Assembly: GCA_001800285.1 (NCBI GenBank)
Contig: MGVC01000075.1
Location: 19,058 to 83,057, forward strand
Reading direction: 5' to 3'
Length of the DNA: 64,000 nt
Source of the DNA: Elusimicrobia bacterium RIFOXYA2_FULL_39_19
GTDB lineage: Bacteria > Elusimicrobiota > Endomicrobiia > CG1-02-37-114 > XYA2-FULL-39-19
Shown here: piece by piece, positions 1 to 64,000 of the stretch
Layout of the letters: the number at the start of each line of letters is the position of its first letter
How positions within the stretch are numbered: the stretch's first letter is position 1
The notes under the pieces: model-generated
The model's input: the letters and a program-made list of their open reading frames with translations, nothing else
Told to the model about the DNA's origin: nothing
Database searches by the model: none
Position numbers and translations under genes: made by a program

Positions 1-3000
1 CAGACCTTTACTTCAATCCTGTAGCCAATGATTCATTGGTTTACTTAAATACTTCAGACAGCTGGGATGTGCATCCGTCAACTAATGCTCTTGAAACGGG
101 TACAACCATCTTCTCGGTTACTCTTGTAACCGCAGGTTCAGCGCACAGAATATATGCGGTGGATTCTGCAATAGCGCCTGACGGTTACTTCCTGTCCACC
201 GATACTTCACCGGTAATTACCGCGGCGCCTAATACAACAAATGCCAACAACTTTGCCCTGCAGATAGTGGCTCCTGGTGTTTCACCGGTGCCCGGCAAAC
301 CACCGTATCCTCCGGATGCTACCGGCGGAAGAAGCGGGTCTCCAAATTATCAGACTGCAGGCCAGGAGTTTGAAGTTACGGTAAATCTTGTAGACCCCTA
401 CTGGAACATAGTAGGTACAGGTTATGACCAGCAGGTCCAGCTGATGAAAATAAATAAAACTGAAGGCCCGGCGGATCAGTACGGTATTTATACTTCTTCC
501 AGGCCGCTTATTAATGGCACTACAACATTTAAATTTGAGTTCAGGACTGCCGGCCCTGCCAGCTTCTCACCGCTAACGTGGTCCAGCTGGACTATAACAG
601 TAAGCGATGTAGATTCTAATCTGCCTAACTATTCTGATGCCGTAACGCCGCTTATCCAGGTCAGCCCCGGCACCAGAAGCAAAATGCAGGTCTTAGTGCC
701 CGGTGAAACCTGGGCGCCCGGAAAAACTACCGGCAAGCTGGGCAAAACAGAAGGCTCTACGCCGGATGTTTATGTGGCTGGTTCCACATTTACTGTTACC
801 GTGCATGCCTGCGACAGTTTCTGGAATGTGGTAGATACCGCGCCGGTTGTCGGCCTTTATCAGCATTATGATGCAGCAAACAATACCGCTGGTGACCCGA
901 ACGCGGCTACAACTACACCGTTAAGCCAGGCTTTGACTAATGGCAGAGGCTTATATATTGCTAAACTCGTAACTGCCACTACTCCGTATGTTGAAACCAA
1001 TACCGGCCCGTGGAGAATGAAGACAACTAATAACCTGGGCATGACTAACTGGGATGATGAAACCCAGAACTACGGAACAACCCAGCTATTGAAAGTCCGC
1101 GCGGCGGCTCCTACTAAACTGCTTACCCTGGTGCCCAGCCAGACAGCGCGCCTGGGTGTGGGTTCCGGAAGACAGGGAACTGTTGCCACTCAATTTGCAG
1201 GCCAACAGTTTGATGTTACAGTTTATGTAACTGATGAAATGTGGAACGTGGTAACCGGTACAGGTGCAACTAATGTCACTCTTACAACAACTGATCCTTA
1301 TGATGATGAAAGCGGATACTCCGGAGCTACAACACTGGGCCGTGCGCTGATACCTGTTACCTTTTCAAGAGGTATGGATGAACAGTACTCAATTACAGCC
1401 TCCACTTCCACAGGCAGGCCGGAAGCCTATGCTTCAAATACATCTGATCTTATCACTTCCAGGTACTGGACTGCCACAAAACTGCAGATAATAGTCCCCG
1501 GCGAAACGGCTGAGCCCGGCAAAATGTCAGGCCAGGCAGGCAAACTGGACAGTTCTAATCCTTCAAACCAGGTAGCAGACGAAATGTTCCGTGTTACCAT
1601 AAACATTACCGATGACAGGTGGAACCCGGTACCTACTGCCGGCTCAAAAGTAAAACTTATATCCAATGATATTTATTTCTCCACCATAACCAATCAGGAC
1701 ATTGCCGGCGGAACCGGTTATCTCTGGCCGAAACTTATGACTGCCACTACTTCCGGCTGGACGCTGAATGTTTCTACTGATGCCGGCGGTTCGGCGCATT
1801 ATACGGCACATACTTCACCGGCTATCAGAGTACTGCCGGGCAATCCTTCAAAACTGCTGGTCAGGGCTCCGGGTGAAAACTTATTGCCCGGTTCCGCTAC
1901 CGGAAAAACAGATGCCCCGAATTATGCTACAGCAGGTACTACAATTACAGTAACTGTTTACGCTACGGACTCAAAATATAATCAGGCCTATTCCAGCGCC
2001 GTGGTGCGTGTCTACACAAATGATTCATACAGTGTAAGTATGTCTTCTAAACAATTAGTTGACGGTACTACAACTTTTGACGTGTTATTCCTTACGGCAA
2101 ATGCTGCGCCGCTTGACGGCACAACCCAGAAATACGCCGTGGTAATTGCCACGCACATGAAAGAGCTGGATGCACCCGGCATAAGCTACACTCTTACTAT
2201 TGGCACTGTTTCTGTGCCGGTAACCCCGGAAAATGGAAAATACTTATTGCTTCTTGTGCCGGGTGAAACCCACGTGCCCGGCAAACCTCCCTATGCACCT
2301 ATTACCAATGCGGGCGGCGGAAAAACAGGTACGCCGAATACACTTTATGCCGGTGTAACTTATTATGCCACGGTATTGGTCTGCGACCCGTACTGGAATA
2401 TTGATATAACTCCAACTGACACTGACCCGTACGTAAAGGTAAGAACTACTGACCCGTTTGATGACTCTTACGAAGCGGCTTCTGGTATTGTTGACGGTGT
2501 GCGCACGTTCAGCTTCAGGCCCCAGAGAGCCACCTTACAGCAGAAAACATTAATTGATAAGACCACCGTGTCAGCCGAACACGATACCGGAACCACTCTC
2601 TTTTCCAGGTCTGAATCCATTGGCCTTGATGTGCTGCCTCAGCAAAATATTCCTCAGTACCCCAGGCATTTACTGGTGCTGGCGCCTAATGAAACACATG
2701 TGCCCGGCTCTACACTGGGCAAACAAAATACTATTTCCAACAAGAAAGCCGGTGAAAAATTCTCTGCCAGCGTTTACGGTGTGGATGCCTTCAACAATAT
2801 CTGCGACGACGTACAGCCCAATATTACACTCACTTCCACAGATGCTAACGATAACACTGCAGCAGGCCAGCCGGAATATTCATGGGATCCGCTTACCCAG
2901 CCGTTGTTTACGGGTACAACTGTATTTAACATTCAGCTGGTTACTGCAAATACGTATCACTTCTTAATAGCTATTGATAATGATGCCACCGTGCCGGATT

Positions 3001-6000
3001 ACGGCTCTGCCTATTCAAGCGGTGTCTACATTGACCCGGGCCGTCCGGATAAACTGCAGGTGCTGGTGCCCGGTGAAACTTCAGTGCCAAATACAGTGCT
3101 TGGAAAATCCGGCACCCCATCAGAAATGCCCAATAAACAATTTAAGGCAGGAGAGTCTTTCTTTATAACAGTAAATGCAACAGATGTGTTATGGAATATT
3201 CAGACTGAGATAAGCCCGAACGTTTATGTGGAATCTTCTGACCAGTACGGCACAAAGAATAATTCCCTTTCTGTAACAAATGGTTCGGAAGAAACTTCTA
3301 TAACAGTTTATAACGCTGAAATGGCAGGACTGACAGGTTACGCCACGCATTACATAAAATCCTATCCGCTTGCAGAAATAAACTATAATGGTGACGATAT
3401 ATTGCTTTCTACCGGCACCAGCTCAGACCTGAAGGTATATCCTGCTCTTGTTTCCCGTTATCATTTAATCGTGCCTAATGAAATTGCTGCCCCGGGCAAA
3501 GGGCCCTATGACGGCACAGGCGGAAAAAATTACAGCGTTTCCTTCCAGACGGCGGGTGTAGTATTCCCTGTAACTGTACGCGCTACAGATAATTACTATA
3601 ACGTCTGTACCACTGCAGTAATCGGAGGCGTGTCTATAACAGTAACAGACCCGTACAGCGGTTATTCCAGAAGCCAGGGCTTAACCCAGGGACAGAATGT
3701 ATGGAACAATGTTTATATGTACACGGCATCCACCTGGGCAGTTAGAGCTGCGGGAAGCCTGGGTACTTTTGATTCAAGCATCTTGAGAATTATTCCTGAC
3801 AGGGCGCAGAGATTAAGAATACTGTCTCCGGGAGAACAGGCAGACCCGGGCAACGTGCCGACACGAGGCAGAAAAACTAATATTTATCCAACCGGCCATA
3901 TGGCGGGCGAATCTTTTGGTGTAACCGTTGATGCTACCGATGATTATTATAATATGGTCTCCACGTCAGGCATCAGGGTAGCCATTACTACGGATGACCT
4001 GTATGATACGCACCCCAGCACAAAAACGCTTGCTTCGGGTACAACGTCATTCCTTGTAACTCTTGTTACCAAGCAGGATACCATTATCACCGCTACCACA
4101 GATTATTGCAGCAATTATAGATATGATTATACCCAGCCAATCGGCATATCAACCAACGTGCCTTACAGAATTCAGCTATTAGTGCCGGGTGAAACCCATG
4201 TTGACGGTAAAATTTCAGGCACACAGCCCGGTAAAACAGAGGATTCCCTGCCCTTATCACAGGTGGCAGGCGCGGCCTTTACTGTAACCGCTTTGTGCGT
4301 GGACCAGTATTACAATCTGACGGATGAAAACCCGTCCATTACAATTATTTCTGATGGTGCAGACGGCGACCCGTATGATACGCCGGCTATCGGCAGAACC
4401 CAATGGCTTTCTAATGGCCAGTATGTATTCTCAGGGCTGGAACAATTTAATTTTGTAACCAGAAATAATGATACAGGAAACGGCTGGAAAATAAGAATGT
4501 CAGCTTTCAGCTGGAGTGAAGGAGAAGGCTATCCGGGCATACTGGCAAATACAATTCCAAGCGAAAGAGTGCCGGTAGCTCCGGGCTTATCAAATAAAGT
4601 TCAGGTGTTAGTTCCCGGCGAATTGTCCAGCTGGGGTAATCAGGCAGGTTACGGAAAAGCTGATGACCCTGCCCTTACAGGTTCCGGCGCTATTGACCAG
4701 ACTGCCGGTGTGGCTTTTGAAATCACCTCTTATGCCGTTGACTCTTATTACAACAGAGCTACAAATACTACTGCCGGCGGCGCTGAAACCAGCCTGTTAA
4801 GTTTAGCTTCCGGCAATCCATACAAAACCTTTACACCTGATTCACAGGCACTGATACAGGATTCAACCATAACCTTTACAGTCACTCTTTACAAAGCGGC
4901 TACATCACAGCTTACCTTAAGCGATACAGAATCTCCGTACATTGATAATGGCGTAAGCAGTGTGCTTGCGTTAAATTCCAGCGCGCCGGTAACTACAGTA
5001 CTATTGCTTCCAAACCAGACTATTGATTCCGGCAAGCCGCCTTATTATCCGTCAGGCTGGGGCGGAAAAACAGGTGCTGTTGCCACCCAGACCGCCGGCA
5101 CCACATTCTATGCTACCGTGCAGGCCGTGGATAAATACTGGAATCCTTACAGCGATGTATCGCTGGTTACCATAAATACACCCGACCAGTTTGATTTTAA
5201 CCCAACAACGGCCGCCTTAAATGCAACCGGCTACAGGGTTTATGACGTAAATATAGTTACCGTAGGCACTTACACTTTAACAGCGTTTGATACTGACGGC
5301 ATAAGCGGCAACGGCTATAACGGCGGCACAGAATTAAATCTGGGTGTATCCTCTCCTGTTTACTGTGCGCCGGGCACACCGTCAAAACTGCTGGTCTTAC
5401 TGCCGGGAGAAAACGGCACGCCCGGTAAACCGCAGAGCGGGAAAACCGGTACTCCAGATACGCAGACTGCTGGTACTGTTTTTGATGTTACCGTACAACT
5501 TACAGATGCCAACTGGAACCGCGTTACTAACGGTACCATGCCTACTATAGAGCTGGCTTCTACGGATGTTTACTGGTCAACGCCTCTGGCAAGGCCGTTA
5601 AACCAGGGCCAATTTATATTTGCTGCACAGTTATTAACAGCCGCCACTCATTCTATCTCAGCTTCCGGCGGAGGTTACTCAGGATTGTCTTCAACCTTCA
5701 CGGTTAATCCAAAAGTTGCCGATCCTATAAAATATCTTGTCATACTGCCGGGACAGGAACAGGTTAACGGCAAATACGGCGCGGCTTTTGAACCTCAGGG
5801 CAGAAGAGGCAATGCAACAGTGCAGATTGCCGGCGCCAGATTTACACCGACTATTTATGCCACAGATGAATACTGGAACAGAATTTCTACCAGCCAGTTA
5901 GTAACCGTAACCATAGATGATGCTTATGGCCAGCTGTCTAATGCAGTGCTTCCTACGGACGATTATTCAGTGTCCGCTACTTTAAGCGTGAACATGACAA

Positions 6001-9000
6001 ACGGTATTGCCGTGGTAAATACGGTGCGTTCAAGAAAAGCCGGCACACATACAATTACTGCCACGGATAATGACGGGGTAGACCCGGCAATAAATCAAAG
6101 CTTAGCCAACACTCTTACGGTAATTTCCGGAGACCCGGAAAGGCTGATGATTTTTGCCGAAGGCGAAGCTTCTGATGCCGGCAGAGCGCCAACCCCGAAT
6201 AATTATCCGAATAATCCTACCGGCGGAAAATCTACAACTGACCTGCCTTACAGCAAGGCAGCCGGAGATCTTTTTGATGTTACAGTAAGAGTAACAGATA
6301 AATACTGGAATATGGCTTCAAGCCAGCAGGCAATAAAAATTTATACCAATGACGGCAATACAGTTTATAATTCAGCGAACAAATATTCAACCGTTGTTAC
6401 AACGGAAGTTATTGTAAACGATATATTCTCCTTTGTGTCAGCCGGCACCAGAGTGCTTTATGTGGAGCATTCATCTTACACCGGGTCCAACTACAACAGA
6501 ACCCAGAATGTCACAGTTACCCCGGGCGCTGCTTCAAGATTGCTTGTAAAAATGCCGGGCCAGACCTTTGATCCGGGCTCAAACCTTGGAAAATTTAACG
6601 ATCCCGCAATTGTTACCCAGACCGCCGGCACATCGTTTGATGTAGAAGTAGCCATTACAGACAGCCATTTCAATATAGTACCGGGTGCCGTGGGAACCAT
6701 GGTGCTTTATACACCTACTGATCCTTATGATGTGGAACCCGCGCAGGTAAATATTACCAACATAGATCCGGGCTACATTCCTATAAGTTTCACCACAGGT
6801 TTAAAACGCGCCGCTACTTACCATTACATAGTTGCAGAAGAACTCTACGGTGCTTATACAAAATATCCTTACAATGCGCCGGATTATGCTATATCCACCT
6901 TCACCGTACTGCCTGGCACGCCGGACCATCTGCAGTTAGTGCTTCCGGGTGAAACGCCGGCATGGGGTTTAAATGTCAGCACTGCCAACGGCAAAACGGG
7001 TTATCCGTCAAACCAGACAGCCGGCGCTATATTTGAAGTAACAGTAAACCTGGTGGACAATTATTACAACACTTATAGCCGTGAAATATTCCCGTCACTG
7101 CCGGCAATAACTATGCCGGAAGTTACTGTGGAAACCAATGACCCTTATGATGCCAACTCATCTACTTCACCGTTAGGTGACATGACCGCCAGCCGTACTT
7201 TCCAGATGCAGTTAGTAACAGCCGCTACCTGGCACATGCTCTGGACCAAGGATGTTGACGGCTCTGACCCGAGATATATTACAGATGTCAGCAGCAGGCA
7301 GTTTACAGTAAATCCTTCTACTCCGGCATTTTTACTTGTGGTGGTGCCGGGTGAAACCCACGTGCCCGGAAAATGGAATATTCCTCCGTATGGCAGGACC
7401 GATACTCAGCCAACTGTGCATCCAGCCGGTGATGCCTTTAACATAGATGTTGTATTAACAGATATCTGGTATAACAGGATTATGTCAGGAGTAGATATGC
7501 CTTCCTGCACGGTAACCACCTGGGATTATCAGGATTCTGAGCCAACCATACAGCGCTTGGCTTCCGGTTCAAGAGCCTTCAGCGTAAGGCCGTTAACTGC
7601 TTCTTCCTCCTGGACCTGCGTGTCAGTTGACTGGTCAACCGCGGCTGTAAAATATACTTCCAAAGAATCCAGCCAGATAAGAATATGGCCGGATGCCGCA
7701 TATTACATGCAGGGCACAAACTATATTGACCCTGTGCGCGGTTCTACCTGGGCTTATGCGGGCGCAGACTATAACGTAAGAGTAAATGTAAAAGACAGAT
7801 ATAATAACTTATGCTCTACCGGAAGCACCAGATATACCGGTGAAGTACAGTTTGTAGCTGAAATAGCTCCTACAAATTTTGTAAATACCCTGCAGAACCC
7901 CGAACCTCTGCCCGGCAGCGGCGGCGAATATTATACCTTCACGGAAGCTGATGCAGGCACGCATTTATTCACCATTAAACTTAAAAAGACCGGTGCCCGC
8001 TGGATAAACTGGCGCCAGAGAACAGATGCCCTTATAGGCACGGACAGATCCGGTTATGTAAATAACCCGGTAATTGAAGTAAGGCCGGGTGACCCGAGCA
8101 AATTTGCCTTTGCCACACCTGACCCGTGGACAGACCCGATCTATGTAAAAGCCGGTACTTCCGGCGGAGTAGCTAACCGCCAGCAGGTAAAAGCGTTTGT
8201 GGCAGATGCCTACGAAAACCAGGTTTCAAGTTCAAATATTTCCGCGGTATTAAGTGTAGTGGATGTATTTGGTTCTTCAGGAACTATAAAAGATGCTTCC
8301 GGCAATGTAATAACTTCTACTACAACCGACAGCAATGGTGAAGTGGGCGGCCTGGGCAAAGAATTGTATTATGAGGTATCAACTACCGGCGGCCATTATG
8401 CCAAGGTGCAGGTATCTACAGCTGCGGGTGCAACCATTACAGGCAAATCTGTAAACATTATGACTACCGGCGGTGATTTATACCGCTTCCAGTTTGTAAC
8501 TACGCCTTCGGACATTGAAGCTTCCGCGGGTAACATAAAATCTACCGTATTTACTTTTGAAAAACGCGATTACTGGAATAATCCTACGGGTGAAACAAAC
8601 ATAGTTTCCTTATCTATCGGCACCCAGCTGAAAACTGATTCACCTTCTGTACTAAATTCACAGAAGAAATATTGGAATAAAACTACCGATACCATGCTGA
8701 GCATGTATGATGTGGCTATACCAAACTGGCCTGCTGCTGTCTGGCCGGTGCCAGCAGCAAATTCACAGGCATCATTTAGATATTCTGATATGTATGCTTC
8801 GTGGCCTGCAGGCGAAGACGGCTCTCAGGGCACGGCTACCGCCGCTCTGCCTGCGCGTCCGTCAATAGGTAAATGGACTGCGAGGGTTGAGTATGGTACC
8901 TATGTAGGTTCAACAACGTTTACTGTAAACCCGGGCGCTATAACTCAGGTAGGTTTTGATGTTATTCCTTCAACCACGCTGCCGTTACTGGCGGGTATAG

Positions 9001-12000
9001 TTTATAACAACCAGAATAGCTTGCAGGTGCTTGAAATAGAAACACAGGATACTTACGGTAACCCGAGGCCGGTAAATGTAACCACTACCATGAACCTGCA
9101 GAGTGATTCCAATGCGAACAATTCACTGCTCATAGATTACCTGCAGCGTTTAACTTTTGAAAATGAAGTAGATGCCATAGCTACCACCGAATACGGCAGA
9201 AATTATTCCTTCTCGCTTACATCATCACCCTGGATGCATACATCAACGGCAGCTATTTCTGCCGGAGCGTATGCCGCACAGTTCTGGTATGCGGATACAA
9301 AAGCGTCCAAGGCTTATCCGCCGTATCATATAGCCACTTCCACTATGCCTCACGTGAAAGCTTTAGGCGGCGGCTGGGAAACACCGGGTTCAGGCCAGTA
9401 TATACCGATAGTTGCCGCGCCTATTAAGAAACTGGCTATCGTATCTCCTCACCAGTCTCTGACGGCCGGTACCACATCACAGGCATTCTTACTGCAGACG
9501 CAGGACAGGTTCTCTAACCCGTCACCGGTAATTACAGGCGAAGAAGTTATGAGCATTTTTGACCTTAATTCAACCGGTATCGGCAGTGTGAGATTTGCTG
9601 CACCTACCCCGGCTTACGGCTGGTTTGCAAAACCTGCCGTAGATATTGCAGTGCTTACTATTGGCGACGATACCACCAGCTTCTACATGATAGATACCAA
9701 AGTGGGCGATTATCAGGTAAGCGCGCAGAACCCGGCAAAGACAGACTGGTCTGTGGCGGTTCAAACCTATTCCGTAACTGCTGCGGCGCCTCAGCATATA
9801 GCTTTTGTAACACCTTCAAGAAGGCTCATTGCGGGTACTACTATTGCTTTTGCCGCAAACGGCGGGGCTTCATTAGGAACAGCTGTGGGCATATCAACCT
9901 ATACGGGTTACAATCCGTTCTCCTCACAGCCTCTGCCTCTGCCGCTGACGCTTTACAGCAACCGCGTGCAGACCATGACGGTTACTTCCATACAATTAAG
10001 AGATGAATTTGATAACGTGGCAACATCCACTGAAACTATAAGCCTTATATATACTTGTGTAAACTCCACCTCTGCGCATGCCGGCGAAAACCCGGTAAAA
10101 GATTTAATGCTCACTGCGGACTGGCCGAGCATCTGCGAGGGCGGATTCCTGCCGGGTATTATTCCTGCGGGAAGCAACGAACATTCAATTTATTTCTTTG
10201 ATACAAAAGCCGGTACCAGCACGCTGAAAGCGGAAGGAACTATGGGCGGAGTGGTATTAGCTCCTGCCCTGCAGGAACAGTATATTACACCTGCCACGGC
10301 CAGGTTCCTGACAGTTCATCATAATTATCCGATGACCAATCCTCTGCCGGTAAATCTGCCGGGAAGCATAACCATAAAAGCCAGAGACCGTTACGGCAAT
10401 CTGGTAACAGGCGACAGCACCAACGGCCAGTACTATAAAGGCATTATCAAATTTACCCATAACGGTTCTTCAACCGCCGTAACGCTAAAAGGTATGCCGG
10501 GAAGCACAACGTTCTATATGTATACGGAAGCTGACCGCGGTACCTGGCAGGGCCTGCAGATAATCAATCAGATGCAGGAATCACTGAAAATAAGCGCTAC
10601 TCATTATGCATCTCCTGTTACCCAGGCGCTGGATTATCCTGTTGAAGGTGAAGTATTCGGCTGGACCAATGACGGACTGAGGGGATTAAGAGAACAATCC
10701 AGCCAGGACCTGGTAACTTCAGGTATAAAAGTAATGCCGATATTAGACCCGGACCATTTATTAAAAAATTCAAATTATTATCCCTCAAGAACCATATCTA
10801 AAAAAGTGTACCAGGGTGACGGCGATATTGTGGAAAACTTCCAGCCGTTTGATATGCTGGGACTTACTATGGTAACCCTGCCGGTGGAAGCTAACCTGAC
10901 GGGAAAACTGGAACAGATAAAAGTAGAAAAAATAGGTAATACGCCGTCAAAAGATATTAGCATGATGTCTCTTTACTATGACTCAAGTCTCAGTTACTTT
11001 TTTGACCCGGAATTGGTATGGCACGGCCAGCCCACAGACACAAAACTTGCAGATGCTGAATATGACGCGGGCACTGATGCGTGGTATTTCAGAAACTTAA
11101 GCGCAAGCCCGATGGCTTCTATAAACACTGTGCCTAAGACCTATTTCATTACCGTGCGCATGTCTACCAGCGCTACTTCCGGCACATATTTTGGGTTGCG
11201 CTTACAGAGCTACCAGTCAATTATAACTTCCGGCACTGTAACAGTAGCGCAGAATAACTTTGAAATAGTTACTACCACCTGGACGGTAGAAAAATCTCCG
11301 CCGAAAGTTTATGCTCAGTTAACAGATATTGCTGCCTATTATCAGCTGGAAGGCACCACTCAGCCGTTTACTTACTCCTACATGCAGCAGGGTGAAAGCG
11401 ATATAGGTATGTTAAAAATAGCATTAAGATGCCCGGAATTCCAGGGAGCTATAAGCGAAATAAATGTAGGCAGAACCGGTACAGGCGAGGATTATGATAT
11501 AGTAGGCACAAAAATATATATGGACGGAAAAGATTCCGGGCCCAATGACGGCAGGATAGATGCCGGTTCCAACCCGGACGGTAATTTACAGCCCGGCGGC
11601 GACGATGCTCTGACGGACTGGGTAGAGTTTACAGACAGAAGCGCCAGGTGCCTGCTTTCAACTCCTCAGCTGATAGAAGCTACTACCAGATATTTCTTTA
11701 TAACCTTTAAGGTGGAAAACTCCGCTACTCCGGGTTATACGCACGGAGCCAAGATAAACGGTATAACACTCTCAGAAGGCACCATGCAGTCTTATGCCTC
11801 TATTGAATCAACAAAAGTTGTTGTCATGCCTACTATTGACGAGGTTAATGTCTACAATGTAAATAAACAGGAAACCAGTGTATCAAGTATAACTTTTGGT
11901 ATAACTAACGTAGTAACCCAGGGTGATAAGAATATTCCTGTTATAAAGCTTACCATGGCTACCGTAAAGAGAACCGGTCTCTGGAGCGGGTTAAGGCTTG

Positions 12001-15000
12001 ACAGGTCCATAAGCAGAAATGCGGGCTCTGGTTCTCCGGACGGAACCATCAGTCTTCCTACGGATGTGGATAAGATACAGCTATGGTATGACAGCAATGA
12101 TAACGGAATGTTTGAAGTTACGGATTCCATGGTTGTTGATCAAAACCAGCAGTACTCTCAGATGGCGTTTCCTGTGTCAGCGCTGCTTGAAGATATTGAT
12201 GCATCAACTGATGTAATTAAAGTTGGCGATATAAATACTTTCTTCCCGCCGTTTTGCTCTGTACCCAGGGCACCGGGGCGCCTGATTATTGATGACAGCG
12301 GTGATATTTCAAAACTTGAAATAGTTACCTATACCGGTGTGGATATGAACCAGAATATGTTTACAGGTGTTTCCCGCGGACAGGATAGGACCTCTGCCAA
12401 AGCCCACGTAAGCGGAGCCATAGTGTCAGGCCAGGCCCGGCTGGATATAGTAGGTACCGTAAGCAGCGTGCAGGAAATTAAACAGACCCCTAAGAATTAT
12501 TTCATAACCTATGACTACAGCCCGATATGTACCGTGGATTCGTCGCTGAAACTCGGCGTGGAAATTCCTTCTACTGGTTATTTCATGATAAATTATCCGG
12601 ATTATGTGGGCAATGTACAGGCGCAGATAGGTTTAAGAGCACCAAGAAATAACCAATGGCTGGGAAGTGAGTGGGTAGCCTCCGGCTGGACGGAATCCTA
12701 CGTGTCGCAGATAAAGGAATATGCTGACGATGTGCTGGTGAAACCTACGGATTATATTTATACGGATAATTTAGTGCAGGGTTCAGTAGATAATGTTTTA
12801 GCCCAGTTTACCATGGAAACGGATATGTCCGAAGCCCAGTGGTATGCGGTCAGAATTTATTCTACAGGCACGGCGGTTTATGACGGCGGCGGAGTGATGG
12901 AGGAAGTGCCGGTAGTAAAAGTCTGGTATGACACAAATAGAAATAATATTTTAAATAAAAGCCCGTTAGAACCCTATGCTTACACAGGAGCGGATTATGA
13001 TATGCTGGTAGGTTCGGACACGTTTGCTAATGCCGGAGATTTAGTGGCAACGGTAATCAGGTTTAATTCTGACAAGATACAGAAAATTATCACGGCCTCC
13101 AGGGCGGGCACTTCAACATCACAAAAATACTTTATAACTTACGATATCAGCGATTCCGCTCTGCCTACAAATCCGGGAAATGGCGAGCCTAAAACTCTCG
13201 GCGTAAGATTTACGGCAGAAAGCTTTCCGACGGATTCTGATAACCTGATTCAGACTGAAGATGATTTTATATCTGAGCCCAATAACTTAGACCCGGCTGG
13301 CCTGCCGTGGCAGAGTGCTTTAAAGAAAATAGTTGCTTCACCGAGAACTGTCTTTATAAAATCCACACCGATATTCTCAGACGAAGATCCGAAAGAAGAA
13401 GGCACGCTCTCTTCTTATGACGCTCCGCGCTTAAAGGGTGACATGACAGCTTCAGCAAATACTTTATACCTGTTCTCTAATGATACTTTAGGCCGTACTA
13501 CTCCGACACTGGGCCTGCCGTCAAGCGGCTACGTGATGTTAGACGGTGAAATAATAAAATATACTTCTAAAGATGCAAATTCTCTGATAGACCTTACCAG
13601 AGGCGTGCTGGGCAGCCTTGCCGTCAGCCATTCTTCCGGTACAGTTTTGGGCGTGCAGATAACGCAGAGTGTGAAAAATTTTGCGGTAGAAAAACTTGAG
13701 TTATGGGTGGACGGTTTCCAGGTAGAAATGGGCACTATTACCATGAACCGTACTATACCGTCAACATTATTAAAAGGCGATGACAGCGATTTGTTAAGCA
13801 TAAAAGTATACCGTGATGATAATGTTAACGGCAGGCTTGACAGGATAGCCGCCGCTGCTTACCGGGGCCAAGTAAGCGCTGATACTCTTGTAGGGTCAGG
13901 TATTTATAACAATACCAAAGCCCAGCTTTACTTAAATGACCCGGTAATTAACAGGAAATATATACTTGTTACCACCACACCCACGGTATATTTCATAACT
14001 TACGATGTCAATCCGTCAGCCAAATTCTCTCATCCGCTGATTTCCTGGCAGAATGAAATGCTGGGTTCTGAAATAACCGATGAAAACAAAATAGGAGTTA
14101 ATAATCCGTCTGCAGATGAAAAACATAAAGTATCTACTTACGTGCCTGTGGGCCTGGGCCAGATTCCTGCCTATCCTATTAGAACAGCCAATATGCCAAT
14201 AGTAGCTACCGTGGATACTATGTACGGCACACCGTCTGATGAACTGGTAAGCCCGGTAGAGCGTTTTGCTGAGAATGTGGCGGTGGTGAAACTTACTATG
14301 CAGACGAATAAAAACTCTGCTCTATGGGATTCCCTGAGAGTTGATATGACAGGCACAGGAGTGGACGCGGATATAAGTAAAGTAAGAATCTGGAAAGTTA
14401 TTTCATCTACGTCGGAATACAGCGTGTTTGAATCAACCGAAATGGTAAACAATGAAATCTGCGGCCTTATGTCTTACGGCAGTGATTTATTTACTGAAAA
14501 AACAGCCACTCTAGTGCTTAAAGCTGAAGAAAAATATTATGAATCAAGGACCATTACTGCGTCGCCAAAAGTATTTTATGTGACTTATGATATCAGCCAG
14601 TTTGCCCAGATAGGAGAGACAGTGGGGGCAAGTATTCTTGACAGGTCTTACTTCTCCGTGCAGGTGCCGGATGAAGTAGAGTTCCTGTGGAACACGGCTC
14701 CATTTATTACAAAAGAAGCCGAAATAAAAGAAGTGCAGAGCACGGTGTTCGCCACCGTGTCAGATAGTGTATATTATGTACACTTTGGCAGCGGCACATT
14801 CCAGTCCCAGCCAAACGTAGATATGATGAGGCTTAAACTGCGCACCGATAAATCCAACTGTGACTGGGAAGCTATTCAGATAGAGCGTACCGGTACCGGC
14901 GGGCCTCAGGACCAGACCAAACCGGAAGGCAGAAATTCTGATGTGAAATACATCAAGATATTCAGAGACGCCAACTTAAGCGGTAGCCTTGATCCTGATG

Positions 15001-17756
15001 ACCAGTGCATATCAGAGGCAGAAACAAAAATAAGTTCCTTCAACATAGGCGGAGAATTCTATGAATACCTGCCTACATCTACTCCTCTGCCGTTTGATTT
15101 AATAGTAGAATCCACTAATACGCTTACAGGTACCTTCCCGTCAAGCGGACAACAGCTGTTGGTGAAGGTGGGCGATGAATTGATGAGATACTCGGTAGCG
15201 GGTACCACTATTACGGCTACAGGACAGAAGCCCTATCTCAAGATAGTTGAACGCGCTAAGTATGGAACAGCAAAAGCTCAGTATTATTCGGGCCAGCCGG
15301 TTAAGAAAATTGACATGTTTGATTTAAATAATGATTTAAGCAAAACAAAACTTATTTATCTGACAAACATGCAGAAAATTAATCCGTCGGACCAGACCTA
15401 TTTCATAGTTTACGATATCGGAGACAATGCGGTTGCGGGAAATGCTGTGGGCTTAAAGATGTCTGACAAAAGTTGGATTAAAATAGCGCAGCCTCACCTG
15501 GTTTCACCGGAGCTGGTGCTGGAAACCGGCGCGGGCGTGCAGATAGGCGATAAAACAAATTATGATTCCTGCAAAACCAGCCTGCTGCCCATAAACCCGA
15601 TCAACCTTATAGTAAGGTCTGAAAATTATGCGCCGGTTTCGTCAAAACAAGGTACCACAAATGTGCCTCTGGCATCCCTTCGCCTGAAATCAAATATGAA
15701 TCACATTATTTTAAGCCAATTAAATCTTAAACAGACAGGAACAGTTACCGCAACCAATACGCCTGGAAAAGGACAGGGTGATTTCTCGTCGGTAAGTGTC
15801 TGGAGAGAAGCTGTCAGCGTAACTCAGCCTTACGGCGACGGCAGATTTGACTCATCAACCGATATTATGATTTCTTCTACAATTCATTCCACCGGCGCAA
15901 GCCCGAATATGAGTTTTGTTTCTGGCAATGCCAGTCTGCCTCTGGGCGCAGGAGGCATATATATTTCAACCACGGAAGTAAAACTTTACATTGTGGCTAA
16001 CATAGGCCTGCTGGATTTGGCAAATCAGTCAACGGAAAATGACCTGGCGGGCATGCAGTTGTATGATTTCAGCGGCCTGGTAATTATACCTCAGACCTCT
16101 GTTTCTGATACCAACAACACTTTCCCGTATAAATCAACGGAACTGAAAATATTAAACCAGAATGCAATTATTCCTTTGCCTTATGCGCCGGTGCCTACGG
16201 TATGGACTGACTATGGCGACGGTTATCCAGCCATAGACGAAAGCAATCCACTAGACGGTACTCCGGAACGGGTGCTGGATAAAGATGGGAATGTAATAGT
16301 TGATTTCAACGGCGACGGCATAAATGACCTGGAAGATTTAAACGGCGACGGCGTTAAAAATGAAATAGATCTTGACGGTGACGGATTGTTTGATATTGAC
16401 ATGGATGGTGACGGCCAGATAGATCTGGATTTGAACTACGATGGTATAAAAGATAATATTAAGCCGGACGCCAACGGTGACGGCATACCGGACATTGACC
16501 TGGGTTATGACAACATAGTTGATGATTACATTCCGTTGAGATGGGTAAACAGTCGCGTAAAACTTTATTCCAAGTGGTTCCCGAGAACAGGAACACAATA
16601 CACCGGTTTGAAGTATCTTATGAGCATCGGTAAAGGCCCGGATGAAACTGAAACATCGGTATCTGCCGGCTGGATAACTACCGAAGATATCAAATATACA
16701 ATAAGCGGTGTATCGCTTGAAGAATTAAAGTCCACCAAGCTAAGCGCAGATATTCTTGAAACTTATGATGCGTATCCGCTGGAACCGCTGACAATAAAAG
16801 TTGAAAGTGTTAATAATTTTAACACAACTTCCGGCGGCTATATTTACGTCGGGTTGGGTAAAAATGCTGAAATTATGCACTATGCAACGGCAGGAAGCGG
16901 GGGCTCAGGAACAGGTTTGTATTATGTCTTTAACATTGATCAGCGTGCCTGTTTCGGTACAAATAAGAAAACGCATCTTTCTGGTACAGCTGTTTCAAAT
17001 TCATTCTACTACTACAGATTGAAAGTTAAAAATGCATCAGGAGTAACGGGCCCTTCAGTGCTTTCAAGTATCTACAGGGTAGATATAAAAATACCTGATG
17101 AGCCGCGCAATATACAGACAGATTCTGCTTTGAAAAATGCGGAAATTTATACTCTGAAAATTTTATGGGATAAATCTTCCGACGATTTATCAAGCGTCCG
17201 CTTGTACGAAGTCCAGGAAAGCATGGATACGGATCCAAGATGGAAGAGAATTGCCACTATACCGTTTACTTCACTAAGCTTGTCTTTGGATAGAAGCAAA
17301 GGCCATTATTATTATTATAGAATTCGTTCGCAGGATTGTTCCGGCAACTGGAGCACCTGGTCAACTACGGTCAAGATAAATACCGGCAAACCTCCGGAAG
17401 TAATATCGCAGGTAACCAATTATCCGAACCCTGTTGATTTGAGAAAAGGAGAAGCTGAAACCTATGTAACTTATGTCCTTAACCAGGATGCAAATGTTAC
17501 CATAACTTTGTATGACCTTCTTGGTTATAAAGTTTACGAATACAGCGCATCTCCCGGAGAAGTTTGGTCCGGAGTCGGCAAGCCCTGGGTTGACGGTAAA
17601 GGTAAAGGCGGCTCGGCTGGTGTTAACGTAATGGTATGGAACTGCAGAAATGAAGCAGGAGACATAGTTTCCAAAGGTGGTTACATCTGCCATATTAAGG
17701 TCCAATCAGATAAAGGTATTGTGACAACCATCCGCAAGATAGGTATAGTCAGGTAA
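1..17756 (+). CDS. Giant repetitive cell-surface (adhesin-like) protein, 5'-truncated by the window edge (>5,900 aa visible)
   Basis: Single uninterrupted 17.7-kb ORF. The frame is open from nt 3 (no in-frame stop upstream of the TTG at 36), so the true start lies upstream of the window. T/S/G/N/V/A/Y-rich, beta-type sequence. It holds two tandem module families, an Ig-like middle region, an acidic Ca-binding-like repeat, then FN3 plus a C-terminal beta-sandwich-like domain. Stop TAA at 17754-17756. Confidence 0.9.
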   Translation, partial: DLYFNPVANDSLVYLNTSDSWDVHPSTNALETGTTIFSVTLVTAGSAHRIYAVDSAIAPDGYFLSTDTSPVITAAPNTTNANNFALQIVAPGVSPVPGKPPYPPDATGGRSGSPNYQTAGQEFEVTVNLVDPYWNIVGTGYDQQVQLMKINKTEGPADQYGIYTSSRPLINGTTTFKFEFRTAGPASFSPLTWSSWTITVSDVDSNLPNYSDAVTPLIQVSPGTRSKMQVLVPGETWAPGKTTGKLGKTEGSTPDVYVAGSTFTVTVHACDSFWNVVDTAPVVGLYQHYDAANNTAGDPNAATTTPLSQALTNGRGLYIAKLVTATTPYVETNTGPWRMKTTNNLGMTNWDDETQNYGTTQLLKVRAAAPTKLLTLVPSQTARLGVGSGRQGTVATQFAGQQFDVTVYVTDEMWNVVTGTGATNVTLTTTDPYDDESGYSGATTLGRALIPVTFSRGMDEQYSITASTSTGRPEAYASNTSDLITSRYWTATKLQIIVPGETAEPGKMSGQAGKLDSSNPSNQVADEMFRVTINITDDRWNPVPTAGSKVKLISNDIYFSTITNQDIAGGTGYLWPKLMTATTSGWTLNVSTDAGGSAHYTAHTSPAIRVLPGNPSKLLVRAPGENLLPGSATGKTDAPNYATAGTTITVTVYATDSKYNQAYSSAVVRVYTNDSYSVSMSSKQLVDGTTTFDVLFLTANAAPLDGTTQKYAVVIATHMKELDAPGISYTLTIGTVSVPVTPENGKYLLLLVPGETHVPGKPPYAPITNAGGGKTGTPNTLYAGVTYYATVLVCDPYWNIDITPTDTDPYVKVRTTDPFDDSYEAASGIVDGVRTFSFRPQRATLQQKTLIDKTTVSAEHDTGTTLFSRSESIGLDVLPQQNIPQYPRHLLVLAPNETHVPGSTLGKQNTISNKKAGEKFSASVYGVDAFNNICDDVQPNITLTSTDANDNTAAGQPEYSWDPLTQPLFTGTTVFNIQLVTANTYHFLIAIDNDATVPDYGSAYSSGVYIDPGRPDKLQVLVPGETSVPNTVLGKSGTPSEMPNKQFKAGESFFITVNATDVLWNIQTEISPNVYVESSDQYGTKNNSLSVTNGSEETSITVYNAEMAGLTGYATHYIKSYPLAEINYNGDDILLSTGTSSDLKVYPALVSRYHLIVPNEIAAPGKGPYDGTGGKNYSVSFQTAGVVFPVTVRATDNYYNVCTTAVIGGVSITVTDPYSGYSRSQGLTQGQNVWNNVYMYTASTWAVRAAGSLGTFDSSILRIIPDRAQRLRILSPGEQADPGNVPTRGRKTNIYPTGHMAGESFGVTVDATDDYYNMVSTSGIRVAITTDDLYDTHPSTKTLASGTTSFLVTLVTKQDTIITATTDYCSNYRYDYTQPIGISTNVPYRIQLLVPGETHVDGKISGTQPGKTEDSLPLSQVAGAAFTVTALCVDQYYNLTDENPSITIISDGADGDPYDTPAIGRTQWLSNGQYVFSGLEQFNFVTRNNDTGNGWKIRMSAFSWSEGEGYPGILANTIPSERVPVAPGLSNKVQVLVPGELSSWGNQAGYGKADDPALTGSGAIDQTAGVAFEITSYAVDSYYNRATNTTAGGAETSLLSLASGNPYKTFTPDSQALIQDSTITFTVTLYKAATSQLTLSDTESPYIDNGVSSVLALNSSAPVTTVLLLPNQTIDSGKPPYYPSGWGGKTGAVATQTAGTTFYATVQAVDKYWNPYSDVSLVTINTPDQFDFNPTTAALNATGYRVYDVNIVTVGTYTLTAFDTDGISGNGYNGGTELNLGVSSPVYCAPGTPSKLLVLLPGENGTPGKPQSGKTGTPDTQTAGTVFDVTVQLTDANWNRVTNGTMPTIELASTDVYWSTPLARPLNQGQFIFAAQLLTAATHSISASGGGYSGLSSTFTVNPKVADPIKYLVILPGQEQVNGKYGAAFEPQGRRGNATVQIAGARFTPTIYATDEYWNRISTSQLVTVTIDDAYGQLSNAVLPTDDYSVSATLSVNMTNGIAVVNTVRSRKAGTHTITATDNDGVDPAINQSLANTLTVISGDPERLMIFAEGEASDAGRAPTPNNYPNNPTGGKSTTDLPYSKAAGDLFDVTVRVTDKYWNMASSQQAIKIYTNDGNTVYNSANKYSTVVTTEVIVNDIFSFVSAGTRVLYVEHSSYTGSNYNRTQNVTVTPGAASRLLVKMPGQTFDPGSNLGKFNDPAIVTQTAGTSFDVEVAITDSHFNIVPGAVGTMVLYTPTDPYDVEPAQVNITNIDPGYIPISFTTGLKRAATYHYIVAEELYGAYTKYPYNAPDYAISTFTVLPGTPDHLQLVLPGETPAWGLNVSTANGKTGYPSNQTAGAIFEVTVNLVDNYYNTYSREIFPSLPAITMPEVTVETNDPYDANSSTSPLGDMTASRTFQMQLVTAATWHMLWTKDVDGSDPRYITDVSSRQFTVNPSTPAFLLVVVPGETHVPGKWNIPPYGRTDTQPTVHPAGDAFNIDVVLTDIWYNRIMSGVDMPSCTVTTWDYQDSEPTIQRLASGSRAFSVRPLTASSSWTCVSVDWSTAAVKYTSKESSQIRIWPDAAYYMQGTNYIDPVRGSTWAYAGADYNVRVNVKDRYNNLCSTGSTRYTGEVQFVAEIAPTNFVNTLQNPEPLPGSGGEYYTFTEADAGTHLFTIKLKKTGARWINWRQRTDALIGTDRSGYVNNPVIEVRPGDPSKFAFATPDPWTDPIYVKAGTSGGVANRQQVKAFVADAYENQVSSSNISAVLSVVDVFGSSGTIKDASGNVITSTTTDSNGEVGGLGKELYYEVSTTGGHYAKVQVSTAAGATITGKSVNIMTTGGDLYRFQFVTTPSDIEASAGNIKSTVFTFEKRDYWNNPTGETNIVSLSIGTQLKTDSPSVLNSQKKYWNKTTDTMLSMYDVAIPNWPAAVWPVPAANSQASFRYSDMYASWPAGEDGSQGTATAALPARPSIGKWTARVEYGTYVGSTTFTVNPGAITQVGFDVIPSTTLPLLAGIVYNNQNSLQVLEIETQDTYGNPRPVNVTTTMNLQSDSNANNSLLIDYLQRLTFENEVDAIATTEYGRNYSFSLTSSPWMHTSTAAISAGAYAAQFWYADTKASKAYPPYHIATSTMPHVKALGGGWETPGSGQYIPIVAAPIKKLAIVSPHQSLTAGTTSQAFLLQTQDRFSNPSPVITGEEVMSIFDLNSTGIGSVRFAAPTPAYGWFAKPAVDIAVLTIGDDTTSFYMIDTKVGDYQVSAQNPAKTDWSVAVQTYSVTAAAPQHIAFVTPSRRLIAGTTIAFAANGGASLGTAVGISTYTGYNPFSSQPLPLPLTLYSNRVQTMTVTSIQLRDEFDNVATSTETISLIYTCVNSTSAHAGENPVKDLMLTADWPSICEGGFLPGIIPAGSNEHSIYFFDTKAGTSTLKAEGTMGGVVLAPALQEQYITPATARFLTVHHNYPMTNPLPVNLPGSITIKARDRYGNLVTGDSTNGQYYKGIIKFTHNGSSTAVTLKGMPGSTTFYMYTEADRGTWQGLQIINQMQESLKISATHYASPVTQALDYPVEGEVFGWTNDGLRGLREQSSQDLVTSGIKVMPILDPDHLLKNSNYYPSRTISKKVYQGDGDIVENFQPFDMLGLTMVTLPVEANLTGKLEQIKVEKIGNTPSKDISMMSLYYDSSLSYFFDPELVWHGQPTDTKLADAEYDAGTDAWYFRNLSASPMASINTVPKTYFITVRMSTSATSGTYFGLRLQSYQSIITSGTVTVAQNNFEIVTTTWTVEKSPPKVYAQLTDIAAYYQLEGTTQPFTYSYMQQGESDIGMLKIALRCPEFQGAISEINVGRTGTGEDYDIVGTKIYMDGKDSGPNDGRIDAGSNPDGNLQPGGDDALTDWVEFTDRSARCLLSTPQLIEATTRYFFITFKVENSATPGYTHGAKINGITLSEGTMQSYASIESTKVVVMPTIDEVNVYNVNKQETSVSSITFGITNVVTQGDKNIPVIKLTMATVKRTGLWSGLRLDRSISRNAGSGSPDGTISLPTDVDKIQLWYDSNDNGMFEVTDSMVVDQNQQYSQMAFPVSALLEDIDASTDVIKVGDINTFFPPFCSVPRAPGRLIIDDSGDISKLEIVTYTGVDMNQNMFTGVSRGQDRTSAKAHVSGAIVSGQARLDIVGTVSSVQEIKQTPKNYFITYDYSPICTVDSSLKLGVEIPSTGYFMINYPDYVGNVQAQIGLRAPRNNQWLGSEWVASGWTESYVSQIKEYADDVLVKPTDYIYTDNLVQGSVDNVLAQFTMETDMSEAQWYAVRIYSTGTAVYDGGGVMEEVPVVKVWYDTNRNNILNKSPLEPYAYTGADYDMLVGSDTFANAGDLVATVIRFNSDKIQKIITASRAGTSTSQKYFITYDISDSALPTNPGNGEPKTLGVRFTAESFPTDSDNLIQTEDDFISEPNNLDPAGLPWQSALKKIVASPRTVFIKSTPIFSDEDPKEEGTLSSYDAPRLKGDMTASANTLYLFSNDTLGRTTPTLGLPSSGYVMLDGEIIKYTSKDANSLIDLTRGVLGSLAVSHSSGTVLGVQITQSVKNFAVEKLELWVDGFQVEMGTITMNRTIPSTLLKGDDSDLLSIKVYRDDNVNGRLDRIAAAAYRGQVSADTLVGSGIYNNTKAQLYLNDPVINRKYILVTTTPTVYFITYDVNPSAKFSHPLISWQNEMLGSEITDENKIGVNNPSADEKHKVSTYVPVGLGQIPAYPIRTANMPIVATVDTMYGTPSDELVSPVERFAENVAVVKLTMQTNKNSALWDSLRVDMTGTGVDADISKVRIWKVISSTSEYSVFESTEMVNNEICGLMSYGSDLFTEKTATLVLKAEEKYYESRTITASPKVFYVTYDISQFAQIGETVGASILDRSYFSVQVPDEVEFLWNTAPFITKEAEIKEVQSTVFATVSDSVYYVHFGSGTFQSQPNVDMMRLKLRTDKSNCDWEAIQIERTGTGGPQDQTKPEGRNSDVKYIKIFRDANLSGSLDPDDQCISEAETKISSFNIGGEFYEYLPTSTPLPFDLIVESTNTLTGTFPSSGQQLLVKVGDELMRYSVAGTTITATGQKPYLKIVERAKYGTAKAQYYSGQPVKKIDMFDLNNDLSKTKLIYLTNMQKINPSDQTYFIVYDIGDNAVAGNAVGLKMSDKSWIKIAQPHLVSPELVLETGAGVQIGDKTNYDSCKTSLLPINPINLIVRSENYAPVSSKQGTTNVPLASLRLKSNMNHIILSQLNLKQTGTVTATNTPGKGQGDFSSVSVWREAVSVTQPYGDGRFDSSTDIMISSTIHSTGASPNMSFVSGNASLPLGAGGIYISTTEVKLYIVANIGLLDLANQSTENDLAGMQLYDFSGLVIIPQTSVSDTNNTFPYKSTELKILNQNAIIPLPYAPVPTVWTDYGDGYPAIDESNPLDGTPERVLDKDGNVIVDFNGDGINDLEDLNGDGVKNEIDLDGDGLFDIDMDGDGQIDLDLNYDGIKDNIKPDANGDGIPDIDLGYDNIVDDYIPLRWVNSRVKLYSKWFPRTGTQYTGLKYLMSIGKGPDETETSVSAGWITTEDIKYTISGVSLEELKSTKLSADILETYDAYPLEPLTIKVESVNNFNTTSGGYIYVGLGKNAEIMHYATAGSGGSGTGLYYVFNIDQRACFGTNKKTHLSGTAVSNSFYYYRLKVKNASGVTGPSVLSSIYRVDIKIPDEPRNIQTDSALKNAEIYTLKILWDKSSDDLSSVRLYEVQESMDTDPRWKRIATIPFTSLSLSLDRSKGHYYYYRIRSQDCSGNWSTWSTTVKINTGKPPEVISQVTNYPNPVDLRKGEAETYVTYVLNQDANVTITLYDLLGYKVYEYSASPGEVWSGVGKPWVDGKGKGGSAGVNVMVWNCRNEAGDIVSKGGYICHIKVQSDKGIVTTIRKIGIVR
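260..7830 (+). repeat. Family-A protein modules: ~19-20 tandem ~230-aa units inside the giant ORF
   Basis: Recurring anchor 'L(L/Q)VLVPGET.(V/A)PGK....GK(T)G.P..QTAG..F.VTV.A.D.YWN.V', then '..V.L...D.....P....L..G...F.V.L.TA'. Examples: LLLLVPGETHVPGKPPYAPITNAGGGKTGTPNTLYAGVTYYATVLVCDPYWNI; LLVLLPGENGTPGKPQSGKTGTPDTQTAGTVFDVTVQLTDANWNRV; LLVVVPGETHVPGKWNIPPYGRTDTQPTVHPAGDAFNIDVVLTDIWYNRI. I counted about 19 clear anchors plus one degenerate copy. Confidence 0.8.
8080..10700 (+). other. Ig-like (bacterial Big/invasin-type) beta-sandwich region of the giant ORF
   Basis: A strand signature typical of invasin/intimin-type Ig domains recurs every ~100-130 aa: KAFVADAYENQVSS, EKRDYWNNPTG, IETQDTYGNPRPV, LQTQDRFSNPSPV, IQLRDEFDNVATS, IKARDRYGNLVTG. 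Domain boundaries were not resolved by eye. Confidence 0.45.
10730..16090 (+). repeat. Family-B protein modules: ~8 tandem 170-250-aa units inside the giant ORF (unassigned fold)
   Basis: Each unit starts like 'V.V.KL.M.T....A.W.SLR(V/L)D.TGTG.D.DI..V.IW.D.N.NG..D' and ends with a '(K/T).YFITYD(I/V)...A' strand. The ending strands are KTYFITVRMSTSATSG, RYFFITFKVENSATPG, KNYFITYDYSPICTV, QKYFITYDISDSALP, TVYFITYDVNPSAKF, KVFYVTYDISQFAQIG, QTYFIVYDIGDNAVAG and KLYIVANIGLLDLAN. Confidence 0.7.
16300..16515 (+). repeat. Acidic D-x-(D/N)-G-D-G calcium-binding-like repeats (thrombospondin type-3-like) in the giant ORF
   Basis: DFNGDGINDLEDLNGDGVKNEIDLDGDGLFDIDMDGDGQIDLDLNYDGIKDNIKPDANGDGIPDIDLGYDNI. 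There are six or seven D/N-G-D-G units about 8-11 aa apart. Confidence 0.6.
17080..17390 (+). other. FN3-like domain preceding the C-terminal domain of the giant protein
   Basis: PDEPRNIQTDSALKNAEIYTLKILWDKSSDDLSSVRLYEVQESMD....RIATIP..SLSLSLDRSKGHYYYYRIRSQDCSGNWSTWS. It shows the FN3 W...Y...Y.(Y/F)R(V/I) pattern. Both downstream cargo proteins have the same FN3-then-CTD arrangement. Confidence 0.6.
17398..17753 (+). other. C-terminal Ig-like sorting/anchoring-type domain (T9SS-CTD / FlgD-Ig-like)
   Basis: VTNYPNPVDLRKGEAETYVTYVLNQDANVTITLYDLLGYKVYEY....VMVWNCRNEAGDIVSKGGYICHIKVQSDKGIVTTIRKIGIVR. The pattern is '(Y/F)PNP..., ...V.I.(I/L)YD..G..V......W.G.N..G..V..G.Y......' and it ends at the very C-terminus, as in T9SS C-terminal sorting domains. 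Assignment is by eye only. Confidence 0.5.
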
Positions 17757-17761
17757 TCGTT

Positions 17762-17791
17762 CCTGCCAGCGGTTGCCTGCTTGCGGCAGGC
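17762..17791 (+). terminator. GC-rich hairpin immediately after the giant ORF (possible terminator, no T-tract)
   Basis: CCTGCC-A-GC (17762-17770) pairs with GCGGCAGG (17783-17790). Alternatively GCCTGC (17775-80) pairs with GCAGGC (17786-91). No downstream U-run follows, so termination function is uncertain. Confidence 0.3.
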
Positions 17792-17837
17792 GCCAGTAGA
17801 AAAATGCTCTATTATTGTATTTTTAAGGTGCCTCGGT

Positions 17838-17869
17838 CCAAATAACCCCAAATAACCCCAAATAACCCA
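17838..17869. repeat. Intergenic 10-bp tandem repeat, CCAAATAACC x3.2
   Basis: Direct reading: ccaaataacc ccaaataacc ccaaataacc cac. It lies ~65 bp upstream of the promoter-like hexamers. Confidence 0.9.
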
Positions 17870-17932
17870 CTATTTCAAAAAGATGCCTTTTAAGGCACTT
17901 TTTCCCAATTGTAACAACCAAGAAAAAATCCC

Positions 17933-17961
17933 TTGACTTTTATGTAAACATGTACTATATA
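17933..17961 (+). promoter_or_regulatory. Sigma70-like promoter (TTGACT-17 nt-TATATA) for the downstream cluster
   Basis: TTGACT at 17933-17938, exact 17-nt spacer, TATATA at 17956-17961. It sits in a 565-bp intergenic region and is followed by a perfect 8-bp stem / GGGG-loop hairpin (caggatag-gggg-ctatcctg, 17967-17986) at the predicted 5' end of the leader. Confidence 0.6.
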
Positions 17962-18104
17962 TATACCAGGATAGGGGGCTATCCTGAAAATCAATGAATT
18001 TAAACAAATTTCACAGTGTTATTACTAGTTACTAATTGTACGGATTAATAATATTACATTATTATTAATAATCTGTATAATATAATAACAATTGTTCTTT
18101 ATTA

Positions 18105-18200
18105 ACCACGACAAAGGCAAACTCTGAGCAATCGGAGGACGCAAAGCCAACAGTCCCGAATTACACAGTATTTTACCGGGAGGCTGGGTTGCCGAATAAA
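18105..18200 (+). promoter_or_regulatory. c-di-GMP-I (GEMM-I) riboswitch aptamer
   Basis: The sequence is CACGACAAAGGCAAAC-UCUGA-GCAA-UCGGA-GGACGCAAAGCC-AACAGUCCCG...(loop)...CCGGGAGGCUGGGUUGCCGAA. It lines up almost position for position with the V. cholerae Vc2 aptamer as I recall it (CACGCACAGGGCAAACC..GAAA..GGGACGCAAAGCC..CCGG...CCGGUAGGUAGCGGGGUUACCGA). Hairpin 1 is 6 bp (CUCUGA/UCGGAG) and is capped by a GNRA tetraloop (GCAA). Hairpin 2 pairs UCCCG with CGGGA. The conserved GGCAAAC, GGACGCAAAGCC and GGGUU.CCGA blocks are all present. Confidence 0.8.
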
Positions 18201-18265
18201 ATTACGCGGTTTACGTGATCGATTTTTTTTGCAGAAACCGTGTAACAAAGATGTAAACGAAAAGC

Positions 18266-18320
18266 AACCCGAAAGTTTCAAGTAAGTTTTGCGTTAAATA
18301 ATTGAAATTCGGGTTTTTTT
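18266..18320 (+). terminator. Terminator-like hairpin + U7 tract (candidate riboswitch expression platform)
   Basis: AACCCGAA (18266-18273) pairs with TTCGGGTT (18308-18315), with an inner TTTCAA/TTGAAA helix. A T7 run (18314-18320) follows, directly abutting the first possible start codon of the next gene. The aptamer 3' segment GGGTT (18186-18190) could alternatively pair with AACCC of the 5' arm as an anti-terminator. Confidence 0.55.
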
Positions 18321-18321
18321 A

Positions 18322-20034
18322 TTGCTGGGAAGCACTCCGATGTCAAACGTAAAAGGCGAAATCGGAGAAAAAGACAAAAAAACTAAAATGAAAAGAATAA
18401 ATACAACAAATTATAGCGGAATTGAAAACAGCGTGAAAATCGCTGTTAAAGCTATTTTTGTTGTATTTTCTTATATAACTCTCACCTTAGCCCCCATCAT
18501 TTCTCTAATCAACCCCGTTGCACAAGCATCCTCATCAGGTGGTCAGCCTTGCCAATTCCTCCAGTGGGCAGCCGGCGCAAGATCACTTGGTATGGGTAAA
18601 GCATTTTTCAGCGTAGCTGATGATGCCAGTGCCACTTACTGGAATCCCGCAGGATTAACCCAGATTGACAGACAGGAAGTAATGGCTTTGCACAGCAATC
18701 TTTGGGCCGGTACATCTTATGATTTTATTTCTTATGTTCAGCCGACAGCGAAGTACGGAGTATTCGGAGTAAATATAACCAGAATGTTTACCGGCGGTTT
18801 TGAAAGAGTAAATTTTGGTTATAACGAAACAACCGGCGAAATCACCTTTTTAAAAGGCGAAGAATTTTCAGATGACCAGCTGGCTCTGACTTTCGCTTAC
18901 GGCAGAAGAGCTATGAAAAATCTTTCAATCGGACTTTCAGCAAAGATTATTCAGAGAACTCTGGATATCTACACAGACAACATGATTACTTTTGACGGCA
19001 GTGTGCTTGTACAGGGATTCAATTCATACCTGCCGGGCTTAAAAGTAGGGTTTGGAATCAACAACATTCTTACCCAGAGCTTTAATACTCTGGATGTCCT
19101 GCCCATGACTCTAAGGCTTGGAGCTTCACACAAATTCTTAAGAGATAAACTGACAGCTTCTTTTGATATTGTGAAAAACATGAAAGCAAACTCTTCCTGG
19201 TCACTGGGTGCGGAATACTGGCTGGTGAATTTTGTTGCCCTGCGCCTTGGTTTTGACGGCGACCAGGGGTTCCGTGAATCCAGTCTGGGCCTTGGTTTCA
19301 AATACAAAGATTATGGTATTGATTATGCTATGGCAATTCATGAATTGGGCGTTTCCGCCATGAGAGTCAGCGGTTCATGGAGATTCGGTAAATCTGTGGT
19401 TCAGAACAGAGATGCTATGGTCAGAAGGCTTATCCAGGAAGGGCTGGAATCTTACCGCAAAGGCAATTTCCTTATTGCATTTAACCGTCTTGAAAAAGCT
19501 TCCGGGATTGACCCGACAAACAAAGAAGTTCAGAAAATACTGCGCAAATTGCAGACTGTGGTGGGTTATGTAACTTCAGCTTCTGCTGATACGGAAGAAT
19601 CTAACGGTATCCGCAAAGGTATCAGTTCTTATATTGAAGATGATTTCTCCGGCATGGTAAACGGTTTAAGATATGCTTATTATAAAAATCCTCAGAATGA
19701 AAAAATTATCCAGCTGCTCAATGCCCTGGAAAAAGAAAACAATCTGTCTCTTACGGAATCTTACAGAGAAGGCCCTGGCGGCTGGACTATTATTGATAAA
19801 AAGATATATGACGCACGTCAGTCAGTAGTAGAAGGCAAATATGACCAGGCCTTAATTAAATCTCAGGAAATCCTGAATCTGGAGCCGGGCAATGTAACAG
19901 CTCTTGAAATTATGGGTAGCGCATTCTTCATGATGCAGCAGCCTGACAGAGCCAGAGATGTATGGAAAAAAGCTCTTGAACTTGATCCTACTAACAAGAT
20001 GCTTCAGGACTTTATATATGAACTGGGAGAATAA
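18322..20034 (+). CDS. Outer-membrane beta-barrel of the FadL/PorV superfamily with C-terminal TPR extension
   Basis: Signal-like stretch AIFVVFSYITLTLAPIISLINPVAQA, then the N-terminal barrel signature AAGARSLGMGKAFFSVADDASATYWNPAGL. About 290 aa of alternating beta-strand sequence follows (ALRLGFDGD, SLGLGFKYKDYGIDYAMA). The last ~200 aa are TPR-like (GKYDQALIKSQEILNLEPGNVTALEIMGSAFFMMQQPDRARDVWKKALELDPTN). The TTG at 18322 abuts the leader T-run, so ATG 18340 or ATG 18388 (MKRINTT...) are more likely starts. Confidence 0.75.
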   Translation: MLGSTPMSNVKGEIGEKDKKTKMKRINTTNYSGIENSVKIAVKAIFVVFSYITLTLAPIISLINPVAQASSSGGQPCQFLQWAAGARSLGMGKAFFSVADDASATYWNPAGLTQIDRQEVMALHSNLWAGTSYDFISYVQPTAKYGVFGVNITRMFTGGFERVNFGYNETTGEITFLKGEEFSDDQLALTFAYGRRAMKNLSIGLSAKIIQRTLDIYTDNMITFDGSVLVQGFNSYLPGLKVGFGINNILTQSFNTLDVLPMTLRLGASHKFLRDKLTASFDIVKNMKANSSWSLGAEYWLVNFVALRLGFDGDQGFRESSLGLGFKYKDYGIDYAMAIHELGVSAMRVSGSWRFGKSVVQNRDAMVRRLIQEGLESYRKGNFLIAFNRLEKASGIDPTNKEVQKILRKLQTVVGYVTSASADTEESNGIRKGISSYIEDDFSGMVNGLRYAYYKNPQNEKIIQLLNALEKENNLSLTESYREGPGGWTIIDKKIYDARQSVVEGKYDQALIKSQEILNLEPGNVTALEIMGSAFFMMQQPDRARDVWKKALELDPTNKMLQDFIYELGE

Positions 20035-20140
20035 ATAGATGAACGCAATAATAAATGCAATAATTGCAAGTTTTGCAACTAAGCCAATGTATTTAGGAAT
20101 TAATAATTATAATTATTATATAAAGGGAGTGAAGACTAAA

Positions 20141-22009
20141 ATGAAAAACATTAAAATCCTTATGTATCTGGTTGTTGTCTTTGTTGTTAATCTGGGCTCG
20201 TTTCCTCTTGTGGCTCAGGTAAAGGACCAGGTAAGCCCGGATGTAAACACATCCCTCTACTTGCTTGAACAGGAAACAAATTATGAAAAAGAGCAGGCAG
20301 ACTATGTGCAGAAGAACATTCTTGACAGGATATTCGGTAAAGGCAAATCATCAATCATTATAGATGTCCAGCTGGGGCTTGAAACCGAAAGACAGTTAAG
20401 CGAAGCGAAGGAAAGAACTTCTGAAAGAAAAAGAAAAATGGGCGATATTGAATATATGCTTCCCGGTATTCCCAACCCTAAACCCGTGTCCCAGGAAACT
20501 CCGGCGGGAGAAAGCAAAAGCGAAGCGGGTGAAAAAGCCGCCAGTTCAGTTACCACCAAAATGACAGTTAAAAAACTTTACGTAGTTGTTGTGCATGACC
20601 AGGCATTAGCCCAGGATAAAGTGGATGTAGTAAAAGAAACCATAGCAGCTTCGTTAAAAATAGATACAAAACGCGGCGATGAGCTTATTTTCAGGAAAGC
20701 AAAATTTGCCAGCGATATTATGCTGGTTATTATGGACACTATTGTAAAACCGCAGTTTTTAATTCCGGTTTTCATAGCGCTTCTTCTGTCTATGTTTTTG
20801 TTCGGGCCGTTTTCAAGCTTTTTGAAAAACTATGTTAACACCCTGCGTGAAAGAGGCGGCACGGAAATCAGCGTGGATTCAAAACTTGAAGGTGCTGGAG
20901 CGGGCGCCCAGGGTGCGGGAGCAGGCGGTGGCGGCGTGGGCGGTGTGGGTGGATTAACAGAAGCTGAGATAGCCGAAAAAGAAAGAAAAGAAAAATCAGA
21001 AAAAGAAGGCGAAGAAGAAAAGTACATGCCTTTTACTTATATCAGCGATGAAAATTTAAGAAGGTTAAGCTACATAATTTCCAAAGAAACACCCGCTACC
21101 ATAGCGCTTGTATTAAGCTATCTTAAACCTGAACATGTCAGGGAAGTGCTGACAAACTTATCCGAAACGCTCCAGGCGGAAGTGGCTGTTAATTTAGCCA
21201 CTGCCAGGCAGCTTACCCGCGATGAAGTTGTCAGGATTGATGCGGACATAAAACAGAAAATCGATTATCTTGTCGGCGGTATTGACCAGCTTCTGAAGGT
21301 TGTTGAACAGGTGGACCGCGTAACCAGAAACAATATATTTGAATACCTGAAAAATGAAAAACCGGACATGTACAATATTGTCAGGCAGCACTTGTTTTTA
21401 TTTGACGATGTGGTAATAATACCTGATCAGGCCATGCAGGTTGTAATCAGAGACCTTAAAGTGGAAAATATAGCGCGCGCTTTAAGAGGGGCTGCCAAAG
21501 AAGTCATGGATAAATTCTTTGCCAACATGAGTACTGGTGCTAACAGCCTGGTAAAAGAAGAAATGGAATATGGCAAGCAGATGACTACTGAGCAGATTGA
21601 AGAAGAGAGAAACAAGATAGTTGAAACAATTAAAAAACTTGAAAGTGACGGGAAAATATTCATTCGTGAAAAACCAAGATTAGTTCTTGAGGGTGTAGAG
21701 GCCAGCCAGGAATCCCTGTTGTCCGGAGTGCCTGCAGATGTTCTGGAACAAGCCCAGGAATACTTTAACTATGGTGCGAATCTTTACAATGAAGGCAAAC
21801 TTGAAGAAGCTATCCAGTACCTGGAATACTGTATTTCTCTTGACCCGGGTAACGTAGACGTATATCAGTACCTGGGAAATGCCTACTACAGCCTGGAAAG
21901 GTATCAAGAAGCGCTGGATAATTTCCAGAAGGCACTGGAGTATAATCCGGAAGACGCAAATTTGAAGGGTTTTGTTGAGCAGTTAAAATCTATGTCAGTA
22001 GTGAAATAA
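20141..22009 (+). CDS. FliF-like ring domain - TM - FliG-like (middle + C-terminal) domain - TPR fusion protein (non-flagellar context)
   Basis: Start moved to ATG 20141 (RBS AGGGAG upstream; MKNIKILMYLVVVFVVNLGSFPLVAQ is a signal peptide or TM1).
- The periplasmic part resembles the FliF/YscJ ring-building region: YVQKNILDRIFGKGKSSIIIDVQLGLE...VKKLYVVVVHDQ....VDVVKETIAASLKIDTKRGDELIFRKAKF.
- Then come a TM segment (FLIPVFIALLLSMFLFGPF) and a Gly-rich linker.
- A clear FliG-like sequence follows: ETPATIALVLSYLKPEHVREVLTNLSETLQAEVAVNLATARQL...GGIDQLLKVVEQVD...LFLFDDVVIIPDQAMQVVIRDLKVENIARALRGAAKEVMDKFFANMSTGANSLVKEEMEYGKQMTTEQIEEERNKIVETIKKLESDGKI.
- The C-terminal ~90 aa are TPR (EGKLEEAIQYLEYCISLDPGNVDVYQYLGNAYYSLERYQEALDNFQKALEYNPED). 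Confidence 0.75.
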   Translation: MKNIKILMYLVVVFVVNLGSFPLVAQVKDQVSPDVNTSLYLLEQETNYEKEQADYVQKNILDRIFGKGKSSIIIDVQLGLETERQLSEAKERTSERKRKMGDIEYMLPGIPNPKPVSQETPAGESKSEAGEKAASSVTTKMTVKKLYVVVVHDQALAQDKVDVVKETIAASLKIDTKRGDELIFRKAKFASDIMLVIMDTIVKPQFLIPVFIALLLSMFLFGPFSSFLKNYVNTLRERGGTEISVDSKLEGAGAGAQGAGAGGGGVGGVGGLTEAEIAEKERKEKSEKEGEEEKYMPFTYISDENLRRLSYIISKETPATIALVLSYLKPEHVREVLTNLSETLQAEVAVNLATARQLTRDEVVRIDADIKQKIDYLVGGIDQLLKVVEQVDRVTRNNIFEYLKNEKPDMYNIVRQHLFLFDDVVIIPDQAMQVVIRDLKVENIARALRGAAKEVMDKFFANMSTGANSLVKEEMEYGKQMTTEQIEEERNKIVETIKKLESDGKIFIREKPRLVLEGVEASQESLLSGVPADVLEQAQEYFNYGANLYNEGKLEEAIQYLEYCISLDPGNVDVYQYLGNAYYSLERYQEALDNFQKALEYNPEDANLKGFVEQLKSMSVVK

Positions 22010-22045
22010 TATATAAAGCGGCTAGCAGAAAGCGGTCAGGGAAAA

Positions 22046-22207
22046 ATGCAAACAGTTATCAAAACATTAATCATGCTAAATGACAACCTGGAAAGCTTAA
22101 CCCCCGTAAGAAGCGGTGGCTGCTCTTTGGTAGCCGCAAAATACGACGGGTACAGAGTTTACTTCTACGGGGGTAGAACAATTCTTGTATCCGTCACGGA
22201 ATTATAA
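22046..22207 (+). CDS. Possible small protein (53 aa), unknown function
   Basis: Read by hand; it is below the ORF-track size cut-off. ATG at 22046 follows AGGG 4 nt upstream. Translation: MQTVIKTLIMLNDNLESLTPVRSGGCSLVAAKYDGYRVYFYGGRTILVSVTEL. It fills most of an otherwise unexplained 220-bp gap in a tightly packed cluster and its composition is not low-complexity. Confidence 0.3.
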   Translation: MQTVIKTLIMLNDNLESLTPVRSGGCSLVAAKYDGYRVYFYGGRTILVSVTEL

Positions 22208-22230
22208 CTATATTTATCGGAGGTTCACCA

Positions 22231-25200
22231 ATGGATTTATTTGAAAAATTCAGATCTAAGAAAAAAGAAGATGTTTTAAAGAAAACAGAAAACGAAAAGC
22301 GCATTGAAAACTCCCAGACAAAAAAGGAGCATCTGCTGGCAGACATTAAACTGATTGAACAAAAAATTTCAGATCAGAGAGAGTCAGCTTCAGAAAAGCT
22401 TAAACAGAAGGATGAGGAAATAATTAAGCTTAACCTGCAGGTGGAAACTATCGAAAGAAAACATGTATCCGGACAAACAGCCGGACAAAACGACACCCAG
22501 CAGCTGCAGAAAAAATGGAAGGATGAATATGACAGATTTGAACAGATGATGGAAAAAGAACGGCAGGGCTGGGAAAGCAAAATAGATTTGAAAGAACAGG
22601 AATTTGAATCCGAAAAGAATAAAATAGAAATTGAGGAAGCCCAGGAAAAATACAGTATTGAACAGCAGAAAAATGAAATTGAAACAGAAATCGATACTCT
22701 GGAAAGACAGAAACATTTATATGAAGAAAGGCTTAATAATGAGCACGAAATATTTTCAACAAGAATACAAAGCAAAGAAGAAGAAATAGTTTCTTTAAAA
22801 GCCCAGGTGGCTTTAAGAGACAGCCAGATGCGTTCTGATGCCGAAAAAAATTCACTGGTAATAAGGGATTTAAAGGAAAAGTTGGACCTGCAGTTTAAGG
22901 CGGCAGCAGAAAAGCTTGAAAAGCAAATTGAAATCTGGAAAAACAAATACAGGGCCAAGGAAAATGAATATATTACCTTTCGTGCACAGGCAGAACAGCG
23001 CCACGGTGAACTTGTTCTTAATTATGACGGAAAGCTTAAAGAATTAAATACAGAAAAATCAGCAATTCTGGAAGAAATAAGCCTCTTTGAAAATAAAATA
23101 TTCCAAGAAAAGCAAAAATATGAAACAGGTCTTAAAAAACTTGATGAAGAAGTGAATAACCTGCGCATAGAAATAATGCTGAAAGAATCTCAAGTAAAAA
23201 CAGAGCAGGAAAATAACAGGTTGCAAGTTGAGCAGGAAACAATCCGTGTAAAAAAGCAAATAGAAGAACTGGAACAGAAATTCATTTCAGAAAAGGAAAA
23301 CAATGCAAGAATAATACAGGGAAAGGAACAGGAGCTTGAAACTCTTAAAATACAGGCACAGCACAGATTTAGCGAAATAAATGGCAATGCTGAAAAAGTA
23401 CGCAAGGCATACCAGTACGAAAAAGAATCCCTTTTTGCTCAGATAAAATCACTGGAAGAAAAGCTGGAGCAGGATAAAAAATATTACCAAAACCAGGCAG
23501 AGCTTAAAACAACAGAAATACAACAGGCCAGGCAGGAATGGGAACAAAAACAAAAAGAAATTCTTTTCGGACATGAAAAGATACTGGGCGAATTAAATGA
23601 AGAAAAGGCAATACTGGAAAAGGCCGCAGAAGAAATTCAGGGAAAATACACGCAGGAAAAAGTATCACTGCAGAAAAAACTTCAGGAGAAGGAAAAGGAA
23701 ATACAGCAGAAGCTAGCGGAAACAAGAACCAAGGAACAGGCATTAAAAGAAGATCTTAATAAATTTGAAAAAAACCTTGCAGATGAACAGTTGCCGCTAA
23801 AGAACAAAGTAAATGTGCTGGAAGCCAGGATAAATGAGATAAACCAGAAAGGAGCAAAGGCTGTTGAGGAACATGAAAAGGCCCTAGGCCAGCTTCGTGA
23901 AGAAATTAAAAACAGGCAGGAGGAATATAAGCAAAACCTGCAGGCAAGAAAAGGAGAAATTGAAAAAGAAAAAGAAATATTAAAGAACAGAATCAACATT
24001 TTGGAAGTGCAACTTAAAGAAAACATAGAAGCCTTTAATGTGCAAATAGATAAAAAGCAGCAGGAAATTCAGGAAATTGAAAAACAGATTTCTGAAAAGT
24101 TAAGCAAAAGCGACGAAATAAAAAAAGAGAAAGAAAGACTGCTGCGTCAGGAAACAAAAATGCTTGAAATAGAAGCATTGGGCCTTCAAAAGAAAACTGA
24201 AACAGAAGAAAAAAAGTTTTCAGACCTTATAACAACCAACGAGCTTAAGAAAAAAGAACAGGAAGAAAAAGCGGCTATAGGAGAACAGTTACTTAAAAAC
24301 AAAATAAATGACCTGGAAAACAGGTGGGAAATAGAAAAACAAAAATCGGAATCAGAAATTGAATCTTATAAAAAGAAAATAGAAGAAGAAAACATAGTCC
24401 ACAACAGAAAAAGACAGGAAAAAGAAGCATGTATTGAAGAACTAAAACAGAATATATTCAGGCAGGAAAACAGTTTAAGGGAAGAACTGATAGTCATAGA
24501 AGAAAGAATCTTAAAAGAGAGAGAGCCAATTCAGGTAAAACGAGATTCGCTCGTATTGAAAATTAAAGAAACCGGACACTCAATACAGCTTCAACTAAAA
24601 GGATTTGAAGAAGAAATAGCCAAGCTAAAAGACAGAATGCAGGAATCAGAAAAGATATTGTCCCAGGCTTACGGGCTGAAAGAAAGTGAGATTGCCAAAG
24701 AAAGGACTGTTTACCGCAACACATTCAAAAACATTTTAAAAAGTATCGAAGAGTTAAGAATTACATCAAAAGAAGTACTGCAAGAAAAAGAAAATGAAAT
24801 AAGACTTTTGCAAGAAACCATGTCCCAGGATGTACAGAAGTTTTCATCCCAGGCAACTATAATGCAGAATGAGTGGGAAGGCGTAAAAGCGCAGCTGCAG
24901 GAAGAAATTGACAAGCTTGAGGAAGATTATAGAAATATTGAAACAGAGCTTCCGGGAATATTACAGGAGAAAGAATCACAAAAGCAAAAATTACAGGAAT
25001 TGATACTGCAGTATGACCAGGAAACACAAAAACAAAAACAAAAGATTGAACAAACCATTGAAAAATATAAAAGAAGAGCAGAACAGAAAATACAGGAAAC
25101 AAATAAACTATTTGATACGGAAAGCAGAGACCTGGCAGAAGCTCTTGAGAAGAAAGAACGGGAATACGAGTCAGTCAGAGAAGGATTGGAAAACGAAAAA

Positions 25201-27024
25201 CAGCTTATTATCGACAAAATAGCCGCACAGTCACAGGCATATGCTACAGAAAGATCAACTCTGGAACAGAAAAGAACCGAGGCCCAGGAAAAGACAAAAA
25301 GATTTGAAATGAATGCCCTGGAACAAATAAGGCTGAAGGAAAAAGGCATCTATGAGTTTCAGAATGAACTAACACTTAAGCAAGAGATGTGGCAGTCAGA
25401 AAGAAAACAACTACAGCTTGATGTTGAAAAAGAAAAGGGGATAATAGAGCAGGGCCTGGCAAACCTGAAGCTAAAGCACGAAACAGAAATTAATGAAATT
25501 CAGGAAAGAATAAGGCAGAAAGACCATGAGCTGGGTGATTTGCAGTTAAGGCACAGCGACGAATATAGAAAACTTGTAGATTCCCAGACACAACAGAAGC
25601 AAACCTTGGATCAGGAAATTGATAAATTACAGAAAAGCCTTGAAGAAGATCGGGATATTTATAGAAACACAAAGCAAGAATGGGAACAAAAGGTACAGGA
25701 AAAAGAAAACGAACTAAATGAAATACAGAACAATTTTGAAGCTCTTAAAATAAAAGCAGAAGGAAATATCGAAAAACAGAAATATGAATTTGAAAACGAA
25801 AAACAGCAGCTGCAGGAAGAAATAAGAAAAGTTGAACTTCAGCTTGCAAAAGAACAAAAGGAAGCAGAAGAAATACTTGTTAAGAAAGAAGACGAATATA
25901 AAACGTCGGATTTACGCCTTGCAAAAGAAACAGAATTACTGCAAAATCAATGGAAAAATGTTGAGAATGAACTACTGGAAAAAAGAAATGAGCTGGACCT
26001 TACCTTGCATAGCATAGAAGATAAGTTAAGTTATGAAAAAGTTGAATGGGAAAAATCATATAAGAATCTCTTTGTACAAGTCGATAAGCTTAAACTTACA
26101 AAAGCGCTTAAAATATCAGAAACAGAATCTGAGCAGAACCGGATTGCTTACGAAGTTAAAAAAGCCCAGCTGAGCTGTACGGAAAAAATTTCGGATATGC
26201 GGCATAGGTTTGAAAGAGAAAGAGACAGCTGGTTTACGAAAATAAGGCTAAAAGAAGAAGAGATAAAAATGCTCAGAACCAGGGTTTCCGCAAGAAAACA
26301 AAGGATAGAGTCAGAATATTTAAGAAGACAGAAAGAATTGCAGGCAGCAATTCTTGACCTGGAAAATGAGATAAATAGAAACAAAGAACTCTACGAAAGC
26401 GAAATACCAGCAAAGAAAAAAGAAGCCGAAGCGCTAAAGGCACAAGTACAGGATTTGCGCAGGGAAATTGAGATTGTAGAAAAAGCGTGGCAGGACCAAA
26501 AAGAGAATGTGCTGAATAAAAAGAAAGCAATTTTAGAAGAGTTTGAAGGCGATCTTTCAAAGATAGAAAAGAAGACCAAAGAAGAAGTTGAAAATATAAA
26601 GAAGATATTTGCTTCAAAAGAGAAGCTAATTGAAATGCTCAAGGAAGATGTGGGTATAAGAGAAAAGGAGTTAGGGCTGGAAGTTTCCCAGACCAGATAC
26701 TCTCTGGATTCTATAAAAGAAAAAGTAAAACTGGTAAAGGCAAATATTCAATCTTCAACTATAGTAAAAGACAAAGAAAGCACAGAAAAGCTTCTTGCTG
26801 ACGGAAAGAAATATTATGATTCCGGTTCTTATGGCGATGCCATAAAGAAATTCGGTGAAATATTGTCGATAGACGAAAATTATTTATTTGCATATGAGTA
26901 CCTGGCGTTATGCTACAAAAAACTCGGCATAAACAACGAAGCGCTTAAATATGCAGAAAAAGTACTGGGTTTTGACCCTAATAATAGAAGGGCTCGGGAA
27001 ATTATAAAAGAAATCAGAAAATAA
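22231..27024 (+). CDS. Giant cytoplasmic coiled-coil protein (1,597 aa) with C-terminal TPR module
   Basis: RBS GGAGG 7 nt upstream. No signal peptide or TM segment. About 1,500 aa of continuous K/E/Q/L-rich heptad-type sequence. The last ~75 aa are TPR (GSYGDAIKKFGEILSIDENYLFAYEYLALCYKKLGINNEALKYAEKVLGFDPNN). Confidence 0.85.
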   Translation: MDLFEKFRSKKKEDVLKKTENEKRIENSQTKKEHLLADIKLIEQKISDQRESASEKLKQKDEEIIKLNLQVETIERKHVSGQTAGQNDTQQLQKKWKDEYDRFEQMMEKERQGWESKIDLKEQEFESEKNKIEIEEAQEKYSIEQQKNEIETEIDTLERQKHLYEERLNNEHEIFSTRIQSKEEEIVSLKAQVALRDSQMRSDAEKNSLVIRDLKEKLDLQFKAAAEKLEKQIEIWKNKYRAKENEYITFRAQAEQRHGELVLNYDGKLKELNTEKSAILEEISLFENKIFQEKQKYETGLKKLDEEVNNLRIEIMLKESQVKTEQENNRLQVEQETIRVKKQIEELEQKFISEKENNARIIQGKEQELETLKIQAQHRFSEINGNAEKVRKAYQYEKESLFAQIKSLEEKLEQDKKYYQNQAELKTTEIQQARQEWEQKQKEILFGHEKILGELNEEKAILEKAAEEIQGKYTQEKVSLQKKLQEKEKEIQQKLAETRTKEQALKEDLNKFEKNLADEQLPLKNKVNVLEARINEINQKGAKAVEEHEKALGQLREEIKNRQEEYKQNLQARKGEIEKEKEILKNRINILEVQLKENIEAFNVQIDKKQQEIQEIEKQISEKLSKSDEIKKEKERLLRQETKMLEIEALGLQKKTETEEKKFSDLITTNELKKKEQEEKAAIGEQLLKNKINDLENRWEIEKQKSESEIESYKKKIEEENIVHNRKRQEKEACIEELKQNIFRQENSLREELIVIEERILKEREPIQVKRDSLVLKIKETGHSIQLQLKGFEEEIAKLKDRMQESEKILSQAYGLKESEIAKERTVYRNTFKNILKSIEELRITSKEVLQEKENEIRLLQETMSQDVQKFSSQATIMQNEWEGVKAQLQEEIDKLEEDYRNIETELPGILQEKESQKQKLQELILQYDQETQKQKQKIEQTIEKYKRRAEQKIQETNKLFDTESRDLAEALEKKEREYESVREGLENEKQLIIDKIAAQSQAYATERSTLEQKRTEAQEKTKRFEMNALEQIRLKEKGIYEFQNELTLKQEMWQSERKQLQLDVEKEKGIIEQGLANLKLKHETEINEIQERIRQKDHELGDLQLRHSDEYRKLVDSQTQQKQTLDQEIDKLQKSLEEDRDIYRNTKQEWEQKVQEKENELNEIQNNFEALKIKAEGNIEKQKYEFENEKQQLQEEIRKVELQLAKEQKEAEEILVKKEDEYKTSDLRLAKETELLQNQWKNVENELLEKRNELDLTLHSIEDKLSYEKVEWEKSYKNLFVQVDKLKLTKALKISETESEQNRIAYEVKKAQLSCTEKISDMRHRFERERDSWFTKIRLKEEEIKMLRTRVSARKQRIESEYLRRQKELQAAILDLENEINRNKELYESEIPAKKKEAEALKAQVQDLRREIEIVEKAWQDQKENVLNKKKAILEEFEGDLSKIEKKTKEEVENIKKIFASKEKLIEMLKEDVGIREKELGLEVSQTRYSLDSIKEKVKLVKANIQSSTIVKDKESTEKLLADGKKYYDSGSYGDAIKKFGEILSIDENYLFAYEYLALCYKKLGINNEALKYAEKVLGFDPNNRRAREIIKEIRK

Positions 27025-27044
27025 TAAAACAGGAGGAAGTAAAA

Positions 27045-30000
27045 ATGGAAGAGAAAAATAAGTTTACACCGCCGCCGCTGCCGAAAAATGCAAAACCAAA
27101 AATTCCTGCAAAACCAGGTGTGCCGCCGTCAATTCCTGGATTACAAAGGCCTGGAATGCCGGGAAGTACAGGGATACCAAAACCGGGCATGCCTCCGTCA
27201 ATCCCGGGAGTGCCAAAAGCAGCTGCTGATTCAGGCTCAAAAACAAAAGAGCTTGAACTGCAGTCTAATGAAAATCAACAGCTGAAAAACCAGTTCGAAT
27301 CTCAGGTACATGAACTGCAGAAACAGCTTATGGAAGAAAGAGAAAAACTTCTTCTGCAGACAGTGCGCTCAAAAGAAGAAGAAACTTTGGCCATTAAAGT
27401 TGAAGAATCCATAAAAGACATACAGGACAAATTGCGCCGTGAAAAGCGCGAGCATGAGCTTACAGAACAGATTGAAAAAGCTGAAGCGCAGATAAAGGAC
27501 CTGGAAAGAAGGCTTATTGAAGAACGGGAAACCTGGGTTGCAACTATAAGGTCTCAGATGAACCAGCGTGATGTCCAGGAAAAAGAAATTGAACAGAACT
27601 TTCAGGGCAGAATCCACGAACTTGAAAGAAGATGGCAGGATGAAAAAATGTCTCTTTCAACAATGATAAGGGATAGGGAAGCTGAAGCAACAAAGCTTAG
27701 AACCGAATATGCCGCCAAGGAAGAAGAGCTAAACAGAAACTGGGAAAGAAAAAGCGGTGCTGTAGTTTCTGAAAAACTGCGCCTTGAAGCAGGCCTCAGA
27801 GATATTAGAGATGAACTGACAAGCAAAGAAAAAGATGTTATTTCACTCAAGGCTGAGTTAGCGCTGGTAAATTCTGAAATTCTACAGGGTAAGGACAAAT
27901 TTGAAAAGTATTCAAAGATATTTGAAAGGTTCAAACTGGAAAAAGATTCCCTGATAAAAGAAATAGATAAAAAAGACAGAGAATATCTGCTTTTAAAAAC
28001 CCAGATAAGCTCACATTTGTCAAAATCAAAAAATGAGCAGGAAAAACTTCAGAAGGAAGCAGTACAGTTAAAAGAGGATATAGACAAATCAAAAAAAGAG
28101 CAGTCGGAGCTCAGGCATCAGATAGATATAAAGGAACAGGAAATAAATTCCGTAAAAAGGGCATTTGATGAAAAAATACGCGAGCATAATGAACAAATCA
28201 GATTTATTAATTCCGCGGCTGACGAGAAAATAAAAACAAAAGATGTAGAACTGCAAAGACATGCAGATTTTGAGAAAGAGCTTGATTTGAAAATAAAGGA
28301 TTATCAGGAAAGATATTCAAAAATAAATAATCAGCTGGATGAAAGCCAGAAGGTTATTTACAGCCTGACATCAGAAAAGAATAAATTGCTTGAACAGATG
28401 GAGCTTATCAGAGCCAGCTTTGCTTCAGAAAAAAATGTTTATGAAAACCAGCTGAAACAAAGCGATTCAATGATAGTTTCCCTGAAATCAGAAAAGGAAA
28501 ATTTGTACAGGGAAATAACCGGCCTGAAAATCGATTTGGTTACGGAAAAGAAAAGTTTTGAAAATCAGCTGAAACAGCATGAAACGGTAATAAGCGGGCA
28601 CGAAAAAGAAAAAACACGTTTACTTGAACAGATAAATTCATTAAAAGAAGGTTTTGTTTCAGAAAAAACAATATTAGAAAACCAGCTGAAACAGAATTTG
28701 ACACAATTAAACGGTTTACAGAATCAGAAAGATCAGCTGTCAGCCAAGATTGAAGAACTGAGGCTGAATTATGCTTCTGATAAATCAGCGCTTGAAGCCC
28801 AGCTTAAACAGAATGAAACACAGCTTGAAAACCTGAAAGCTGTTAAAGCCGGCCTGGAAAGCAGTCATCTGCAGGATGAGGCAATAATTGCTGCTCTTAA
28901 GAAAGAAAAAGACAAACTGTTTGAACAGATTGATATTATTAAAACAGATCACAGCGCGAAAGCTTTCATACTTGAAGAACGGCTCGGTCAGAATGATGTT
29001 TTGATAACCTCATTAAAAAGCGAAAAAGATTCACTCAACAAACAGCTGGAGATGTTGAAATCCAATTTTTCCGCTGAAAAGTATTCTCTGGAAAACCAGA
29101 TAGAGGAACATAAAAGGTCTTTAAGCACTCTTTCAAGCGAAAAAGACAAAGCTCAGGAAAAAATACTGGTCCTTGTGACCAAAGAGAGCGAACTAAAATC
29201 CAAGATAGACGCTCAGGACTTGAAACTGAGGGAAATTGAAAATAAACTGCACAGTAAAATGAAAGAAGCAGAGCAGTTAAAAGTTGAGATATCAAAACTG
29301 CAGGAAGTAGTGGAATCAAAGAATTTCACTATTGCAGAAATCAAGGAAAAACTGAAAGATATTGATAATGAAGTCCTCAAGAAAGTTGAAGCGCAGGAAA
29401 GAGAGTTTAAAAGAAGGCTGGAGTACATGGGCCAGTCTAATGAGGAACTCCAGAAACAATTGTCAGACAAAGATAAGAAAGTTCATGAGATGTCTTTTGA
29501 ACAGGACAAAGTTACTGCTGAATACCGTGAACGCAGTACAAAACTGGAACAGGACATGAATTATCAGAGAAGCAGGTTTAATATGATAATTTCACAGCAG
29601 GACCAGGAAATTACAAAGATTACAAAAGAAAAACACCTGTTGGAAAGCAGTATCCAGGATGTTCAGAAAAAAGCCGCAGACCAGAACACTGAGCTTGAAG
29701 CAAGAAACAAACAGGAAATAGAAAACATAATGCGGATAAAGAATACCATTGAACAGCAGATTCTGGAAAAAGACGAAAAACTTAAAAAACGCGAAGCCGA
29801 CCTGAAGATTTTCAGAGAAAGGTACATCCAGGAACAGGACAATTTCAATAAAGAAATTGAAAAACTTAACAAAAACTGGGAAAGTAAACTTAATTTTGTC
29901 AATGAAAAAGTGGTGGCTGCAGAATCTAAAGCCAACGAAATAACAACGGCGTACAAGACGGAAATTGATAAGTTAAACAACCAGTGGAAAGATAAATTCT

Positions 30001-30320
30001 TAAAAAAGGAAATGGAAACAGAAAAAATTATTGAGAAGCTTGATTTTACCTGGAAAGATTTTCATTCAAGATTCATTGATGAGTACAAAATAATAGAAGA
30101 AAAACTGCAGTCAAGGGAAAAAGAACTGGAAATGCTTCAGGGAAAAATAGACGGTGTCCCGGAAAGTGAGCCCTCCCGGGAAATCTCCGGTTTGGAAACA
30201 GCAGCAGAGGGCCAGCCCCAAGAAGCCGCGCAGGAGTATTATGAAGACGAAGAAGAAAGCCTGTTTGACCGTTTCTGGAACTGGCTTAATAAACCGATTG
30301 TAGAAAATGAAAAGAAATAG
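27045..30320 (+). CDS. Large coiled-coil protein (1,091 aa) with proline-rich N-terminus and acidic C-terminus
   Basis: RBS AGGAGGA 7 nt upstream. N-terminus: PPPLPKNAKPKIPAKPGVPPSIPGLQRPGMPGSTGIPKPGMPPSIPGVPK. About 950 aa of coiled-coil-type sequence follows, including tandem 39-aa repeats. The acidic tail is QEAAQEYYEDEEESLFDRFWNWL. No TM segment or signal peptide. Confidence 0.85.
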   Translation: MEEKNKFTPPPLPKNAKPKIPAKPGVPPSIPGLQRPGMPGSTGIPKPGMPPSIPGVPKAAADSGSKTKELELQSNENQQLKNQFESQVHELQKQLMEEREKLLLQTVRSKEEETLAIKVEESIKDIQDKLRREKREHELTEQIEKAEAQIKDLERRLIEERETWVATIRSQMNQRDVQEKEIEQNFQGRIHELERRWQDEKMSLSTMIRDREAEATKLRTEYAAKEEELNRNWERKSGAVVSEKLRLEAGLRDIRDELTSKEKDVISLKAELALVNSEILQGKDKFEKYSKIFERFKLEKDSLIKEIDKKDREYLLLKTQISSHLSKSKNEQEKLQKEAVQLKEDIDKSKKEQSELRHQIDIKEQEINSVKRAFDEKIREHNEQIRFINSAADEKIKTKDVELQRHADFEKELDLKIKDYQERYSKINNQLDESQKVIYSLTSEKNKLLEQMELIRASFASEKNVYENQLKQSDSMIVSLKSEKENLYREITGLKIDLVTEKKSFENQLKQHETVISGHEKEKTRLLEQINSLKEGFVSEKTILENQLKQNLTQLNGLQNQKDQLSAKIEELRLNYASDKSALEAQLKQNETQLENLKAVKAGLESSHLQDEAIIAALKKEKDKLFEQIDIIKTDHSAKAFILEERLGQNDVLITSLKSEKDSLNKQLEMLKSNFSAEKYSLENQIEEHKRSLSTLSSEKDKAQEKILVLVTKESELKSKIDAQDLKLREIENKLHSKMKEAEQLKVEISKLQEVVESKNFTIAEIKEKLKDIDNEVLKKVEAQEREFKRRLEYMGQSNEELQKQLSDKDKKVHEMSFEQDKVTAEYRERSTKLEQDMNYQRSRFNMIISQQDQEITKITKEKHLLESSIQDVQKKAADQNTELEARNKQEIENIMRIKNTIEQQILEKDEKLKKREADLKIFRERYIQEQDNFNKEIEKLNKNWESKLNFVNEKVVAAESKANEITTAYKTEIDKLNNQWKDKFLKKEMETEKIIEKLDFTWKDFHSRFIDEYKIIEEKLQSREKELEMLQGKIDGVPESEPSREISGLETAAEGQPQEAAQEYYEDEEESLFDRFWNWLNKPIVENEKK
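28366..29170 (+). repeat. ~6.5 tandem 39-aa (117-nt) coiled-coil repeats within the 1,091-aa protein
   Basis: EKNVYENQLKQSDSMIVSLKSEKENLYREITGLKIDLVT / EKKSFENQLKQHETVISGHEKEKTRLLEQINSLKEGFVS / EKTILENQLKQNLTQLNGLQNQKDQLSAKIEELRLNYAS / DKSALEAQLKQNETQLENLK... / KAFILEERLGQNDVLITSLKSEKDSLNKQLEMLKSNFSA / EKYSLENQIEEHKRSLSTLSSEKDKAQ. Confidence 0.8.
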
Positions 30321-30356
30321 AATAATTTAGAAAGGAATGAAAGGTTAAGGTAATTA

Positions 30357-33300
30357 ATGGGAAATAAATTCAAAATAATATTTGTGTTTTTAGGACTGCA
30401 AATATTTCTGCTCACACCAGTGATATACAGTGCACCGGATGCGGTTACAAACCTAAGTGTAACAGCCGGGTTTAGCAGGGTTGCGCTTAGCTGGTCCGCG
30501 CCCTACGATACAGCCTCTACAGCGGCACCTGTTATATACGAAGTGAGAGTATCGTCATACCGCGTGCTTGTAAGTGCAGCCGATTGGAACGGTAATTCCA
30601 GCAGTTCCCAGCATCCTTACAGAATTGTACTGCCCACAACAACCAATGCCGGCTTTCTTGAAAGTATTGTTGTTACAGGCCTGACAAATGGAATGACTTA
30701 CTTTTTTGCAGTGCGCTCATCAACATATAATTTTTCAGATTATGCCGACTGGTCCGGAATGGACAGCACTTCGCCGGAACCTCAGGCTCAGCCGCAGAAT
30801 ACCGCGCCAACCGGTGCCGGAGGCTACCAGCCTTCAAACGGTGCTCACGTCAACGTTTCAACGCCTACTATTTACTGGAACAATGCTTCTCCCGGTAATC
30901 CGGATTCTACACAGGGTGATTACATAGCATCTTATACGGTATACATAAATACAGCAACTGATTTTTCCGGTGTATCCTGGGCCAGTATAATAAAGACCGG
31001 CATAATAACAAATTCCTGGAGCGTATCACCACCGTTAGCTGATAATACCACCTATTACTGGAAGGTTTTTGCCTATGATTCAGAGGGTGAAGAAGGCCAG
31101 CTTTTTGCACCCTACCAGAGGTTAATTGTAAATTCAACAAACTCTGCACCAACATCGGTAACCCTTATTTCACCTACCAATGGCGCCACCATAACATCTT
31201 TTCCCAGAAATTTTGACTGGAACGATGCAGTTGAGTCAGACCCGGGGGACAATATTTATTATGTGGTGCATCTTTCAAGTTCCCTGGATTTTACAACAGA
31301 AATTACCAGCAATACCGGAAAGGTTTCTACGGCAAATCTAACTTTAACGGTCATGGAAAACACCACTTATTACTGGTATGTAGTTACTCACGATACAAAT
31401 TCCCTGGGGCTTAATGTGACATATTCTCAAAGCACAACCTCAAGGACTGTCTGCATAAATTTATCGCCAAACGAAGACCCGTTGCCTTTTAACCTCACCT
31501 ATCCTATTAATGGTGAAGTTGTGTGTTTTTCCACTCCTACAATAAACTGGGATGATACCACAGACCCGGACCCGGGAGACTTTATAACATTTTATGAAAT
31601 ACATTTGTCTTCATACAGTGCAGAGCTTACCAGTGGTAGTGAATATTTTTCTTCAAACGTTTATGTTTCACAATATGTATCCGAACCGCTGGTGGAAAAT
31701 GCTTCGTATAATTGGCTTGTTGTAGCTCACTCCTTTACAGGAGGACTATTGTTTACAGATTCAACATCTTTTGTAGTAGATGCGGTAAATGTGCTGCCAA
31801 GCTCAGTTACATTTTTGAGCCCGAATAATATGATTTCCACAACGTCTGTGCGCCCTGTTTTTATTTGGACAGCTTCATCAGACCCTGACCCAGGCAGCAG
31901 TTTTACTTATAAAATATATTTATCAACAAATAATTTTGCCACGGCATTCACAAGCGCGGCTCTGGTAACACCGGGTTTTATTCCGGTATCGGATTTAACT
32001 GAAAATGCCCAGTATGCCTGGAAAGTTGATGTAATTGACAACCAGGGAGGGCTGGTTACTACAGCAACAAATTATTTTTGGGTAGATTCAAGCATGGAAA
32101 ATCCAAACACTTTTAATTTGAATTCTCCGGACGGAACTAACCAGAATATACTTAAAACTTATTTTGACTGGGATAATGCAACAGATCCCGATGTAGGCGA
32201 TTATGTAGCAAGTTATGAAATATGGTATTCCACAACATCCTTATTTACGGTTTATACTTCTTCGGCCGGTTTAACGGTATCAAGCTTTTCGACACAGAGT
32301 ACTTTGATAGGCAATGCAACTTATTACTGGAAAGTTAGAGCAGTCTCAGCTAACAGCGGATTTTTATGGTCAACTACGAAATATTTTTATACAACAACAA
32401 GTTTTCCGCTGGCTTATCCCGAGGATGCGTCAGTAAGGAATTTCCTTAAAACATATTTTGTCTGGAACCAGCTGGCAGACCCGGATCCGACAGACAGCAA
32501 TACCGTTACGTATGACTTGTTCTATACCACTGTTGCATCCTTTAATATTTACACCTCAACTACAGGTCTTAGCGTTTCCACTTATACCATAGAATCACCT
32601 CTAATAAACAGCGCTACATATTACTGGAAAGTTAGAGCTATAGTCGCTACCGGTGCTTTATGGTCAAGCACAACAGGATATTTTTATACTGTCAGCAGTT
32701 TTACTCTTTCTGCACCTACTGATGGATCAAATCAGAACTATTTGAAGGTTAATTTTGACTGGAATGACCTTCCTGACCCGGCCCCTGCTGACGGTATTTA
32801 CGTGACCTATGAAATACATTACTCTACTGACATTCTTTTCAGGGTTTATGATTCTGCTTCAGGGTTAACTTTTTCAAGCTATACTACAAGTTCTGCACTT
32901 ATAAATTCTGCAACTTATTATTGGAAAGTAATTGCCCAGTCAACAAGCGGTTATACAAACTCAGTAAATACCTTTAGGTTTATAACCGGTACGGGCTTTG
33001 ACCTTTTAACTCCAGCTAATGAATCAACAGCAATAAATTTAAGGCCGTCTTTTGACTGGTCAGACATGCCTGATCCGGATACAACAGATAATGTTTCAGT
33101 AAGCTATGAATTCCAATATTCGATTTTTCCTGATTTTTCAGTTTTAAATTCTTCAGCAGGTTTAACTTCGTCAAGTTTTACTTTAACAACAGCACTGTTA
33201 AATGATACTACCTATTTCTGGAGAGTAAGAGCAGTCTCTTCTTCCGGCAGCAGTTATTGCAACGAATCCTATTTCAAATTGTATGTTTTAAACCAGTATC

Positions 33301-34916
33301 CCGCGGCTTTTAGTTTATCTTCGCCGGCAGACTTTTCAGTGCTTACTTCAACAGCTCTCAGCTTCAGATGGCAGGGTACTTATGACCCGGAATCAGAAAT
33401 AATAAGTTACTACTACAGATATTCTTTAAGCACGGTTTATACCACAACCGGCAGTTTTACAGAACCGGTATTTAACATGGATCCTGCCTTATTAACAGAA
33501 AATGCCAAATATTTATGGTATGTGCAGGCAAAAGATCTGTGGCAGAACACAACCGTATCAAACAGTTCTTTTACGTTTTATGTGAATTTTCAAAGCGAAG
33601 CGCCGTCTGCTTTCAGTCTTATGGCGCCAATGGACCGGGCTTTTGTAAGCGTGGGAAATTTTGACTGGCAAAATGCCAGTGATCCGGACCCGTTAGATAC
33701 GGTGAGATATGAAATAAATTATTCAACAATGAATGATTTTTCATTTTATTATTCGTCTGCTGGTTTATCGTCATCAAATTATTCTTTAAGTACAAGCTTG
33801 ATAGGCCAATGTACTTATTATTGGAGGGTAAAGGCTTATGGAACACAGGATCCTTCAAGCCTGTATACACTATCAAGCGTATATACATTTTATACTCCTA
33901 CAACCCAGCCGGCAGCACCCGCTGAATTAAGAGGAGTAGTTTCAGATAGCGGCAGCAAGTGTACCGTTTCCTGGGAAGCTGTGTTTTATAATTCAGATGG
34001 CTCTGTTTGCAGTAATTTGCAGGAATATCGTCTGTATAAATCCAGAACCTTAAACGGCCTTAAAGAAAATCCTGAACTGGTTGCTACTTTGGATACGAGC
34101 GTAATTACCTACGCAGATACGACCTTAAGTAGTCTTGAATATTTTTACATGGTGCGTTCAGTAAATTCATTTAAAATTGAAAGTGCTTTCTCTGCGATCC
34201 TTTATATTAATCCTTCGGAAGCTGTGAGCTACAGGGTTTTCAGCGATTTAAGCGATGAGGTAAGTCTTAATATTCCGGGTGAAATATATGACGAATTGAA
34301 TTCAAATAATGACATCCATGTAGCTATTTCCAGGATAAATTCTTACGAGAACAGCACTGTTTTAAGAGCTTATGATATGAAAATAGATAAGAGCGGTGTC
34401 AGCCGTAAAACATTCAGCCAGCCTCTTTATATTCAATTCAGTTACAGGAATATTGACGTGGCTGACCCGTCAATGCTTGGAGTGGCTTATCATGACGGAG
34501 TTTCCTGGCAGTACCTGGCTTGTACCGTAGATACCTTGAATAAAGTTGTAAAAATAAAAACTTATCATTTAACAGAATTCAGATTCCAGCTGGTGGAAAG
34601 GTCAACTGAATTTGAATTGCTTAACTGGCCGTTAAAAGCAAAAGTTTTTACTCCCAATAATGATAATGTAAATGATGAATTGAAAATATATTATTCTAAT
34701 CCGCAAAATAAAAGTATTACGGGTAAAATTATGAATATAAACGGAATGTATATTGCAGATATGGCTAATAATACTAATGAAATGGCTGTCAGTTGGGACT
34801 GCAAAACACAAAATGGCTACACCGTAACTTCAGGTATATATATTTACCAGCTTACAATTTCGGGTCCGAATTCCGAAAACAAAATTATTAACGGTACTAT
34901 TGTTGTCGCAAAGTAA
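30357..34916 (+). CDS. Secreted FN3-array surface protein (1,519 aa) with C-terminal sorting-type domain (cargo 2)
   Basis: Signal peptide MGNKFKIIFVFLGLQIFLLTPVIYSA, then an N-terminal FN3 (VALSWSAPYD...MTYFFAVRS). About 10 tandem ~90-100-aa FN3-like units follow, with the signature 'P.F.W....DPDPGD...Y.I..S....F........L....Y.....L..N(A/T)TYYWKV.A'. There is a late FN3 (CTVSWEAV...YRLYKS...YFYMVRSVN). The CTD at ~34610-34913 is KVFTPNNDNVNDELKIYYSNP...SGIYIYQLTISGPNSENKIINGTIVVAK, where 'FTPN.D..ND' resembles the type-B gliding/T9SS CTD signature. Confidence 0.8.
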   Translation: MGNKFKIIFVFLGLQIFLLTPVIYSAPDAVTNLSVTAGFSRVALSWSAPYDTASTAAPVIYEVRVSSYRVLVSAADWNGNSSSSQHPYRIVLPTTTNAGFLESIVVTGLTNGMTYFFAVRSSTYNFSDYADWSGMDSTSPEPQAQPQNTAPTGAGGYQPSNGAHVNVSTPTIYWNNASPGNPDSTQGDYIASYTVYINTATDFSGVSWASIIKTGIITNSWSVSPPLADNTTYYWKVFAYDSEGEEGQLFAPYQRLIVNSTNSAPTSVTLISPTNGATITSFPRNFDWNDAVESDPGDNIYYVVHLSSSLDFTTEITSNTGKVSTANLTLTVMENTTYYWYVVTHDTNSLGLNVTYSQSTTSRTVCINLSPNEDPLPFNLTYPINGEVVCFSTPTINWDDTTDPDPGDFITFYEIHLSSYSAELTSGSEYFSSNVYVSQYVSEPLVENASYNWLVVAHSFTGGLLFTDSTSFVVDAVNVLPSSVTFLSPNNMISTTSVRPVFIWTASSDPDPGSSFTYKIYLSTNNFATAFTSAALVTPGFIPVSDLTENAQYAWKVDVIDNQGGLVTTATNYFWVDSSMENPNTFNLNSPDGTNQNILKTYFDWDNATDPDVGDYVASYEIWYSTTSLFTVYTSSAGLTVSSFSTQSTLIGNATYYWKVRAVSANSGFLWSTTKYFYTTTSFPLAYPEDASVRNFLKTYFVWNQLADPDPTDSNTVTYDLFYTTVASFNIYTSTTGLSVSTYTIESPLINSATYYWKVRAIVATGALWSSTTGYFYTVSSFTLSAPTDGSNQNYLKVNFDWNDLPDPAPADGIYVTYEIHYSTDILFRVYDSASGLTFSSYTTSSALINSATYYWKVIAQSTSGYTNSVNTFRFITGTGFDLLTPANESTAINLRPSFDWSDMPDPDTTDNVSVSYEFQYSIFPDFSVLNSSAGLTSSSFTLTTALLNDTTYFWRVRAVSSSGSSYCNESYFKLYVLNQYPAAFSLSSPADFSVLTSTALSFRWQGTYDPESEIISYYYRYSLSTVYTTTGSFTEPVFNMDPALLTENAKYLWYVQAKDLWQNTTVSNSSFTFYVNFQSEAPSAFSLMAPMDRAFVSVGNFDWQNASDPDPLDTVRYEINYSTMNDFSFYYSSAGLSSSNYSLSTSLIGQCTYYWRVKAYGTQDPSSLYTLSSVYTFYTPTTQPAAPAELRGVVSDSGSKCTVSWEAVFYNSDGSVCSNLQEYRLYKSRTLNGLKENPELVATLDTSVITYADTTLSSLEYFYMVRSVNSFKIESAFSAILYINPSEAVSYRVFSDLSDEVSLNIPGEIYDELNSNNDIHVAISRINSYENSTVLRAYDMKIDKSGVSRKTFSQPLYIQFSYRNIDVADPSMLGVAYHDGVSWQYLACTVDTLNKVVKIKTYHLTEFRFQLVERSTEFELLNWPLKAKVFTPNNDNVNDELKIYYSNPQNKSITGKIMNINGMYIADMANNTNEMAVSWDCKTQNGYTVTSGIYIYQLTISGPNSENKIINGTIVVAK

Positions 34917-34922
34917 AAAAAT

Positions 34923-37109
34923 ATGGATAAGCTTAACAAAATAAAATTTATGAATAAAATAAAAATTGCCGGATTTATTGCAGGTATTGCCTGTTTTTGC
35001 CTGAATCCTGTTATTAATGCTTCTTTTGAAGAAACGGGCACTGGCGCACAGCCGCTTGCTATGGCAGGCTGTTTTACGGCATATACCGGATCTGTGTATT
35101 CTCTTTACTATAATCCTGCAGGATTAGGTTTTATATACAATACTCAGCTGGTTGGTGAGTTTTCCAGCCTTTATCAGGGGCTTGATGATAAAAGTAGTTT
35201 AGGAAAAGGATGTTTTGCTTTTGCGGTGCCGATAACAAAAGATTATTTCGGGTTTGGATTTGCATATGACAGCCTGTCTTTGGCAGAAACCTATTCAGAA
35301 GATATAATAAGGTTTTCAGCTGGTTATAGAATTCTGGATCCTTTAAGTTTTGGTTTTGAACTGAAGCTTATGAGCCAGAAATATATGATAGTGGGAAACC
35401 AGTATTATGCCCAGGATACCCTTTTTACAAAAGGTGTTGGTGCAGGAACTATGGATATGGATTTCGGGTTAGCCTATATGCCGTTCGATTATCTTTCCGT
35501 AGGATTGAAGTTAGGAAACATTTTTCAATCCAGTACCTACCTGGATGAAGAAAACAAATCAAAACTTCCCGGATTGGTACGGTTCGGTGTGAAATACAGT
35601 GAATATAGCTCTAACATGTGCCTGGATTTAGTTAACGAAACTTACAAATTCGGCAGCAGCCTTGAAGGAACTGAATCAAAATCAAACATGTCCGCAAATA
35701 TAGGAATTGAAAAGTTTTTCCTGGAAAGAGCAGCCAACAATTTTTTCCTTGCATTCAGGGGAGGACTTGTATGGGGAATCAATAATCAGTCAAAAAGTGT
35801 TACTGCCGGTTTTGGCGTGAATATTGCGCCTATAGCCATAGATTATGCCTGGGTTTTTCCGATAAGCGGTATCGAAGATATTTCGGGGAGCCATCACTTC
35901 TCTTTTGTCTGTAAATTTGGTAAAATAAAGAGTAATTTAAAGAGGAAAACATCAAGGTTTGAACAAGATGATTTTGAAGAGCCTTTAGCTGCCCGGGAAA
36001 ATTCTTTGCAGAGAGGAAATATGCCTGAGTCTCCGTCAACTTCTTCAAAATATACTTTATCCGGGAAAACATATGTAAAAGGGGCTTACCCTGAAGGTAT
36101 GTTTAGTTCACAGGTACTCTACGGCCCGGTAGCGATGATTCTTGATTCTGAAAGTGGCACCTATAATGTTCCTGCTCCGGCAAGTACCGGCACCGTTCAG
36201 AATTTCTATGTTTATTCTTACCAGTACACCCCTCCTATTACAGCTCAAACCAATCCTTTTTTAAGGGAATATTTTGAAACTGCCAAAGATTCTTCTGTGC
36301 CGGTTTCACTGCCGGTTCAGGAGTATAGTGAAATTGTTTTTTCAACCCAGACAAAAAATGAAAAGGGCGCAGTTTTAGTATCCTCTGTTTCGCCTGCAGA
36401 ATATAACAACGAAAAATCCACAACTCAGGTAAAAGAAATACTCCTTCCGGGATTGCAGGAAAAAATACCGGGAGTTAATTTAGAAAATTCTTCAGAAAAC
36501 CTCCCGGATTCAAAGAAAAAACTGCAGGTTGAAACAGGAGGAGTTCTGCCTTCTGTCCCATTAGTTGTTCCTGTAACTGTGCCTGTTGTTCTTCCTTCGG
36601 GAGTAACATCTGTAGAAGTTCCGGCAACAACACAGAATTTACAGCAGAAAATAAAAGACAGCAGGGAAATAAAGGGTTCTTTGCAAAATCAAAGTGATAA
36701 TGTAAATCAGAAAATAAATGAATCTCAGGTTCAGCTGCTAAGTGTACCTGAAGACGAGATACCGGAAGAAATACGAAGAGAAGTTGAGCAATCTCAGCAG
36801 AATGGAGAATCTATGACAGATACTGCACCTGCTGTTATTGTTCCCGCTGCACCGGCCGGCGGGATTCCTGCGGCGTTATCAACAGAAAACGGGATAAAAC
36901 AAAAAGAAGAAACAGGGCAGGCAACCAAACCAAAAACATCACCAGGAAATTATATGAGATATCATAAAGTAAAGCCGGGAGATACATTGAAATCCCTTGC
37001 ACAGGATTACTACGGCAATAGCGATAGATGGATAGATATATACAAAATAAATGAAGACAAAATTGATAAGGGTTCCCTTAGACCGGGACAGACTATGATA
37101 ATTCCATGA
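34923..37109 (+). CDS. FadL/PorV-like outer-membrane barrel + long low-complexity linker + C-terminal LysM (paired with cargo 2)
   Basis: It starts 6 nt after the cargo stop. Signal peptide KIAGFIAGIACFCLNPVINA. Barrel signature GTGAQPLAMAGCFTAYTGSVYSLYYNPAGLGF, then ~330 aa of beta-strand-type sequence. A ~330-aa P/S/T/Q/V-rich linker follows. The terminal LysM is YHKVKPGDTLKSLAQDYYGNSDRWIDIYKINEDKIDKGSLRPGQTMIIP (~36958-37106). Confidence 0.75.
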   Translation: MDKLNKIKFMNKIKIAGFIAGIACFCLNPVINASFEETGTGAQPLAMAGCFTAYTGSVYSLYYNPAGLGFIYNTQLVGEFSSLYQGLDDKSSLGKGCFAFAVPITKDYFGFGFAYDSLSLAETYSEDIIRFSAGYRILDPLSFGFELKLMSQKYMIVGNQYYAQDTLFTKGVGAGTMDMDFGLAYMPFDYLSVGLKLGNIFQSSTYLDEENKSKLPGLVRFGVKYSEYSSNMCLDLVNETYKFGSSLEGTESKSNMSANIGIEKFFLERAANNFFLAFRGGLVWGINNQSKSVTAGFGVNIAPIAIDYAWVFPISGIEDISGSHHFSFVCKFGKIKSNLKRKTSRFEQDDFEEPLAARENSLQRGNMPESPSTSSKYTLSGKTYVKGAYPEGMFSSQVLYGPVAMILDSESGTYNVPAPASTGTVQNFYVYSYQYTPPITAQTNPFLREYFETAKDSSVPVSLPVQEYSEIVFSTQTKNEKGAVLVSSVSPAEYNNEKSTTQVKEILLPGLQEKIPGVNLENSSENLPDSKKKLQVETGGVLPSVPLVVPVTVPVVLPSGVTSVEVPATTQNLQQKIKDSREIKGSLQNQSDNVNQKINESQVQLLSVPEDEIPEEIRREVEQSQQNGESMTDTAPAVIVPAAPAGGIPAALSTENGIKQKEETGQATKPKTSPGNYMRYHKVKPGDTLKSLAQDYYGNSDRWIDIYKINEDKIDKGSLRPGQTMIIP

Positions 37110-37140
37110 AAATAAAATATTATTAGGCCGGGAGGTAAGA

Positions 37141-38388
37141 ATGAGTGAATTTAATGAACTGGAAGAAGAACTTCAAAAAATTGAAAACGAATTCAGTACC
37201 GATGAAACGGACGAGATTTTACGCCACATAGTCAGCCCGTCTGCCGCTGATTACTGGAAAAAACGCCTGGATGATGAAAAGGTTCTCTGGACAAAAATGA
37301 CTGAGGACAAGGAAAAAGACAAAAAAATCACTGAAACCAGGTTGTCTAAGGCTAATTCAGAGATTGAAGCTTTAACAAAAAAAATTCATGAACTGGAATC
37401 TGTCCTTCAAAAGGAAGTTGCTCTTTTTCAGGATAAATTGAAATCCCAGGAAAGCGATTTTCATCTTGAACGCGAAAGGTCCTCTTATGGCCAGAAAATA
37501 AAGGAACTGGAAAAAGAAAACAACGTGCTGCACGAAGAATTGAGGCAGTTAAAAGAAAATGAGGCAGTAAAAATTGATGCCATAAAGAAAACTCATGACG
37601 AAGAAGTTCTTGAGCTGGCCGATTCACAAAATTCAATAATTGAGAGCATAGAAGCTATAGCCGGCGATATAAAAGAAATTGAAGGGATTATTCAGAAGCA
37701 GTCTGAAGAAATTGCCGGACAAAAAGATTCCGTGACAAAAACCTTAGGTGAAAAAAACCTTAAAGAAGCAGAGCTGGCAAAGCTGAAAGCAGAGTATGAA
37801 AACAAAGTTTCCGAATTAAACCTGAGAGAAACTGACTTAAAGGAGTATTTCAGGATAACAGTAAAATATTTTTCAGGAAAAATCAAACCCTCCTTGGGTA
37901 CCATTCTGGGCATAGCAAACTATTGCACCAGAAGGCTTAAGGCAAGTTTTATCGGGAAAAATGCAGTTTTAAAAAAACAGATAAATCTGCTGGAAGGTGT
38001 AGTTGCTGATGTTTCCGTGCAGCTTGATAAGCTTGTTTCTCTTTCCGGGCAGGAAGAGATGAGCCTGCAGGAAATATCCCCTGAAAAATTCATAGCAAGA
38101 ATAAGCGAAGATGTTGATGTGTCTATGTTCCCTGCGGGTTTGAAAATGAAAGCTGACCAGCTTAGAATAATAAGCGCCCTGAAAAAACACTGTGAAAATG
38201 CGTCTTATTTTGTGAAATACAACCAGGCAAACAAGGAAATTGAGTTTAAAATACTTACGCCTGATAAACTGGAAAACACCGAAGATTTGGTAAGGCTAAA
38301 ATACCTTATTTATTCTCATGGATGGAAAGCGGTGTTCGGTAAGACAGATAATAAAACATTCATTATGTTGTACATAAAGGTATATTAA
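37141..38388 (+). CDS. Coiled-coil protein with degenerate histidine-kinase-like C-terminal half (module 1)
   Basis: RBS GGGAGG upstream. N-terminal ~240 aa are coiled coil. The C-terminal ~170 aa are colinear with the HK-like paralog at 46248-47363 (dimerisation-helix-like ILGIANYCTRRLK...QINLLEGVVADVSVQLDKL, then an alpha/beta part). It lacks a His at the H-box position and lacks recognisable G1/G2 ATP-lid motifs. Confidence 0.6.
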   Translation: MSEFNELEEELQKIENEFSTDETDEILRHIVSPSAADYWKKRLDDEKVLWTKMTEDKEKDKKITETRLSKANSEIEALTKKIHELESVLQKEVALFQDKLKSQESDFHLERERSSYGQKIKELEKENNVLHEELRQLKENEAVKIDAIKKTHDEEVLELADSQNSIIESIEAIAGDIKEIEGIIQKQSEEIAGQKDSVTKTLGEKNLKEAELAKLKAEYENKVSELNLRETDLKEYFRITVKYFSGKIKPSLGTILGIANYCTRRLKASFIGKNAVLKKQINLLEGVVADVSVQLDKLVSLSGQEEMSLQEISPEKFIARISEDVDVSMFPAGLKMKADQLRIISALKKHCENASYFVKYNQANKEIEFKILTPDKLENTEDLVRLKYLIYSHGWKAVFGKTDNKTFIMLYIKVY

Positions 38389-38394
38389 GCAGTA

Positions 38395-39591
38395 ATGGAG
38401 GCAGTAAGCATGAACATGATGTTTTTACTTGACGATAAAAATTATTCAAAACATATTGAGGAAATAATTTCGGGCCTTGAAGACAGCCAGGTAAAGAAAT
38501 TCTTAAAGGCGCGCGATATGTTGAAGGATATGGTTTTATCAAAACCCCAGCTGATATTTATAAATTCAAAAAATGCAGCAACTGCAGAGGTCAGAAAAAT
38601 CATGGCTGACTTCTCATTTGTTCCCTTTATTTCTTACGGAGATTTTGGAAAAAATATAAAATCAAACAAAGCAAATATCCGCTATTTGCAGAATAACGGT
38701 TACAGCCTTTGCCTGCCTGCAGCCGACATAGTAAACAAAGAATCAGCCCAGGCACAGATAAAAAATTTATTATGGCAAAGCCTGGCCAAAAGTGAATTGT
38801 GGGAGAAACAGCTGGATATTTCCAAGGTAGAAAGAACCGGCAGGTTTTACCGCGCAGTTTTAACTGTTGTTATGACTCTTGCCATATTGTCAATTTCCGG
38901 CATTGCGACAAAAGACAGGTTCCCGCTTACCCGTTATGTTTCTCCTGTAATATTTACAATACCATACCTGAATATTTCCGGTATCTCTCTTTCAAAAAAC
39001 ACTTTATGGACTTCAGATTGGCAGACCCAAAACATATACAAGCATAAATTAAACAGCGAGTTAAGTATTGAACGCGTCTATTCCTTCCCGGGAATAAGGA
39101 TTTCAGGACTGGTGGTGGCAGATGGTTCTTTGTGGACCCTGGATTCATGGAATAAAGTCATAAGAAAACACAACCTGGATAAAAGACTTTCTGTAAGCGA
39201 TCAGATTGTAACTCCCGGCTCAAATCCTACCGGCATTGCCTATAACGGCAAATACATAATAACCATAGATAATGCGACGGATAAATTATATATTCACAAA
39301 ATTGACGAAAAACTTACTGTATTAAAAGAATATAAACTTCCCCAGTCAAACCCCATAGGACTACATGCTGATGAAAAATATATATGGATAGCTGATGCAG
39401 GGGCAAATAAAATATTCTGCTGTACCATAGATGATTTTGATTTGAAAGTTAAAAATGTATTCATTCCTCCGGATTATGAAGGATATAAATTTTCCAGCAT
39501 TTCCGGAGATGAGGATTACCTCTGGCTGGCATCAGAGAAGGAATCAAAAATATTCAAATATCCTAAAGAAATGCTGGAGCCGGTGGAGTAA
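38395..39591 (+). CDS. Bitopic membrane protein: cytoplasmic receiver-like (pseudo-receiver) domain - TM - periplasmic beta-propeller (module 1)
   Basis: The N-terminal ~125 aa follow a CheY-like beta/alpha layout (MMFLLDD...QLIFINSKN...VPFISYGD...GYSLCLP), but with N where the phospho-Asp is expected. One TM segment (FYRAVLTVVMTLAILSISGIA). About 5 blade-like repeats follow: G(I/L)...(D/N)G..LW..D.....I.KH (LWTSDWQTQNIYKHK, LWTLDSWNKVIRKHN, IITIDNATDKLYIHK, IWIADAGANKIFCCT, LWLASEKESKIFKYP). Confidence 0.6.
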   Translation: MEAVSMNMMFLLDDKNYSKHIEEIISGLEDSQVKKFLKARDMLKDMVLSKPQLIFINSKNAATAEVRKIMADFSFVPFISYGDFGKNIKSNKANIRYLQNNGYSLCLPAADIVNKESAQAQIKNLLWQSLAKSELWEKQLDISKVERTGRFYRAVLTVVMTLAILSISGIATKDRFPLTRYVSPVIFTIPYLNISGISLSKNTLWTSDWQTQNIYKHKLNSELSIERVYSFPGIRISGLVVADGSLWTLDSWNKVIRKHNLDKRLSVSDQIVTPGSNPTGIAYNGKYIITIDNATDKLYIHKIDEKLTVLKEYKLPQSNPIGLHADEKYIWIADAGANKIFCCTIDDFDLKVKNVFIPPDYEGYKFSSISGDEDYLWLASEKESKIFKYPKEMLEPVE

Positions 39592-39596
39592 AGGCC

Positions 39597-39661
39597 GTGA
39601 AGAGTAAATAGTGAATAGTGAAGAGTAAATAGTGAAGAGTAAAGAGTAAATAGTAAAGAGT
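39597..39661. repeat. Intergenic degenerate tandem repeat (GTGAAGAGTAAATA-type 7/14-mers)
   Basis: gtgaagagtaaata gtgaata gtgaagagtaaata gtgaagagtaaa gagtaaata gtaaagagt. It occupies most of the 88-bp gap between module 1 and the cargo-3 gene, ending ~18 nt before its ATG. Confidence 0.85.
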
Positions 39662-39679
39662 CTGTTAAAAAGCAAAATA

Positions 39680-42600
39680 ATGAATAAAATATTTAAGAAA
39701 CTATTTTGGATTATTATAATTGCCGCTTTTAGGGCAAGCGTTTTTGCTGATACGGCTGTGCCACCTGCGGCCATTTCAAACTTAACAGCACTGCCCCACG
39801 ATACTCAGGAGGGCGCTGTTACCTTAAAGTGGACTGCCCCGGGAGAAGATGATTTAACCGGCACCGTAGAAAATTATTCATTAAAATTTGCCACATACCA
39901 GATATTAAGCGTTCAATTTGATGGTACCCCAGACTATTTTCACGGATGGTCAGCTTTTGCTGCAGGTAACTCACAAGAAGAGCAGGTTGTAACCGGGCTT
40001 ACTCCAGGCGTTACATACTATTTTGCTGTAAAAGGTTGTGATTCTCTTAGCAATTATGGTATATGGAATTCAATCATTGATGTAGCAGAAGCAAATACGC
40101 TTAACAGTACATTTGCGCAAATACTCCCGCCGGGGCCTATTACAGACCTTTATGCGGACATTACCGGGTTTGATGAAGGCAAAGTAAATCTTTCCTGGTC
40201 AGCTCCCGGAGATGACGGTTACTTAAACACTTTGGGTTCAGGTTCAGATTTTTTAATTCAGAGTTCCACAAACCCTGACGAAGCCTGGGCCCCTCTAAGC
40301 GCCCAGCTGACAGTTTCCACATCTTCAATAATTCCCGGTAATAAACAATTAAAAACCATAGCAACCCTCATTCCCGGGACAACCTATTACTTCAGAGTTT
40401 GGACCAAAGATGAAAATCCGGACTGTTTTTCACCGCTGTCAAATCAGGCTACTGCCTGGATTCAGACAGACATATCACCGCCAACGGCCATAACCAGAAT
40501 TGATACCTTTGATAACGGGTTTAAACATGTTAAGCTGAGGTGGATTGCTCCCTGCGAAGACAATAACTCCGTACCCTACAATACCGGTATATCAACCATT
40601 TCCTACGAAATCAAATACGCTACATTTCAGATAACTTCCGAAGTGCTTTATAACAGTGCTACGGTATTTTTAGTTATAAGCAGTTCCATAACACAGCCGG
40701 GCAACTTTGAAACTTTTACCGTTACAGGTTTAACTAACGGGGTTACCTACTATTTTTCAATTAAATCTGCTGATGAAACCGGCGCCTGGTCAGTCATAAG
40801 TTCCAGTTCTCCAAAATCACTGGTTTTTAATTCTTTGCCTAACCCGGCATCTTTAGATATTACTAATCTTCAAAGATATATCAGCGTAAGCAGCCATACA
40901 ATCAGGTGGTCCGGTGCAGACGCAGGAGGAAACTTAGGAAACTATGATTCTTCATTTGGTGATTCCATATCGTCTTATACCGTATATTTTTCAACTTATT
41001 ACACCTCACAAACTACTATAGGAAGGAGCACCGTTACATTTAATGGAATTATAAACATATCTACGGTAACTTCCAGACTAAGTGAAAATGCAACTTACTG
41101 GATGGTGGTTTATACGTATGATACAGAAAGTGGTTGTGGTTTTAGTACCTTAAACAGTGCTTGGCACTGGCTGACGGTAAACACAGTTAATGACGCCCCT
41201 AATAATTTTAACCTGTATGCTTCCTCAGGCATCGCAAATTTTAAAGATTATTCCCCATATAATGAAAAATTAAGGTTTCGTTGGAATGCTACAACTGACC
41301 CGGACGGCCCGGCAGATTTCGTAGCAGAATACAGGTTGTACTATTCCATAAGCCAGAATTTTGAAACTAACATAACTACCGGTATAACGGGTATTACGGC
41401 TTCTTCGTATACCATTACCCATTCTTTACAGGACAATACCACGTATTATTGGTTTGTAGTAGCCAGAGATTCCGGCAATCCGTTTAATTATGCGGTAAAA
41501 TCCACCAGTTCATCTGTATGGAGCGTAATAGTAAACTGTGTAAATAGCGTACCGGGCAATTTTTTACTGCTTACACCGGCATCTTCAACAGTAGTTAATA
41601 ATACAAGAACGCCTCTTTTTACCTGGAATGCATCAATAGATCCGGATCCGGGCGACAGTATCTATGAATACAAATTGTTTTATTCTTCCTGGACACAGAA
41701 TTTCAGTTCAACCCAGACTTTAGCGGGCCAGTCTGAGCTGTCCTGTGGCGTGGAAACCTCTACCAGAACACCTGTTTTGGTAGAAAATGCAACTTACTAT
41801 TGGTGCGTGGCAGCTTATGATAATGCCCAAACCTTAAGCCAGCTGTATTCGGCTCCACCATACTTTATCCAAGAATCAACAAAAAGCATCACAAGATATT
41901 TTGTGATTAATTCAGAAAATGAACCACCAAATGCATTTTCTTTATACAGCCCCATAGGCAGTACAAATCCTGCGGTTACCTCAGAGATGGTTTTTGACTG
42001 GGCAGACACTATTGACCCGGACCCTTTTGACCAAGTGCATCACTATGCTTTATATTTTTCACAGGACCCGAATTTCAGCGTAGCGCTAACCACCTGGACG
42101 CCATTTCTTTACAACAGTTCTGTAACTGTAAATTATCCTTTCAGCCCCGGGGTTAATTATTATTGGAACGTGGGTGCTTATGATGCAGCGGGAAATTGCA
42201 GGGTTTCTGCTTCAACCGGAGTATTTATAATTGCACAGAATGCCCCACAAAGTTTTACAATCATTACTCCTACAGGCTCGGTGAGAAATTTGCTGCCGAG
42301 GTTTGACTGGAATAATGCAGTAGAAACAGACCCTTACGACGATATTTCCTATTATAGACTTTATTATTCAACCAGCCTTAATTTTGAATCAGGTATTACT
42401 ACCTGGACCGGAAATATTCCTGTCAGTTCCTATACTTTTACAGCTCTTAATACTTTAACTCTAAGAACCACCTACTATTGGAATGTCAGGGCCTATGATT
42501 CTACAGGTTTGTTCAGCGTTTCAAACACCACAGGAGTATTTTTTACTTCCAACAGAGCCCCCGGTGATTTTGACCTTATTTATGCAACTGGTAATTCTGT

Positions 42601-44773
42601 AATTACATCAAACAGGCCTGTTCTTACCTGGCAGCCAAGCGTGGATATTGACAACGAAATAATAGTTTATACTTTGAGTTATTCCACATTTTCAAATTTT
42701 TCTTCGTCAAATGTTTTTACAATTACTAATTTAAACTCTTATACAGTTGCTTCTAATTTATCTGAAAATACAACTTACTACTGGAAGGTGGTTTCAAGAG
42801 ATGTTTTTGAATCAAAGCATTCGCTTTCAACCGGGGTATTTATTGTAAATGCTGTTGCGGAACAACCCACAGCTTTTGAGCTGACCGCATCTTCGGGAAT
42901 ATTAAATATTTCAACTCCTACTTTTTCCTGGACCCAGAGTTATGAAAATGATCCCGGAGATTATATAGCTTATTACACGCTTTATTATTCAAGCAGCAAT
43001 TTTCTTGTGACGCAGGCAACAACAGGTCTGAAAACCGCATCTTTCATTCCTTCGCAGGCATTACAGGAAAATATAACTTATAAGTGGTTTGTAACAGCAA
43101 CAGATTCTAACGGCCTTACAACAGCTTCCAATAGTACCTGGACTATTACTATAAATGCTGTTGATGAATATCCGGATTCGTTCAATCTGGTGTCTTCTAC
43201 GGGCTGGGTATCTTCAAGAAGGCCGTCTTTTGTATGGAACCGGGCAGACAAAACAGAGTGGTGGGATACTACGGTTTATAAACTTGAGTGCGGAAATCTG
43301 GCAAACCAGCTGGATTTGATTACGCGTACAGGCATAACTATCACTACTTATACAATTGATGTGGATTTACAGGAAAATGCAACTTACTGGTGGAGAATTA
43401 TAGCTACAGATTCAGCAAACCATTCTACAACATCAAATCAGATATTCTATATTTTTGTCAGTTCAGTAAACGATGCCCCGGGTAATTTTGGACTTACCGA
43501 GCCCGCGGACGGTTCAGTAATTAATACCAGAACTCCTGTTTTTTTGTGGGAAAAACCGACAGACCCCGACGAACCCAAGGGTGACCGCATAGCTTATTAC
43601 AATATTTATTATGCCACTACCCCTGTTTTTACAACGCAGAATATTATTATCAATCTTACAACCAACACCTTTACCTTGCCGGAAGTTTCCAGATTGCTTC
43701 AAAATACAACTTTTTACTGGAAAGTAGCTGCCTATGATATGCAGGGAAGCAGTACTGTGTCTCCCTTTTATAGTTTTTTTGTCGCAAATTTAAAAATACT
43801 TAAAACTCCGGAGTATTTCACAAGCACTGTTCTTAATGAAGACGGCCTTAGTTTGGTCTTGGCCTGGCCGGCAATGACACAGTATACCGACGATAGCATT
43901 GCCGATGATCTGGCGGGATACAATGTCTATCGTTCAATTAATCCGTTAGAAGGTTATGTTTTATTTGCATTTACTAAAGATAATTATTATATGGATACAA
44001 CGGTTAATAACTCGGTTTATTATTACTTTATACGATCAGTCAGTGTGACGGGTATAGAAGGTTCTGATTCGCCTATAGTATCTTCAGAAGCACAGAATAA
44101 AACCATATCTACCACAGAAAATAAGGATGCTTATCTGGAACTTTCTAACAGTATGATGAATACAATGAAAAGCAGAAACACTCTGCCTACAATTACAAAA
44201 ACTAATAATATTTATGAAATTAAAGTTACAAGAACCGACACCGGAGAGACAATAGAAAATTATAAATTCACCGAAACTATAACACTGAATTTTGTCATTA
44301 CTGCTGACGCTTCTTCACGCAAGACAGTCCAAAGCTATAACAGTAAATATGCAATTTATTGGCATAACGGAATTGAATATATAAATATTGGCGGCGAAAC
44401 AGATGATGCAGGCACTAAGATCTATGTAAATGCCATTTATTCAGGAAAATATAAATTGATGAGTATTATAGATTCGGATTTTTCCTACAGTGTTGAGCCC
44501 AGAAAAATAATAACGCCGAACTCAAGGGGTTCAGCTGTAACAGAAACCTTTAAAATAAGGTACGTAAATAATACCGGAGAACAGGTCTCCGCAGAAATAT
44601 TTGATTTAACAGGAGCTTTTGTGGCAAGGATGCACCAGCATGATAATCAGGGTGAATATCTTGAATGGGACGGCAGGCAGGCAACCGGCGAATATTCAAA
44701 AAAAGGCGTATACTTATACCAAATAAAAGCCGGTTCAAGGCTTTATTCTGGAACTGTAATTATTGCAAGATAA
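39680..44773 (+). CDS. Secreted FN3-array surface protein (1,697 aa) with C-terminal sorting-type domain (cargo 3)
   Basis: Signal peptide MNKIFKKLFWIIIIAAFRASVFA. Three N-terminal FN3 domains (VTLKWTAPGEDD...VTYYFAVKGCD; VNLSWSAPGDDG...TTYYFRVWTKD; VKLRWIAPCEDN...VTYYFSIKSAD). About 9 units of the same 'F.W....DPDPGD..Y.L.YS....F...(A/T)TYYW.V.A.D' type as cargo 2. A late FN3 (YNVYRS...VYYYFIRSVS). The CTD at ~44490-44770 is IITPNSRGSAVTETFKIRYVNNTGEQVSAEIFDLTGAFVARM...YLEWDGRQATGEYSKKGVYLYQIKAGSRLYSGTVIIAR. Confidence 0.8.
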   Translation: MNKIFKKLFWIIIIAAFRASVFADTAVPPAAISNLTALPHDTQEGAVTLKWTAPGEDDLTGTVENYSLKFATYQILSVQFDGTPDYFHGWSAFAAGNSQEEQVVTGLTPGVTYYFAVKGCDSLSNYGIWNSIIDVAEANTLNSTFAQILPPGPITDLYADITGFDEGKVNLSWSAPGDDGYLNTLGSGSDFLIQSSTNPDEAWAPLSAQLTVSTSSIIPGNKQLKTIATLIPGTTYYFRVWTKDENPDCFSPLSNQATAWIQTDISPPTAITRIDTFDNGFKHVKLRWIAPCEDNNSVPYNTGISTISYEIKYATFQITSEVLYNSATVFLVISSSITQPGNFETFTVTGLTNGVTYYFSIKSADETGAWSVISSSSPKSLVFNSLPNPASLDITNLQRYISVSSHTIRWSGADAGGNLGNYDSSFGDSISSYTVYFSTYYTSQTTIGRSTVTFNGIINISTVTSRLSENATYWMVVYTYDTESGCGFSTLNSAWHWLTVNTVNDAPNNFNLYASSGIANFKDYSPYNEKLRFRWNATTDPDGPADFVAEYRLYYSISQNFETNITTGITGITASSYTITHSLQDNTTYYWFVVARDSGNPFNYAVKSTSSSVWSVIVNCVNSVPGNFLLLTPASSTVVNNTRTPLFTWNASIDPDPGDSIYEYKLFYSSWTQNFSSTQTLAGQSELSCGVETSTRTPVLVENATYYWCVAAYDNAQTLSQLYSAPPYFIQESTKSITRYFVINSENEPPNAFSLYSPIGSTNPAVTSEMVFDWADTIDPDPFDQVHHYALYFSQDPNFSVALTTWTPFLYNSSVTVNYPFSPGVNYYWNVGAYDAAGNCRVSASTGVFIIAQNAPQSFTIITPTGSVRNLLPRFDWNNAVETDPYDDISYYRLYYSTSLNFESGITTWTGNIPVSSYTFTALNTLTLRTTYYWNVRAYDSTGLFSVSNTTGVFFTSNRAPGDFDLIYATGNSVITSNRPVLTWQPSVDIDNEIIVYTLSYSTFSNFSSSNVFTITNLNSYTVASNLSENTTYYWKVVSRDVFESKHSLSTGVFIVNAVAEQPTAFELTASSGILNISTPTFSWTQSYENDPGDYIAYYTLYYSSSNFLVTQATTGLKTASFIPSQALQENITYKWFVTATDSNGLTTASNSTWTITINAVDEYPDSFNLVSSTGWVSSRRPSFVWNRADKTEWWDTTVYKLECGNLANQLDLITRTGITITTYTIDVDLQENATYWWRIIATDSANHSTTSNQIFYIFVSSVNDAPGNFGLTEPADGSVINTRTPVFLWEKPTDPDEPKGDRIAYYNIYYATTPVFTTQNIIINLTTNTFTLPEVSRLLQNTTFYWKVAAYDMQGSSTVSPFYSFFVANLKILKTPEYFTSTVLNEDGLSLVLAWPAMTQYTDDSIADDLAGYNVYRSINPLEGYVLFAFTKDNYYMDTTVNNSVYYYFIRSVSVTGIEGSDSPIVSSEAQNKTISTTENKDAYLELSNSMMNTMKSRNTLPTITKTNNIYEIKVTRTDTGETIENYKFTETITLNFVITADASSRKTVQSYNSKYAIYWHNGIEYINIGGETDDAGTKIYVNAIYSGKYKLMSIIDSDFSYSVEPRKIITPNSRGSAVTETFKIRYVNNTGEQVSAEIFDLTGAFVARMHQHDNQGEYLEWDGRQATGEYSKKGVYLYQIKAGSRLYSGTVIIAR

Positions 44774-44774
44774 T

Positions 44775-46247
44775 ATGAACAAAATTAAAGCCATAAAAAT
44801 TATTGCAGGATTAGAAAAACAAAAAGCCGTAAAAAAGCGGATAACCGCTGTTTCTATGATTTTTGTTATATACTGTCTGTTTACAGGAAACGTCACGGCT
44901 GATTTTAATTATACAGGCATTGGTGCCCGGCCTGTTGCTTTGGGTAATTGTTATACGGCATTTTCTGATGATGCTTTTGGGGTTTATTATAACCCCGGCG
45001 GTTTATGTTTTGCGCGCTACCCGGAAATAAGTACGCAGTTCGGCCAACTTTGGATGAATTTGACTGATAACTCAAATCTTACTGACGGTTATTTAGGCGG
45101 AGTTTATCCGGTGGAAAAAGCAGCTTATGGTTTTGCGGTCCAGAAATTTTCGCTTGACGGATATTATTCTGAAAACACAATGTCATTTGCCTATAGCAGA
45201 AAAATCAGCGATTCTCTGGGACTGGGTGTTACTTTCAGGCAGATGCAGCAGGCCTATACTATGGATGAATATACTTTGACGGATGAAGTATTCAATAACG
45301 GCAATACAGTATCAAAGGCTGCCTTTGGTATTGACCCCGGTTTACTGTGGGCCTTTTATCCGGACTATTTTTTCGGAATGTCCATAATAAATCTAAACCA
45401 GCCGGATTTTGGCCTGGTGGAAAAAGAAATGCTTCCCGTAACATTTAATTTTGGGTTAAGTTACAGGAGCAACTATCCTTTAGGAGACATAAGCCTGGGT
45501 TTAGGTCTCAGTCAGACGGATAAGGATTATAAAATCACTTCAGGCATAGAGAAATTATTAATGAAGGGGAAATTAGCCGCCAGGCTTGGCTACGGGTTCG
45601 GTTCCAGCCAGTATTCGGGAATTTCTGTGGGTATAGGTTTAAAAATTGTACAGGCAACGTTTGATTATTCATTAAATTTCCCTGTAAGCGGAATGAAGCA
45701 GACCGGAGGAACACAGCGCATAAGTTTGACTTACCGGTTTGCCAGGCTCTCTGAAGAAGAAATGGAAGGCCAGCAGAATTTCAAAGCTGAAAAAGCCCAG
45801 CTGATAAAGAAGTATGAAGGCCAGGTAAAAGAGCTTGAAAATAAAATATCGGAACTTGATGCAAAATTTGCAGAGTCCCAAAGAATGCCGGCAGCACAGC
45901 AGACCCCTCGGGATATAGAAAATAGCAGGAAGATTGAAAAACAGATTCTTGAAATGCAGGGAAAATTGAAAAATCAGAAAATACAGAAAGAGCAGGAGCT
46001 GCAGGCTCCGGTGCCTCAAAAAGTTATTTACGATGAGCCGCTGCAGGAAGTAATACCCAAAGTGCAGCCACAGACCCCTAAAGAACCTGCCGCAAAGACT
46101 CACACGGTAAAAGAAGGAGAATCCCTGCTTTCCATAGCACAGAAATATTATAATGATTCATCAAAATGGAAAATTATTTACGAAGCAAATAAGAGTAAAA
46201 TTGAAAGAGGCCAGGTTTTACCGGGCCAGGTACTTAAAATCCCATAA
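44775..46247 (+). CDS. FadL/PorV-like outer-membrane barrel + coiled/linker segment + C-terminal LysM (paired with cargo 3)
   Basis: ATG at 44775 lies 1 nt after the cargo-3 stop; the track's TTG at 44763 overlaps it. Signal-like ITAVSMIFVIYCLFTGNVTA. Barrel signature GIGARPVALGNCYTAFSDDAFGVYYNPGGLCF, then ~290 aa of beta sequence. A K/E/Q-rich linker follows. Terminal LysM: HTVKEGESLLSIAQKYYNDSSKWKIIYEANKSKIERGQVLPGQVLKIP. Confidence 0.75.
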   Translation: MNKIKAIKIIAGLEKQKAVKKRITAVSMIFVIYCLFTGNVTADFNYTGIGARPVALGNCYTAFSDDAFGVYYNPGGLCFARYPEISTQFGQLWMNLTDNSNLTDGYLGGVYPVEKAAYGFAVQKFSLDGYYSENTMSFAYSRKISDSLGLGVTFRQMQQAYTMDEYTLTDEVFNNGNTVSKAAFGIDPGLLWAFYPDYFFGMSIINLNQPDFGLVEKEMLPVTFNFGLSYRSNYPLGDISLGLGLSQTDKDYKITSGIEKLLMKGKLAARLGYGFGSSQYSGISVGIGLKIVQATFDYSLNFPVSGMKQTGGTQRISLTYRFARLSEEEMEGQQNFKAEKAQLIKKYEGQVKELENKISELDAKFAESQRMPAAQQTPRDIENSRKIEKQILEMQGKLKNQKIQKEQELQAPVPQKVIYDEPLQEVIPKVQPQTPKEPAAKTHTVKEGESLLSIAQKYYNDSSKWKIIYEANKSKIERGQVLPGQVLKIP

Positions 46248-47363
46248 TTGGAGTATATTGTGGACAAAAACATAGAACAACTAAAAGACAAAATAGCAAG
46301 AATAAAGGAAAAATCCAGGGAGATTTCTAAAAAAATATCTTCCAATATAGACACACAGCCTAAAACATATTCCGAAACTGTTATCCCGGCAGGGCTGGAT
46401 ACTACGAGAAAACAGGATTCCCCGGCAGTACCGGCTTCATTTAAAATTGAAAACAAAATCAAAGAAGAAGAATTACGCCATAAAATAGCCGAACTGGAAC
46501 AGGAAAAAAGTTATCTTGCAACAAAACTTACCAATATTCAAAACGAAAAAATACTTTCAGAAGCCAGATCAGGTGAACTGTCAAAGAAAAACGAGGAATT
46601 GAATAAAAAGCTGATAGAGCTTGATAAGGGCAAAAAAACCGTTGAACAAGAAGTAGAAACCATAGCGGAAACACTCAAAAAGTTTGACCAGACTTCCTGG
46701 AACAAATATTCGGTTGATTTAATATGCCAGTTTATTGGCGAAGCCAGCAGATATTTCAGAAATTCACAGGGTATGATAAATGAAGCCATTAAAATGTGTA
46801 CCGACGATAAAGGTATGTCAGATTCACTTAAAAAGAAAATAGCTGTTGTGCAGAACGAAATACTAAGGGTATTGAATGTTTTTTCCGATGCAAAAACAAA
46901 ATATACTTTTAAAGGCATAAATATTCAAAGAGTTAATCTGAAAAACTTTATTGAAAACGTAGTTTCTAAAAATACAGTTAAAATACAAAATAAAGTAAAA
47001 ATAGAAACCCGTATTCACGATTCGGACTGTTATGTAAACATTGACCCGGACATCTTTGAAGATGCTTTTAGTGAAATGATTACAAATTCTTCGGAATCCA
47101 TCTTAAAAGACGGTGTCATAAGAATAGAATCACATGCCATAGGAAGGAAAACAGTAATAGAAATATCCGATACCGGCTTAGGCGTGCCTCCTCATCTTAT
47201 GGACAAAATTTACTGCCCGTTTTTTTCAACAAAACAGGATCATACAGGACTGGGCCTTACCAGGGTATACTGGGTAGTTCAGCTTCATAAAGCAGAGATA
47301 GACCTTGAAAGCCAGGTAAATGCAGGTACCAAAATTACCATCATTTTACCTGAGGAGGAATAA
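46248..47363 (+). CDS. Soluble coiled-coil + histidine-kinase-like ATPase (HATPase_c intact, no H-box histidine) (module 2)
   Basis: N-terminal ~150 aa are coiled coil with no TM segment. ATP-binding boxes are readable: N box FSEMITNSSESI, G1 ISDTGLGVP, F box CPFFSTK, G2 GLGLTRV. At the expected H-box the sequence is FIGEASRYFRNSQGMI, where a canonical kinase reads (S/A)HE(L/I)RNP. That puts Arg where the phospho-accepting His should be. TTG start at 46248; GTG at 46260 is an alternative. Confidence 0.7.
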   Translation: MEYIVDKNIEQLKDKIARIKEKSREISKKISSNIDTQPKTYSETVIPAGLDTTRKQDSPAVPASFKIENKIKEEELRHKIAELEQEKSYLATKLTNIQNEKILSEARSGELSKKNEELNKKLIELDKGKKTVEQEVETIAETLKKFDQTSWNKYSVDLICQFIGEASRYFRNSQGMINEAIKMCTDDKGMSDSLKKKIAVVQNEILRVLNVFSDAKTKYTFKGINIQRVNLKNFIENVVSKNTVKIQNKVKIETRIHDSDCYVNIDPDIFEDAFSEMITNSSESILKDGVIRIESHAIGRKTVIEISDTGLGVPPHLMDKIYCPFFSTKQDHTGLGLTRVYWVVQLHKAEIDLESQVNAGTKITIILPEEE

Positions 47364-47365
47364 AA

Positions 47366-48460
47366 ATGCCGAGGCTTGAAACAACTCATGAAGCAATGAG
47401 GCATTATTACAGGGGCCGGGTATTCGAATCTACCGGCGAAATAGATATTGCTGTAAGTGAATATAAAAAAGCTATAGAGTTAGGAGCTGATTATGCAGAT
47501 ATTCATAATAGTATGGGCAGGGCATATGCAAAAAAAGGCCAGTTTGTCGAAGCATCAAAAGAATTTCAGTGTGCCTTGCAGATGAATCCTCATTATCTTG
47601 AAGCCCAGAGAAACCTTATAGAGCTTGAAACCAGGTTGACAGTCATTCAGAAAGAAAAAGAAAATACGACTATTAGCAGAAAGTTATTTTATAAAACTGA
47701 AAGCAGGCCCGGCAAACGCAGAAAATTTCCTCTTGTCCCTGTATTATCTATTGTGGCAGGAATAGTTCTGTTTACGCTTACTTCGGTTCTGGTAACAAAC
47801 ATGATTTTTCCGGCTAAATTAAAAAAATATACTGCACCTTCAGAAAATGTAACAGGTATTTCTTTTGACGACAAGGATATTTGGCTTTGCGATTGGTTCA
47901 AGCAGGAAATATACTGTGCCAAGATAATTGATGATGAATTAATAGTAAAAAAGACCTATTCCATGAAAACAAGTTTCCCCATCGGTGTTGCCATAGGTAA
48001 AAACTATCTCTGGACCTGCGATGGCTGGAACAAAAAAATAAGCAAACACATGTACGACAATGATTTATCCATCCTGGCAAGTTACCCTTCCCCGGGCAAC
48101 AATCCCTCATCTTTGTGTTTTGACGGCGAAAATCTATGGTCTACCGATGCTGATTCGAAAAAAATCTATAAACACAGCATGGATGAGATGAATTTATCAC
48201 CAGAGACTGTATACAAAAGCCCCTGCTCCAGGCCGATGGGTTTTTCTTATGACGGTAAAAACTACTGGTCAGTTGACGGAGATAATAATATAATCTACAA
48301 ACACAGAAAAAACATGAACATAATTGATCAATACCAGATGAATTTTCCTAATAAAAAGTTAAGCGCAGTGCTGGTAGACAAGAAAAATGTCTGGATTGCT
48401 TTTGAAGGTGATTCCGGCCTGCTTTGTTATCCGAGAAGCAAAATACTGAAACAGGAATAA
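47366..48460 (+). CDS. Bitopic membrane protein: cytoplasmic TPR - TM - periplasmic beta-propeller (module 2)
   Basis: RBS GAGGAGGA upstream. TPR: YYRGRVFESTGEIDIAVSEYKKAIELGADYADIHNSMGRAYAKKGQFVEASKEFQCALQMNPHYLEA. TM: FPLVPVLSIVAGIVLFTLTSVLVTNMIF. Blade-like repeats match those of 38395-39591: IWLCDWFKQEIYCAK, LWTCDGWNKKISKHM, LWSTDADSKKIYKHS, YWSVDGDNNIIYKHR, VWIAFEGDSGLLCYP. Confidence 0.7.
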   Translation: MPRLETTHEAMRHYYRGRVFESTGEIDIAVSEYKKAIELGADYADIHNSMGRAYAKKGQFVEASKEFQCALQMNPHYLEAQRNLIELETRLTVIQKEKENTTISRKLFYKTESRPGKRRKFPLVPVLSIVAGIVLFTLTSVLVTNMIFPAKLKKYTAPSENVTGISFDDKDIWLCDWFKQEIYCAKIIDDELIVKKTYSMKTSFPIGVAIGKNYLWTCDGWNKKISKHMYDNDLSILASYPSPGNNPSSLCFDGENLWSTDADSKKIYKHSMDEMNLSPETVYKSPCSRPMGFSYDGKNYWSVDGDNNIIYKHRKNMNIIDQYQMNFPNKKLSAVLVDKKNVWIAFEGDSGLLCYPRSKILKQE

Positions 48461-48463
48461 TTT

Positions 48464-50317
48464 ATGGAAAGTTTAAATAATCTGATCATATTATCAGGGA
48501 GTTTTGCTGCGCTTGTGCTGTTATTTGCCCAGTTCTTTTTTAAACCGGCAAAAAAAACAACAGCAAGGCCTGTAAATGCGGTTAAAACACAGTCTCCGAT
48601 GATATTTAAAACATTAATATCAAAGTTCAGGCAGATTGATACCATGGTAGATTCATTACGAACGCAAAAAAATGTTGAATTGCTTAAGTCTGAAGTTGAA
48701 TCGTTGAAAAACTATGTAGCTGACATAGAAGCAAGCATTATAGAAAAAATCAAAATGAAAGATAATGAAAAACTGCAGCTTAAGGCACAGGTTACGCTGA
48801 TAAACACAAAAATAGAATCTGCTTTTGTGCATCTTACAGAAGACGAGAGCAAGCTGGCATATAACAAACAGTTGCTGGAATCGAAAATACATACTTTTGA
48901 AGAAAAAGAAAGCTCAGAAATAAAAACAATAAACAACGATATAGAAAATTTAAAATCAATTCTATCCGATTACAGCGCCAGATTTAAAACAATGAATACG
49001 GAGGTTTTAAGCAATGAGGTAAAGGCGTTGTCTAGTGAAATGGCGATTTTAGAAAACAATTACGAAATAAGCAAAGAAAAATTCAGCCTTAATTTAAGCA
49101 CCAAAGATACAGATATAATTAAATTGAATGAAGAGTTTATTAAAATAAAAGAAGAAAAAGCTGCAGTGTTGGATATAATTCATAAAAGGAAAAGATTGCT
49201 TGAAAACGAAATTCAGCAACTTAAGCATAAATATGATCAGGAAATACAGAGAAGCCTGAAGGAAAAGGAAGATAAAAAAACAGAGATAGAAAATTTGAAC
49301 CAGGCTATAACAACTACTGAAAAAGAAAATAAAGCTATTGAAAACCTTATTACCTTAAGAACAGGCCTTGAAAAACAAATTGCTGACCTGACAAAAAGAA
49401 TTAAGGAACAGGAAAGGTCACATTTAAATAGCATAGAAGAGAAAAACGAAATATTAAAAACATTGTCTGTAAGTGCCCAGGAAAAAGAAAATGAAATAAG
49501 TAAAAGATATGAAGAAGAACGGCAGAAGACACTTCTGGAACAGATTGAACTGGAAAATGAAATTAAACGATTAAATGAAAACTGCGATAAGCTTAAGAAT
49601 ACAAGCATTGCGGCAGAATCGGCGCTAAAAGAAGAAGTTGAAAAACTGCAGAAAGCATATCGCCAGAACGAAGGAAAATACCAAAACGCAAAGAAGGGCC
49701 GCCTGAAGGTAGAGCAGGGTATACACGACAAGTTAAAAATTCAGCTTGACGAATTGCAAAAAGACATAGAAACGAAAACAGCAGATTACAAAAATGAGCT
49801 CAAGACCAGAGAAGAGCAAGTGTATATATTAAGAACACGCTTAGGCATAAGGGAAGATAAACTGCTTTCTGACATACAACGGCGCAGGGATCTGCAAGCC
49901 AAAATTATTGAAGACCTTAAAGTAACAGGTGATAAACTTAGAAAAACAACTCAGGGCACTACTGAGAAATATAGCAGAAATGTGGATGCCGTATCGAAAA
50001 AAGTTGAATCTATTAAATCTGACGTTGCTTCTGTAGACGCATTTATCAAGCAGGAAGAACTGTTGTCAAATAAGCTTGAGGCCCAGAGAAAGAAAATTGA
50101 AAACGAAATAGCAATAATAGAAGATAAATTGACCCGTGACCTGCATGATATGAAAGAGTTTATAACAATGAAAAATAGACAGATAAAAATGCTTTCAGAA
50201 GAAATAATTGAAAAAGAAAATCTTTTAAGGGCAGAACATACAGCATTAGGAAAGATTGTGCATTCTACCGTTGAACTTAAAACCCAAAAAAGCAAAATAG
50301 GCCTGGAAAAAGAGTAA
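48464..50317 (+). CDS. N-terminally membrane-anchored coiled-coil protein (617 aa)
   Basis: One N-terminal hydrophobic helix (LIILSGSFAALVLLFAQFFF), then ~560 aa of K/E/L/I/N-rich coiled-coil-type sequence. It starts 3 nt after the preceding stop. Confidence 0.75.
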   Translation: MESLNNLIILSGSFAALVLLFAQFFFKPAKKTTARPVNAVKTQSPMIFKTLISKFRQIDTMVDSLRTQKNVELLKSEVESLKNYVADIEASIIEKIKMKDNEKLQLKAQVTLINTKIESAFVHLTEDESKLAYNKQLLESKIHTFEEKESSEIKTINNDIENLKSILSDYSARFKTMNTEVLSNEVKALSSEMAILENNYEISKEKFSLNLSTKDTDIIKLNEEFIKIKEEKAAVLDIIHKRKRLLENEIQQLKHKYDQEIQRSLKEKEDKKTEIENLNQAITTTEKENKAIENLITLRTGLEKQIADLTKRIKEQERSHLNSIEEKNEILKTLSVSAQEKENEISKRYEEERQKTLLEQIELENEIKRLNENCDKLKNTSIAAESALKEEVEKLQKAYRQNEGKYQNAKKGRLKVEQGIHDKLKIQLDELQKDIETKTADYKNELKTREEQVYILRTRLGIREDKLLSDIQRRRDLQAKIIEDLKVTGDKLRKTTQGTTEKYSRNVDAVSKKVESIKSDVASVDAFIKQEELLSNKLEAQRKKIENEIAIIEDKLTRDLHDMKEFITMKNRQIKMLSEEIIEKENLLRAEHTALGKIVHSTVELKTQKSKIGLEKE

Positions 50318-50363
50318 TTTTTGGTCCTACACCTTCCTGATTAGATTCCAGATTATATTTTAG

Positions 50364-50392
50364 TTGAAACATTTAATCTTTTTAAGTAGAAT
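50364..50392 (+). promoter_or_regulatory. Sigma70-like promoter (TTGAAA-17 nt-TAGAAT) upstream of the GGDEF gene
   Basis: TTGAAA at 50364-50369, 17-nt spacer, TAGAAT at 50387-50392, located 31 nt upstream of ATG 50424 in a 106-bp intergenic gap. Confidence 0.5.
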
Positions 50393-50423
50393 GTACCCGT
50401 AAAAAGAAAGCAAGGAAAATTAT

Positions 50424-51524
50424 ATGACCGAACATAAAACTATTGAAGAATTGGAATCTGACGGTTACCGCATAATAGACGTAATTGCCGGTGATATACC
50501 CACATCAAAAGAAACCCAGTATATTATTGATAAAATTGCCCAGGAAAAAAGAGGCACTTTCTACAGCGATATACTTTATACGCTGAGTTCAGAAAGATTT
50601 TCTGAAAACGAAGCAAAAGACCTTTGGCAGGGTATACTGCGGCATAAATACATTATCAGTGAAACCCTGAAAAGAAATATCGGTGTACACGTAGCCGCGC
50701 TTGACTACCTGGAAAATATCAAAAAAATCATCACTTCTCCAAAAATTCTTGATGAAACAGAATTTCGTGAGACCCTGAAACTAGCAGAAACAGACCCTTT
50801 GACAGGTGTTTACAACCGGCGTGTAGCCATAAGGGAAATCAGTGACGAAATTAAACTGTCGAAAAAATCAGGGCTGAAATTTTCCATAATGATGATGGAT
50901 TTGGACGGTTTTAAGGATTATAACGATAAAGAGGGTCATACAGCAGGGGACCTGATTCTTCAGGAAATAACAGGAGTATTTAAAACCGAATTGCGCAAAG
51001 GCGATATTGTAGGCAGATACGGCGGAGATGAATTTATTATCGTGCTTCCCGGCACAGAAAAAATGCCGGCAAAACACGTGGCTGAAAAAATACGCCTAAG
51101 AGTAGAAAATGAATTTAAATCTGTAAACATTACCATAAGCATAGGAATAGCTGAATATCCTACTGACGGTAAAACGCTAGATGATATAATTACTAATGCT
51201 GATGAAGCTCTTTACAGGGCCAAGGAATTCGGAAAAAACAGGGTTATATATTTTAAAATAATTGATATTAAATATAAGCAGCAGGTTCCTGCGAAAGACG
51301 TAATTTGTGTAGGAGATTTTAACCGCTGGAGCAAAAAACACGGTAAAATGCAGTTTAATAATGATACTCATGAATGGATGATCAGTATGAGTTTAAAACC
51401 CGGAGTGTACAGATATAAATTTCTGGTAGACGGCACCAAATGGCTTGCAGACCCTGCTTCAACAGAATTAATTGAAGACGGTTTCGGGGGCAATTGTTCC
51501 GTATTGCGCGTACCGGCAGAATAA
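50424..51524 (+). CDS. Diguanylate cyclase (GGDEF, active-site and I-site intact) with C-terminal CBM48/AMPK-beta-like glycogen-binding-type domain
   Basis: GGDEF domain: DPLTGVYNRR...MMMDLDGFKDYNDKEGHTAGD...LRKGDIVGRYGGDEFIIVLPG...ADEALYRAKEFGKNRV. It has a canonical GGDEF motif and RxxD (RKGD) exactly 5 residues upstream, which is the allosteric I-site. C-terminal ~80 aa: VICVGDFNRWSKKHGKMQFNNDTHEWMISMSLKPGVYRYKFLVDGTKWLADP. This shows the G.FN.W....M.......W......L..G.Y.YKF.VDG.W..DP signature of CBM48/E-set domains. No TM segment. Confidence 0.85.
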   Translation: MTEHKTIEELESDGYRIIDVIAGDIPTSKETQYIIDKIAQEKRGTFYSDILYTLSSERFSENEAKDLWQGILRHKYIISETLKRNIGVHVAALDYLENIKKIITSPKILDETEFRETLKLAETDPLTGVYNRRVAIREISDEIKLSKKSGLKFSIMMMDLDGFKDYNDKEGHTAGDLILQEITGVFKTELRKGDIVGRYGGDEFIIVLPGTEKMPAKHVAEKIRLRVENEFKSVNITISIGIAEYPTDGKTLDDIITNADEALYRAKEFGKNRVIYFKIIDIKYKQQVPAKDVICVGDFNRWSKKHGKMQFNNDTHEWMISMSLKPGVYRYKFLVDGTKWLADPASTELIEDGFGGNCSVLRVPAE

Positions 51525-51552
51525 CAAAAAATAAACATCACATTTCATAAAA

Positions 51553-53118
51553 ATGATTAAAAAAATCTCTCTTAATTCATTCCTTAAAGTTTCTTTTGTA
51601 TCCCTGATAATTTACAACATTTTGCTTATATTCTACTTTGCCTGGAACGGCGAATCAGAATACATTATGACAGCCAAAGGTATACTTGAAGGATTTCTTC
51701 CGTTTGTTTTTTCAGGATCCCACAAAACGCCTGCCACCGGTTTTTTTATGGCCTTTGTTTTCTACTTCCTTCCTTATAATGTATTTGTTATGCGTTTTGC
51801 AGTTATGGCAGTTAATCTGGTTACCATGGCATTACTTTGGAAAACAGCCGAATCTTTTAATTTTAAGAATGAAGTAAAATGGCTGATAATTATTCTTTAT
51901 TACATTACTCTCATTCTTTTTGGCGGCACAGACCTGCGCGCCGAAACTTTTATGGCATTTTTTGCTCTTTTGTCTTTTGATATTTATATTAACAACAAAT
52001 CAATTATTTTAAAACCAGTTAACAACCTCATTCTTATAGGCATACTCATATACATTACCTTTCTTTTCAAACAGCCCGGATTGCTTTACTTATTCGGGTA
52101 CATTGTATTTTTTATTTTAATGGTATTTTTAGGAAGGGAAAAACCCGTAAATGCCTTAAAAAGAATAATCGTGGTGTCATTTACTACTGTCGGCTGTATA
52201 GGGCTTTTCTTTTATTTCTATCATACTATGGGGTTGGCAGGTTTAGTCTATGACAATATATTTCCTCAGGTAGTTAATGCCTATCCTATGGGTTTTAGCC
52301 TGAAATACCTGGTTAGATTTTTTACAGATCAGTTTCCATTGTTCTGGTTTTTATTTTTTCTCGGTACAATTACGGTTTTAAAAAGCTTAAAAAATGAAAA
52401 AAATGAAAAAATTATTCTTCTTTTTATGCTTGCTTATTTTTCTCTTTCAATAAATATTCAACGGTTCTGGAATTATTATACACTTATGGCTCTTCCATTC
52501 CTTATATTAATAGCGGGTTTTGGTATCAGGGCTGTTTCAGAATCTGCTTTATTTGAAAAATATAAAAAAACTGTTATAATAATATTGATTTTACTGGCAT
52601 CACCCGCTCTATTAAGAATGGGCCTTAACACAGCAAGATTTTTTTATTTTTTTGCAAAGGAATGCCCTGCTTCAGCAGACTTCAAGGCTTCCGGCAACCC
52701 TTTATCTGCTTATAACATCTGGCATGATTTAGCATTAGCAAAAAAAATAAGAGTAAGTTCTGCAGACAGAGAAATTCTTGCCATGTATAATGACCACAGG
52801 TATTATTTTCTTGCAGACAGATTTCCGCCAAACAGGAACATTATACCTCCTGCGCCGAATTTTGATGCAGATATGGCGAATGCAGTAATATCAAAGAATA
52901 TTCGCAGCATAATAATCCTTGATTATAAAAGTTTTGATATGAAAAGCCCGGTAGGCGAAGTAATAACAAAATACTTTCCAAAAAAAGAAGTTTTACGTAA
53001 TTCGCCTACACAGGTAATCAGGTTTTACAGAGATGTACCCGCGGCACTTTTCACCAACGCACGCTGGGATATGACAAAATTAGACTGGGTTTTAAACAGT
53101 CAGGAAATTAAAAAATGA
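51553..53118 (+). CDS. Polytopic membrane glycosyltransferase, GT-C fold (ArnT/PMT family-39-like)
   Basis: About 11-13 hydrophobic helices. The first-loop acidic motif (NGESEYIMTAKGILEG) resembles the DE..Y...A motif of ArnT/PMT_2 enzymes. A C-terminal ~150-aa soluble domain is present. Family assignment is by architecture and motif only. Confidence 0.55.
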   Translation: MIKKISLNSFLKVSFVSLIIYNILLIFYFAWNGESEYIMTAKGILEGFLPFVFSGSHKTPATGFFMAFVFYFLPYNVFVMRFAVMAVNLVTMALLWKTAESFNFKNEVKWLIIILYYITLILFGGTDLRAETFMAFFALLSFDIYINNKSIILKPVNNLILIGILIYITFLFKQPGLLYLFGYIVFFILMVFLGREKPVNALKRIIVVSFTTVGCIGLFFYFYHTMGLAGLVYDNIFPQVVNAYPMGFSLKYLVRFFTDQFPLFWFLFFLGTITVLKSLKNEKNEKIILLFMLAYFSLSINIQRFWNYYTLMALPFLILIAGFGIRAVSESALFEKYKKTVIIILILLASPALLRMGLNTARFFYFFAKECPASADFKASGNPLSAYNIWHDLALAKKIRVSSADREILAMYNDHRYYFLADRFPPNRNIIPPAPNFDADMANAVISKNIRSIIILDYKSFDMKSPVGEVITKYFPKKEVLRNSPTQVIRFYRDVPAALFTNARWDMTKLDWVLNSQEIKK

Positions 53119-53654
53119 GCCAGCATATATTAATGACATCAAAAGAAATGAATTCGGCAATTGAAAAAATGGCCGATGACATTATAAAGTCCGAAAAAGA
53201 CATGAAAAATGTGGTTCTTATAGGCATAGTAACCCGCGGGGTATGCCTGGCGGAACGCCTGGTAAAAACAATAAAGAAAAAAACAAAAATAGAGCCGGGT
53301 ATAGGCAGTCTGGACATTACATTCTACCGTGATGATATCGGCTCCATTGCCACCCAGCCGCTGGCCAAAGAAACCCAGATACCTTTTGATCTTACCGATA
53401 AAAAAATTATTTTAGTAGATGATGTCATCTTTACCGGCAGAAGTACCCGCGCGGCGCTTGACGGGCTTATGGATTATGCGCGGCCCAGGTCAATACAGCT
53501 GGCAGTATTAGTTGAAAGAAAACACCGGGAGCTGCCCATCCAGGCAGATTATGTAGGAAAAAAAGCAGCCACAAAGTACGACGATAAAGTACAGGTCTAC
53601 TTGAAAGAAACAGACAAAATTGATAAAGTGGTAGTGTATGAAACTAAAAACTAA
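53115..53654 (+). CDS. pyrR: Bifunctional pyrimidine operon regulator / uracil phosphoribosyltransferase PyrR
   Basis: 179 aa. [24 protein letters not shown], and the PRPP loop [19 protein letters not shown] are all PyrR hallmarks. ATG overlaps the upstream stop (ATGA). Confidence 0.9.
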
Positions 53655-54594
53655 GGACCTTCTTGGTTTAGAGTATCTTTCCAAAAGCGATATAGAACTT
53701 ATTCTTGATACAGCCAACCCGTTTAAACAGTTATTTACCCGCTCCATAAAAAAAGTCCCTACCTTAAGAGGAAAAACAGTTGTCCTGCTTTTCTTTGAAC
53801 CGTCCACCAGAACCAGAACCTCATTTGAACTTGCCGCCAAAAGACTTTCAGCAGATACCATAAATATTGCCGCCGCCACTTCCAGCGTAGTAAAAGGCGA
53901 AAGCCTTATAGATACCGGCAAAACCTTTGAAGCCATGAAATCAGATTTCATGATTATCCGTCACAGTATGTCCGGCGCTGCACACGTGCTTGCAAGAAAC
54001 GTTTCTTCCAGCGTTATAAACGCCGGCGACGGTTTTCATGAGCATCCTACACAAGGGTTGCTTGATATATTTACCATTCGCGAAAAAAAGGGAAAAGTAA
54101 AAGGCCTCAAAGTAGTAATAGTAGGTGATATTATGCACAGCCGCGTAGCCCGTTCAAACATCTGGGGCCTTACAAAACTTGGTGCGGATGTTACCGTTTG
54201 CGCACCGCCTACACTTATTCCTCCGGATATTCAGAAAACAGGTATAAAAGTAAGTTATAACCTGGATGAAGCCATGAGAGACGCTGATGTGGTAAACGTA
54301 TTAAGGCTTCAGCTGGAAAGACAGAAAGACAATTTATTCCCATCACTGAGAGAATATACGTTATTATACGGTTTAGATAAAACCAGAGTGAAAAAAGCAA
54401 AGAAAGACCTTTTAATTATGCACCCGGGACCCATGAACCGCGGTATAGAAATCACTTCCGAAGTGGCAGACTGCCCGCAGTCAGTAATAAATGAACAGGT
54501 AACCAACGGCATAGCCGTACGCATGGCGGTGCTTTACCTGCTTGCGGGAGAAGAAGGCGTACCGCCGGGCCAGCAGATTAATGATAAGGAATAA
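53638..54594 (+). CDS. pyrB: Aspartate carbamoyltransferase catalytic subunit
   Basis: [13 protein letters not shown] (carbamoyl-phosphate site), [24 protein letters not shown]. Overlaps pyrR by 17 nt. Confidence 0.93.
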
Positions 54595-54601
54595 CATACA
54601 A

Positions 54602-55900
54602 ATGAGCAAAACTATCATAATAAAAAACGGCCGTGTAATTGACCCTTCGCAAAAACTTGATAAAGTTTCGGATGTATTAATAAGCGATGGTAAAATTATT
54701 TCCGCGGGAAAACCTGTAAAAAACAAACCCGGCGCAAAAATTATAAATGCAAAAAACAAAATTGTGGTACCCGGCCTTATAGACATCCATACCCATTTAC
54801 GGGAACCCGGCCACGAAGAAGAAGAAACTATTGCTTCCGGCTGTATGGCGGCGGCTTCCGGTGGTGTAACCAGCATTTGTTGTATGCCAAACACGCATCC
54901 GGTTATTGATAACCAGACCGCAGTAGAATTTATACTGCTTAAAGCCAGAAACGAAGGCATAGTAAATGTTTTTCCCATAGGTTCCGTTACCAAAGGTTCC
55001 CTGGGAGAAGAGCTGGCTGAAATAGGTGAGCTTAAAAAAGAAGGCGTTGTGGCAATTTCAGACGACGGTAATTCCATTATGAACGCCATGGTTATGCGCC
55101 GTGCGCTGGAATACTCAAAAATGTTTGAAATTCCCGTTATAGCCCACTGTGAAGATACCAGCCTTTCAAAAAACGGAGTGATGAACGAAGGATATGTTTC
55201 ATCTCTGCTGGGTTTAAGAGGCATCCCCAAAGAATCTGAAGAAGTTATGGTATCGCGTGACATTATTTTAGCAGGGCTTACAAAAGGTTACCTGCATATA
55301 GCGCATGTCAGCACAAAAGGTACCGTTGACCTTATAAGAAACGCAAAAAAGTCAGGCGTAAATATTACCGCAGAAACCTGCCCTCATTATTTTGTTCTTA
55401 CGGACGAATGCGTAAAAAACTATGATACTAACACAAAAGTAAAACCTCCTTTAAGAACCAAAGAAGACCAGCAGGCAATTATAGAAGCTTTAAGAGACGG
55501 CACTATAGACTGTATAGCTTCTGACCACGCTCCGCATACAATAGAAGAAAAAAATAAAGAATATGACCTGGCGCCCTTCGGGCTTATCGGGCTTGAAACC
55601 ATACTTCCTTTAACCATCACCTATCTGGTAAAAACAAAAAAACTTACTCTTATGCAGGCTATAGATAGGCTTACGCGCTGTCCTGCAGAAGTATTGAACC
55701 TTAAAAACCGCGGCACCTTGAAACCCGGCAGTATAGCGGATGTATCAATAATAGACATCGAAAAAGAGGATACTATAAAGGAGTTTGTGTCTAAAAGCAA
55801 AAACTCTCCTTTTCTTGGATGGAAACTCTCAGGATTCGCCGTCACCACAATAGTCGGCGGTAAAGTAGTAATGGATAATGGTAAAATTATATCAGGCTGA
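54602..55900 (+). CDS. pyrC: Dihydroorotase
   Basis: Start set at ATG 54602 (MSKTIIIKNGRVIDP), 7 nt after the pyrB stop; the track's upstream start would overlap pyrB. Metal ligands and motifs: DIHTHLREPG, DDGN, HCED, HIAHVST, ASDHAPH. Confidence 0.92.
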   Translation: MSKTIIIKNGRVIDPSQKLDKVSDVLISDGKIISAGKPVKNKPGAKIINAKNKIVVPGLIDIHTHLREPGHEEEETIASGCMAAASGGVTSICCMPNTHPVIDNQTAVEFILLKARNEGIVNVFPIGSVTKGSLGEELAEIGELKKEGVVAISDDGNSIMNAMVMRRALEYSKMFEIPVIAHCEDTSLSKNGVMNEGYVSSLLGLRGIPKESEEVMVSRDIILAGLTKGYLHIAHVSTKGTVDLIRNAKKSGVNITAETCPHYFVLTDECVKNYDTNTKVKPPLRTKEDQQAIIEALRDGTIDCIASDHAPHTIEEKNKEYDLAPFGLIGLETILPLTITYLVKTKKLTLMQAIDRLTRCPAEVLNLKNRGTLKPGSIADVSIIDIEKEDTIKEFVSKSKNSPFLGWKLSGFAVTTIVGGKVVMDNGKIISG

Positions 55901-56738
55901 TGTTGAAATCATTGAAAATAAGCACCTCACCCCGGTTCACAAACTCCTAGCATTCAATAGTAAACAGATTGCAGCACACCCCATTCCAGGTAAATTCATC
56001 ACCATAGACCTCGGACAATTCTTCAGAAGGCCTTTTTGTATTGCGGGTGTTAACGGCACTAAAATAGACATTCTTTACCGCATAATAGGCCCCGGCACAG
56101 AATACCTTTCAAAACTAAAAAAAGGCGATAAAATAAATGTTTTTGGCCCCCTGGGTACCGGTTACAGCCCGCTGGCAAAAGACGTTTTACCTGTTTTTGT
56201 TTCCGGAGGCACAGGCATAGCTTCCTTAAGATACCTGGCGCAGACTCTTAATAAGCCGGGTTTGTTGTTTTACGGAGCAAAAACCAAAAAAGAAATTGTC
56301 GGCCTTGAACTGTTTAAGAAAAAGAAATGGAAAATAATACTTTCTACAGATGACGGGTCCCTGGGAAGTAAATGCAATGCCTGTGATTTATTTAACCGTT
56401 ACCTATCAACATATAAACTTAATAACTTATCATCTGTAGTATTCGCTTGCGGGCCCAAACCCATGATGAAAGGTATTTCAGCTAAAGCCAAAGAAAAAGG
56501 TATGAAATGCTATGTTTCCCTGGAAGAAAAAATGGCCTGCGGTGTGGGCGCATGCAGGGGCTGCGTAGTGAAAGTTACAAATCTCAAATCTCCCGCATTT
56601 CAAGAAAAGGCGGGATCTCGTCTGATGATGCAAGACGGACAAATCAAAAATCAAAGTATTAACAACATAGAATTTGATTATAAGGCCTGCTGTAAAGACG
56701 GGCCTGTATTTGATTCGGCAGAATTGCTCTGGGATTAG
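55878..56738 (+). CDS. pyrK: Dihydroorotate dehydrogenase B electron-transfer (FAD/2Fe-2S) subunit
   Basis: Ferredoxin-reductase-like fold (RPFCIAG, GPLGTGY, VSGGTGIASL). Terminal 2Fe-2S motif is MACGVGACRGC....CCKDGPVF. It contains an unusually long insert between the third and fourth Cys ligands. Overlaps pyrC by 23 nt. Confidence 0.88.
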   Translation: MVKLYQADVEIIENKHLTPVHKLLAFNSKQIAAHPIPGKFITIDLGQFFRRPFCIAGVNGTKIDILYRIIGPGTEYLSKLKKGDKINVFGPLGTGYSPLAKDVLPVFVSGGTGIASLRYLAQTLNKPGLLFYGAKTKKEIVGLELFKKKKWKIILSTDDGSLGSKCNACDLFNRYLSTYKLNNLSSVVFACGPKPMMKGISAKAKEKGMKCYVSLEEKMACGVGACRGCVVKVTNLKSPAFQEKAGSRLMMQDGQIKNQSINNIEFDYKACCKDGPVFDSAELLWD

Positions 56739-56754
56739 GGTTTAGAAGACAATC

Positions 56755-56848
56755 TTAAATTGGAAAATTATAAATTTAAAATTGTAAATTATAAATTTTA
56801 AATTATAGATTAGAAATTGTAAATTTTAAATTAGAAATTTGAAATCAA
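56755..56848. repeat. AT-rich degenerate tandem repeats (AAATTGTAAATT / TTAAATTAGAAATT type) between pyrK and pyrD
   Basis: aaattataaatttaaaattgtaaattataaattttaaattatagattagaaattgtaaattttaaattagaaatttgaaatc. The 12-mer AAATTGTAAATT occurs at 56779-56790 and at 56814-56825. Confidence 0.8.
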
Positions 56849-56857
56849 TAATTCTGT

Positions 56858-56980
56858 CATTCCCGAAACGAATCTGGTCGGGAATGCAGGCAGCGTCCCG
56901 ATATCTTTAGATAAAAGGAAAACATCGGGAATCCATCACGACGTAATTTATAATGACTGGATACTCGCATCCGCGAGTAT
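56858..56980. repeat. Cluster of REP-like palindromes in the pyrK-pyrD spacer
   Basis: - CATTCCCGA (56858-66) pairs with TCGGGAATG (56878-86).
- TCCCGAT (56896-902) pairs with ATCGGGA (56934-40).
- ATACTCGC-atcc-GCGAGTAT (56961-80) is a perfect 8-bp stem with a 4-nt loop.
All three share a (T/A)TCCCG / CGGGAAT-type core. Confidence 0.7.
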
Positions 56981-57055
56981 GACATCTAATTTAAACAGTA
57001 TTAACGTTTATAGGTTAATAAGAAAAAACAGCAAGAAGTTAAACCGGGAATAAAA

Positions 57056-57895
57056 ATGAAATACAAAATAAATTTTGCGGGTATAGAGCTGAAAAACCAG
57101 GTTTTTGTAGCCAGCGGTATTATTGGTTTTGGCGAAGAATACTCAAACGTATTTGATATTAATAAACTTGGCGGCATAATTACAAAAACCATTACCCTAA
57201 AACCCCGCAAGGGCAACGCAATGCCCCGCATTGTAGAAACAGCTTCCGGCATGATAAACACCATAGGCCTTGAAAACCCCGGTGTAGATAAATTTCTTGA
57301 AGAAAAAGTACCCTTTATCCAAAAAAATATAAAAACAGCAGTAATTGTCAGCGTAGGAGGGGAAAGCCCGGAAGAATTTCTGGAAATATTAAAGAAAATT
57401 GAAGGCATCAGCTGTATTTCTGCCGTAGAGCTAAATCTTTCCTGCCCGAACGTGGGCTTAAATAAAGGAATTCAGTTAATCAGCCAGAACCCGCAGGCGG
57501 CCTATAACGTAGTAAATAAAGTAAAAATGAATACCAAATATCCTGTTATTGCCAAACTTACACCCGCAGTAAATGACATAAATGAAATAGCTCTTGCCTG
57601 TGAACGGGCCGGCGCTGACGGCCTGGCTTTAATAAACACTGTGCCGGGATATTCCGAAACTTTCAAAGGCAGCCCCATTATTGGCGGTTTATCCGGCCCG
57701 GCTATAAAACCCGTTGCTTTAAGAGCCGTGTATAATGTTTCCAAAAATGTTAAAATTCCTATTATGGGTGTTGGCGGCATAAATTCTTATGATGATGTTT
57801 TAGATTTTTTTGTAGCGGGCGCAAAAGTAGTGGCAGTAGGCAGTGCAATGTTTAGAAACCCTAATCTTCCGCTGGAAATCATAGCGAAATTATAA
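57056..57895 (+). CDS. pyrD: Dihydroorotate dehydrogenase, class 1B catalytic subunit
   Basis: GIELKNQVFVASG, GGIITKTIT, MINTIGLENPG, ELNLSCPNV (catalytic Cys), GGLSGPAIKPVALR, GVGGI. Confidence 0.92.
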   Translation: MKYKINFAGIELKNQVFVASGIIGFGEEYSNVFDINKLGGIITKTITLKPRKGNAMPRIVETASGMINTIGLENPGVDKFLEEKVPFIQKNIKTAVIVSVGGESPEEFLEILKKIEGISCISAVELNLSCPNVGLNKGIQLISQNPQAAYNVVNKVKMNTKYPVIAKLTPAVNDINEIALACERAGADGLALINTVPGYSETFKGSPIIGGLSGPAIKPVALRAVYNVSKNVKIPIMGVGGINSYDDVLDFFVAGAKVVAVGSAMFRNPNLPLEIIAKL

Positions 57896-57909
57896 AACGG
57901 AGCAAATAA

Positions 57910-58602
57910 ATGGCAAAAATTGTTGTGGCGCTGGATGTAGAAATTCAGGATGCTCATAAATTGATAAAAGTGTTATCAAAAGAAATAGAGTATTATAAAA
58001 TCGGGCACAAACTCTTTACTAATAATCCCGAAATACTAACAGAAATAAACGCTCTGGGAAAAAAGGTATTTCTTGACCTGAAATATCATGACATACCCAG
58101 CGTGGTAGGCCTGGCCATAAAAGCTGTAACAGAAAAATACAAACCTTTTGCCATAACACTGCATACTTCCGGCGGGCCCAAAATGATGCAGGAAGCCGTA
58201 AAAGCAAAAAATGACCTGGCAAAAGACCTTCGCCCGCTTTTATTCGGCGTAACGGTGCTTACCAGTTTGGGTGCAGAAGATTTAAAGGCCTTATACGGTA
58301 TTACTCAGCCTCTTGAAGACGTGGTAATAAACCTTGCAAAAACGGCGCGCACCTGCGGGCTTGACGGTATAGTCTGTTCCGGCAGGGAACTGCCGCTTGT
58401 AAAAAAAGAGTGCGGCAAAGAATTTCTTACCTTAGTGCCCGGCGTACAATTAGCCGCAGAAAATTTCAGAAGTGACCAAAACCGCACTGCCTCTATAGAA
58501 GACCTTGCCGGTATAGGTGATTACTTTGTAATAGGCAGGCAGATTACAGGTGCGTCAAACCCGGCTGAAATGGCAGGAAAAATTCTAAACGCAATTAAAT
58601 AA
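57910..58602 (+). CDS. pyrF: Orotidine-5'-phosphate decarboxylase
   Basis: IVVALDV, YYKIG, the FLDLKYHDIP (DxKxxD) motif, and the C-terminal VIGRQIT phosphate-binding loop. Confidence 0.92.
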   Translation: MAKIVVALDVEIQDAHKLIKVLSKEIEYYKIGHKLFTNNPEILTEINALGKKVFLDLKYHDIPSVVGLAIKAVTEKYKPFAITLHTSGGPKMMQEAVKAKNDLAKDLRPLLFGVTVLTSLGAEDLKALYGITQPLEDVVINLAKTARTCGLDGIVCSGRELPLVKKECGKEFLTLVPGVQLAAENFRSDQNRTASIEDLAGIGDYFVIGRQITGASNPAEMAGKILNAIK

Positions 58603-58764
58603 ATTGTCTAACAACGGGAGAAAAAATGCTGCGGGTAGCGTACTGACAACCTTTGATAAAAAAAGAAAGTCAGGGCTGCGGGTTACGGGTAGTATCCTGA
58701 TATCAAAATGTAAAAGGAAAAATCAGGGTAGCGTATTTTTTACATATGATAATAGGGAGAAAAA

Positions 58765-59364
58765 ATGAACCAGATAGAAATATTAAAGATTTTTGAAGAA
58801 AAAAATGCTTTGCTTTCAGGCCATTTCCTCTTGTCCAGCGGGCTTCACAGCGATAAATATGTGCAGTGCGCGCAGGTGTTGCAGTATCCGGATGCGGCGG
58901 AAAAACTTGCAAAGGAATTAGCAAGTGAGTTAATACAACAATTTAAAAATTTAAATTTAAAATTTAAAATTAGCACTGTTGTTTCGCCTGCCATGGGCGG
59001 TGTGATAATAGGCCAGGAAATGGGCCGCGCCCTTGGCGTACGGGCAATATTTACCGAAAGAGAACAAAGCCTTATGACTTTCCGCAGAGGTTTTAAAGTA
59101 GAAAAAGGCGAAAAAATAATAATAGTTGAAGACGTAATCACCACAGGTAAATCCACAAAAGAAGTGGCTGACCTGCTAAAAAGCCTTGGCGCAGAAATAG
59201 TGTGCGCAGTATCGCTAATTGACAGAACCGGCGGAAAAGCGGACCTGCCGTTTCCTGCTGTAAGCTTGTTAAAACTTGATATAAAAACATATCAGCCGCA
59301 GGACTGCCCGCTTTGCAAAGAAGGCACCACCGCCATAAAACCCGGAAGCCGCGGTTTAAAGTAA
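58765..59364 (+). CDS. pyrE: Orotate phosphoribosyltransferase
   Basis: GHFLLSSGLHSDKYVQCAQVLQ, the PRPP loop IIIVEDVITTGKST, and the C-terminal CPLCKEGTTAIKPGSRG typical of the short PyrE class. RBS GGGAG upstream. Confidence 0.9.
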   Translation: MNQIEILKIFEEKNALLSGHFLLSSGLHSDKYVQCAQVLQYPDAAEKLAKELASELIQQFKNLNLKFKISTVVSPAMGGVIIGQEMGRALGVRAIFTEREQSLMTFRRGFKVEKGEKIIIVEDVITTGKSTKEVADLLKSLGAEIVCAVSLIDRTGGKADLPFPAVSLLKLDIKTYQPQDCPLCKEGTTAIKPGSRGLK

Positions 59365-59370
59365 AAAAAT

Positions 59371-60639
59371 ATGGACATTGAGTTAAAATACGGCCATACA
59401 CACATAAATTTTACCATCAAAGATAAAAACGTTCTTGGTGTTTTAGAACTGCCAAAAGAAAACTTTAATCCTATAGATCCTAAAACAGCCCTGATAGAAG
59501 CTTTAAACAATCCTATCGGCACAAAACCGCTGGCAGAACTTATAAAAGAAAAAAAACCAAAACAAATAGCGGTAATTCTTGAAGATATTACCCGCCCCAA
59601 TCACGATTATCCGCAAATTCTTTCCGGCCTTATAGAAGCGCTTAAAACCTCGGGCATAAAAACAGCCAAATTTATTATTGCTTACGGCACACATAGAAAA
59701 ATGACACCCGAAGAATGCCTGAAAGTTTATGGCGCCGAAGTACAGGCCTTTGGAGAATTGCTTCACCACAGCTGTGACAACAAGGCTTCCCTTGCAGCCA
59801 TAGGCAAAATGTCAAACAGCGTAATGCTGGAAATAAACAAAACCGTGGCTGAATCAGACTTTATCATCACTACAGGAAACATAGAGCCTCACACCTTTGC
59901 CGGTTACGGCGGAGGCAGAAAGGCCATTCTGCCGGGTGTTTCTTCCCGGGAAACTATTACCGCTAATCACGCGCAGGTAACATCTGACTATGCGTGTTTC
60001 GGCATGCTGGACAAAAACCCAATCCACATTGGCATGCTGGAAGCGGCCAATCTTGCCGCAAAAGGCAAAACATTATTTCTAATGAACCTGGTGCGCAACG
60101 ATAAAAAACAACTGCTTAAATATTTCTGCGGAGATTTAGAAAAAGCGTTTAATGCCGGGGTAGAGTTTTCCCAAAAAACACATACAGTACCGGTAAATAA
60201 ACTTTCAGATGTAACCATAGTTTCCAGCGGCGGCGCGCCTAAAGACTATAACCTTTACCAGGCGCAGAAATCCATAAATGCGGCGGCGCTGGTAACGCGC
60301 AAAAGCGGTACCATAGTACTGACAGCCCAGTGCAGAGACGGCGCAGGGCAGGAAATCTTTGCCAGCTGGATGCAGAAATATTCCATAGATGAAATTCTGT
60401 CAAAAAAAGAATTTGAAATAGAAGTTGAGGGCCACCGCGCCTATCTGACAGCAAAAATACTTAAAGATATTGAAATATTAGTAATTAGCGACATGCACTG
60501 TGATAAAGTAAAAGGCATGAAATTCACTTATTCACAGGATATTAACCAGGCACTGGATTATGTTACAACAAAACATGGCGAAGATTTCAAGGCTTACATC
60601 ATACCTAACGGCGCCGCCATACTGCCAAAAAAAGTATAA
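59371..60639 (+). CDS. LarA-like nickel-pincer-dependent (lactate) racemase family protein
   Basis: EDITRPN, AYGTHRKMTPEE, GNIEPHTFAGYGGGRKAILPG, NPIH, GGAPKDYNLYQAQKS. These match the conserved LarA/DUF2088 blocks as I know them. The substrate cannot be inferred. Confidence 0.8.
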   Translation: MDIELKYGHTHINFTIKDKNVLGVLELPKENFNPIDPKTALIEALNNPIGTKPLAELIKEKKPKQIAVILEDITRPNHDYPQILSGLIEALKTSGIKTAKFIIAYGTHRKMTPEECLKVYGAEVQAFGELLHHSCDNKASLAAIGKMSNSVMLEINKTVAESDFIITTGNIEPHTFAGYGGGRKAILPGVSSRETITANHAQVTSDYACFGMLDKNPIHIGMLEAANLAAKGKTLFLMNLVRNDKKQLLKYFCGDLEKAFNAGVEFSQKTHTVPVNKLSDVTIVSSGGAPKDYNLYQAQKSINAAALVTRKSGTIVLTAQCRDGAGQEIFASWMQKYSIDEILSKKEFEIEVEGHRAYLTAKILKDIEILVISDMHCDKVKGMKFTYSQDINQALDYVTTKHGEDFKAYIIPNGAAILPKKV

Positions 60640-60728
60640 ATAATTAAGTGTCTATTAGAGTAGTGGCCAAGCTTGCTTGGCAAAGATTGTTTGAATATAA
60701 ATAATCAGAAAACAGCAACTCTTATTTT

Positions 60729-60751
60729 CCTTCTCCACTTGCGGGAGAAGG
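60729..60751. repeat. REP-like palindrome CCTTCTCC-acttgcg-GGAGAAGG followed by GCGGGGATGAGGGG
   Basis: Perfect 8-bp stem with a 7-nt loop, in the larA-like/FAD-oxidase spacer. A second hairpin GCCAAG-cttg-CTTGGC lies ~50 nt upstream, just after the larA-like stop. Confidence 0.6.
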
Positions 60752-60776
60752 CGGGGATGAGGGGTCACAAAAACCT

Positions 60777-62201
60777 ATGAACTACACAAAAATTAATAAA
60801 GATATTCAATCAAAACTGGAAGCCATCTCCGGCACCATAAACGTAATAGCTGACAGGGCGCTTATGGAAAACTACACCAGAGATGAATATGCCCTGGATA
60901 TATTAAAAAGCTACCCTGGGCTGGTAGTAAAACCCCGCAATACGCAGGAAGTTTCTGAAATATTAAAACTGGCAAATGAACAAAAATTCCCGGTTTACCC
61001 CAGGGGCGGCGGCACAGGGCTGTGCGGCGCCTGCGTACCCATGCTGGGCGGTGTATTACTGCTGTTTGATAACATGAAAAAAGTAATAGAAGTAGATACC
61101 GATAACATAATGGCGGTAGTAGAATGCGGCATACCGCTAAGCGAATTTTATAAAGAAATAGAAAAACACGGCCTTTTCTTTCCGCCGCATCCCGGAGATG
61201 ACAGCGCAACCATAGGCGGGGTAATAGCCACCAATGCCGGCGGTACCCGTGCCGTAAAATTAGGCGTAGTGCGCAATTATGTTAAAGGGCTGGAAGTGGT
61301 GCTTCCTACCGGAGAAATAATAAATATCGGCGGCAAACTGATGAAAAACAGCACCGGTTATAGTTTATTAAACCTGTTAATTGGCGCAGAAGGTACTTTG
61401 GGTATTGTAACCAAAGCCACTATAAATTTATTGCCTCCGCCGCAGTGTATTATGACCCTGGTTGTCCCGTTTGAAAGTTTAAACGATGCTATTAAAACAG
61501 TACCGGAAATAATACGCGCCAAAATAACGCCTCTGGCAGTAGAATTTATAGAAAAAGACGTTCTTGTACTGGCAGAAAAATACTTAGACAGAAAATGGCC
61601 CGCCAGTCAGGGCCAGGCCTATCTGATGATAATAGTTGACGGGGACGATGAAGACAGTGTATTTAAAACCTGTGAAAAAATATCTGATGTATGCAAAAAA
61701 AATAACGCCATAGATGCCTTTATAGCTGATTCAAAAGAAAAACAAAAAGACATACTGTATATCCGCAGCCACCTGTATGAAGTAATCAAAAAATACATGA
61801 TAGAAGACCTGGACATAGTAGTCCCCCGGGCAAGAATAGCAGATTTGGTAGAAAGGGTGCATGAAATAGAAAAAAAATATAAAGTCTGGCTGCCTACCTA
61901 CGGCCATGCGGCAGACGGCAATGTGCACATACATTTATTAAGAGCTATTGTAAAAGACGGTGTTTGGATAGAAACAGACAAAAAAATATGGGAACCAAAC
62001 TATGGAAAAATAAATAACGAACTCCACGGCTATGCAAAAAGCATAGGCGGGCAGGTATCCGGAGAGCACGGTATAGGCATAAAAAAGAAAAAATACCTCA
62101 AATCCTTCCTTGAAGACAAGCATATCCAGCTTATGAAAGACATTAAAAAGGTTTTTGACCCCAACAACATTTTAAACCCCGGCAAAATATTTGATTTGTG
62201 A
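60777..62201 (+). CDS. FAD-linked oxidase (GlcD / D-lactate dehydrogenase family)
   Basis: FAD-binding PCMH-type N-terminal half (PRGGGTGLCGACVP, ATIGGVIATNAGG, GYSLLNLLIGAEGTLGIVT). The C-terminal half carries GHAADGNVHI and SGEHGIG.KK plus DP.NILNPGK. Confidence 0.85.
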   Translation: MNYTKINKDIQSKLEAISGTINVIADRALMENYTRDEYALDILKSYPGLVVKPRNTQEVSEILKLANEQKFPVYPRGGGTGLCGACVPMLGGVLLLFDNMKKVIEVDTDNIMAVVECGIPLSEFYKEIEKHGLFFPPHPGDDSATIGGVIATNAGGTRAVKLGVVRNYVKGLEVVLPTGEIINIGGKLMKNSTGYSLLNLLIGAEGTLGIVTKATINLLPPPQCIMTLVVPFESLNDAIKTVPEIIRAKITPLAVEFIEKDVLVLAEKYLDRKWPASQGQAYLMIIVDGDDEDSVFKTCEKISDVCKKNNAIDAFIADSKEKQKDILYIRSHLYEVIKKYMIEDLDIVVPRARIADLVERVHEIEKKYKVWLPTYGHAADGNVHIHLLRAIVKDGVWIETDKKIWEPNYGKINNELHGYAKSIGGQVSGEHGIGIKKKKYLKSFLEDKHIQLMKDIKKVFDPNNILNPGKIFDL

Positions 62202-62409
62202 GAACCCTCGGTAAAATTTAAATATCCCGCATACCTTTACCCAAAAAGGGCATAAAATACATATAATAACATCCAGAACTGATGATACTGCAAGAGAAGG
62301 TATCAGGAAGGAATTAAGCGAACCGGGGATAGTTTATAGTGCAAGCTTTTCTAAAAGGTTTGACGGATAAGTCATAAAAAGGTAAAATATTAGCGAGGAT
62401 AAAACAAAT

Positions 62410-62769
62410 ATGAAAATAAATAAAGTAAATAAAAATGACCATAAAATAATTTTTGGCACAGGCACGCATGAAGAAGTTGAATCTTTAAATATAGCTAAAG
62501 ATTTTGAAACTGCTCTTATTTTATTAGCTAAAATCAGAAATAAAAGAAAAAGATTTTTTGATATCAAAGATTCTGGGCAAGTAGACAGAGCTATCTACGG
62601 AACAAGAAAAATTAGTTAAGAAGCCTATTCCCATAAACAAATGGGAACTTTCAAAGGGACTCAAGTTTGTTTTATTTCAAAAAATGATTTAATTAAGTTG
62701 AAAGAATATTTTGGCAGAAAAACAGATATTAAAGATTTAAAAAGATTGAAAAAATCAAAGAAAAGTTAA
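62410..62769 (+). pseudogene. Small ORF interrupted by one in-frame TAA (possible decayed nucleotidyltransferase/TA-like remnant)
   Basis: The 69-aa ORF 62410-62619 and a hand-translated 42-aa ORF (ATG 62641; MGTFKGTQVCFISKNDLIKLKEYFGRKTDIKDLKRLKKSKKS) are in the same frame, separated only by TAA 62617-62619. The C-terminal '(V).F(I)S..DLI.(L/M)K...GR.(K/T)D..D(L/I)..L' resembles C-termini of nucleotidyltransferase-fold toxin/antitoxin-like proteins. No NTase catalytic motif was seen. Confidence 0.3.
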
Positions 62770-62880
62770 CCTCAGCTCTAACACACTTAAAACGCTCTTT
62801 ACCCTTCATCCTCTCCCCAAAAGAGTATAATCGTTAACATATAGAAACAAAATGATTGTAAACTCCCTACGAGGTAAAGC

Positions 62881-64000
62881 ATGCCAAAAGAAAAAACAAA
62901 AAAAGCAGAAAAACATGAATCGTTTGAAGCTATGCTCTGGCAGTCCGCGGATAAGCTTCGTAAAAACATTGATGCCGGGGAATACAAGCATATTTTGCTT
63001 GGCTTAATATTTTTGAAATACATATCCGATGCCTTTGAAGTCCTTCATAATAAATTAGTTGAAGGCAAAGGTGATTACAAAGGGTCTGACCCGGAAGACC
63101 CAAACGAATACACCGCAGAAAAAGTTTTCTTTGTCCCTTCCATTGCCCGCTGGAAAAACATCTCAAACAACGCTAAAAAAACCGAAATTATTCTTGAAAA
63201 AAATAAAAAAGTAGACATTGGCGGATATATTGATGAAGCTATGGAAGCCATTGAACGTCTGAACCCTTCTCTTAAGGGTGTTCTTCCAAAAGTTTATGCC
63301 CGGCAAAACCTTGACCGTGCCAGTTTGGGCGGGCTTATAGACCTTGTGGGTACCATTGCTCTTGGTTCGGAAGAAGCAAAAAGTAAAGATGTACTGGGCC
63401 AGGTATACGAATATTTTCTGGGCCAGTTTGCGCTTGCAGAGGGTAAAAAAGGCGGCCAGTTTTACACACCCAGAAGTGTTGTTAAACTTCTTGTTGAGAT
63501 GCTTGAACCTTATGAAGGCCGTGTGTTTGACCCTTGCTGCGGGTCCGGCGGTATGTTTGTGCAGAGCGAAAAGTTTATTGCTGCTCATCAGGACCATTAT
63601 AAAAAGAAAGGCAAAGCTGATAACATTAACCCTGTTGATCTGATCGCCATTTACGGGCAGGAATCAAACCAAACTACCTGGCGCCTTGCCAAGATGAATC
63701 TTTCAATTCGCGGTATAGATAGCTCAAATATTAAATGGAATGGCGAAGGCTCATTTCTCAATGATGCGCACAAAGACCTGAAAGCAGATTTTGTTATTGC
63801 TAATCCGCCTTTTAATGATTCAGACTGGTCAGGTGAGCTTTTAAAGGATGATGCCCGCTGGAAGTACGGAGTCCCGCCTGCTGGTAACGCAAACTATGCC
63901 TGGATTCAACACTTCATTTATCACCTATCGCCAAAAGGTATAGCTGGTTTTGTGCTTGCTAAGGGTTCTCTAACATCCAAAACAAACGGTGAAGGGGAAA
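62881..64000 (+). CDS. hsdM: Type I restriction-modification system DNA methyltransferase subunit (3'-truncated by window edge)
   Basis: Hand-translated; the ORF track omits it because it runs off the window. [53 protein letters not shown] (HsdM N-terminal domain). [40 protein letters not shown] (SAM motif I), [11 protein letters not shown] (N6-adenine motif IV NPPF). Confidence 0.92.

Follow-up and report, generated by a model that had tools for sequence, protein, structure and literature searches.

Do the genes in this stretch of Elusimicrobiota (Endomicrobiia) DNA (64,000 nt, hereafter the window) encode a single machine, and if so, of what kind? Every gene of the cluster lies on the plus strand and the spacing is tight, as the initial annotation had described (Table 1). 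Based on sequence, synteny and predicted folds, we hold with moderate confidence that the cluster encodes part of a machine that spans the envelope, is not a flagellum but has a rotary motor of flagellar type at its centre, and, under c-di-GMP control, moves, tensions or deploys surface adhesins. The combination of such a rotor (with its stator as well in relatives) with T9SS-like barrels, giant adhesins and huge coiled coils appears to be undescribed; the literature searched contained no description of a FliFG/PorV-TPR system.

Table 1. Coordinates and assignments of the cluster's features within the window.
Feature	Position	Strand	Assignment
g1	1..17756 (<1, frame open to base 1)	+	C-terminal 5,917 aa of surface protein
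g1 terminal domains	CTD (~115 aa) about 17409-17753	+	FN3-like segment, then T9SS type-A-like CTD
Terminator-like hairpin	17884-17897	+	Closes g1; consensus match only
Promoter-like site ATTACA-17-TATAAT	18053..18081	+	5' of riboswitch; consensus match only
c-di-GMP-I (GGC variant) aptamer	18107..18197	+	g2 leader; Rfam RF03167
Candidate expression platform	18266..18323	+	Hairpin AACCCGAA...UUCGGGUU, then U7, just 5' of g2 start
g2	18322..20034 (contig gene call: start 18340, 564 aa)	+	PorV-family barrel + TPR
g3	20039..22009	+	FliF(RBM3/collar)-TM-FliG(M+C)-TPR fusion, rotor protein
Small ORF, 53 aa	22046..22207	+	Between g3 and g4; called in four independent assemblies
g4	22231..27024	+	1,597-aa cytoplasmic coiled coil (E+K+Q+L = 52%), C-terminal TPR at 1554-1585
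g5	27045..30320	+	1,091-aa cytoplasmic protein: Pro-rich N-terminus, then variable-length coiled coil; SMC-like matches
g6	30357..34916	+	1,519-aa secreted Ig/fn3-type adhesin, type-B (CHU_C) T9SS CTD
g7	34923..37109	+	PorV/PorQ-like barrel, long linker, C-terminal LysM (peptidoglycan-binding)
g8	37141..38388	+	415-aa cytoplasmic coiled-coil protein
g9	38395..39591	+	Cytoplasmic N-terminal ~150 aa, TM 154-172, periplasmic beta-propeller-like domain
g10	39680..44773	+	1,697-aa secreted fn3/Ig adhesin, type-B-like CTD
g11	44763..46247	+	PorP/SprF- and PorV-like barrel, C-terminal LysM
g12	46248..47363	+	Cytoplasmic coiled coil + HATPase_c, G1 and G2 boxes present
g13	47366..48460	+	Cytoplasmic TPR, TM 126-144, periplasmic beta-propeller-like domain
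g14	48464..50317	+	617 aa; N-terminal TM anchor, then coiled coil
g15	50424..51524	+	Diguanylate cyclase + C-terminal CBM48/AMPK-CBM-like domain

To assess the stability of this arrangement, relatives' loci were examined with 10-kb flanks (1.55 Mb in total). The core, consisting of a CTD protein, PorV-TPR, FliFG-TPR and at least one coiled coil, keeps its synteny across 80 species-level genomes of Elusimicrobiota, which argues against random juxtaposition. PorV-TPR adjoins FliFG-TPR on its upstream side in 63 of the 65 loci with enough upstream DNA, and a coiled-coil gene lies downstream of FliFG in 54/60 loci; FliFG-TPR is also carried by the complete genomes CP096137.1, OZ218778.1 and CBDIQC010000001.1. 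The protein encoded 5' of PorV-TPR varies from a bare CTD to an adhesin of 12,000-17,000 aa. The adhesin/PorP-LysM/HATPase/TPR-propeller module recurs 3' of the core in L071 and L089, both distant lineages, with the g12 homologue and the position of g13 retained. Rearranged architectures also occur: one comprises a CHU_C cargo, a PorP_SprF-TPR barrel, a kinase, FliFG, a HATPase protein and MotAB, and in another a giant fn3 protein is accompanied by FliFG, MotA, two copies of MotB and a TPR protein of its own. No record named Elusimicrobium minutum or Endomicrobium proavitum is present among the 80 loci; these isolates may simply be without the system. The assignments central to our reading, namely FliG, the FliF RBM3/collar fold, PorV (as top fold match) and the CTDs, all passed profile or structure searches.

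Surface adhesins and their outer-membrane barrels

The three giant secreted proteins with C-terminal FN3/Ig-like ends recognized initially are g1, g6 and g10, and their ends are T9SS-like CTDs. The g1 gene extends beyond the window edge, which corrects the initial annotation: in the contig gene call the whole protein has 12,255 aa, and self-BLAST locates internal repeats in the N-terminal ~2,500 aa of the in-window portion. Its CTD gives weak TIGR04183 and PorU-tail matches in a profile search and is homologous to proteins composed only of a signal peptide and a CTD, encoded upstream of relatives' PorV-TPR (5e-15, 3e-10). The paralogues g6 and g10 (1e-77) carry predicted signal peptides and match Ig_Rha78A_N (1.6e-16 and 7e-22, respectively); g6 further matches CHU_C (30.0 bits, cut-off 27) and TIGR04131 (5.6e-4), and g10 matches fn3 (2.5e-21) and TIGR04183 (3e-4), its CHU_C score of 26.6 bits being slightly short of the cut-off of 27. 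The CTD scores are weak, with one above the curated cut-off and the rest slightly short, and this counts against the favoured reading.

The proposed adhesin-then-barrel pairing was recovered in all three cases, with gaps of 565, 6 and -11 nt to the barrel ORF starts. The g2 protein, which matches NF033709 PorV_fam (129.4 bits, cut-off 90), UPF0164 and TPR, comprises a 14-strand-type barrel (about aa 77-350) and a C-terminal ~210-aa TPR region predicted to be periplasmic. Among PDB folds, its AF2 model (pLDDT 81) is best matched by PorV from T9SS translocon structures (chains 8gl6_F, 2.5e-13, and 6h3i_F, 3.2e-12), and next by FadL/TodX. The other two barrels are paralogues (1e-35): g7 matches PorV_fam (9.7e-12) and LysM (6.9e-7), and g11 matches PorP_SprF (30 bits, cut-off 22.3), PorV_fam (4e-18) and LysM (5e-8).

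The initial statement that the cluster matches none of the T9SS, Agl-Glt and flagellar systems is too strong for its parts, because the barrels and CTDs are genuinely homologous to T9SS families. As in T9SS and Bacteroidota gliding (SprB, GldLM), the cargo CTDs are type-A- and type-B-like, each cargo gene has the gene of a cognate PorV or PorP/SprF-family barrel immediately 3' of it, the adhesins are giant and repetitive, and the inner-membrane motor would be ion-driven and of 5:2 type. In contrast, the motor here is MotAB on a FliG ring instead of GldLM/PorLM, the barrels bear TPR or LysM tails, a c-di-GMP riboswitch controls the cluster, the host belongs to Elusimicrobiota and not to the FCB group, and searches of the window ORFs detected neither a SprA/Sov-like translocon nor a PorK/N ring or PorU sortase. 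The phylum falls outside the bacterial group from which T9SS is known. Papers that mention Elusimicrobia along with "type IX secretion" have neither term in their titles or abstracts, and one of them names T9SS only in a reference.

These likenesses suggest an alternative, in which the MotAB/FliFG motor, in place of PorLM/GldLM, energises both the secretion of CTD proteins across the outer membrane and their attachment, as a T9SS analogue that does not move surface adhesins. T9SS requires a PMF motor; a CTD cargo gene directly 5' of a PorV-type barrel and the best fold match of g2, the cargo shuttle PorV, agree with such a role, and the bare CTD protein found alone in some relatives fits secretion or attachment better than motility. 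However, the translocon, ring and sortase were not detected among the window ORFs, translocation of folded giant proteins is not known for barrels of PorV size, and T9SS secretion has nothing that corresponds to the huge cytoplasmic coiled coils. We consider this explanation unlikely.

Coiled coils, propellers and c-di-GMP elements

Composition and SMC-like matches bear out the coiled coils of 1,597, 1,091 and 617 aa (g4, g5 and g14). For g4, neither a TM segment nor a signal peptide is predicted; the protein is clade-specific, with ~1,600-aa orthologues 3' of FliFG at loci L012, L015-L025 and L052 of the window's clade. The g5 protein is the coiled-coil partner found phylum-wide, its conserved N-terminal region (~25-350 aa) being located directly 3' of FliFG in 62 loci at 30-48% identity (tblastn). 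The 53-aa ORF between g3 and g4 gave no family match. The expected pair of bitopic propeller proteins corresponds to the paralogues g9 and g13 (1e-32), each with one TM segment and weak SGL/Vgb beta-propeller matches: SGL/arylesterase for g9, and a Vgb-like match for g13 (6e-7, residues 152-349) in addition to TPR_11 (2.6e-11). TPR modules were likewise located on four different proteins (g2, g3, g4 and g13). One of the two supposed His-less kinase-like proteins was retained: g12 matches HATPase_c (3.8e-16) and ZraS in the PDB (2.4e-14, alignment confined to the catalytic domain), and HisKA or an H-box was not detected in it. The other, g8, has no Pfam match, only coiled-coil proteins among its PDB matches and no similarity to g12, and its kinase-like assignment is not supported.

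The GEMM-I riboswitch reported at the front of the cluster is present (RF03167, 60.7 bits vs. gathering score 59, E 7e-12), but it sits between g1 and g2, heading the g2 operon rather than the window. An aptamer of the same class occupies the same position ahead of the operon in 19/28 relatives scanned; this phylum-wide conservation makes the link to c-di-GMP firmer than first claimed. The candidate expression platform was read from the sequence and a centroid fold. The GGDEF cyclase placed at the back proved to be g15 (GGDEF 6.7e-43; AMPK1_CBM 5.8e-11), whose translation has an intact GGDEF motif and RxxD I-site.

The giant coiled coils and numerous TPRs could also belong to a PMF-driven envelope tether or positioning device, similar to Tol-Pal or a polar landmark, which organises the pole or division site, is linked to the outer membrane and has the adhesin genes as mere neighbours. 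LysM and OmpA domains would fasten its parts to peptidoglycan, and a soluble FliG-TPR paralogue adjoins a ParA/MinD-type ATPase gene. Moreover, no CTD gene was detected adjoining the core in the lineage containing L007 and in loci resembling L007, and therefore the cargo link is not universal. We nevertheless rate such a device as rather improbable: FliFG is again accompanied by CTD cargo/barrel pairs in several architectures that were rearranged independently, the conserved torque-generating residues argue for rotation, and adhesion and motility genes are the more typical targets of c-di-GMP riboswitch control.

The rotor protein g3 and its probable stator

Profile, PDB and fold matches all agree with the suggestion that g3 is a FliF-ring/TM/FliG fusion. 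From N- to C-terminus, it contains TM1, a FliF-like RBM3/beta-collar (~aa 62-225) placed in the periplasm between the two predicted TM segments, TM2 (~227-260), a Gly/acidic linker, FliG_M, FliG_C and TPR. The profile matches include FliG_C (1.5e-26), FliG_M (2.3e-15), TIGR00207 (1e-35) and, in the PDB, 1lkv (5.6e-59); the fold matches include FliG MC (1e-11) and the FliF S-ring/RBM3-collar structures 8z5v, 7bk0, 6sd3 and 6sd1 (1e-4 to 5e-4), and Pfam YscJ_FliF_C was found in relatives. The torque-helix charges are retained (FliG_C LVKEEMEY vs. LLRDDLA in E. coli), with K506 nearly invariant and E507 invariant among 14 family members, whose alignment has 55 invariant columns.

MotA/ExbB, MotB and FlbD were not found in the window, consistent with the stator-less cluster described initially. 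In relatives, flagellar-type FlbD-MotA-MotB adjoins the rotor gene in most cases, being located downstream in 27 of the 42 loci with enough downstream DNA. The relatives' MotA aligns over its full length with flagellar MotA/PomA/MotP models (1e-64 to 1e-68), with no ExbB/TolQ model among the matches listed, and retains KAR...LALE, i.e., the PomA R88/E96 positions; MotB retains the channel Asp (YADLMT), the plug and the OmpA domain. Within the window's clade, the stator genes are unlinked to the core, except in one member with the order PorV-TPR, FliFG, MotA, MotB, two coiled-coil-sized proteins (no family match) and adhesin. In L012, a MAG with a window-type cluster, motAB sits on a different contig, and more unlinked flbD-motAB loci were also found.

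The likeness to the flagellar motor extends to a natural FliF-FliG fusion (L094), one of the nearest non-TPR relatives of g3, which belongs to a real flagellar cluster of a Margulisiibacteriota MAG. This fusion, the flagellar type of FlbD-MotA-MotB and some flagellin sequences labelled Elusimicrobia in one survey are what recommends reading the flagellar parts as relics or components of a genuine flagellum, with its other genes elsewhere and the T9SS-like neighbours unrelated. We find this very improbable, since gene order with non-flagellar partners (PorV-type barrel, CTD proteins, giant coiled coils) is conserved in 80 species, the invariant columns argue against decay, and g3 lacks FliG_N and FliF RBM1/2 and has gained a C-terminal TPR. 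The cluster is without a type III export apparatus, rod, hook, filament and FliM/FliN, and no flagellar gene among FliK, FlgE, FliM, FliN, FliPQR, FlhB and FlhA matched in the window or in the 1.55 Mb around FliFG loci. According to the literature on whole genomes of Elusimicrobiota, none of them has flagellar machinery, and PMC7031533 agrees.

Finally, an ordinary T9SS cargo island that merely happens to lie next to unrelated genes, its T9SS core being encoded at another site in the genome, would account for the CHU_C and type-A-like CTDs and the PorV/PorP-family barrels but is scarcely credible, as the juxtaposition is conserved phylum-wide, the PorV-TPR barrel has a flagellar-type FliFG rotor as its constant partner, and no T9SS core family was matched among the window ORFs.

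Proposed architecture of the machine

In the rotary adhesin machine that we favour, g3 would, by homology, form an MS-ring-like rotor in the inner membrane, with the FliF RBM3/collar in the periplasm and the FliG middle and C-terminal domains on the cytoplasmic face. PMF-driven, peptidoglycan-anchored stators of MotA5B2 type, as seen in relatives and probably encoded elsewhere in the genome in the window's clade, would turn this ring via the conserved charged torque-helix/MotA interface. On the cytoplasmic side, where no FliM/FliN was found adjoining the rotor gene, the ring may bear a TPR array partnered with the very long coiled coils g5 (phylum) and g4 (clade). On the outer side, the invariant neighbour is the PorV-type barrel, whose periplasmic TPR tail is a candidate link to the ring and which may hold the CTD of the upstream-encoded protein, as PorV does in T9SS. 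The two accessory modules, each with a type-B CTD adhesin, a PorP/PorV-LysM barrel, a coiled-coil/HATPase protein and a bitopic TPR-or-propeller protein, could provide extra peptidoglycan-tethered display sites. Control would be exerted through the riboswitch ahead of the g2 operon and the diguanylate cyclase whose gene closes the cluster.

We infer gliding or surface display as the function, with surface-protein modules as what the MotAB/FliG motor drives; most likely, adhesins would be moved, tensioned or deployed in a manner resembling SprB/GldLM gliding and T9SS but with a different engine. Two considerations count against this: a ring rotating below intact peptidoglycan cannot simply drag an outer-membrane barrel, and the phylum's isolates are non-motile by published accounts.

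By analogy, the Myxococcus Agl-Glt machinery also combines a PMF inner-membrane motor, cytoplasmic TPR/coiled-coil partners, periplasmic links, outer-membrane barrels and surface adhesion; its motor, however, is TolQR-like (AglRQS) instead of MotAB/FliG, and no Agl or Glt families were detected in the cluster. The control region resembles c-di-GMP-I (GEMM-I) regulons in having a class I aptamer in the 5' leader of a surface/motility operon, followed by an intrinsic-terminator-like hairpin. It differs in that the genes behind the aptamer encode a flagellar-type rotor with a PorV-type barrel, and in that the window's predicted aptamer is a GGC variant, while those of relatives are frequently tandem.

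The cluster and its predicted rotor protein

The cluster lies on a 90-kb scaffold (scaffold_150) of the ANAN16-1 anammox-reactor metagenome, and eight contigs from several assemblies carry the same g3 protein. From base 1 to ~62.2 kb every gene is on the + strand, with close packing. The gene map is based on profile searches of each ORF (Table).

Table. Features of the cluster (g1–g15) and its 3' flank
Feature	Coordinates	Strand	Description
g1	<1-17756	+	C-terminal 5,917 aa; full protein 12,255 aa
Tandem repeat	17838-17868		Short, intergenic, just 3' of g1; CCAAATAACC x 3
Promoter-like site	18053-18081		Upstream of the aptamer
c-di-GMP-I-GGC riboswitch aptamer	18107-18197	+	RF03167, full-length match, 60.7 bits (gathering 59)
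Hairpin with U7 tail	18266-18323		Ends at the g2 start
g2	18322-20034	+	PorV-family barrel plus TPR
g3	20039-22009	+	Two-TM N-terminal part, then FliG_M, FliG_C, TPR
g4	22231-27024	+	Coiled coil, 1,597 aa, no TM segments
g5	27045-30320	+	Coiled coil, 1,091 aa, no TM segments
g6	30357-34916	+	CHU_C-CTD adhesin
g7	34923-37109	+	PorV/PorP-like LysM barrel
g8	37141-38388	+	Cytoplasmic coiled-coil protein
g9	38395-39591	+	Bitopic, periplasmic domain beta-propeller-like
Tandem repeat	39597-39661		g9-g10 intergenic, 21 bp x 3.1 copies
g10	39680-44773	+	Adhesin, CTD CHU_C-like
g11	44763-46247	+	PorV/PorP-like LysM barrel
g12	46248-47363	+	Cytoplasmic coiled-coil protein, additionally HATPase_c
g13	47366-48460	+	Bitopic, periplasmic domain beta-propeller-like
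g14	48464-50317	+	Coiled coil, TM-anchored
g15	50424-51524	+	GGDEF cyclase, motif intact, I-site present
g16	51553-53118	+	Polytopic, at least 10 TM segments; weak PMT_2 glycosyltransferase match
Pyrimidine operon	53115-59364	+	pyrR-like PRTase, pyrB, pyrC, pyrK (DHODB Fe-S subunit), pyrD, pyrF, pyrE-like
Tandem repeat	56751-56845		Occupies the pyrK-pyrD spacer, 21 bp, 4.5 copies
ORF	62878-64000	+	Cut by the window end; N-terminal motif resembling type I restriction-modification methylases (HsdM)

The initial annotation had described g3 as FliG-like, and profile searches bear this out (Pfam FliG_C, 1.5e-26; FliG_M, 2.3e-15; TIGR00207, 1e-35); with a profile of 14 members of the g3 family, 1lkv, a Thermotoga structure of the FliG middle and C-terminal domains, is matched at 5.6e-59. 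The AlphaFold model of g3 (mean pLDDT 68.6) matches FliG structures at 1e-11. Its periplasmic domain (aa ~62–225), located between two hydrophobic helices, matches the FliF RBM3/collar (S-ring; 8z5v, 7bk0, 6sd3 and 6sd1) at 1e-4 to 5e-4, with a TM-score to target of ~0.5. In relatives, Pfam YscJ_FliF_C itself is matched. RBM1 and RBM2 of FliF are absent from g3, which has only the RBM3/collar-like domain between its two TM segments. The torque helix reads LVKEEMEY in g3 versus LLRDDLA in E. coli, and across the g3 family the first Glu never varies and the Lys hardly does. Together, the FliG profile and structure matches, the FliF RBM3/collar fold, the two TM segments and the torque helix identify g3 as a predicted one-chain FliF(RBM3)–FliG(MC) rotor with an additional C-terminal TPR.

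Clustering at 90% identity divides the g3 family into at least 120 clusters, and nearly all of the named ones derive from Elusimicrobiota or Endomicrobiia MAGs. A scan with one genome per species yielded 80 loci, nearly all titled Elusimicrobiota, against which the window proteins and the genes of a distant locus (L007) were searched by tblastn. The PorV-TPR gene lies immediately upstream of the FliFG-TPR gene in 63 of the 65 loci with enough upstream DNA, and a coiled-coil protein matching g5 over its N-terminal ~350 aa is encoded downstream of it in 54 of 60. Given this synteny across loci, chance juxtaposition of the cluster genes was rejected. Of the 42 loci whose flank extends for at least 9 kb, 27 encode FlbD, MotA and MotB farther downstream, in many cases with a lipoprotein gene behind them. 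No stator lies nearby in the other 15, which are 12 loci of the window clade, one paralogue (L049) and two others (L071 and L089); in these two, an adhesin, a PorP-LysM barrel, a HATPase protein and a TPR-propeller protein are encoded after the core, in the order of g10–g13.

Several further arrangements were observed among the relatives. The lipoprotein following MotB in adjacent-stator lineages (~237 aa, conserved, lipobox LAAC, no family match; L007, 16384–17097, and 30 other loci) may belong to the proposed machine as an additional periplasmic component. One MAG (that holding L017) has a second, soluble 346-aa paralogue of the rotor protein with FliG_M, FliG_C and TPR and no FliF/TM part, encoded directly after a ParA/MinD-type ATPase (AAA_31; L049, 9171–11014). 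In a close relative (L005, 1–8321), the upstream protein reaches 17,339 aa, and a sigma-54 enhancer-binding response regulator is encoded between it and the CTD-only, PorV-TPR and FliFG genes.

As the initial annotation had stated, the window has no stator: profile searches of all its ORFs detected no MotA/ExbB, MotB or FlbD. MotA of the relatives matches flagellar MotA/PomA/MotP models over its whole length (1e-64 to 1e-68), with no ExbB or TolQ model among the matches listed, and keeps the FliG-facing Arg and Glu. A plug, a channel Asp (YADLMT) and an OmpA domain are all present in their MotB, and their FlbD is a clear Pfam match. One contig of the window clade encodes PorV-TPR, FliFG, MotA, MotB, two proteins of 1,514 and 945 aa (of coiled-coil size, no family match) and then an adhesin. 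In a MAG with a window-type cluster (L012), motA-motB is situated on another contig among housekeeping genes, and two further Endomicrobia contigs likewise carry an unlinked flbD-motAB, from which we infer that the stator of the window organism is encoded elsewhere in its genome.

Barrels, surface proteins and predicted c-di-GMP control

The PorV-like nature proposed for g2 was upheld: the protein exceeds the cut-off of the NCBI PorV/PorQ family NF033709 (129 vs 90 bits), and its model (pLDDT 81) is best matched in the PDB by two translocon complexes of the Flavobacterium T9SS, 8gl6 and 6h3i, in both cases by chain F, which we take to be PorV from its size and fold; FadL and TodX come next. 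Structure prediction, suggested in the initial annotation, returned a PorV-like fold for g2 and FliG/FliF-like folds for g3. The last ~210 residues of g2 form TPR helices and, as they follow the barrel, should lie in the periplasm. Of the other two barrels, g11 matches PorP_SprF (30 bits, cut-off 22.3) and PorV_fam (4e-18), and g7 matches PorV_fam (1e-11).

The proposed C-terminal domains were recovered to varying degrees. The CHU_C cut-off of 27 bits is exceeded by g6 (30.0 bits) and narrowly missed by g10 (26.6 bits), and the TIGR04131 and TIGR04183 matches, at 19–21 bits, are under their cut-offs. Searched as two pieces, g1 yielded no Pfam family at E <= 0.01, so its architecture is known solely from self-similarity and the CTD. 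Its last ~115 aa are homologous to proteins of 129–153 aa consisting of a signal peptide and a CTD (5e-15, 3e-10), which take the place upstream of PorV-TPR in relatives. The shared motifs (NYPNPF, YDLxG, WDG, GGY and RKIG) resemble those of T9SS type-A CTDs, and the g1 tail itself has NYPNP, YDLxG, GGY and RKIG.

A cargo-paired outer-membrane barrel of the PorV or PorP/SprF family is thus shared with the T9SS, whereas its defining parts are absent from the window: profile searches of the ORFs detected no SprA/Sov translocon, PorK/N ring, PorL/M (GldL/M) motor or PorU sortase, the sole PorU match being to PorU's own C-terminal tail. A canonical T9SS cargo island was rejected because the partner that stays the same is a flagellar rotor, the core T9SS families are absent from the window and the phylum is the wrong one. 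The Myxococcus Agl-Glt machinery combines the TolQR-type AglRQS motor with GltA-K; the window, in contrast, has neither a MotA_ExbB-family protein nor a Glt-specific family, and the motors of the relatives match flagellar MotA rather than TolQ/ExbB.

The c-di-GMP-I riboswitch of the initial annotation (GEMM-I clan CL00126) was recovered as a predicted aptamer at 18.1 kb; it lies in the 5' leader of the g2 operon, 124 nt upstream of the g2 ORF, and not at the front of the window. Rfam scans of 28 relatives placed class I aptamers, often two in tandem, immediately ahead of the CTD/PorV-TPR/FliFG genes in 19, and these 19 include lineages with adjacent MotAB. This recurrence indicates that the predicted riboswitch is part of the system. 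Tandem pairs occur in L017 (7617–7704 and 7898–7994) and likewise in L021, L014, L020, L023 and L052, with one canonical c-di-GMP-I aptamer and one GGC variant or weaker aptamer ahead of the same operon, which suggests a steeper or two-input switch.

Proposed mechanism and relation to the flagellum

Homology indicates a FliF/FliG-type ring protein, a PorV-type barrel, CTD surface proteins and a c-di-GMP aptamer, together with a flagellar-type stator in relatives. We tentatively propose, at slightly less than an even chance, that Elusimicrobiota carry a kind of rotary nanomachine not recognised before, with a FliF/FliG ring that derives from a flagellum, is driven by MotAB and has no export apparatus or filament. 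A PorV-type barrel would couple this ring to T9SS-like CTD proteins and giant adhesins, TPRs would couple it to a very large cytoskeletal structure of coiled coils, and a c-di-GMP riboswitch would control the whole. MotAB would turn the g3 ring, and the coiled coils bound by its TPRs would stand in for a FliM/FliN C-ring. The barrel's TPR tail would connect the ring with the outer membrane and, via the CTD, with the adhesin, and the LysM-barrel modules would serve as fixed display sites. In this scheme, torque would have to cross the peptidoglycan layer. By analogy with SprB and GldLM, we favour the moving, tensioning or deploying of adhesins as the output; the main alternative is that the motor powers secretion of the CTD proteins instead.

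FliG and MotAB are not known to work together outside flagella. The FliG middle and C-terminal domains and the charged torque helix (K/EE kept) are shared between g3 and the flagellum, and the MotA/MotB stator, absent from the window, is adjacent or unlinked in relatives; in contrast, no export apparatus, rod, hook, filament or FliM/FliN was found in the window or in related loci. The FliF-like half of g3, queried against 1.84 billion representatives, returned 98 proteins only, among them some ~480-aa FliF–FliG fusions without TPR. In a Margulisiibacteriota MAG (L094, 3096–14538), a 480-aa FliF(RBM3)–FliG fusion heads a true flagellar cluster with MotA, MotB, FliK, an FlgE-like protein, FliM, FliN, FliPQR, FlhB and FlhA. 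In an Endomicrobiales MAG, the genes ahead of the fusion encode a giant fn3 protein and a FecR-like protein, and those after it MotA, two MotB proteins and a stand-alone TPR protein; flagellar genes are lacking there. On a third contig, it lies amid fn3+CHU_C cargo, a PorP_SprF-TPR barrel, kinases, a HATPase protein and MotAB. This repeated reassembly of like part types argues for a functional link, and descent from a flagellum in which FliF and FliG were already fused is suggested. That FliFG-MotAB is an early offshoot showing the role of the flagellar motor before type III export was acquired appears less likely. As a side observation, LysM replaces the OmpA domain in the MotB of the Margulisiibacteriota cluster.

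The FliK, FlgE-like, FliM, FliN, FliP, FliQ, FliR, FlhB and FlhA proteins of that cluster matched neither the window nor 1.55 Mb of sequence from related loci, and no Pfam family of type III export, rod, hook, filament or C-ring was found in the neighbourhoods of relatives inspected. [quoted passage not shown] On these grounds, and given 55 invariant columns in the g3 family, a flagellar remnant or hidden flagellum is judged unlikely. By its predicted parts, the assembly falls outside the definition of the flagellum and, within the window, of the T9SS.

A full-text literature search found no description of a FliG/MotAB/PorV system. On evidence that is computational throughout, the system as a whole would be categorically new, its parts belonging to known families (FliF, FliG, MotAB, FlbD, PorV, PorP/SprF, T9SS CTDs and GEMM-I). 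If the proposed machine is real, it would be a third way, beside the flagellum and GldLM/T9SS gliding, for a 5:2 ion motor to move things at the cell surface. In a phylum reported to lack both flagella and motility, conserved non-flagellar use of FliG/MotAB would enlarge the known range of bacterial rotary machines, and it bears on the evolution and recombination of the flagellar motor and of the cargo/barrel system of T9SS type. It would also suggest unrecognised c-di-GMP-switched surface attachment or movement in uncultured Elusimicrobiota of reactors, groundwater and sediments. For structural work, g3 would be a natural "minimal rotor", with FliF ring and FliG torque domains in a single polypeptide.

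Module duplication, composition and flanking genes

Nearly all items of the initial parts list were recovered, the exceptions being the position of the riboswitch and the second of two His-less kinase-like proteins; g1, also listed, is cut by the window edge. The kinase-like assignment holds for g12, in which a His box was undetected, and is unsupported for g8, a coiled coil alone. Both genes belong to a duplicated module (g6–g9 and g10–g13), the copies of which are paralogous for the adhesins (g6/g10, 1e-77), the barrels (g7/g11, 1e-35) and the bitopic proteins (g9/g13, 1e-32).

Terminator and promoter scans inside the cluster stayed at chance level and gave no operon boundaries. Within positions 1–30000, GC content is 44–49% in g1 versus 35–38% in the coiled-coil genes g4 and g5, whose AT skew reaches +0.47; this strong contrast in composition probably reflects amino-acid content (T/S/G-rich vs E/K-rich) and not foreign origin.

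The cluster is followed by the polytopic membrane protein g16, the pyrimidine operon, larA, a FAD oxidase gene and the beginning of an hsdM-like gene. The pyrimidine operon lies directly 3' of the cluster, and its pyrR-like gene is overlapped by g16 by 4 nt. A role of g16 in the glycosylation of surface proteins could be envisaged.

Follow-up and report, generated by a model that had tools for sequence, protein, structure and literature searches.

A fusion gene among genes for envelope proteins

The window analysed here, a stretch of 64,000 nucleotides from Elusimicrobia bacterium RIFOXYA2_FULL_39_19, contains a plus-strand open reading frame (ORF), ending at 22009, in which parts of the flagellar proteins FliF and FliG are joined. 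Two starts are possible. ATG 20141, used in the first-pass annotation, has a Shine-Dalgarno-like AAGGGAG ∼11 nt upstream and gives a protein of 622 aa (20141..22009; ORF list and Pfam); ATG 20039, with a Shine-Dalgarno-like GGGAG 9 nt upstream, gives 656 aa (20039..22009) and is the start in public gene calls. Residues are numbered below from ATG 20141, and all parts of the gene are on the plus strand.

From N- to C-terminus, the protein consists of a signal peptide or first transmembrane (TM) segment, a FliF RBM3/collar-like domain, a TM helix, a Gly/acidic linker, FliG_M, FliG_C and TPR. The N-terminal hydrophobic segment MKNIKILMYLVVVFVVNLGSFPLVAQ (aa 1–26, 20141..20218), evident from sequence and hydropathy and helical at residues 2–18 in models, either serves as a signal peptide and is cleaved off or stays in place as a first TM anchor like that of FliF. 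The Gly-rich stretch GAGAGAQGAGAGGGGVGGVGG (aa 251–271, 20891..20953) sits within a low-complexity Gly/acidic cytoplasmic linker (aa ∼241–292), of which residues 241–272 have pLDDT <50 in the AlphaFold model and which is variable and Gly/Glu-rich in all aligned homologs. The C-terminal TPR cap (aa 532–621, 21734..22003) matches Pfam TPR_2 at 3.3e-15 and TPR_1 at 9.9e-13, and is modelled as five helices, ∼2.5 TPR units, with pLDDT >90 for the helices of 532–621. The first-pass annotation had described a Gly-rich linker between two halves and an appended TPR cap, and both are present. The strings that it quoted, ETPATIALVLSYLKPEHVREVL, LFLFDDVVIIPDQAMQVVIRDL, ARALRGAAKEVMDKFFANMSTGANSLVKEEMEYGKQMT, KKLYVVVVHDQ...KRGDELIFRKAKF and GAGAGAQGAGAGGGGVGGVGG, all occur in the ORF, the fourth directly preceding a hydrophobic helix.

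The gene upstream (18322..20034, plus strand) ends 4 nt before ATG 20039 and encodes a PorV/PorQ-family outer-membrane barrel with a C-terminal, periplasmic TPR; it matches NCBIfam NF033709 (PorV_fam, 129.4 bits against a cutoff of 90) and Pfam UPF0164 and TPR. Two more barrels in the window fall below the NF033709 cutoff (66 and 45 bits), and Pfam PorP_SprF is matched in 44763–46247 (30 bits against 22.3). A giant surface protein (36..17756, plus strand), its 5′ end cut by the window, is 12,255 aa long on the full contig; its last ∼115 aa (17412–17753) form a T9SS-CTD-like domain, which matches the PorU C-terminus at 4.7e-7 and Por_Secre_tail at 18.9 bits, below the cutoff of 23. Pfam CHU_C scores 30.0 bits in 30357–34916 and 26.6 bits in 39680–44773, against a cutoff of 27. 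These Pfam and NCBIfam matches bear out the earlier description of the neighbours as outer-membrane barrels and giant surface proteins.

Directly downstream of the fusion gene is that for a 1597-aa cytoplasmic coiled-coil protein (22231..27024, plus strand) with a TPR at aa 1554–1585. Between the two lies a 53-aa ORF (22046..22207, plus strand), which has no family match and is called as a gene in four of the four public contigs carrying the locus. A second cytoplasmic coiled-coil protein, of 1091 aa and with a Pro-rich N-terminus, was identified from its sequence (27045..30320, plus strand); hydropathy gave no TM segment in either coiled-coil product. The operon in the window also includes genes for a HATPase_c protein (46248–47363) and a GGDEF protein (50424–51524). 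Promoter and terminator scans were uninformative.

Pfam was run on nearly all window ORFs of at least 150 aa, the giant ORF being scanned only at both ends, and no flagellar gene was found among them. Neither these ORFs nor the annotated flanks of related loci contain genes for a type III export apparatus, rod, hook, filament or FliM/FliN. No Pfam or NCBIfam match to the type IX secretion system (T9SS) core proteins GldK/L/M/N (PorK/L/M/N) or SprA/Sov was obtained in the scanned window ORFs, so that any link to adhesin secretion rests only on the PorV-like barrels and the weak CTD matches.

The periplasmic half is a FliF RBM3/collar-like domain

AlphaFold, Foldseek, hhalign and profile searches identify residues 33–190 (20237..20710) as a periplasmic domain resembling the RBM3/β-collar of FliF. 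It comprises a helix (33–64), a long strand (70–86), an insert (87–134), a second long strand (135–153), a helix (158–171) and a final strand (181–187). The insert, corresponding to the collar, is predicted with low confidence; it carries P108, P111 and P113, invariant in the family alignment, and reads LPGIPNPK in the window protein.

A sequence-profile search of the PDB with the N-terminal alignment gave only marginal matches (SpoIIIAG, E 0.036; FliF, 0.9), so a fold search and an exhaustive profile search were needed to settle the identity of this domain. In a Foldseek search of the PDB the top 18 matches were all FliF MS-ring, S-ring or RBM3 structures (E 8e-7 to 6e-5), with PrgK/PrgH 19th and SpoIIIAG 20th (E 1e-6 for FliF RBM3 against 2e-2). 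The domain aligned with E. coli FliF aa 222–466 in hhalign (E 1.1e-5), and a profile of the N-terminal family retrieved genuine FliF at E 5e-10 and 1.2e-9. Pfam YscJ_FliF_C is matched by the N-terminal part alone at 20.5 bits, below the cutoff of 23.8, over profile positions 2–145 of 147; 16 of 22 family members match it (best E 1.5e-6), and the relatives P0240, P0210 and P0216 exceed the cutoff with 44.5, 34.9 and 26.0 bits. The RBM fold is common to this domain and to the rings of sporulation (SpoIIIAG) and of the injectisome (SctJ/PrgK). SpoIIIAG is the best match by PDB sequence profile, yet lies far below FliF RBM3 by fold; like SctJ, it is neither fused to FliG nor partnered by MotAB.

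The domain is followed by a membrane-spanning helix (aa ∼193–236, 20717..20848; hydropathy, with a model helix at 204–239), which hhalign aligns to the TM2 region of E. coli FliF and which is the counterpart of TM2. The proposal of a FliF-type ring-building motif ending just before such a helix is thereby upheld by fold search, hhalign and profile retrieval. It applies, however, only to the RBM3/collar part and not to the whole periplasmic region of FliF: the fusion has only ∼160 periplasmic residues and no match to RBM1–RBM2 (Pfam YscJ_FliF, PF01514), which genuine FliF proteins (P0254 and P0262) match at 1e-36 to 1e-68. RBM1 and RBM2 surround the export gate in FliF. The cytoplasmic C-terminal tail of FliF, which binds FliG_N, is also missing, and the Gly/acidic linker instead runs straight into FliG_M.

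The cytoplasmic half consists of the middle and C-terminal domains of FliG

The FliG middle domain occupies aa 308–375 (21062..21265; Pfam FliG_M 2e-15, 57.2 bits against a cutoff of 25) and the C-terminal domain aa 402–508 (21344..21664; Pfam FliG_C 1.2e-26, 93.5 bits against 23.3). The hhalign alignment to E. coli FliG begins at residue 118 and extends to 324, and the family profile matches T. maritima FliG_MC (1lkv) at E 3e-59. In Foldseek, 13 FliG structures rank first for the cytoplasmic half (1lkv at 6e-12 with 33% identity; 1qc7_B with TM 0.94 and rmsd 1.2). The assignment to FliG_M and FliG_C, made at first by eye, is thus secure.

The first-pass annotation had recognized that these helices might instead be an MgtE_N-type or other helical repeat unrelated to FliG, joined to a periplasmic domain without any ring-building motif. 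Weak matches to MgtE_N (only 36 residues, at E 0.0024 and with 18.8 bits where 25.9 are required) and to FliG_N (E 0.0068) do fall on the same helices. Nevertheless, MgtE_N scores far under the FliG domains, and the FliG_C, FliG_M and FliG_MC profile scores, together with the FliG and FliF structures that head the two fold searches, refute this reading, which we regard as virtually eliminated.

A Gly-Gly hinge (G379–G380), invariant in the family, lies just downstream of FliG_M, and an MFxF-like motif, LFLFDD, is present. There is no separate FliG_N, the sole Pfam match overlapping FliG_M at aa 320–372. The EHPQR motif that binds FliM appears from the alignments to be degenerate and mostly absent: EHPQ is reduced to E316-T-P318-A, R160 maps to N in hhalign, and the family consensus keeps only the E and P. 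Within the torque-helix region (aa 449–482, 21485–21586), mapped residue by residue to E. coli FliG, three of the five classic charges are kept (K264 as R449, D288 as E473, D289 as E474) but two are lost (R281 to G466, R297 to T482). In 33 of 33 aligned sequences the D288 equivalent is E; the family consensus also has E for D289, and most sequences have R/K at the K264 position; the motif KFFxNMSxGAxxLxKEEMxY is among the best-conserved stretches of the protein.

The fusion and its gene order are conserved in Elusimicrobiota

We found 163 homologs with the same length and layout. Relatives occur in at least 169 species-level genomes, nearly all of the best 80 being labelled Elusimicrobiota, and most of the loci listed have intact full-length ORFs, down to 32–35% identity. 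The usual gene order is a CTD-bearing protein, giant or small, a PorV/PorQ-family barrel with TPR, the fusion, and one or more cytoplasmic coiled-coil proteins. The barrel is found in 62 of the best 80 loci, and lies immediately upstream of the fusion in the loci mapped. In seven related loci the CTD-like domain stands alone as a protein of 122–161 aa just upstream of the barrel gene (examined with Pfam on one of them, L019). The most widely kept downstream partner is the 1091-aa coiled-coil protein (tblastn matches in 64 of the 80 loci); the 1597-aa protein is kept after the fusion in Endomicrobiia-type loci.

One genome (L054) has a second, paralogous gene set in which the order is repeated. 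In some variants (P0210, P0238) HisKA and HATPase_c are fused to the N-terminus, and the same order surrounds a divergent variant fused to a histidine kinase (L233). Another variant, P0208, lacks the TPR and is followed by two Response_reg-GAF proteins; the phylum of its contig (L232) was inferred from a LigA gene. P0216 has no relative among GTDB representatives, and the TPR-less variants diverge too far for their alignments to serve in genome scans. In one genome a soluble FliG_MC-TPR paralog is encoded between parA and parB.

Stator genes accompany the fusion in most lineages

In ∼50 of the 80 loci, flbD-motA-motB and a lipoprotein gene lie directly downstream (FlbD 1e-21, MotA 3e-27, MotB plug 4e-12, MotB OmpA 5e-15); these are every locus not of the Endomicrobiia type that extends far enough. 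In the 64-kb window, hmmsearch with MotA and MotB profiles found nothing, and no Endomicrobiia-type locus has stator genes within 10 kb of the fusion gene. A first MotA scan of genomes returned only the 80 closest Elusimicrobiota copies, none from the lineage of the window. Repeating the scan led by a divergent paralog spread the ranking and exposed unlinked copies: five sister genomes of the window's lineage have an orphan flbD-motA-motB cluster among housekeeping genes. The statement that the locus has no flagellar genes therefore holds for this window but not for most other lineages of the phylum, in which flbD-motA-motB is part of the same operon. The presence of stators in the operon in most lineages, and unlinked in sister genomes, strengthens the idea of a repurposed rotor.

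In aligned relatives MotB D32 and MotA P173 and P222 are invariant. In flagellar motors the acidic pair of FliG contacts MotA R90, which here is always K or R, the unlinked lineage included. No such fusion lies within 8 kb in the MotA2-like loci of Glassbacteria, Gemmatimonadales, Marinimicrobia, Firestonebacteria and Bacillota. Since PADLOC returned only generic MotB/ZorB similarity, we set aside a Zorya-like role in defence.

Could the gene be an ordinary fliF–fliG fusion that works in a standard flagellum whose other genes lie elsewhere? Flagella are predicted for some Elusimicrobiota groups, and the whole genome from which the window comes was beyond inspection. Nevertheless, the absence of RBM1/RBM2 and FliG_N, the degenerate FliM-binding motif and a score of 123.9 bits against the 226.7 required by the NCBIfam fliG equivalog (TIGR00207) all speak against it, as does the lack of flagellar structural genes in the sampled annotated flanks and near the orphan motAB clusters. 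Consistent with this, fliG and motAB without structural flagellar genes have been reported (10.1101/2022.07.08.499144). We consider this explanation very improbable, and the related suggestion of a misplaced fliF/fliG pair fails because the gene is a conserved fusion lacking RBM1/2 and FliG_N.

It seems still harder to credit that the locus is a decaying relic of an ancestral flagellum, without present function. Its components are all of flagellar origin and the phylum is largely non-flagellated; but the ORFs are intact in most loci with functional residues invariant, MotA is 64–100% identical across the 80 best loci, and new partners, themselves conserved, and new domain combinations have arisen in the family.

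Discussion

Conserved in a mostly non-flagellated phylum beside a barrel, surface proteins and usually stators, the fusion looks like a reused flagellar motor core. We favour, with some confidence, the view that it supplies the rotor subunit, seated in the inner membrane, of an envelope machine that is driven by stators and derives from the flagellar motor but is not a flagellum. The suggestion in the first-pass annotation of a repurposed rotor or ring scaffold for a non-flagellar surface machine is supported by the domains and synteny, rotation and cargo being inferred. Domain identities, family conservation, synteny and the conservation of key residues are computational observations; that a ring forms and rotates, that it is physically linked to the barrel and the coiled coils, and what it drives are inferences from evidence that is all genomic.

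In such a machine the RBM3/collar-like domain would oligomerize into an S-ring-like ring, as FliF RBM3 does, and the single polypeptide would set one FliG middle and C-terminal unit beneath every subunit of the ring, with a covalent link instead of the contact between the FliF tail and FliG_N. MotA/MotB, anchored to peptidoglycan, would push the FliG_C torque helix and turn the ring, without an export gate, rod, hook, filament or FliM/FliN switch. The ring would be flanked by the PorV/PorQ-family barrel, whose TPR tail is envisaged as reaching into the periplasm, and by CTD-bearing giant surface proteins; the TPR cap may hold the long cytoplasmic coiled-coil proteins. The output may involve surface adhesins, most plausibly their movement, secretion or tensioning in a gliding-like manner. 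The fuller proposal, that Elusimicrobiota possess an unrecognized envelope-spanning rotary machine in which a one-protein MS-ring/FliG rotor, turned by MotAB, is coupled via the PorV-like TPR barrel to giant CTD adhesins for gliding-like transport or secretion, we offer only tentatively.

The absence of stators from the window and from Endomicrobiia-type flanks, and the loss of R281 and R297, count against a rotor. They would suit a static envelope-spanning scaffold, in which a non-rotating ring forms a polar or cytoskeletal hub by anchoring the coiled coils to the envelope, the FliG fold is merely an armadillo module that binds proteins, and MotAB has a different task or senses load. Two very long coiled-coil proteins always follow the fusion, TPR modules form the C-terminus of both the fusion and one of these, and the soluble paralog between parA and parB suggests a role in cell organization. 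A scaffold does not readily explain why the linkage of flbD-motA-motB to the operon is strict in ∼50 loci and in divergent variants, why the FliG acidic pair and MotA R90 are both kept, even where unlinked, or why the torque-helix motif is so well conserved, and we think it unlikely, though worth retaining. Signalling or mechanosensing, with ring and stators informing two-component or c-di-GMP pathways of envelope load or of contact with a surface and doing no mechanical work on cargo, could account for the kinase-fused variants P0210 and P0238, the Response_reg-GAF proteins of L232, and the HATPase_c and GGDEF proteins in the operon of the window. Most variants, however, have neither the kinase fusion nor the response regulators, and the partners that stay constant (barrel, coiled coils, stators and lipoprotein) are structural; this possibility appears to us decidedly remote.

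The rotor reading is best judged against known systems. With the flagellar rotor core (FliF and FliG with MotA/MotB) the fusion shares an RBM3/β-collar-like periplasmic domain followed by a TM helix, FliG_M/FliG_C, the Gly-Gly hinge, the MFxF-like LFLFDD and the acidic pair of the torque helix; the family's MotA/MotB keep D32, P173, P222 and R90, and FlbD is encoded alongside. The flagellar core, however, is made of two proteins and not one, and the fusion lacks RBM1/RBM2, FliG_N and the FliF C-terminal tail, has a degenerate EHPQR, has lost R281/R297 and has gained a TPR cap. Its annotated flanks contain no export apparatus, rod, hook, filament or FliM/FliN genes, and its neighbours are instead a PorV-like barrel, giant surface proteins and coiled-coil proteins. 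FliF and FliG are likewise joined covalently in engineered fusions, which assemble rings in Salmonella and Vibrio (PMC6079021; PMC11481574; 10.1101/2023.02.06.527414). Those are laboratory constructs of full-length FliF and FliG within a complete flagellum, whereas the fusion in the window is natural, TPR-capped and trimmed to RBM3-TM and FliG_MC, and is found in genomes that reportedly have no flagellar structural genes.

The T9SS and gliding motor of Bacteroidota (GldLM, PorV, PorP/SprF, SprB-like adhesins) resembles the fusion locus in having a PorV/PorQ-family barrel, here upstream of the fusion, PorP/SprF-like barrels with large CHU_C- or CTD-bearing proteins, here in the operon, and a giant adhesin-like protein gene adjoining the motor genes; a proton-driven stator of the 5:2-type family is the likely energy source in both. 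It differs in that Pfam found no GldK/L/M/N or SprA among the scanned window ORFs, and in that the stator is MotAB, not GldLM, and would act on a FliG ring, which the T9SS does not have. Moreover, Elusimicrobiota lie outside the FCB group in which the T9SS is known.

Most free-living Elusimicrobiota have been reported to lack flagellar structural genes yet to encode fliG, motAB and flbD homologues; some members are flagellated by report, and the magnetotactic ones are non-flagellated, with motility unexplained (10.1101/2022.07.08.499144). A published heat map shows no flagellar genes in Elusimicrobia (PMC7031533). Our literature search on FliG-like proteins, FliG in Elusimicrobiota, natural FliF–FliG fusions and the T9SS in Elusimicrobia found neither the fusion nor the operon described. 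To our knowledge, all earlier accounts of FliG place it in the flagellum. In the fusion, the half of FliG that receives torque is permanently attached to the half of FliF that builds the ring. The arrangement is conserved across a mostly non-flagellated phylum and is usually encoded with its own stator, and with outer-membrane and surface proteins that belong to another lineage of machines; if our reading is correct, the FliG rotor would here have its first use outside flagella, which bears on whether torque generation preceded secretion, or the reverse, as the flagellum evolved. If the ring turns, the flagellar rotor–stator module can work without a secretion apparatus or axial structures, non-flagellated Elusimicrobiota, magnetotactic ones included, may own a new device for motility or surface remodelling, and structural and evolutionary studies gain a natural minimal rotor. 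The idea is directly testable in Elusimicrobium minutum, which has a cultured representative: a metagenome-assembled genome labelled as this species (L078) carries the locus with the full operon.

Domain composition of the fusion protein

The fusion gene is a single open reading frame on the + strand with its stop at 22009. Two start codons are available, each preceded by a Shine-Dalgarno-like motif: ATG 20141, taken in the first-pass annotation, gives a protein of 622 aa, and ATG 20039, used by public gene calls, gives one of 656 aa. Residues are numbered here throughout on the 622-aa form. The cytoplasmic half had been read as the middle and C-terminal domains of FliG with an appended TPR cap; all of the peptide strings then quoted are found in the translation, and both assignments are borne out. 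Pfam placed FliG_M at aa 308–375 (E 2e-15), FliG_C at aa 402–508 (E 1.2e-26; 93.5 bits, cutoff 23.3) and two TPR units at about aa 540–607 (TPR_2, E 3.3e-15), while a family profile of 33 members matched the middle and C-terminal domains of T. maritima FliG (1lkv) over the whole chain at E 3e-59. The AlphaFold model of the fusion has a mean pLDDT of 77, exceeding 90 across FliG_C and the TPR units. When this model was searched against the PDB with Foldseek, the first 13 matches were FliG structures (1lkv, E 6e-12, 33% identity), and its FliG_C superposed on 1qc7_B with a TM of 0.94. The alternative that this region has a non-FliG fold is poorly supported. MgtE_N was rejected as its identity, with a Pfam E of only 0.0024, under the cutoff for that family.

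No FliG_N domain is present in the fusion, and the alignment with E. coli FliG starts at residue 118. Where the flagellum has the contact between the FliF tail and FliG_N, the fusion has instead the Gly-rich linker proposed earlier to join its two halves, a Gly/acidic segment (aa about 241–292, pLDDT <50) running from the membrane helix to FliG_M.

Individual residues were mapped on E. coli FliG, with family conservation taken from 33 sequences. The claimed likeness to the torque helix held in part when its charges were compared. The equivalents of K264 (R449; mostly R/K in the family), D288 (E473; invariant in 33/33 sequences) and D289 (E474; family consensus E) are charged, but R281 and R297 have been lost (G466 and T482). 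The Gly-Gly hinge (G379-G380) is invariant, and the MFxF motif reads LFLFDD, in which F421 is shared by at least 90% of the sequences and D423 is invariant. Only E and P of the EHPQ motif are retained in the family (E316-T-P318-A in the window), and R160, replaced by N, is not conserved.

The periplasmic half is related to FliF

Taken alone, the N-terminal half scored 20.5 bits against Pfam YscJ_FliF_C, just below the cutoff of 23.8, with profile positions 2–145 of 147 covered; 16 of 22 family members matched the same profile independently (best E 1.5e-6). The AlphaFold model predicts a helix (aa 33–64), a long strand (aa 70–86), a low-confidence insert (aa 87–134), a second long strand (aa 135–153), a second helix (aa 158–171) and a last strand (aa 181–187), after which comes the membrane helix. 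As modelled, this alpha-beta-(insert)-beta-alpha-beta order matches a ring-building motif that has a collar hairpin. For this domain, all of the first 18 PDB matches by Foldseek were to FliF (E 8e-7 to 6e-5 at probability 1.0), in the form of MS-ring, S-ring or RBM3/collar structures, with PrgK/PrgH and SpoIIIAG ranking below all of them. Profile comparison with hhalign aligned it to residues 222–466 of E. coli FliF, comprising RBM3, collar and TM2 (E 1.1e-5), and hmmsearch run exhaustively on 1.84 billion representatives recovered proteins at E 5e-10 and 1.2e-9 that are genuine FliF by Pfam and by source names, the matched span being FliF residues 237–448. Because all three methods indicate FliF, we conclude that the periplasmic half is homologous to FliF RBM3/collar/TM2, in agreement with the first-pass view of it as the ring-building region preceding the TM.

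FliF RBM1 and RBM2 (PF01514) are absent from the fusion, and on the NCBIfam fliG equivalog model it reached 123.9 bits, below the cutoff of 226.7. The fusion is built of FliG and FliF domains yet is an orthodox member of neither family, and its reading as an ordinary flagellar gene is poorly supported.

Gene neighbourhood in the window and in related loci

The neighbours had been described as outer-membrane barrels and giant adhesins, and the genes upstream fit that description. The gene 4 nt upstream of the fusion encodes an outer-membrane barrel of the PorV/PorQ family (NF033709, 129 bits, cutoff 90) that has a C-terminal TPR, and the gene before it a giant surface protein (36–17756) that is 5'-truncated in the window and reaches 12,255 aa when the full contig of 90 kb is read. 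The first and last 1000 residues of the latter gave no Pfam match save a weak CTD-like C-terminus; its last ~115 residues weakly resemble a T9SS sorting domain, and this C-terminus is homologous to stand-alone proteins of 122–161 aa at the same position in other loci. The fusion is followed by a 53-aa ORF, then by a 1597-aa protein with a C-terminal TPR and a 1091-aa protein whose N-terminus is Pro-rich and whose C-terminus is acidic, both of them cytoplasmic coiled-coil proteins. At 22001–30000, coinciding with these two Lys/Glu-rich coiled-coil genes, GC is low (0.35–0.38) and AT skew very strongly positive (0.35–0.47). Two tandem cassettes follow, each encoding a large CHU_C/T9SS-CTD-like Ig/fn3 protein and then a PorV/PorP-like barrel ending in LysM (30357–37109, 1519 and 728 aa; 39680–46247, 1697 and 494 aa). 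The operon also has a separate HATPase_c protein (46248–47363), and the same-strand gene run ends with a GGDEF diguanylate cyclase fused to an AMPK1_CBM/CBM48 glycogen-binding module (50424–51524). Pyrimidine biosynthesis genes cluster at 53115–59364 (pyrR-like PRTase, ATCase, dihydroorotase, DHOD B subunits, OMP decarboxylase, OPRTase), and the first part of an HsdM gene for type I restriction-modification occupies 62881–64000; both appear unrelated to the fusion.

Of the 80 best related loci, 62 have a homolog of the barrel-TPR, which immediately precedes the fusion wherever gene order was mapped, and 64 have the 1091-aa-type coiled-coil partner. Next come flbD (PF06289, 1e-21), motA (MotA_ExbB, 3e-27) and motB (MotB_plug, 4e-12; OmpA, 5e-15) in about 50 of the 80, that is, in every locus not of the Endomicrobiia type that extends far enough. 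A conserved ~236-aa protein, homologous to the one in L057, follows motB in 37 of those ~50 and has a signal peptide of lipoprotein type in both examples inspected. In three loci (L057:16242-16952, L078:16707-17414, L233:15152-15748) the protein directly after motB is of lipoprotein type, about 200–236 aa with a signal peptide then Cys, for which no family match was obtained. The same gene order recurs around a kinase-fused variant on an unrelated metagenome contig (L233:10001-12544): giant protein, small CTD protein, barrel-TPR, fusion, 357-aa protein, MotA, MotB, lipoprotein.

Neither motA nor motB is within reach in the Endomicrobiia-type loci (L005–L020, L067), the type to which the window lineage belongs, or present in the window. 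Five genomes of this lineage have flbD-motA-motB on other contigs of their own assemblies (CALFVX01, JANXCA01, JBCNUU01, CAZLOB01, JBGFRZ01); where annotated, the neighbours of these clusters are LPS-core, LpoB, leuA or hisB genes and include no flagellar gene.

Conservation of the stators

Judged by their residues, MotA and MotB appear functional. In MotB, D32 does not vary and the motifs that bind peptidoglycan are retained; in MotA, P173 and P222 likewise do not vary, R90 is K/R throughout and E98 is E or Q. In flagellar motors, MotA R90 faces FliG D288/D289 and MotA E98 faces FliG R281. The first pair is conserved here on both sides; in the second the FliG side is lost (R281 to G) and the MotA side is only E/Q. 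Over the 80 best loci MotA is far more conserved than the fusion (64–100% versus 32–75% identity). The unlinked MotA of the window lineage retains R90, E98, P173 and P222, and the torque-helix motif of the Endomicrobiia-type lineage is conserved to the same degree. That the module is a mere relic of a flagellum is poorly supported.

A proposed rotor derived from the flagellar motor

The best-supported reading is that the fusion is a rotor derived from the flagellar motor: its RBM3 domains would make up an inner-membrane ring, each subunit bearing a single FliG_MC unit, and MotAB would turn this ring. The first-pass observation of a fusion is confirmed, and the proposal of a repurposed rotor or ring scaffold is supported, its case strengthened because the stators are operon-linked in sister lineages; rotation, coupling and output are still inference, and a static scaffold or a sensing device in place of a rotor are rivals. 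To our knowledge FlbD is found only with flagellar genes, and finding it here favours a module that arose out of a flagellar gene cluster over one that came first.

No export gate, rod or filament was found among the window ORFs scanned or in the annotated flanks of related loci, and without them the output of such a rotor must go via other parts. The constancy of the partners across loci suggests two links: in the periplasm, the collar loop, in which three prolines are invariant (an LPGxPxPK-type motif, LPGIPNPK in the window), may contact the TPR that forms the tail of the PorV-like barrel, and in the cytoplasm the FliG TPR cap may contact the coiled-coil proteins. Because CTD-bearing giant proteins are adjacent, the surface adhesins might be the cargo moved, secreted or tensioned. 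Both links and the adhesin output are inference.

Engineered FliF-FliG fusions assemble rings (PMC6079021; PMC11481574; 10.1101/2023.02.06.527414). Flagellar genes have been described as absent from Elusimicrobia (PMC7031533), and according to a preprint on magnetotactic Elusimicrobiota, the majority of free-living members of the phylum lack flagellar structural genes, yet have motAB, flbD and fliG homologues, whose role it calls unclear (10.1101/2022.07.08.499144). Our literature search found no published description of the natural fusion, its RBM3 half or the operon. The fusion is a new variant form of known flagellar parts; that its host system is a new kind of machine we put at slightly under even chances. 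The rotor idea is of high interest, being directly testable in a cultured species.

Distribution and variants

A search of 5.8 billion proteins gave 163 homologs, most with the same length and layout; where a name is given, it is 'FliG C-terminal domain-containing protein' and the source is an Elusimicrobiota or Endomicrobiia MAG. With one genome per GTDB species, 169 genomes have a relative of the fusion, and the best 80 of these are nearly all labelled Elusimicrobiota, one being a MAG assigned to Elusimicrobium minutum. The fusion is also carried by the complete genomes OY969767.1 and CP096137.1. No such fusion lay near MotA in the MotA-bearing loci fetched from other phyla. The exhaustive N-terminal search also recovered TPR-less variants of 450–525 aa with the same core, and variants of 833–847 aa (P0210 and P0238) with HisKA and HATPase_c fused ahead of the RBM3-FliG core. 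The contig of one TPR-less protein, P0208, encodes a LigA closest to Endomicrobiales/Elusimicrobia sequences (62%).

In Elusimicrobia bacterium RIFOXYA2_FULL_47_53, which also holds a full-length fusion (L012), a soluble 346-aa paralog consists of FliG_M, FliG_C and TPR without signal peptide, RBM3 or TM (MGVE01000015.1, L061:9974-11014; 46% identical to window aa 280–616). It lies between parA and parB, a position that could hint at involvement in organising the cell pole or the chromosome. A further locus (L232:4421-7814) has a 518-aa TPR-less RBM3-FliG fusion with a barrel-TPR and a Tricorn/PD40 propeller protein upstream and, in place of stators, two Response_reg-GAF proteins downstream. 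Finally, one genome (L054, identical to L159) has two paralogous sets side by side, at about 3600–7000 and 10001–22000. The second set comprises a barrel-TPR, a 421-aa protein, a 603-aa fusion of divergent sequence, MotA2 and MotB2; between MotA2 and the main MotA type, identity is only 30%.

What the first reader, a model, noticed from the sequence alone, without database searches (positions are those of the whole stretch)
30357..50317. Diverged tandem duplication of a four-gene module (cargo / LysM-barrel / His-less kinase-like / TM-propeller)
Module 1 (30357-39591) and module 2 (39680-48460) have the same gene order, tiny or overlapping intergenic distances, and pairwise homologous products. 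The FN3 arrays share the DPDPGD...TYYWKV unit. The barrels both begin MNKIK... and share the NP(A/G)GL signature and a terminal LysM. The coiled-coil kinase-like proteins and the propellers (IYKH-type blades) also pair up.

Sequence identity is low, so the duplication is old and both copies are maintained. The copies have sub-functionalised:
- Only module 2 keeps ATP-binding boxes.
- The cytoplasmic head of the propeller protein is receiver-like in module 1 but TPR in module 2.

The giant ORF plus barrel at 1-20034 looks like a third, stripped-down instance.
Basis: seen in the sequence. Interest (0 to 1): 0.8.

Follow-up and report, generated by a model that had tools for sequence, protein, structure and literature searches.

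The report
Duplicated adhesin–anchor–pseudokinase envelope module
An uncultured Elusimicrobiota bacterium carries two old, diverged copies of an undescribed four-gene set (giant surface protein, cell-wall-tethered outer-membrane barrel, kinase-like protein, membrane-spanning propeller protein) that derives from a two-component signalling pair, and both copies have lost the residues needed for phosphotransfer.

Summary
Window 30357-39591 and 39680-48460 are two co-directional, tightly packed four-gene modules:
- an FN3-array protein with a T9SS-like C-terminal domain;
- a PorV/PorP-like barrel ending in LysM;
- a cytoplasmic coiled-coil kinase-like protein;
- a head-TM-five-bladed-propeller protein.

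Three pairs are directly homologous (27-30% identity, E 1e-32 to 1e-77). The kinase-like pair is linked only through canonical kinases of orthologous modules (hhalign 99%).

About 22 such modules turned up in Elusimicrobiota and Firestonebacteria MAGs. The commonest form is a real two-component pair: a kinase with His, plus a REC-TM-periplasmic propeller.

In the window, phosphotransfer looks impossible in both copies:
- Module 2: His→Arg, ATP boxes intact, TPR head instead of a receiver.
- Module 1: His→Gly, ATP lid deleted, receiver fold kept but Asp→Asn.

Rough trees place the modules in two ancient paralog lineages. They sit in tandem in only three related genomes.

The proposed "third instance" is a different PorV-barrel/CTD pair.

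Best reading: a surface-adhesin anchoring complex coupled to a two-component-derived trans-envelope link. That function is inferred, not shown. I found no curated family or paper describing it.

The parts
30357..34916 (+). Module 1 cargo (1519 aa): signal peptide, 12 FN3-like repeats, and a C-terminal T9SS-type sorting-like domain
   Evidence: CHU_C 30.0 bits (GA 27) at residues 1429-1509. TIGR04131 27.5 bits, below the cutoff of 35; 12 repeats. N-terminal hydrophobic segment at 5-23; homologous to cargo 2 (E 1e-77).
34923..37109 (+). Module 1 outer-membrane barrel (PorV/PorQ/PorP superfamily, about residues 35-335), a roughly 345-aa low-complexity linker, and a C-terminal LysM
   Evidence: PorV_fam E 9.7e-12, 45 bits, below the cutoff of 90. 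LysM 29.6 bits (GA 20.9) at 681-728; 29% identity to barrel 2. YYNPAGL motif. The real start may be the internal MNKIK methionine.
37141..38388 (+). Module 1 cytoplasmic pseudo-kinase (415 aa): conserved N-terminal motif (PSAADYWKKRLDDEKVLW), coiled coil, DHp with His→Gly (FSGKIKPSLG), and a CA-like domain with the ATP lid deleted
   Evidence: hhalign 99.1%, E 4e-19 to canonical module kinases; alignments showing H→G and the missing N/G1/G2 boxes; the AF2 model (pLDDT 80, built on an MSA of kinases) matches DHp-CA of ZraS, HK853, DivL and ChpT; no TM segment; no Pfam hit.
38395..39591 (+). Module 1 pseudo-receiver, TM helix, and periplasmic five-bladed beta-propeller (398 aa; gene callers start at 38410)
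   Evidence: AF2 pLDDT 90, with a (beta-alpha)5 fold at 3-123, a helix at 128-170 and 20 strands at 180-385; head profile versus REC heads 95.3%, E 2e-8; the phospho-Asp position is Asn (LIFINSKN) and the KPF lysine is lost. TM at 154-172; homologous to the module 2 protein.
39680..44773 (+). Module 2 cargo (1697 aa): signal peptide, 13 FN3-like repeats, and a C-terminal sorting-like domain
   Evidence: fn3 E 2.5e-21; CHU_C 26.6 bits, just under GA 27. Por_Secre_tail 23.4 bits (cutoff 23); 13 repeats.
44763..46247 (+). Module 2 outer-membrane barrel, a charged linker, and a C-terminal LysM (494 aa; the start is probably the MNKIK methionine at 44775)
   Evidence: PorV_fam E 4e-18, 66 bits (cutoff 90). 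PorP_SprF 30.0 bits (GA 22.3) and LysM 33.1 bits.
46248..47363 (+). Module 2 cytoplasmic His-less kinase-like ATP-binding protein: coiled coil, DHp with His→Arg (EASRYFRNSQG), and intact N, G1 and G2 boxes
   Evidence: HATPase_c E 3.8e-16. AtoS-type kinase models; box-by-box alignment; 99.8% to canonical module kinases.
47366..48460 (+). Module 2 TPR head, TM helix, and periplasmic beta-propeller (364 aa)
   Evidence: TPR_11, TPR_1 and TPR_2 at residues 17-77. TM at 126-144, preceded by RPGKRRK; propeller homologous to module 1.
48464..50317 (+). Accessory gene after module 2: N-terminal TM anchor plus a 590-aa coiled coil. It is inside the finding's coordinates but is not one of the four paired genes.
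   Evidence: TM at 7-25; an ortholog directly follows module 2 in L007/L008 (7e-62) and L024 (6e-98).
27045..30320 (+). Accessory gene before module 1: a 1091-aa Pro-rich N-terminus plus coiled coil, with no TM
   Evidence: an ortholog lies directly upstream of module 1-type modules in L007 (3e-178), L038 (7e-113) and L017 (2e-14); no TM segment.

Best explanation
Each module most likely encodes an envelope-spanning complex that displays a giant FN3-repeat adhesin on the cell surface.

**Proposed steps (all inferred)**
1. The cargo is exported by Sec.
2. Its C-terminal beta-sandwich domain is held by the cognate PorV/PorP-like outer-membrane barrel.
3. The barrel is fastened to peptidoglycan by its periplasmic linker and LysM tail.
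4. The other two genes are a two-component pair turned into a trans-envelope link. A soluble coiled-coil kinase (or kinase-like protein) docks on the cytoplasmic head of a single-pass inner-membrane protein.
5. The periplasmic five-bladed propeller of that protein reaches the barrel-linker/LysM or the cargo.

**Ancestral form.** This form is still common. The kinase has His and the partner has a canonical receiver domain. Cytoplasmic phosphorylation would then change the periplasmic propeller ('inside-out'), or the propeller would report envelope status inward.

**The two window copies.** Phosphotransfer is no longer possible.
- Module 2 keeps an ATP-binding domain (His→Arg) and has a TPR head in place of the receiver.
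- Module 1 is a pseudo-kinase/pseudo-receiver pair (His→Gly, ATP lid deleted, Asp→Asn).

They would act as nucleotide-dependent (module 2) or purely structural (module 1) scaffolds. Each serves its own cargo and barrel.

**Shown:** the domain anatomy, the homologies, the conserved synteny, the correlated loss of His and Asp, and the fusion proteins.

**Inferred:** localisation, who binds whom, and the direction and purpose of the coupling.
For: **Synteny**
- The order cargo-barrel-kinase-propeller occurs in about 22 modules from Elusimicrobia, Endomicrobia and Firestonebacteria MAGs, in unrelated neighbourhoods.
- Every module barrel ends in LysM, 22 of 22.

**Cargo and barrel**
- The cargo C-termini hit T9SS sorting-domain models at about threshold.
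- The barrels hit PorV_fam and PorP_SprF.
[quoted passage not shown] PorP also binds the TPR/beta-propeller/peptidoglycan-binding protein PorE (PMC9143113).

**Kinase and partner track each other**
- His in the H-box occurs only in the canonical-type kinases (L009, L011, L013, L014, L039). Partner heads: a canonical REC in L009, L011 and L013; a REC with Glu at the Asp position in L014; a coiled-coil head in L039.
- H→R with intact ATP boxes occurs in all 14 TPR-type modules and in L016.
- H→G with the lid deleted occurs in the 3 pseudo-REC modules.

**Fusions**
- At least 7 representative proteins of about 690 aa, plus L017, join the kinase-like N-terminal half to pseudo-REC-TM-propeller in one chain. 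This argues that the two proteins interact physically.

**Topology**
- The kinases have no TM segment, so the receiver must be cytoplasmic. With a single TM, the propeller must be periplasmic.

**Family size**
- 56 of the 86 single-architecture proteins among the best 150 representatives have a canonical DD-D-T/S-K receiver.
Against: - No experiment or interaction prediction supports any contact between the four proteins.
- The CTD matches are borderline. TIGR04131 scores 27.5 against a cutoff of 35. CHU_C scores 26.6-30 against 27.
- PorV_fam is below its cutoff for both module barrels.
- The T9SS translocon is reported only from Bacteroidota/FCB (PMC7463736, PMC11205867), and I could not check for it in this genome. 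How a 150-180 kDa cargo would cross the outer membrane is therefore open.
- Four loci break the four-gene rule: L026, L032, L019 and L039.
- The propeller's nearest structural matches are enzymes (glutaminyl cyclase, virginiamycin B lyase), so an enzymatic role is not excluded.
- The cc1 structure model used an alignment of kinases and is biased towards that fold.
Confidence: 0.45

Rival explanations
1. The four genes form a self-contained secretion or assembly machine for the FN3 protein, independent of any T9SS. The barrel is the outer-membrane exit or usher. The inner-membrane propeller protein is a periplasmic chaperone or adaptor. The GHKL-type ATP-binding protein supplies energy or gating from the cytoplasm.
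For: - The four genes travel together in many genomes and in unrelated neighbourhoods.
- The phylum lies outside the reported range of the T9SS (PMC7463736).
- In the 14 TPR-type modules and L016, the ATP-binding boxes are strictly kept although the phospho-accepting His is gone. This suggests ATP binding matters for something other than His phosphorylation.
Against: - The barrel domain is only about 300 residues and resembles the 14-stranded FadL/PorV class. That class binds and shuttles CTDs and does not conduct folded 150-kDa proteins.
- Module 1 and the fusion type lack any ATP-binding domain yet are conserved.
- No known mechanism lets a cytoplasmic GHKL domain drive outer-membrane transport through a single TM helix.
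Confidence: 0.15
2. The kinase and propeller proteins are an ordinary signalling pair that senses an envelope or peptidoglycan cue through the periplasmic propeller (outside-in). They sit next to an adhesin/anchor pair and regulate its expression or another cytoplasmic target. There is no physical complex with the barrel or cargo.
For: - Canonical His and Asp residues are present in most family members.
- A periplasmic beta-propeller sensor domain is known in bacterial kinases, for example the PknD extracellular domain among the structural matches.
- PorXY signalling is triggered by a CTD protein in P. gingivalis (PMC12152298).
Against: - The receiver-bearing protein has no DNA-binding or enzymatic cytoplasmic output. 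Its only other domain is outside the membrane.
- In a normal outside-in system the membrane sensor is the kinase, not the response regulator.
- Many modules, including both in the window, have lost His and/or Asp yet keep the gene pair and its position. That fits a structural partnership better than a phosphorelay to a distant target.
Confidence: 0.2
3. The propeller is a periplasmic enzyme, either a glutaminyl-cyclase-like or a lyase-like enzyme. It would chemically modify the cargo or the cell wall, and its activity would be switched by the cytoplasmic head.
For: - The top Foldseek matches are five-bladed plant/bacterial-type glutaminyl cyclases (TM 0.69-0.76 on the target) and virginiamycin B lyase at 22% identity.
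- There are weak NCBIfam Vgb(A) and Pfam SGL hits.
- In Bacteroidota many secreted proteins, T9SS cargo among them, carry N-terminal pyroglutamate made by a glutaminyl cyclase (own knowledge, not checked here).
Against: - Identity to the cyclases is 12-14%, and there is no PF05096 hit for either window protein.
- The predicted mature N-termini of both cargos do not start with Gln (SA/PDAV and FA/DTAV, read).
- The columns conserved across the family are the repeated blade motif (W..D.W..KIYKH), not an obvious active-site set.
Confidence: 0.07
4. The resemblance between the two modules is compositional or coincidental and the gene order is unique to this contig.
For: The kinase-like pair shows no direct similarity beyond coiled-coil noise.
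Against: - Three pairs have E-values of 1e-32 to 1e-77 with composition-adjusted BLASTP.
- The fourth pair is linked by 99% profile matches to the same kinases.
- The order recurs in about 22 modules.
Confidence: 0.01

Closest known systems
T9SS type B CTD protein anchored by a PorP/SprF-like barrel, and the PorP-PorE-PG1035 complex of Porphyromonas gingivalis (also SprB-SprF of Flavobacterium johnsoniae); PMC9143113
   Same: - A large surface protein with a C-terminal sorting-type beta-sandwich is encoded next to a small FadL-like outer-membrane barrel of the PorP/PorV superfamily.
- The complex also brings in a TPR domain, a beta-propeller and a peptidoglycan-binding domain. In PorE these are all in one protein.
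   Different: - The phylum is Elusimicrobiota/Firestonebacteria, not Bacteroidota.
- The peptidoglycan-binding domain is LysM fused to the barrel itself, not OmpA_C on a lipoprotein.
[quoted passage not shown]
- Model scores for the CTDs and barrels are at or below the family cutoffs.
- Presence of a T9SS translocon is unknown.
PorX/PorY two-component system of the T9SS, with the CTD protein PorA as periplasmic ligand of PorY (PMC12152298, PMC7712824)
   Same: A histidine kinase/response regulator pair is functionally tied to CTD-protein secretion, with signalling between a periplasmic CTD and the cytoplasm.
   Different: - In PorXY the kinase is the membrane sensor and the regulator is cytoplasmic, with an enzymatic or sigma-factor-linked output.
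- Here the kinase is soluble and the regulator spans the membrane with a periplasmic propeller.
- The window copies lack His and Asp altogether.
LapD-LapG-LapA inside-out control of a giant adhesin in Pseudomonas fluorescens (PMC3032553)
   Same: The concept is the same. A cytoplasmic signal is read by degenerate signalling domains of an inner-membrane protein. That protein's periplasmic domain controls whether a giant repeat adhesin stays on the outer membrane.
   Different: - There is no sequence or domain relationship: no HAMP, GGDEF or EAL, and no LapG-type protease.
- The signal would be phosphorylation or ATP rather than c-di-GMP.
- This is an analogy only.
Pseudo-histidine-kinases DivL and ChpT of Caulobacter
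   Same: They share a DHp-CA fold with a substituted phospho-acceptor (DivL) or a CA domain that no longer binds ATP (ChpT). Both act through protein-protein contacts with receiver domains and both appear among the structural matches of the module 1 protein.
   Different: They belong to different lineages and different partners. The window proteins pair with a membrane-spanning pseudo-receiver or TPR protein, and the loss of His co-occurs with loss or replacement of the partner's receiver.

Membership tests
T9SS type B CTD cargo + PorP/SprF-like anchor pair | The cargo C-terminus matches a T9SS sorting-domain model (PF13585/TIGR04131 type B, or TIGR04183 type A) at the curated cutoff | tested here: inconclusive
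   - Cargo 1: PF13585 30.0 bits against GA 27, but TIGR04131 27.5 against 35.
- Cargo 2: PF13585 26.6 against 27, and TIGR04183 23.4 against 23 on the C-terminal 299 aa.
T9SS type B CTD cargo + PorP/SprF-like anchor pair | The adjacent gene encodes a PorP/SprF-family outer-membrane barrel | tested here: inconclusive
   - Barrel 2: PF11751 30.0 bits against GA 22.3, so this is met.
- Barrel 1: no PF11751 hit.
- Both hit PorV_fam NF033709 below its cutoff, at 66 and 45 bits against 90.
T9SS type B CTD cargo + PorP/SprF-like anchor pair | The genome encodes the T9SS core (SprA/Sov translocon, PorK/L/M/N or GldK/L/M/N) | not testable with these tools
   Only the 64-kb window and about 20-kb loci were available, and no T9SS core query sequences could be fetched. 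No core component is in the window.
T9SS type B CTD cargo + PorP/SprF-like anchor pair | The organism belongs to Bacteroidota or the FCB group, where the T9SS is reported | tested here: not met
   All close relatives are Elusimicrobiota MAGs, with more distant ones in Firestonebacteria (record titles). The reviews PMC7463736 and PMC11205867 restrict the T9SS to Bacteroidota/FCB.
Two-component system (histidine kinase + response regulator) | A phospho-accepting His in the DHp H-box | tested here: not met
   It is Arg in the module 2 protein (EASRYFRNSQG) and Gly in the module 1 protein (FSGKIKPSLG). His is present in the orthologs in L009, L011, L013, L014 and L039.
Two-component system (histidine kinase + response regulator) | An ATP-binding CA domain with N, G1 and G2 boxes | tested here: inconclusive
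   - Module 2: met. HATPase_c E 3.8e-16; the boxes are TNSSES, DTGLGV and GLGL.
- Module 1: not met. All three boxes are absent and the lid is deleted.
Two-component system (histidine kinase + response regulator) | A receiver domain with the acidic pocket, the phospho-Asp and the conserved Lys | tested here: not met
   - Module 1: the receiver fold is present, but Asp is replaced by Asn and the Lys is lost.
- Module 2: there is no receiver; the head is TPR.
- The canonical DD-D-T/S-K signature is present in 56 of 86 family representatives.
PorV/PorQ family (NCBIfam NF033709) | Whole-protein score at or above the curated cutoff of 90 bits | tested here: not met
   The module barrels score 45 and 66 bits. 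Only the upstream barrel 18322-20034 passes, at 129 bits. All three are mutually homologous.
Plant/bacterial-type glutaminyl cyclase (PF05096) | A sequence match to the family model, and cargo with N-terminal Gln | tested here: not met
   Only fold-level similarity was found, at 12-14% identity. There is no PF05096 hit. The predicted mature cargo N-termini are not Gln.
LapD-type inside-out receptor | HAMP plus degenerate GGDEF-EAL cytoplasmic module that binds c-di-GMP, and a periplasmic LapG-binding domain | tested here: not met
   None of these domains is present in either propeller protein. The comparison is an analogy only.

The most novel reading that the evidence does not exclude
Elusimicrobiota and Firestonebacteria may possess a previously unrecognised envelope-spanning machine built on a response regulator whose 'output' is a periplasmic beta-propeller.

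A cytoplasmic kinase would phosphorylate a receiver domain. The signal would cross the inner membrane through one helix (inside-out). It would then act on a LysM-tethered PorV-like barrel that holds a giant FN3 adhesin, and so control display or release of the adhesin without a canonical T9SS.

The system would have decayed repeatedly into phosphorylation-independent pseudo-kinase/pseudo-receiver, TPR and fused scaffolds. The window would show two of these stages side by side.
Probability: 0.3. Interest if true: 0.75.

Novelty: new variant of a known kind. Interest (0 to 1): 0.6.

Why it matters
**A new response-regulator type.** If the reading is right, this defines a response-regulator architecture whose output domain lies outside the cytoplasm (REC-TM-periplasmic propeller). 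At least 56 representative clusters at 50% identity have it. It would be a route for inside-out two-component signalling to the cell envelope. I found neither a curated family nor a paper covering it.

**Wider range for CTD/barrel anchoring.** The logic known from the Bacteroidota T9SS would extend to phyla where that system is not reported. That bears on how T9SS sorting and anchoring parts originated.

**A natural series of signalling decay.** The canonical, His-less ATP-binding, fully degenerate and fused forms all sit in the same conserved gene context. This makes it a clean system for studying how signalling pairs turn into structural scaffolds.

**Annotation.** Eight large hypothetical genes in this window, and their orthologs in many uncultured Elusimicrobiota genomes, gain a testable assignment.

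Tried and rejected
- **Word-indexed search with the module 1 kinase-like protein alone**. It returned only itself, because coiled-coil words swamp the candidate list.
- **The same search with the DHp-CA alignment A5**. It returned mostly generic histidine kinases and no further module 1-type sequences, so it was not informative.
- **Exact look-up of the 398-aa ORF**. It failed because gene callers start the gene five codons later. The look-up with P0001 worked.
- **The search for related loci with the full 26-sequence alignment**. It had no conserved stretch to search with. Three subfamily alignments were used instead.
- **Structure prediction with alignment A5**. I replaced it with A8, made of generic kinases, which biases the model towards a kinase fold.
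- **Direct comparison of the giant ORF's C-terminus with the cargo CTDs**. It was not significant. The link rests only on weak hits to T9SS CTD models.
- **Promoter/terminator scan**. Promoter-like sites were at chance level, and there is no convincing terminator in the 88-nt gap between the modules, so operon structure is unresolved.
- **Literature searches**. I looked for T9SS in Elusimicrobia, for PorV+LysM, for a receiver-TM-propeller protein, for PorV2, and for Elusimicrobia with FN3/LysM/kinase. None describes this module.
- **Ideas rejected:** a purely compositional resemblance, and a conventional transcription-regulating two-component system (there is no DNA-binding output). A glutaminyl-cyclase role for the propeller is kept only as a low-probability rival (0.07).

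Full report
**1. What is in the sequence**

The finding's interval, 30357-50317, holds nine co-directional ORFs. Eight of them form two four-gene sets.
- Module 1: 30357-34916, 34923-37109, 37141-38388, 38395-39591, separated by 6, 31 and 6 nt.
- Module 2: 39680-44773, 44763-46247, 46248-47363, 47366-48460, with an 11-nt overlap and gaps of 0 and 2 nt.
- The ninth ORF (48464-50317) has no counterpart in module 1.

The window is chromosomal. A pyrimidine-biosynthesis operon and other housekeeping genes follow. The identical region is found on a 90-kb metagenome scaffold (ANAN16-1 scaffold_150). The nearest relatives are all Elusimicrobiota MAGs.

**2. The paired products**

*Cargo.*
- The proteins are 1519 and 1697 aa, each with an N-terminal hydrophobic signal segment.
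- They carry 12 and 13 FN3-like repeats of about 100 aa, with the DPDP(G)D and (T)YYWKV motifs.
- Their C-terminal domains hit T9SS sorting-domain models close to threshold: CHU_C 30.0 and 26.6 bits against GA 27; TIGR04131 27.5 against 35; TIGR04183 23.4 against 23.
- The pair is 27% identical over 1401 columns, E 1e-77.

*Barrel.*
- The proteins are 728 and 494 aa. Each has a barrel domain of about 300 aa that hits PorV_fam (E 1e-11 and 4e-18, both below cutoff). Barrel 2 also hits PorP_SprF above its gathering score.
- A low-complexity linker of 100-345 aa and a terminal LysM follow.
- The pair is 29% identical, E 1e-35, with YYNPAGL against YYNPGGL.

*Propeller protein.*
- The proteins are 398 and 364 aa: a cytoplasmic head, one TM helix and a propeller. 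The pair is 30% identical, E 1e-32.
- An AlphaFold2 model of the module 1 protein has mean pLDDT 90. It shows a (beta-alpha)5 head at 3-123, a long helix at 128-170 that includes the TM segment, and 20 strands, which makes five blades.
- The nearest solved folds are five-bladed glutaminyl cyclases, virginiamycin B lyase and NHL domains, at 12-22% identity.

*Kinase-like protein.*
- The proteins are 415 and 371 aa. There is no direct similarity (BLASTP E 0.37; hhalign probability 0.8%).

**3. Resolving the fourth pair**

Orthologous modules in other genomes carry ordinary histidine kinases at this position.
- A two-sequence profile of the module 1 protein matches these kinases at 99.1%, E 4e-19, over its residues 1-375.
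- The module 2 profile matches them at 99.8%, E 3e-28, over residues 161-370.
- The two matches overlap on the DHp and the first half of the CA domain. phmmer gives the same result: the L011 kinase hits both.

The alignments show the following.
- The module 2 protein has Arg in place of the H-box His (EASRYFRNSQG) and intact N, G1 and G2 boxes.
- The module 1 protein has Gly in place of His (FSGKIKPSLG) and lacks all three boxes. The ATP lid is deleted, leaving a short alpha/beta domain.

A model of residues 225-415 folds as a DHp hairpin plus an alpha/beta sandwich (pLDDT 80). It had to be built on an alignment of kinases, so it is biased towards that fold. It matches the DHp-CA of ZraS, HK853, RetS, DivL and ChpT.

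The pair is therefore homologous, but very diverged.

**4. The heads**

- The module 2 head is TPR.
- The module 1 head aligns with the receiver domains that many homologs carry (PF00072 in P0017-P0029; alignment). A profile-profile comparison gives 95.3%, E 2e-8, over the whole domain, and the model has the receiver fold.
- The phospho-Asp position is Asn (LIFINSKN) and the conserved Lys is lost. It is a pseudo-receiver.

**5. Conservation elsewhere**

Look-ups and three scans of GTDB representative genomes were annotated with phmmer. They gave about 22 modules in the order cargo-barrel-kinase-propeller, from Elusimicrobia, Endomicrobia/Endomicrobiales and Firestonebacteria MAGs. In Firestonebacteria the barrel comes first. 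The modules sit in unrelated neighbourhoods; L011, for example, lies between argS and housekeeping genes.
- One Endomicrobiales contig carries two copies 100 kb apart (L011, L017).
- All 22 module barrels end in LysM.
- Four loci deviate (L026, L032, L019, L039).
- The tandem pair, with the same flanking coiled-coil genes (27045-30320 before, 48464-50317 after), recurs in L007/L008 and L038.

An exhaustive profile search of 1.84 billion representatives found 1055 proteins at E ≤ 1e-30.
- Among the best 150, 86 have the single-architecture length.
- 56 of those 86 carry a canonical DD-D-T/S-K receiver.

**6. Correlated decay**

| H-box residue | ATP boxes | Partner head | Loci |
|---|---|---|---|
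| His | intact | canonical receiver | L009, L011, L013 |
| His | intact | receiver with Glu at the Asp position | L014 |
| His | intact (hybrid kinase) | coiled coil | L039 |
| Arg | intact | TPR | all 14 TPR-type modules |
| Arg | intact | receiver with lost acidic pocket | L016 |
| Gly | lid deleted | pseudo-receiver | window, L007, L038 |

In L017, and in at least seven representative proteins of about 690 aa, the kinase-like N-terminal half is fused to pseudo-receiver-TM-propeller in one chain. That half comprises the DYWKRRLDEEK motif, the coiled coil and a His-less DHp. Such fusions argue that the two proteins work in contact.

**7. Age of the duplication**

Simple NJ trees of the propeller and barrel domains place module 1 with the REC-type and fusion-type lineage and module 2 with the TPR-type lineage. 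They are not sisters. These trees are rough and have no support values.

The two modules are therefore ancient paralog lineages that lie in tandem in one clade. This agrees with 'old and both maintained'. It does not agree with a local duplication followed by sub-functionalisation.

**8. The proposed third instance**

- The barrel at 18322-20034 is a clear PorV-family protein (129 bits against a cutoff of 90). It is homologous to barrel 2 (22% identity, E 1e-12) but has a TPR tail, not LysM.
- The giant ORF is open at the window edge (at least 5917 aa). Its last 150 aa weakly match the CTD part of the PorU model (E 3.7e-6). It has none of the FN3 repeats.
- The next gene encodes a membrane-anchored FliG_M/FliG_C protein with a TPR tail.
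- The barrel + FliG-like pair recurs 3 kb upstream of a module in L037.

It is a related but distinct unit.

**9. Mechanism**

*Topology (deduced from the anatomy).*
- The kinases are soluble, so the receiver must be cytoplasmic and the propeller periplasmic.
- LysM must be periplasmic to reach peptidoglycan.
- The barrel is in the outer membrane.
- The cargo is Sec-exported.

*Closest known systems.*
- The closest known logic is the T9SS type B CTD/PorP-like anchoring pair and the PorP-PorE-PG1035 complex. That complex uses the same domain set: barrel, TPR, beta-propeller and peptidoglycan-binding domain (PMC9143113).
- PorXY/PorA is a precedent for coupling between a CTD protein and a two-component system (PMC12152298).
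- LapD is a precedent for inside-out control of a giant adhesin (PMC3032553).

*Proposal.*
I propose a surface-adhesin anchoring complex linked through the propeller protein to a cytoplasmic kinase(-like) partner.
- The link is phospho-controlled in canonical modules.
- It is nucleotide-dependent in module 2.
- It is purely structural in module 1.

All contacts and the biological role are inferred. The rival readings are a self-contained secretion machine, an ordinary outside-in sensor, and an enzymatic propeller. They are listed with the tests that would separate them.

**10. Novelty and score**

- Pfam and NCBIfam have no family for the propeller protein or for the module 1 kinase-like protein.
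- Five literature searches found no description.
- The parts belong to known superfamilies. The combination is not described. It consists of a response regulator with a periplasmic output, a PorV-like barrel fused to LysM, occurrence outside the T9SS phyla, and a graded series of phosphorelay decay.

I rate it a new variant of a known kind, with interest 0.6.

Noticed in passing
window 20039-22009 (+), with 18322-20034; also L037 2-2651: A 656-aa protein with an N-terminal signal/TM segment, a second TM around residue 240, a Gly-rich linker, then FliG_M (E 2e-15) and FliG_C (E 1.5e-26; TIGR00207 124 bits, below the cutoff of 227) and a C-terminal TPR. It directly follows a PorV-family barrel that also ends in TPR. 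The barrel + FliG-like pair recurs 3 kb upstream of a four-gene module in a distant Elusimicrobiota MAG (L037: 4e-38 and 9e-91). No flagellar or stator gene was seen next to it in the window. A membrane-anchored FliG-like protein beside a PorV-like barrel and a giant CTD protein is unusual and unexplained.
   Followed up: partly
window 1-17756 (+): A giant ORF that is open at the window edge (at least 5917 aa). It has no Pfam hit in its last 1666 aa. Its C-terminal roughly 140 aa weakly match the CTD part of the PorU sortase model (E 3.7e-6) and Por_Secre_tail (E 0.006). It lacks the FN3 repeat of the module cargos.
   Followed up: partly
window 22231-27024 and 27045-30320 (+): Two very large cytoplasmic coiled-coil proteins (1597 aa with a C-terminal TPR; 1091 aa with a Pro-rich N-terminus). 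Neither has a TM segment, and they cause a strong purine skew over 22-30 kb. The 1091-aa protein is conserved directly upstream of module 1-type modules in L007, L038 and, more weakly, L017.
   Followed up: partly
window 48464-50317 (+): A 617-aa protein with an N-terminal TM anchor followed by coiled coil. It is conserved directly after the TPR-type module in L007/L008 and L024, so it may be a fifth component of that module type.
   Followed up: partly
window 50424-51524 (+): A diguanylate cyclase (GGDEF, E 7e-43) fused to a glycogen-binding CBM48/AMPK1_CBM domain lies immediately downstream of the cluster. A link to adhesin control through c-di-GMP is conceivable but was not tested.
   Followed up: no
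L017 8879-10951; proteins P0196, P0208, P0209, P0216, P0220, P0227, P0236: Recurrent single-chain fusions of about 690 aa. They join the kinase-like N-terminal half (DYWKRRLDEEK motif, coiled coil, His-less DHp, no CA domain) to pseudo-receiver, TM and propeller.
   Followed up: yes
L014 9986-11206; L016 9950-11173: These are intermediate states. The L014 receiver has Glu at the phospho-Asp position (LLLAEIRLPDMDG) although its kinase keeps His. The L016 receiver keeps Asp but has lost the acidic pocket (IIIAHASA), and its kinase has His→Arg.
   Followed up: no
L032 9335-9808: In one Endomicrobia MAG the kinase position of the module is occupied by a 157-aa ORF that is unrelated to the kinases. 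From its sequence I guess it is DUF559/Vsr-like; this was not checked against any library. The kinase gene has apparently been lost or replaced there.
   Followed up: no
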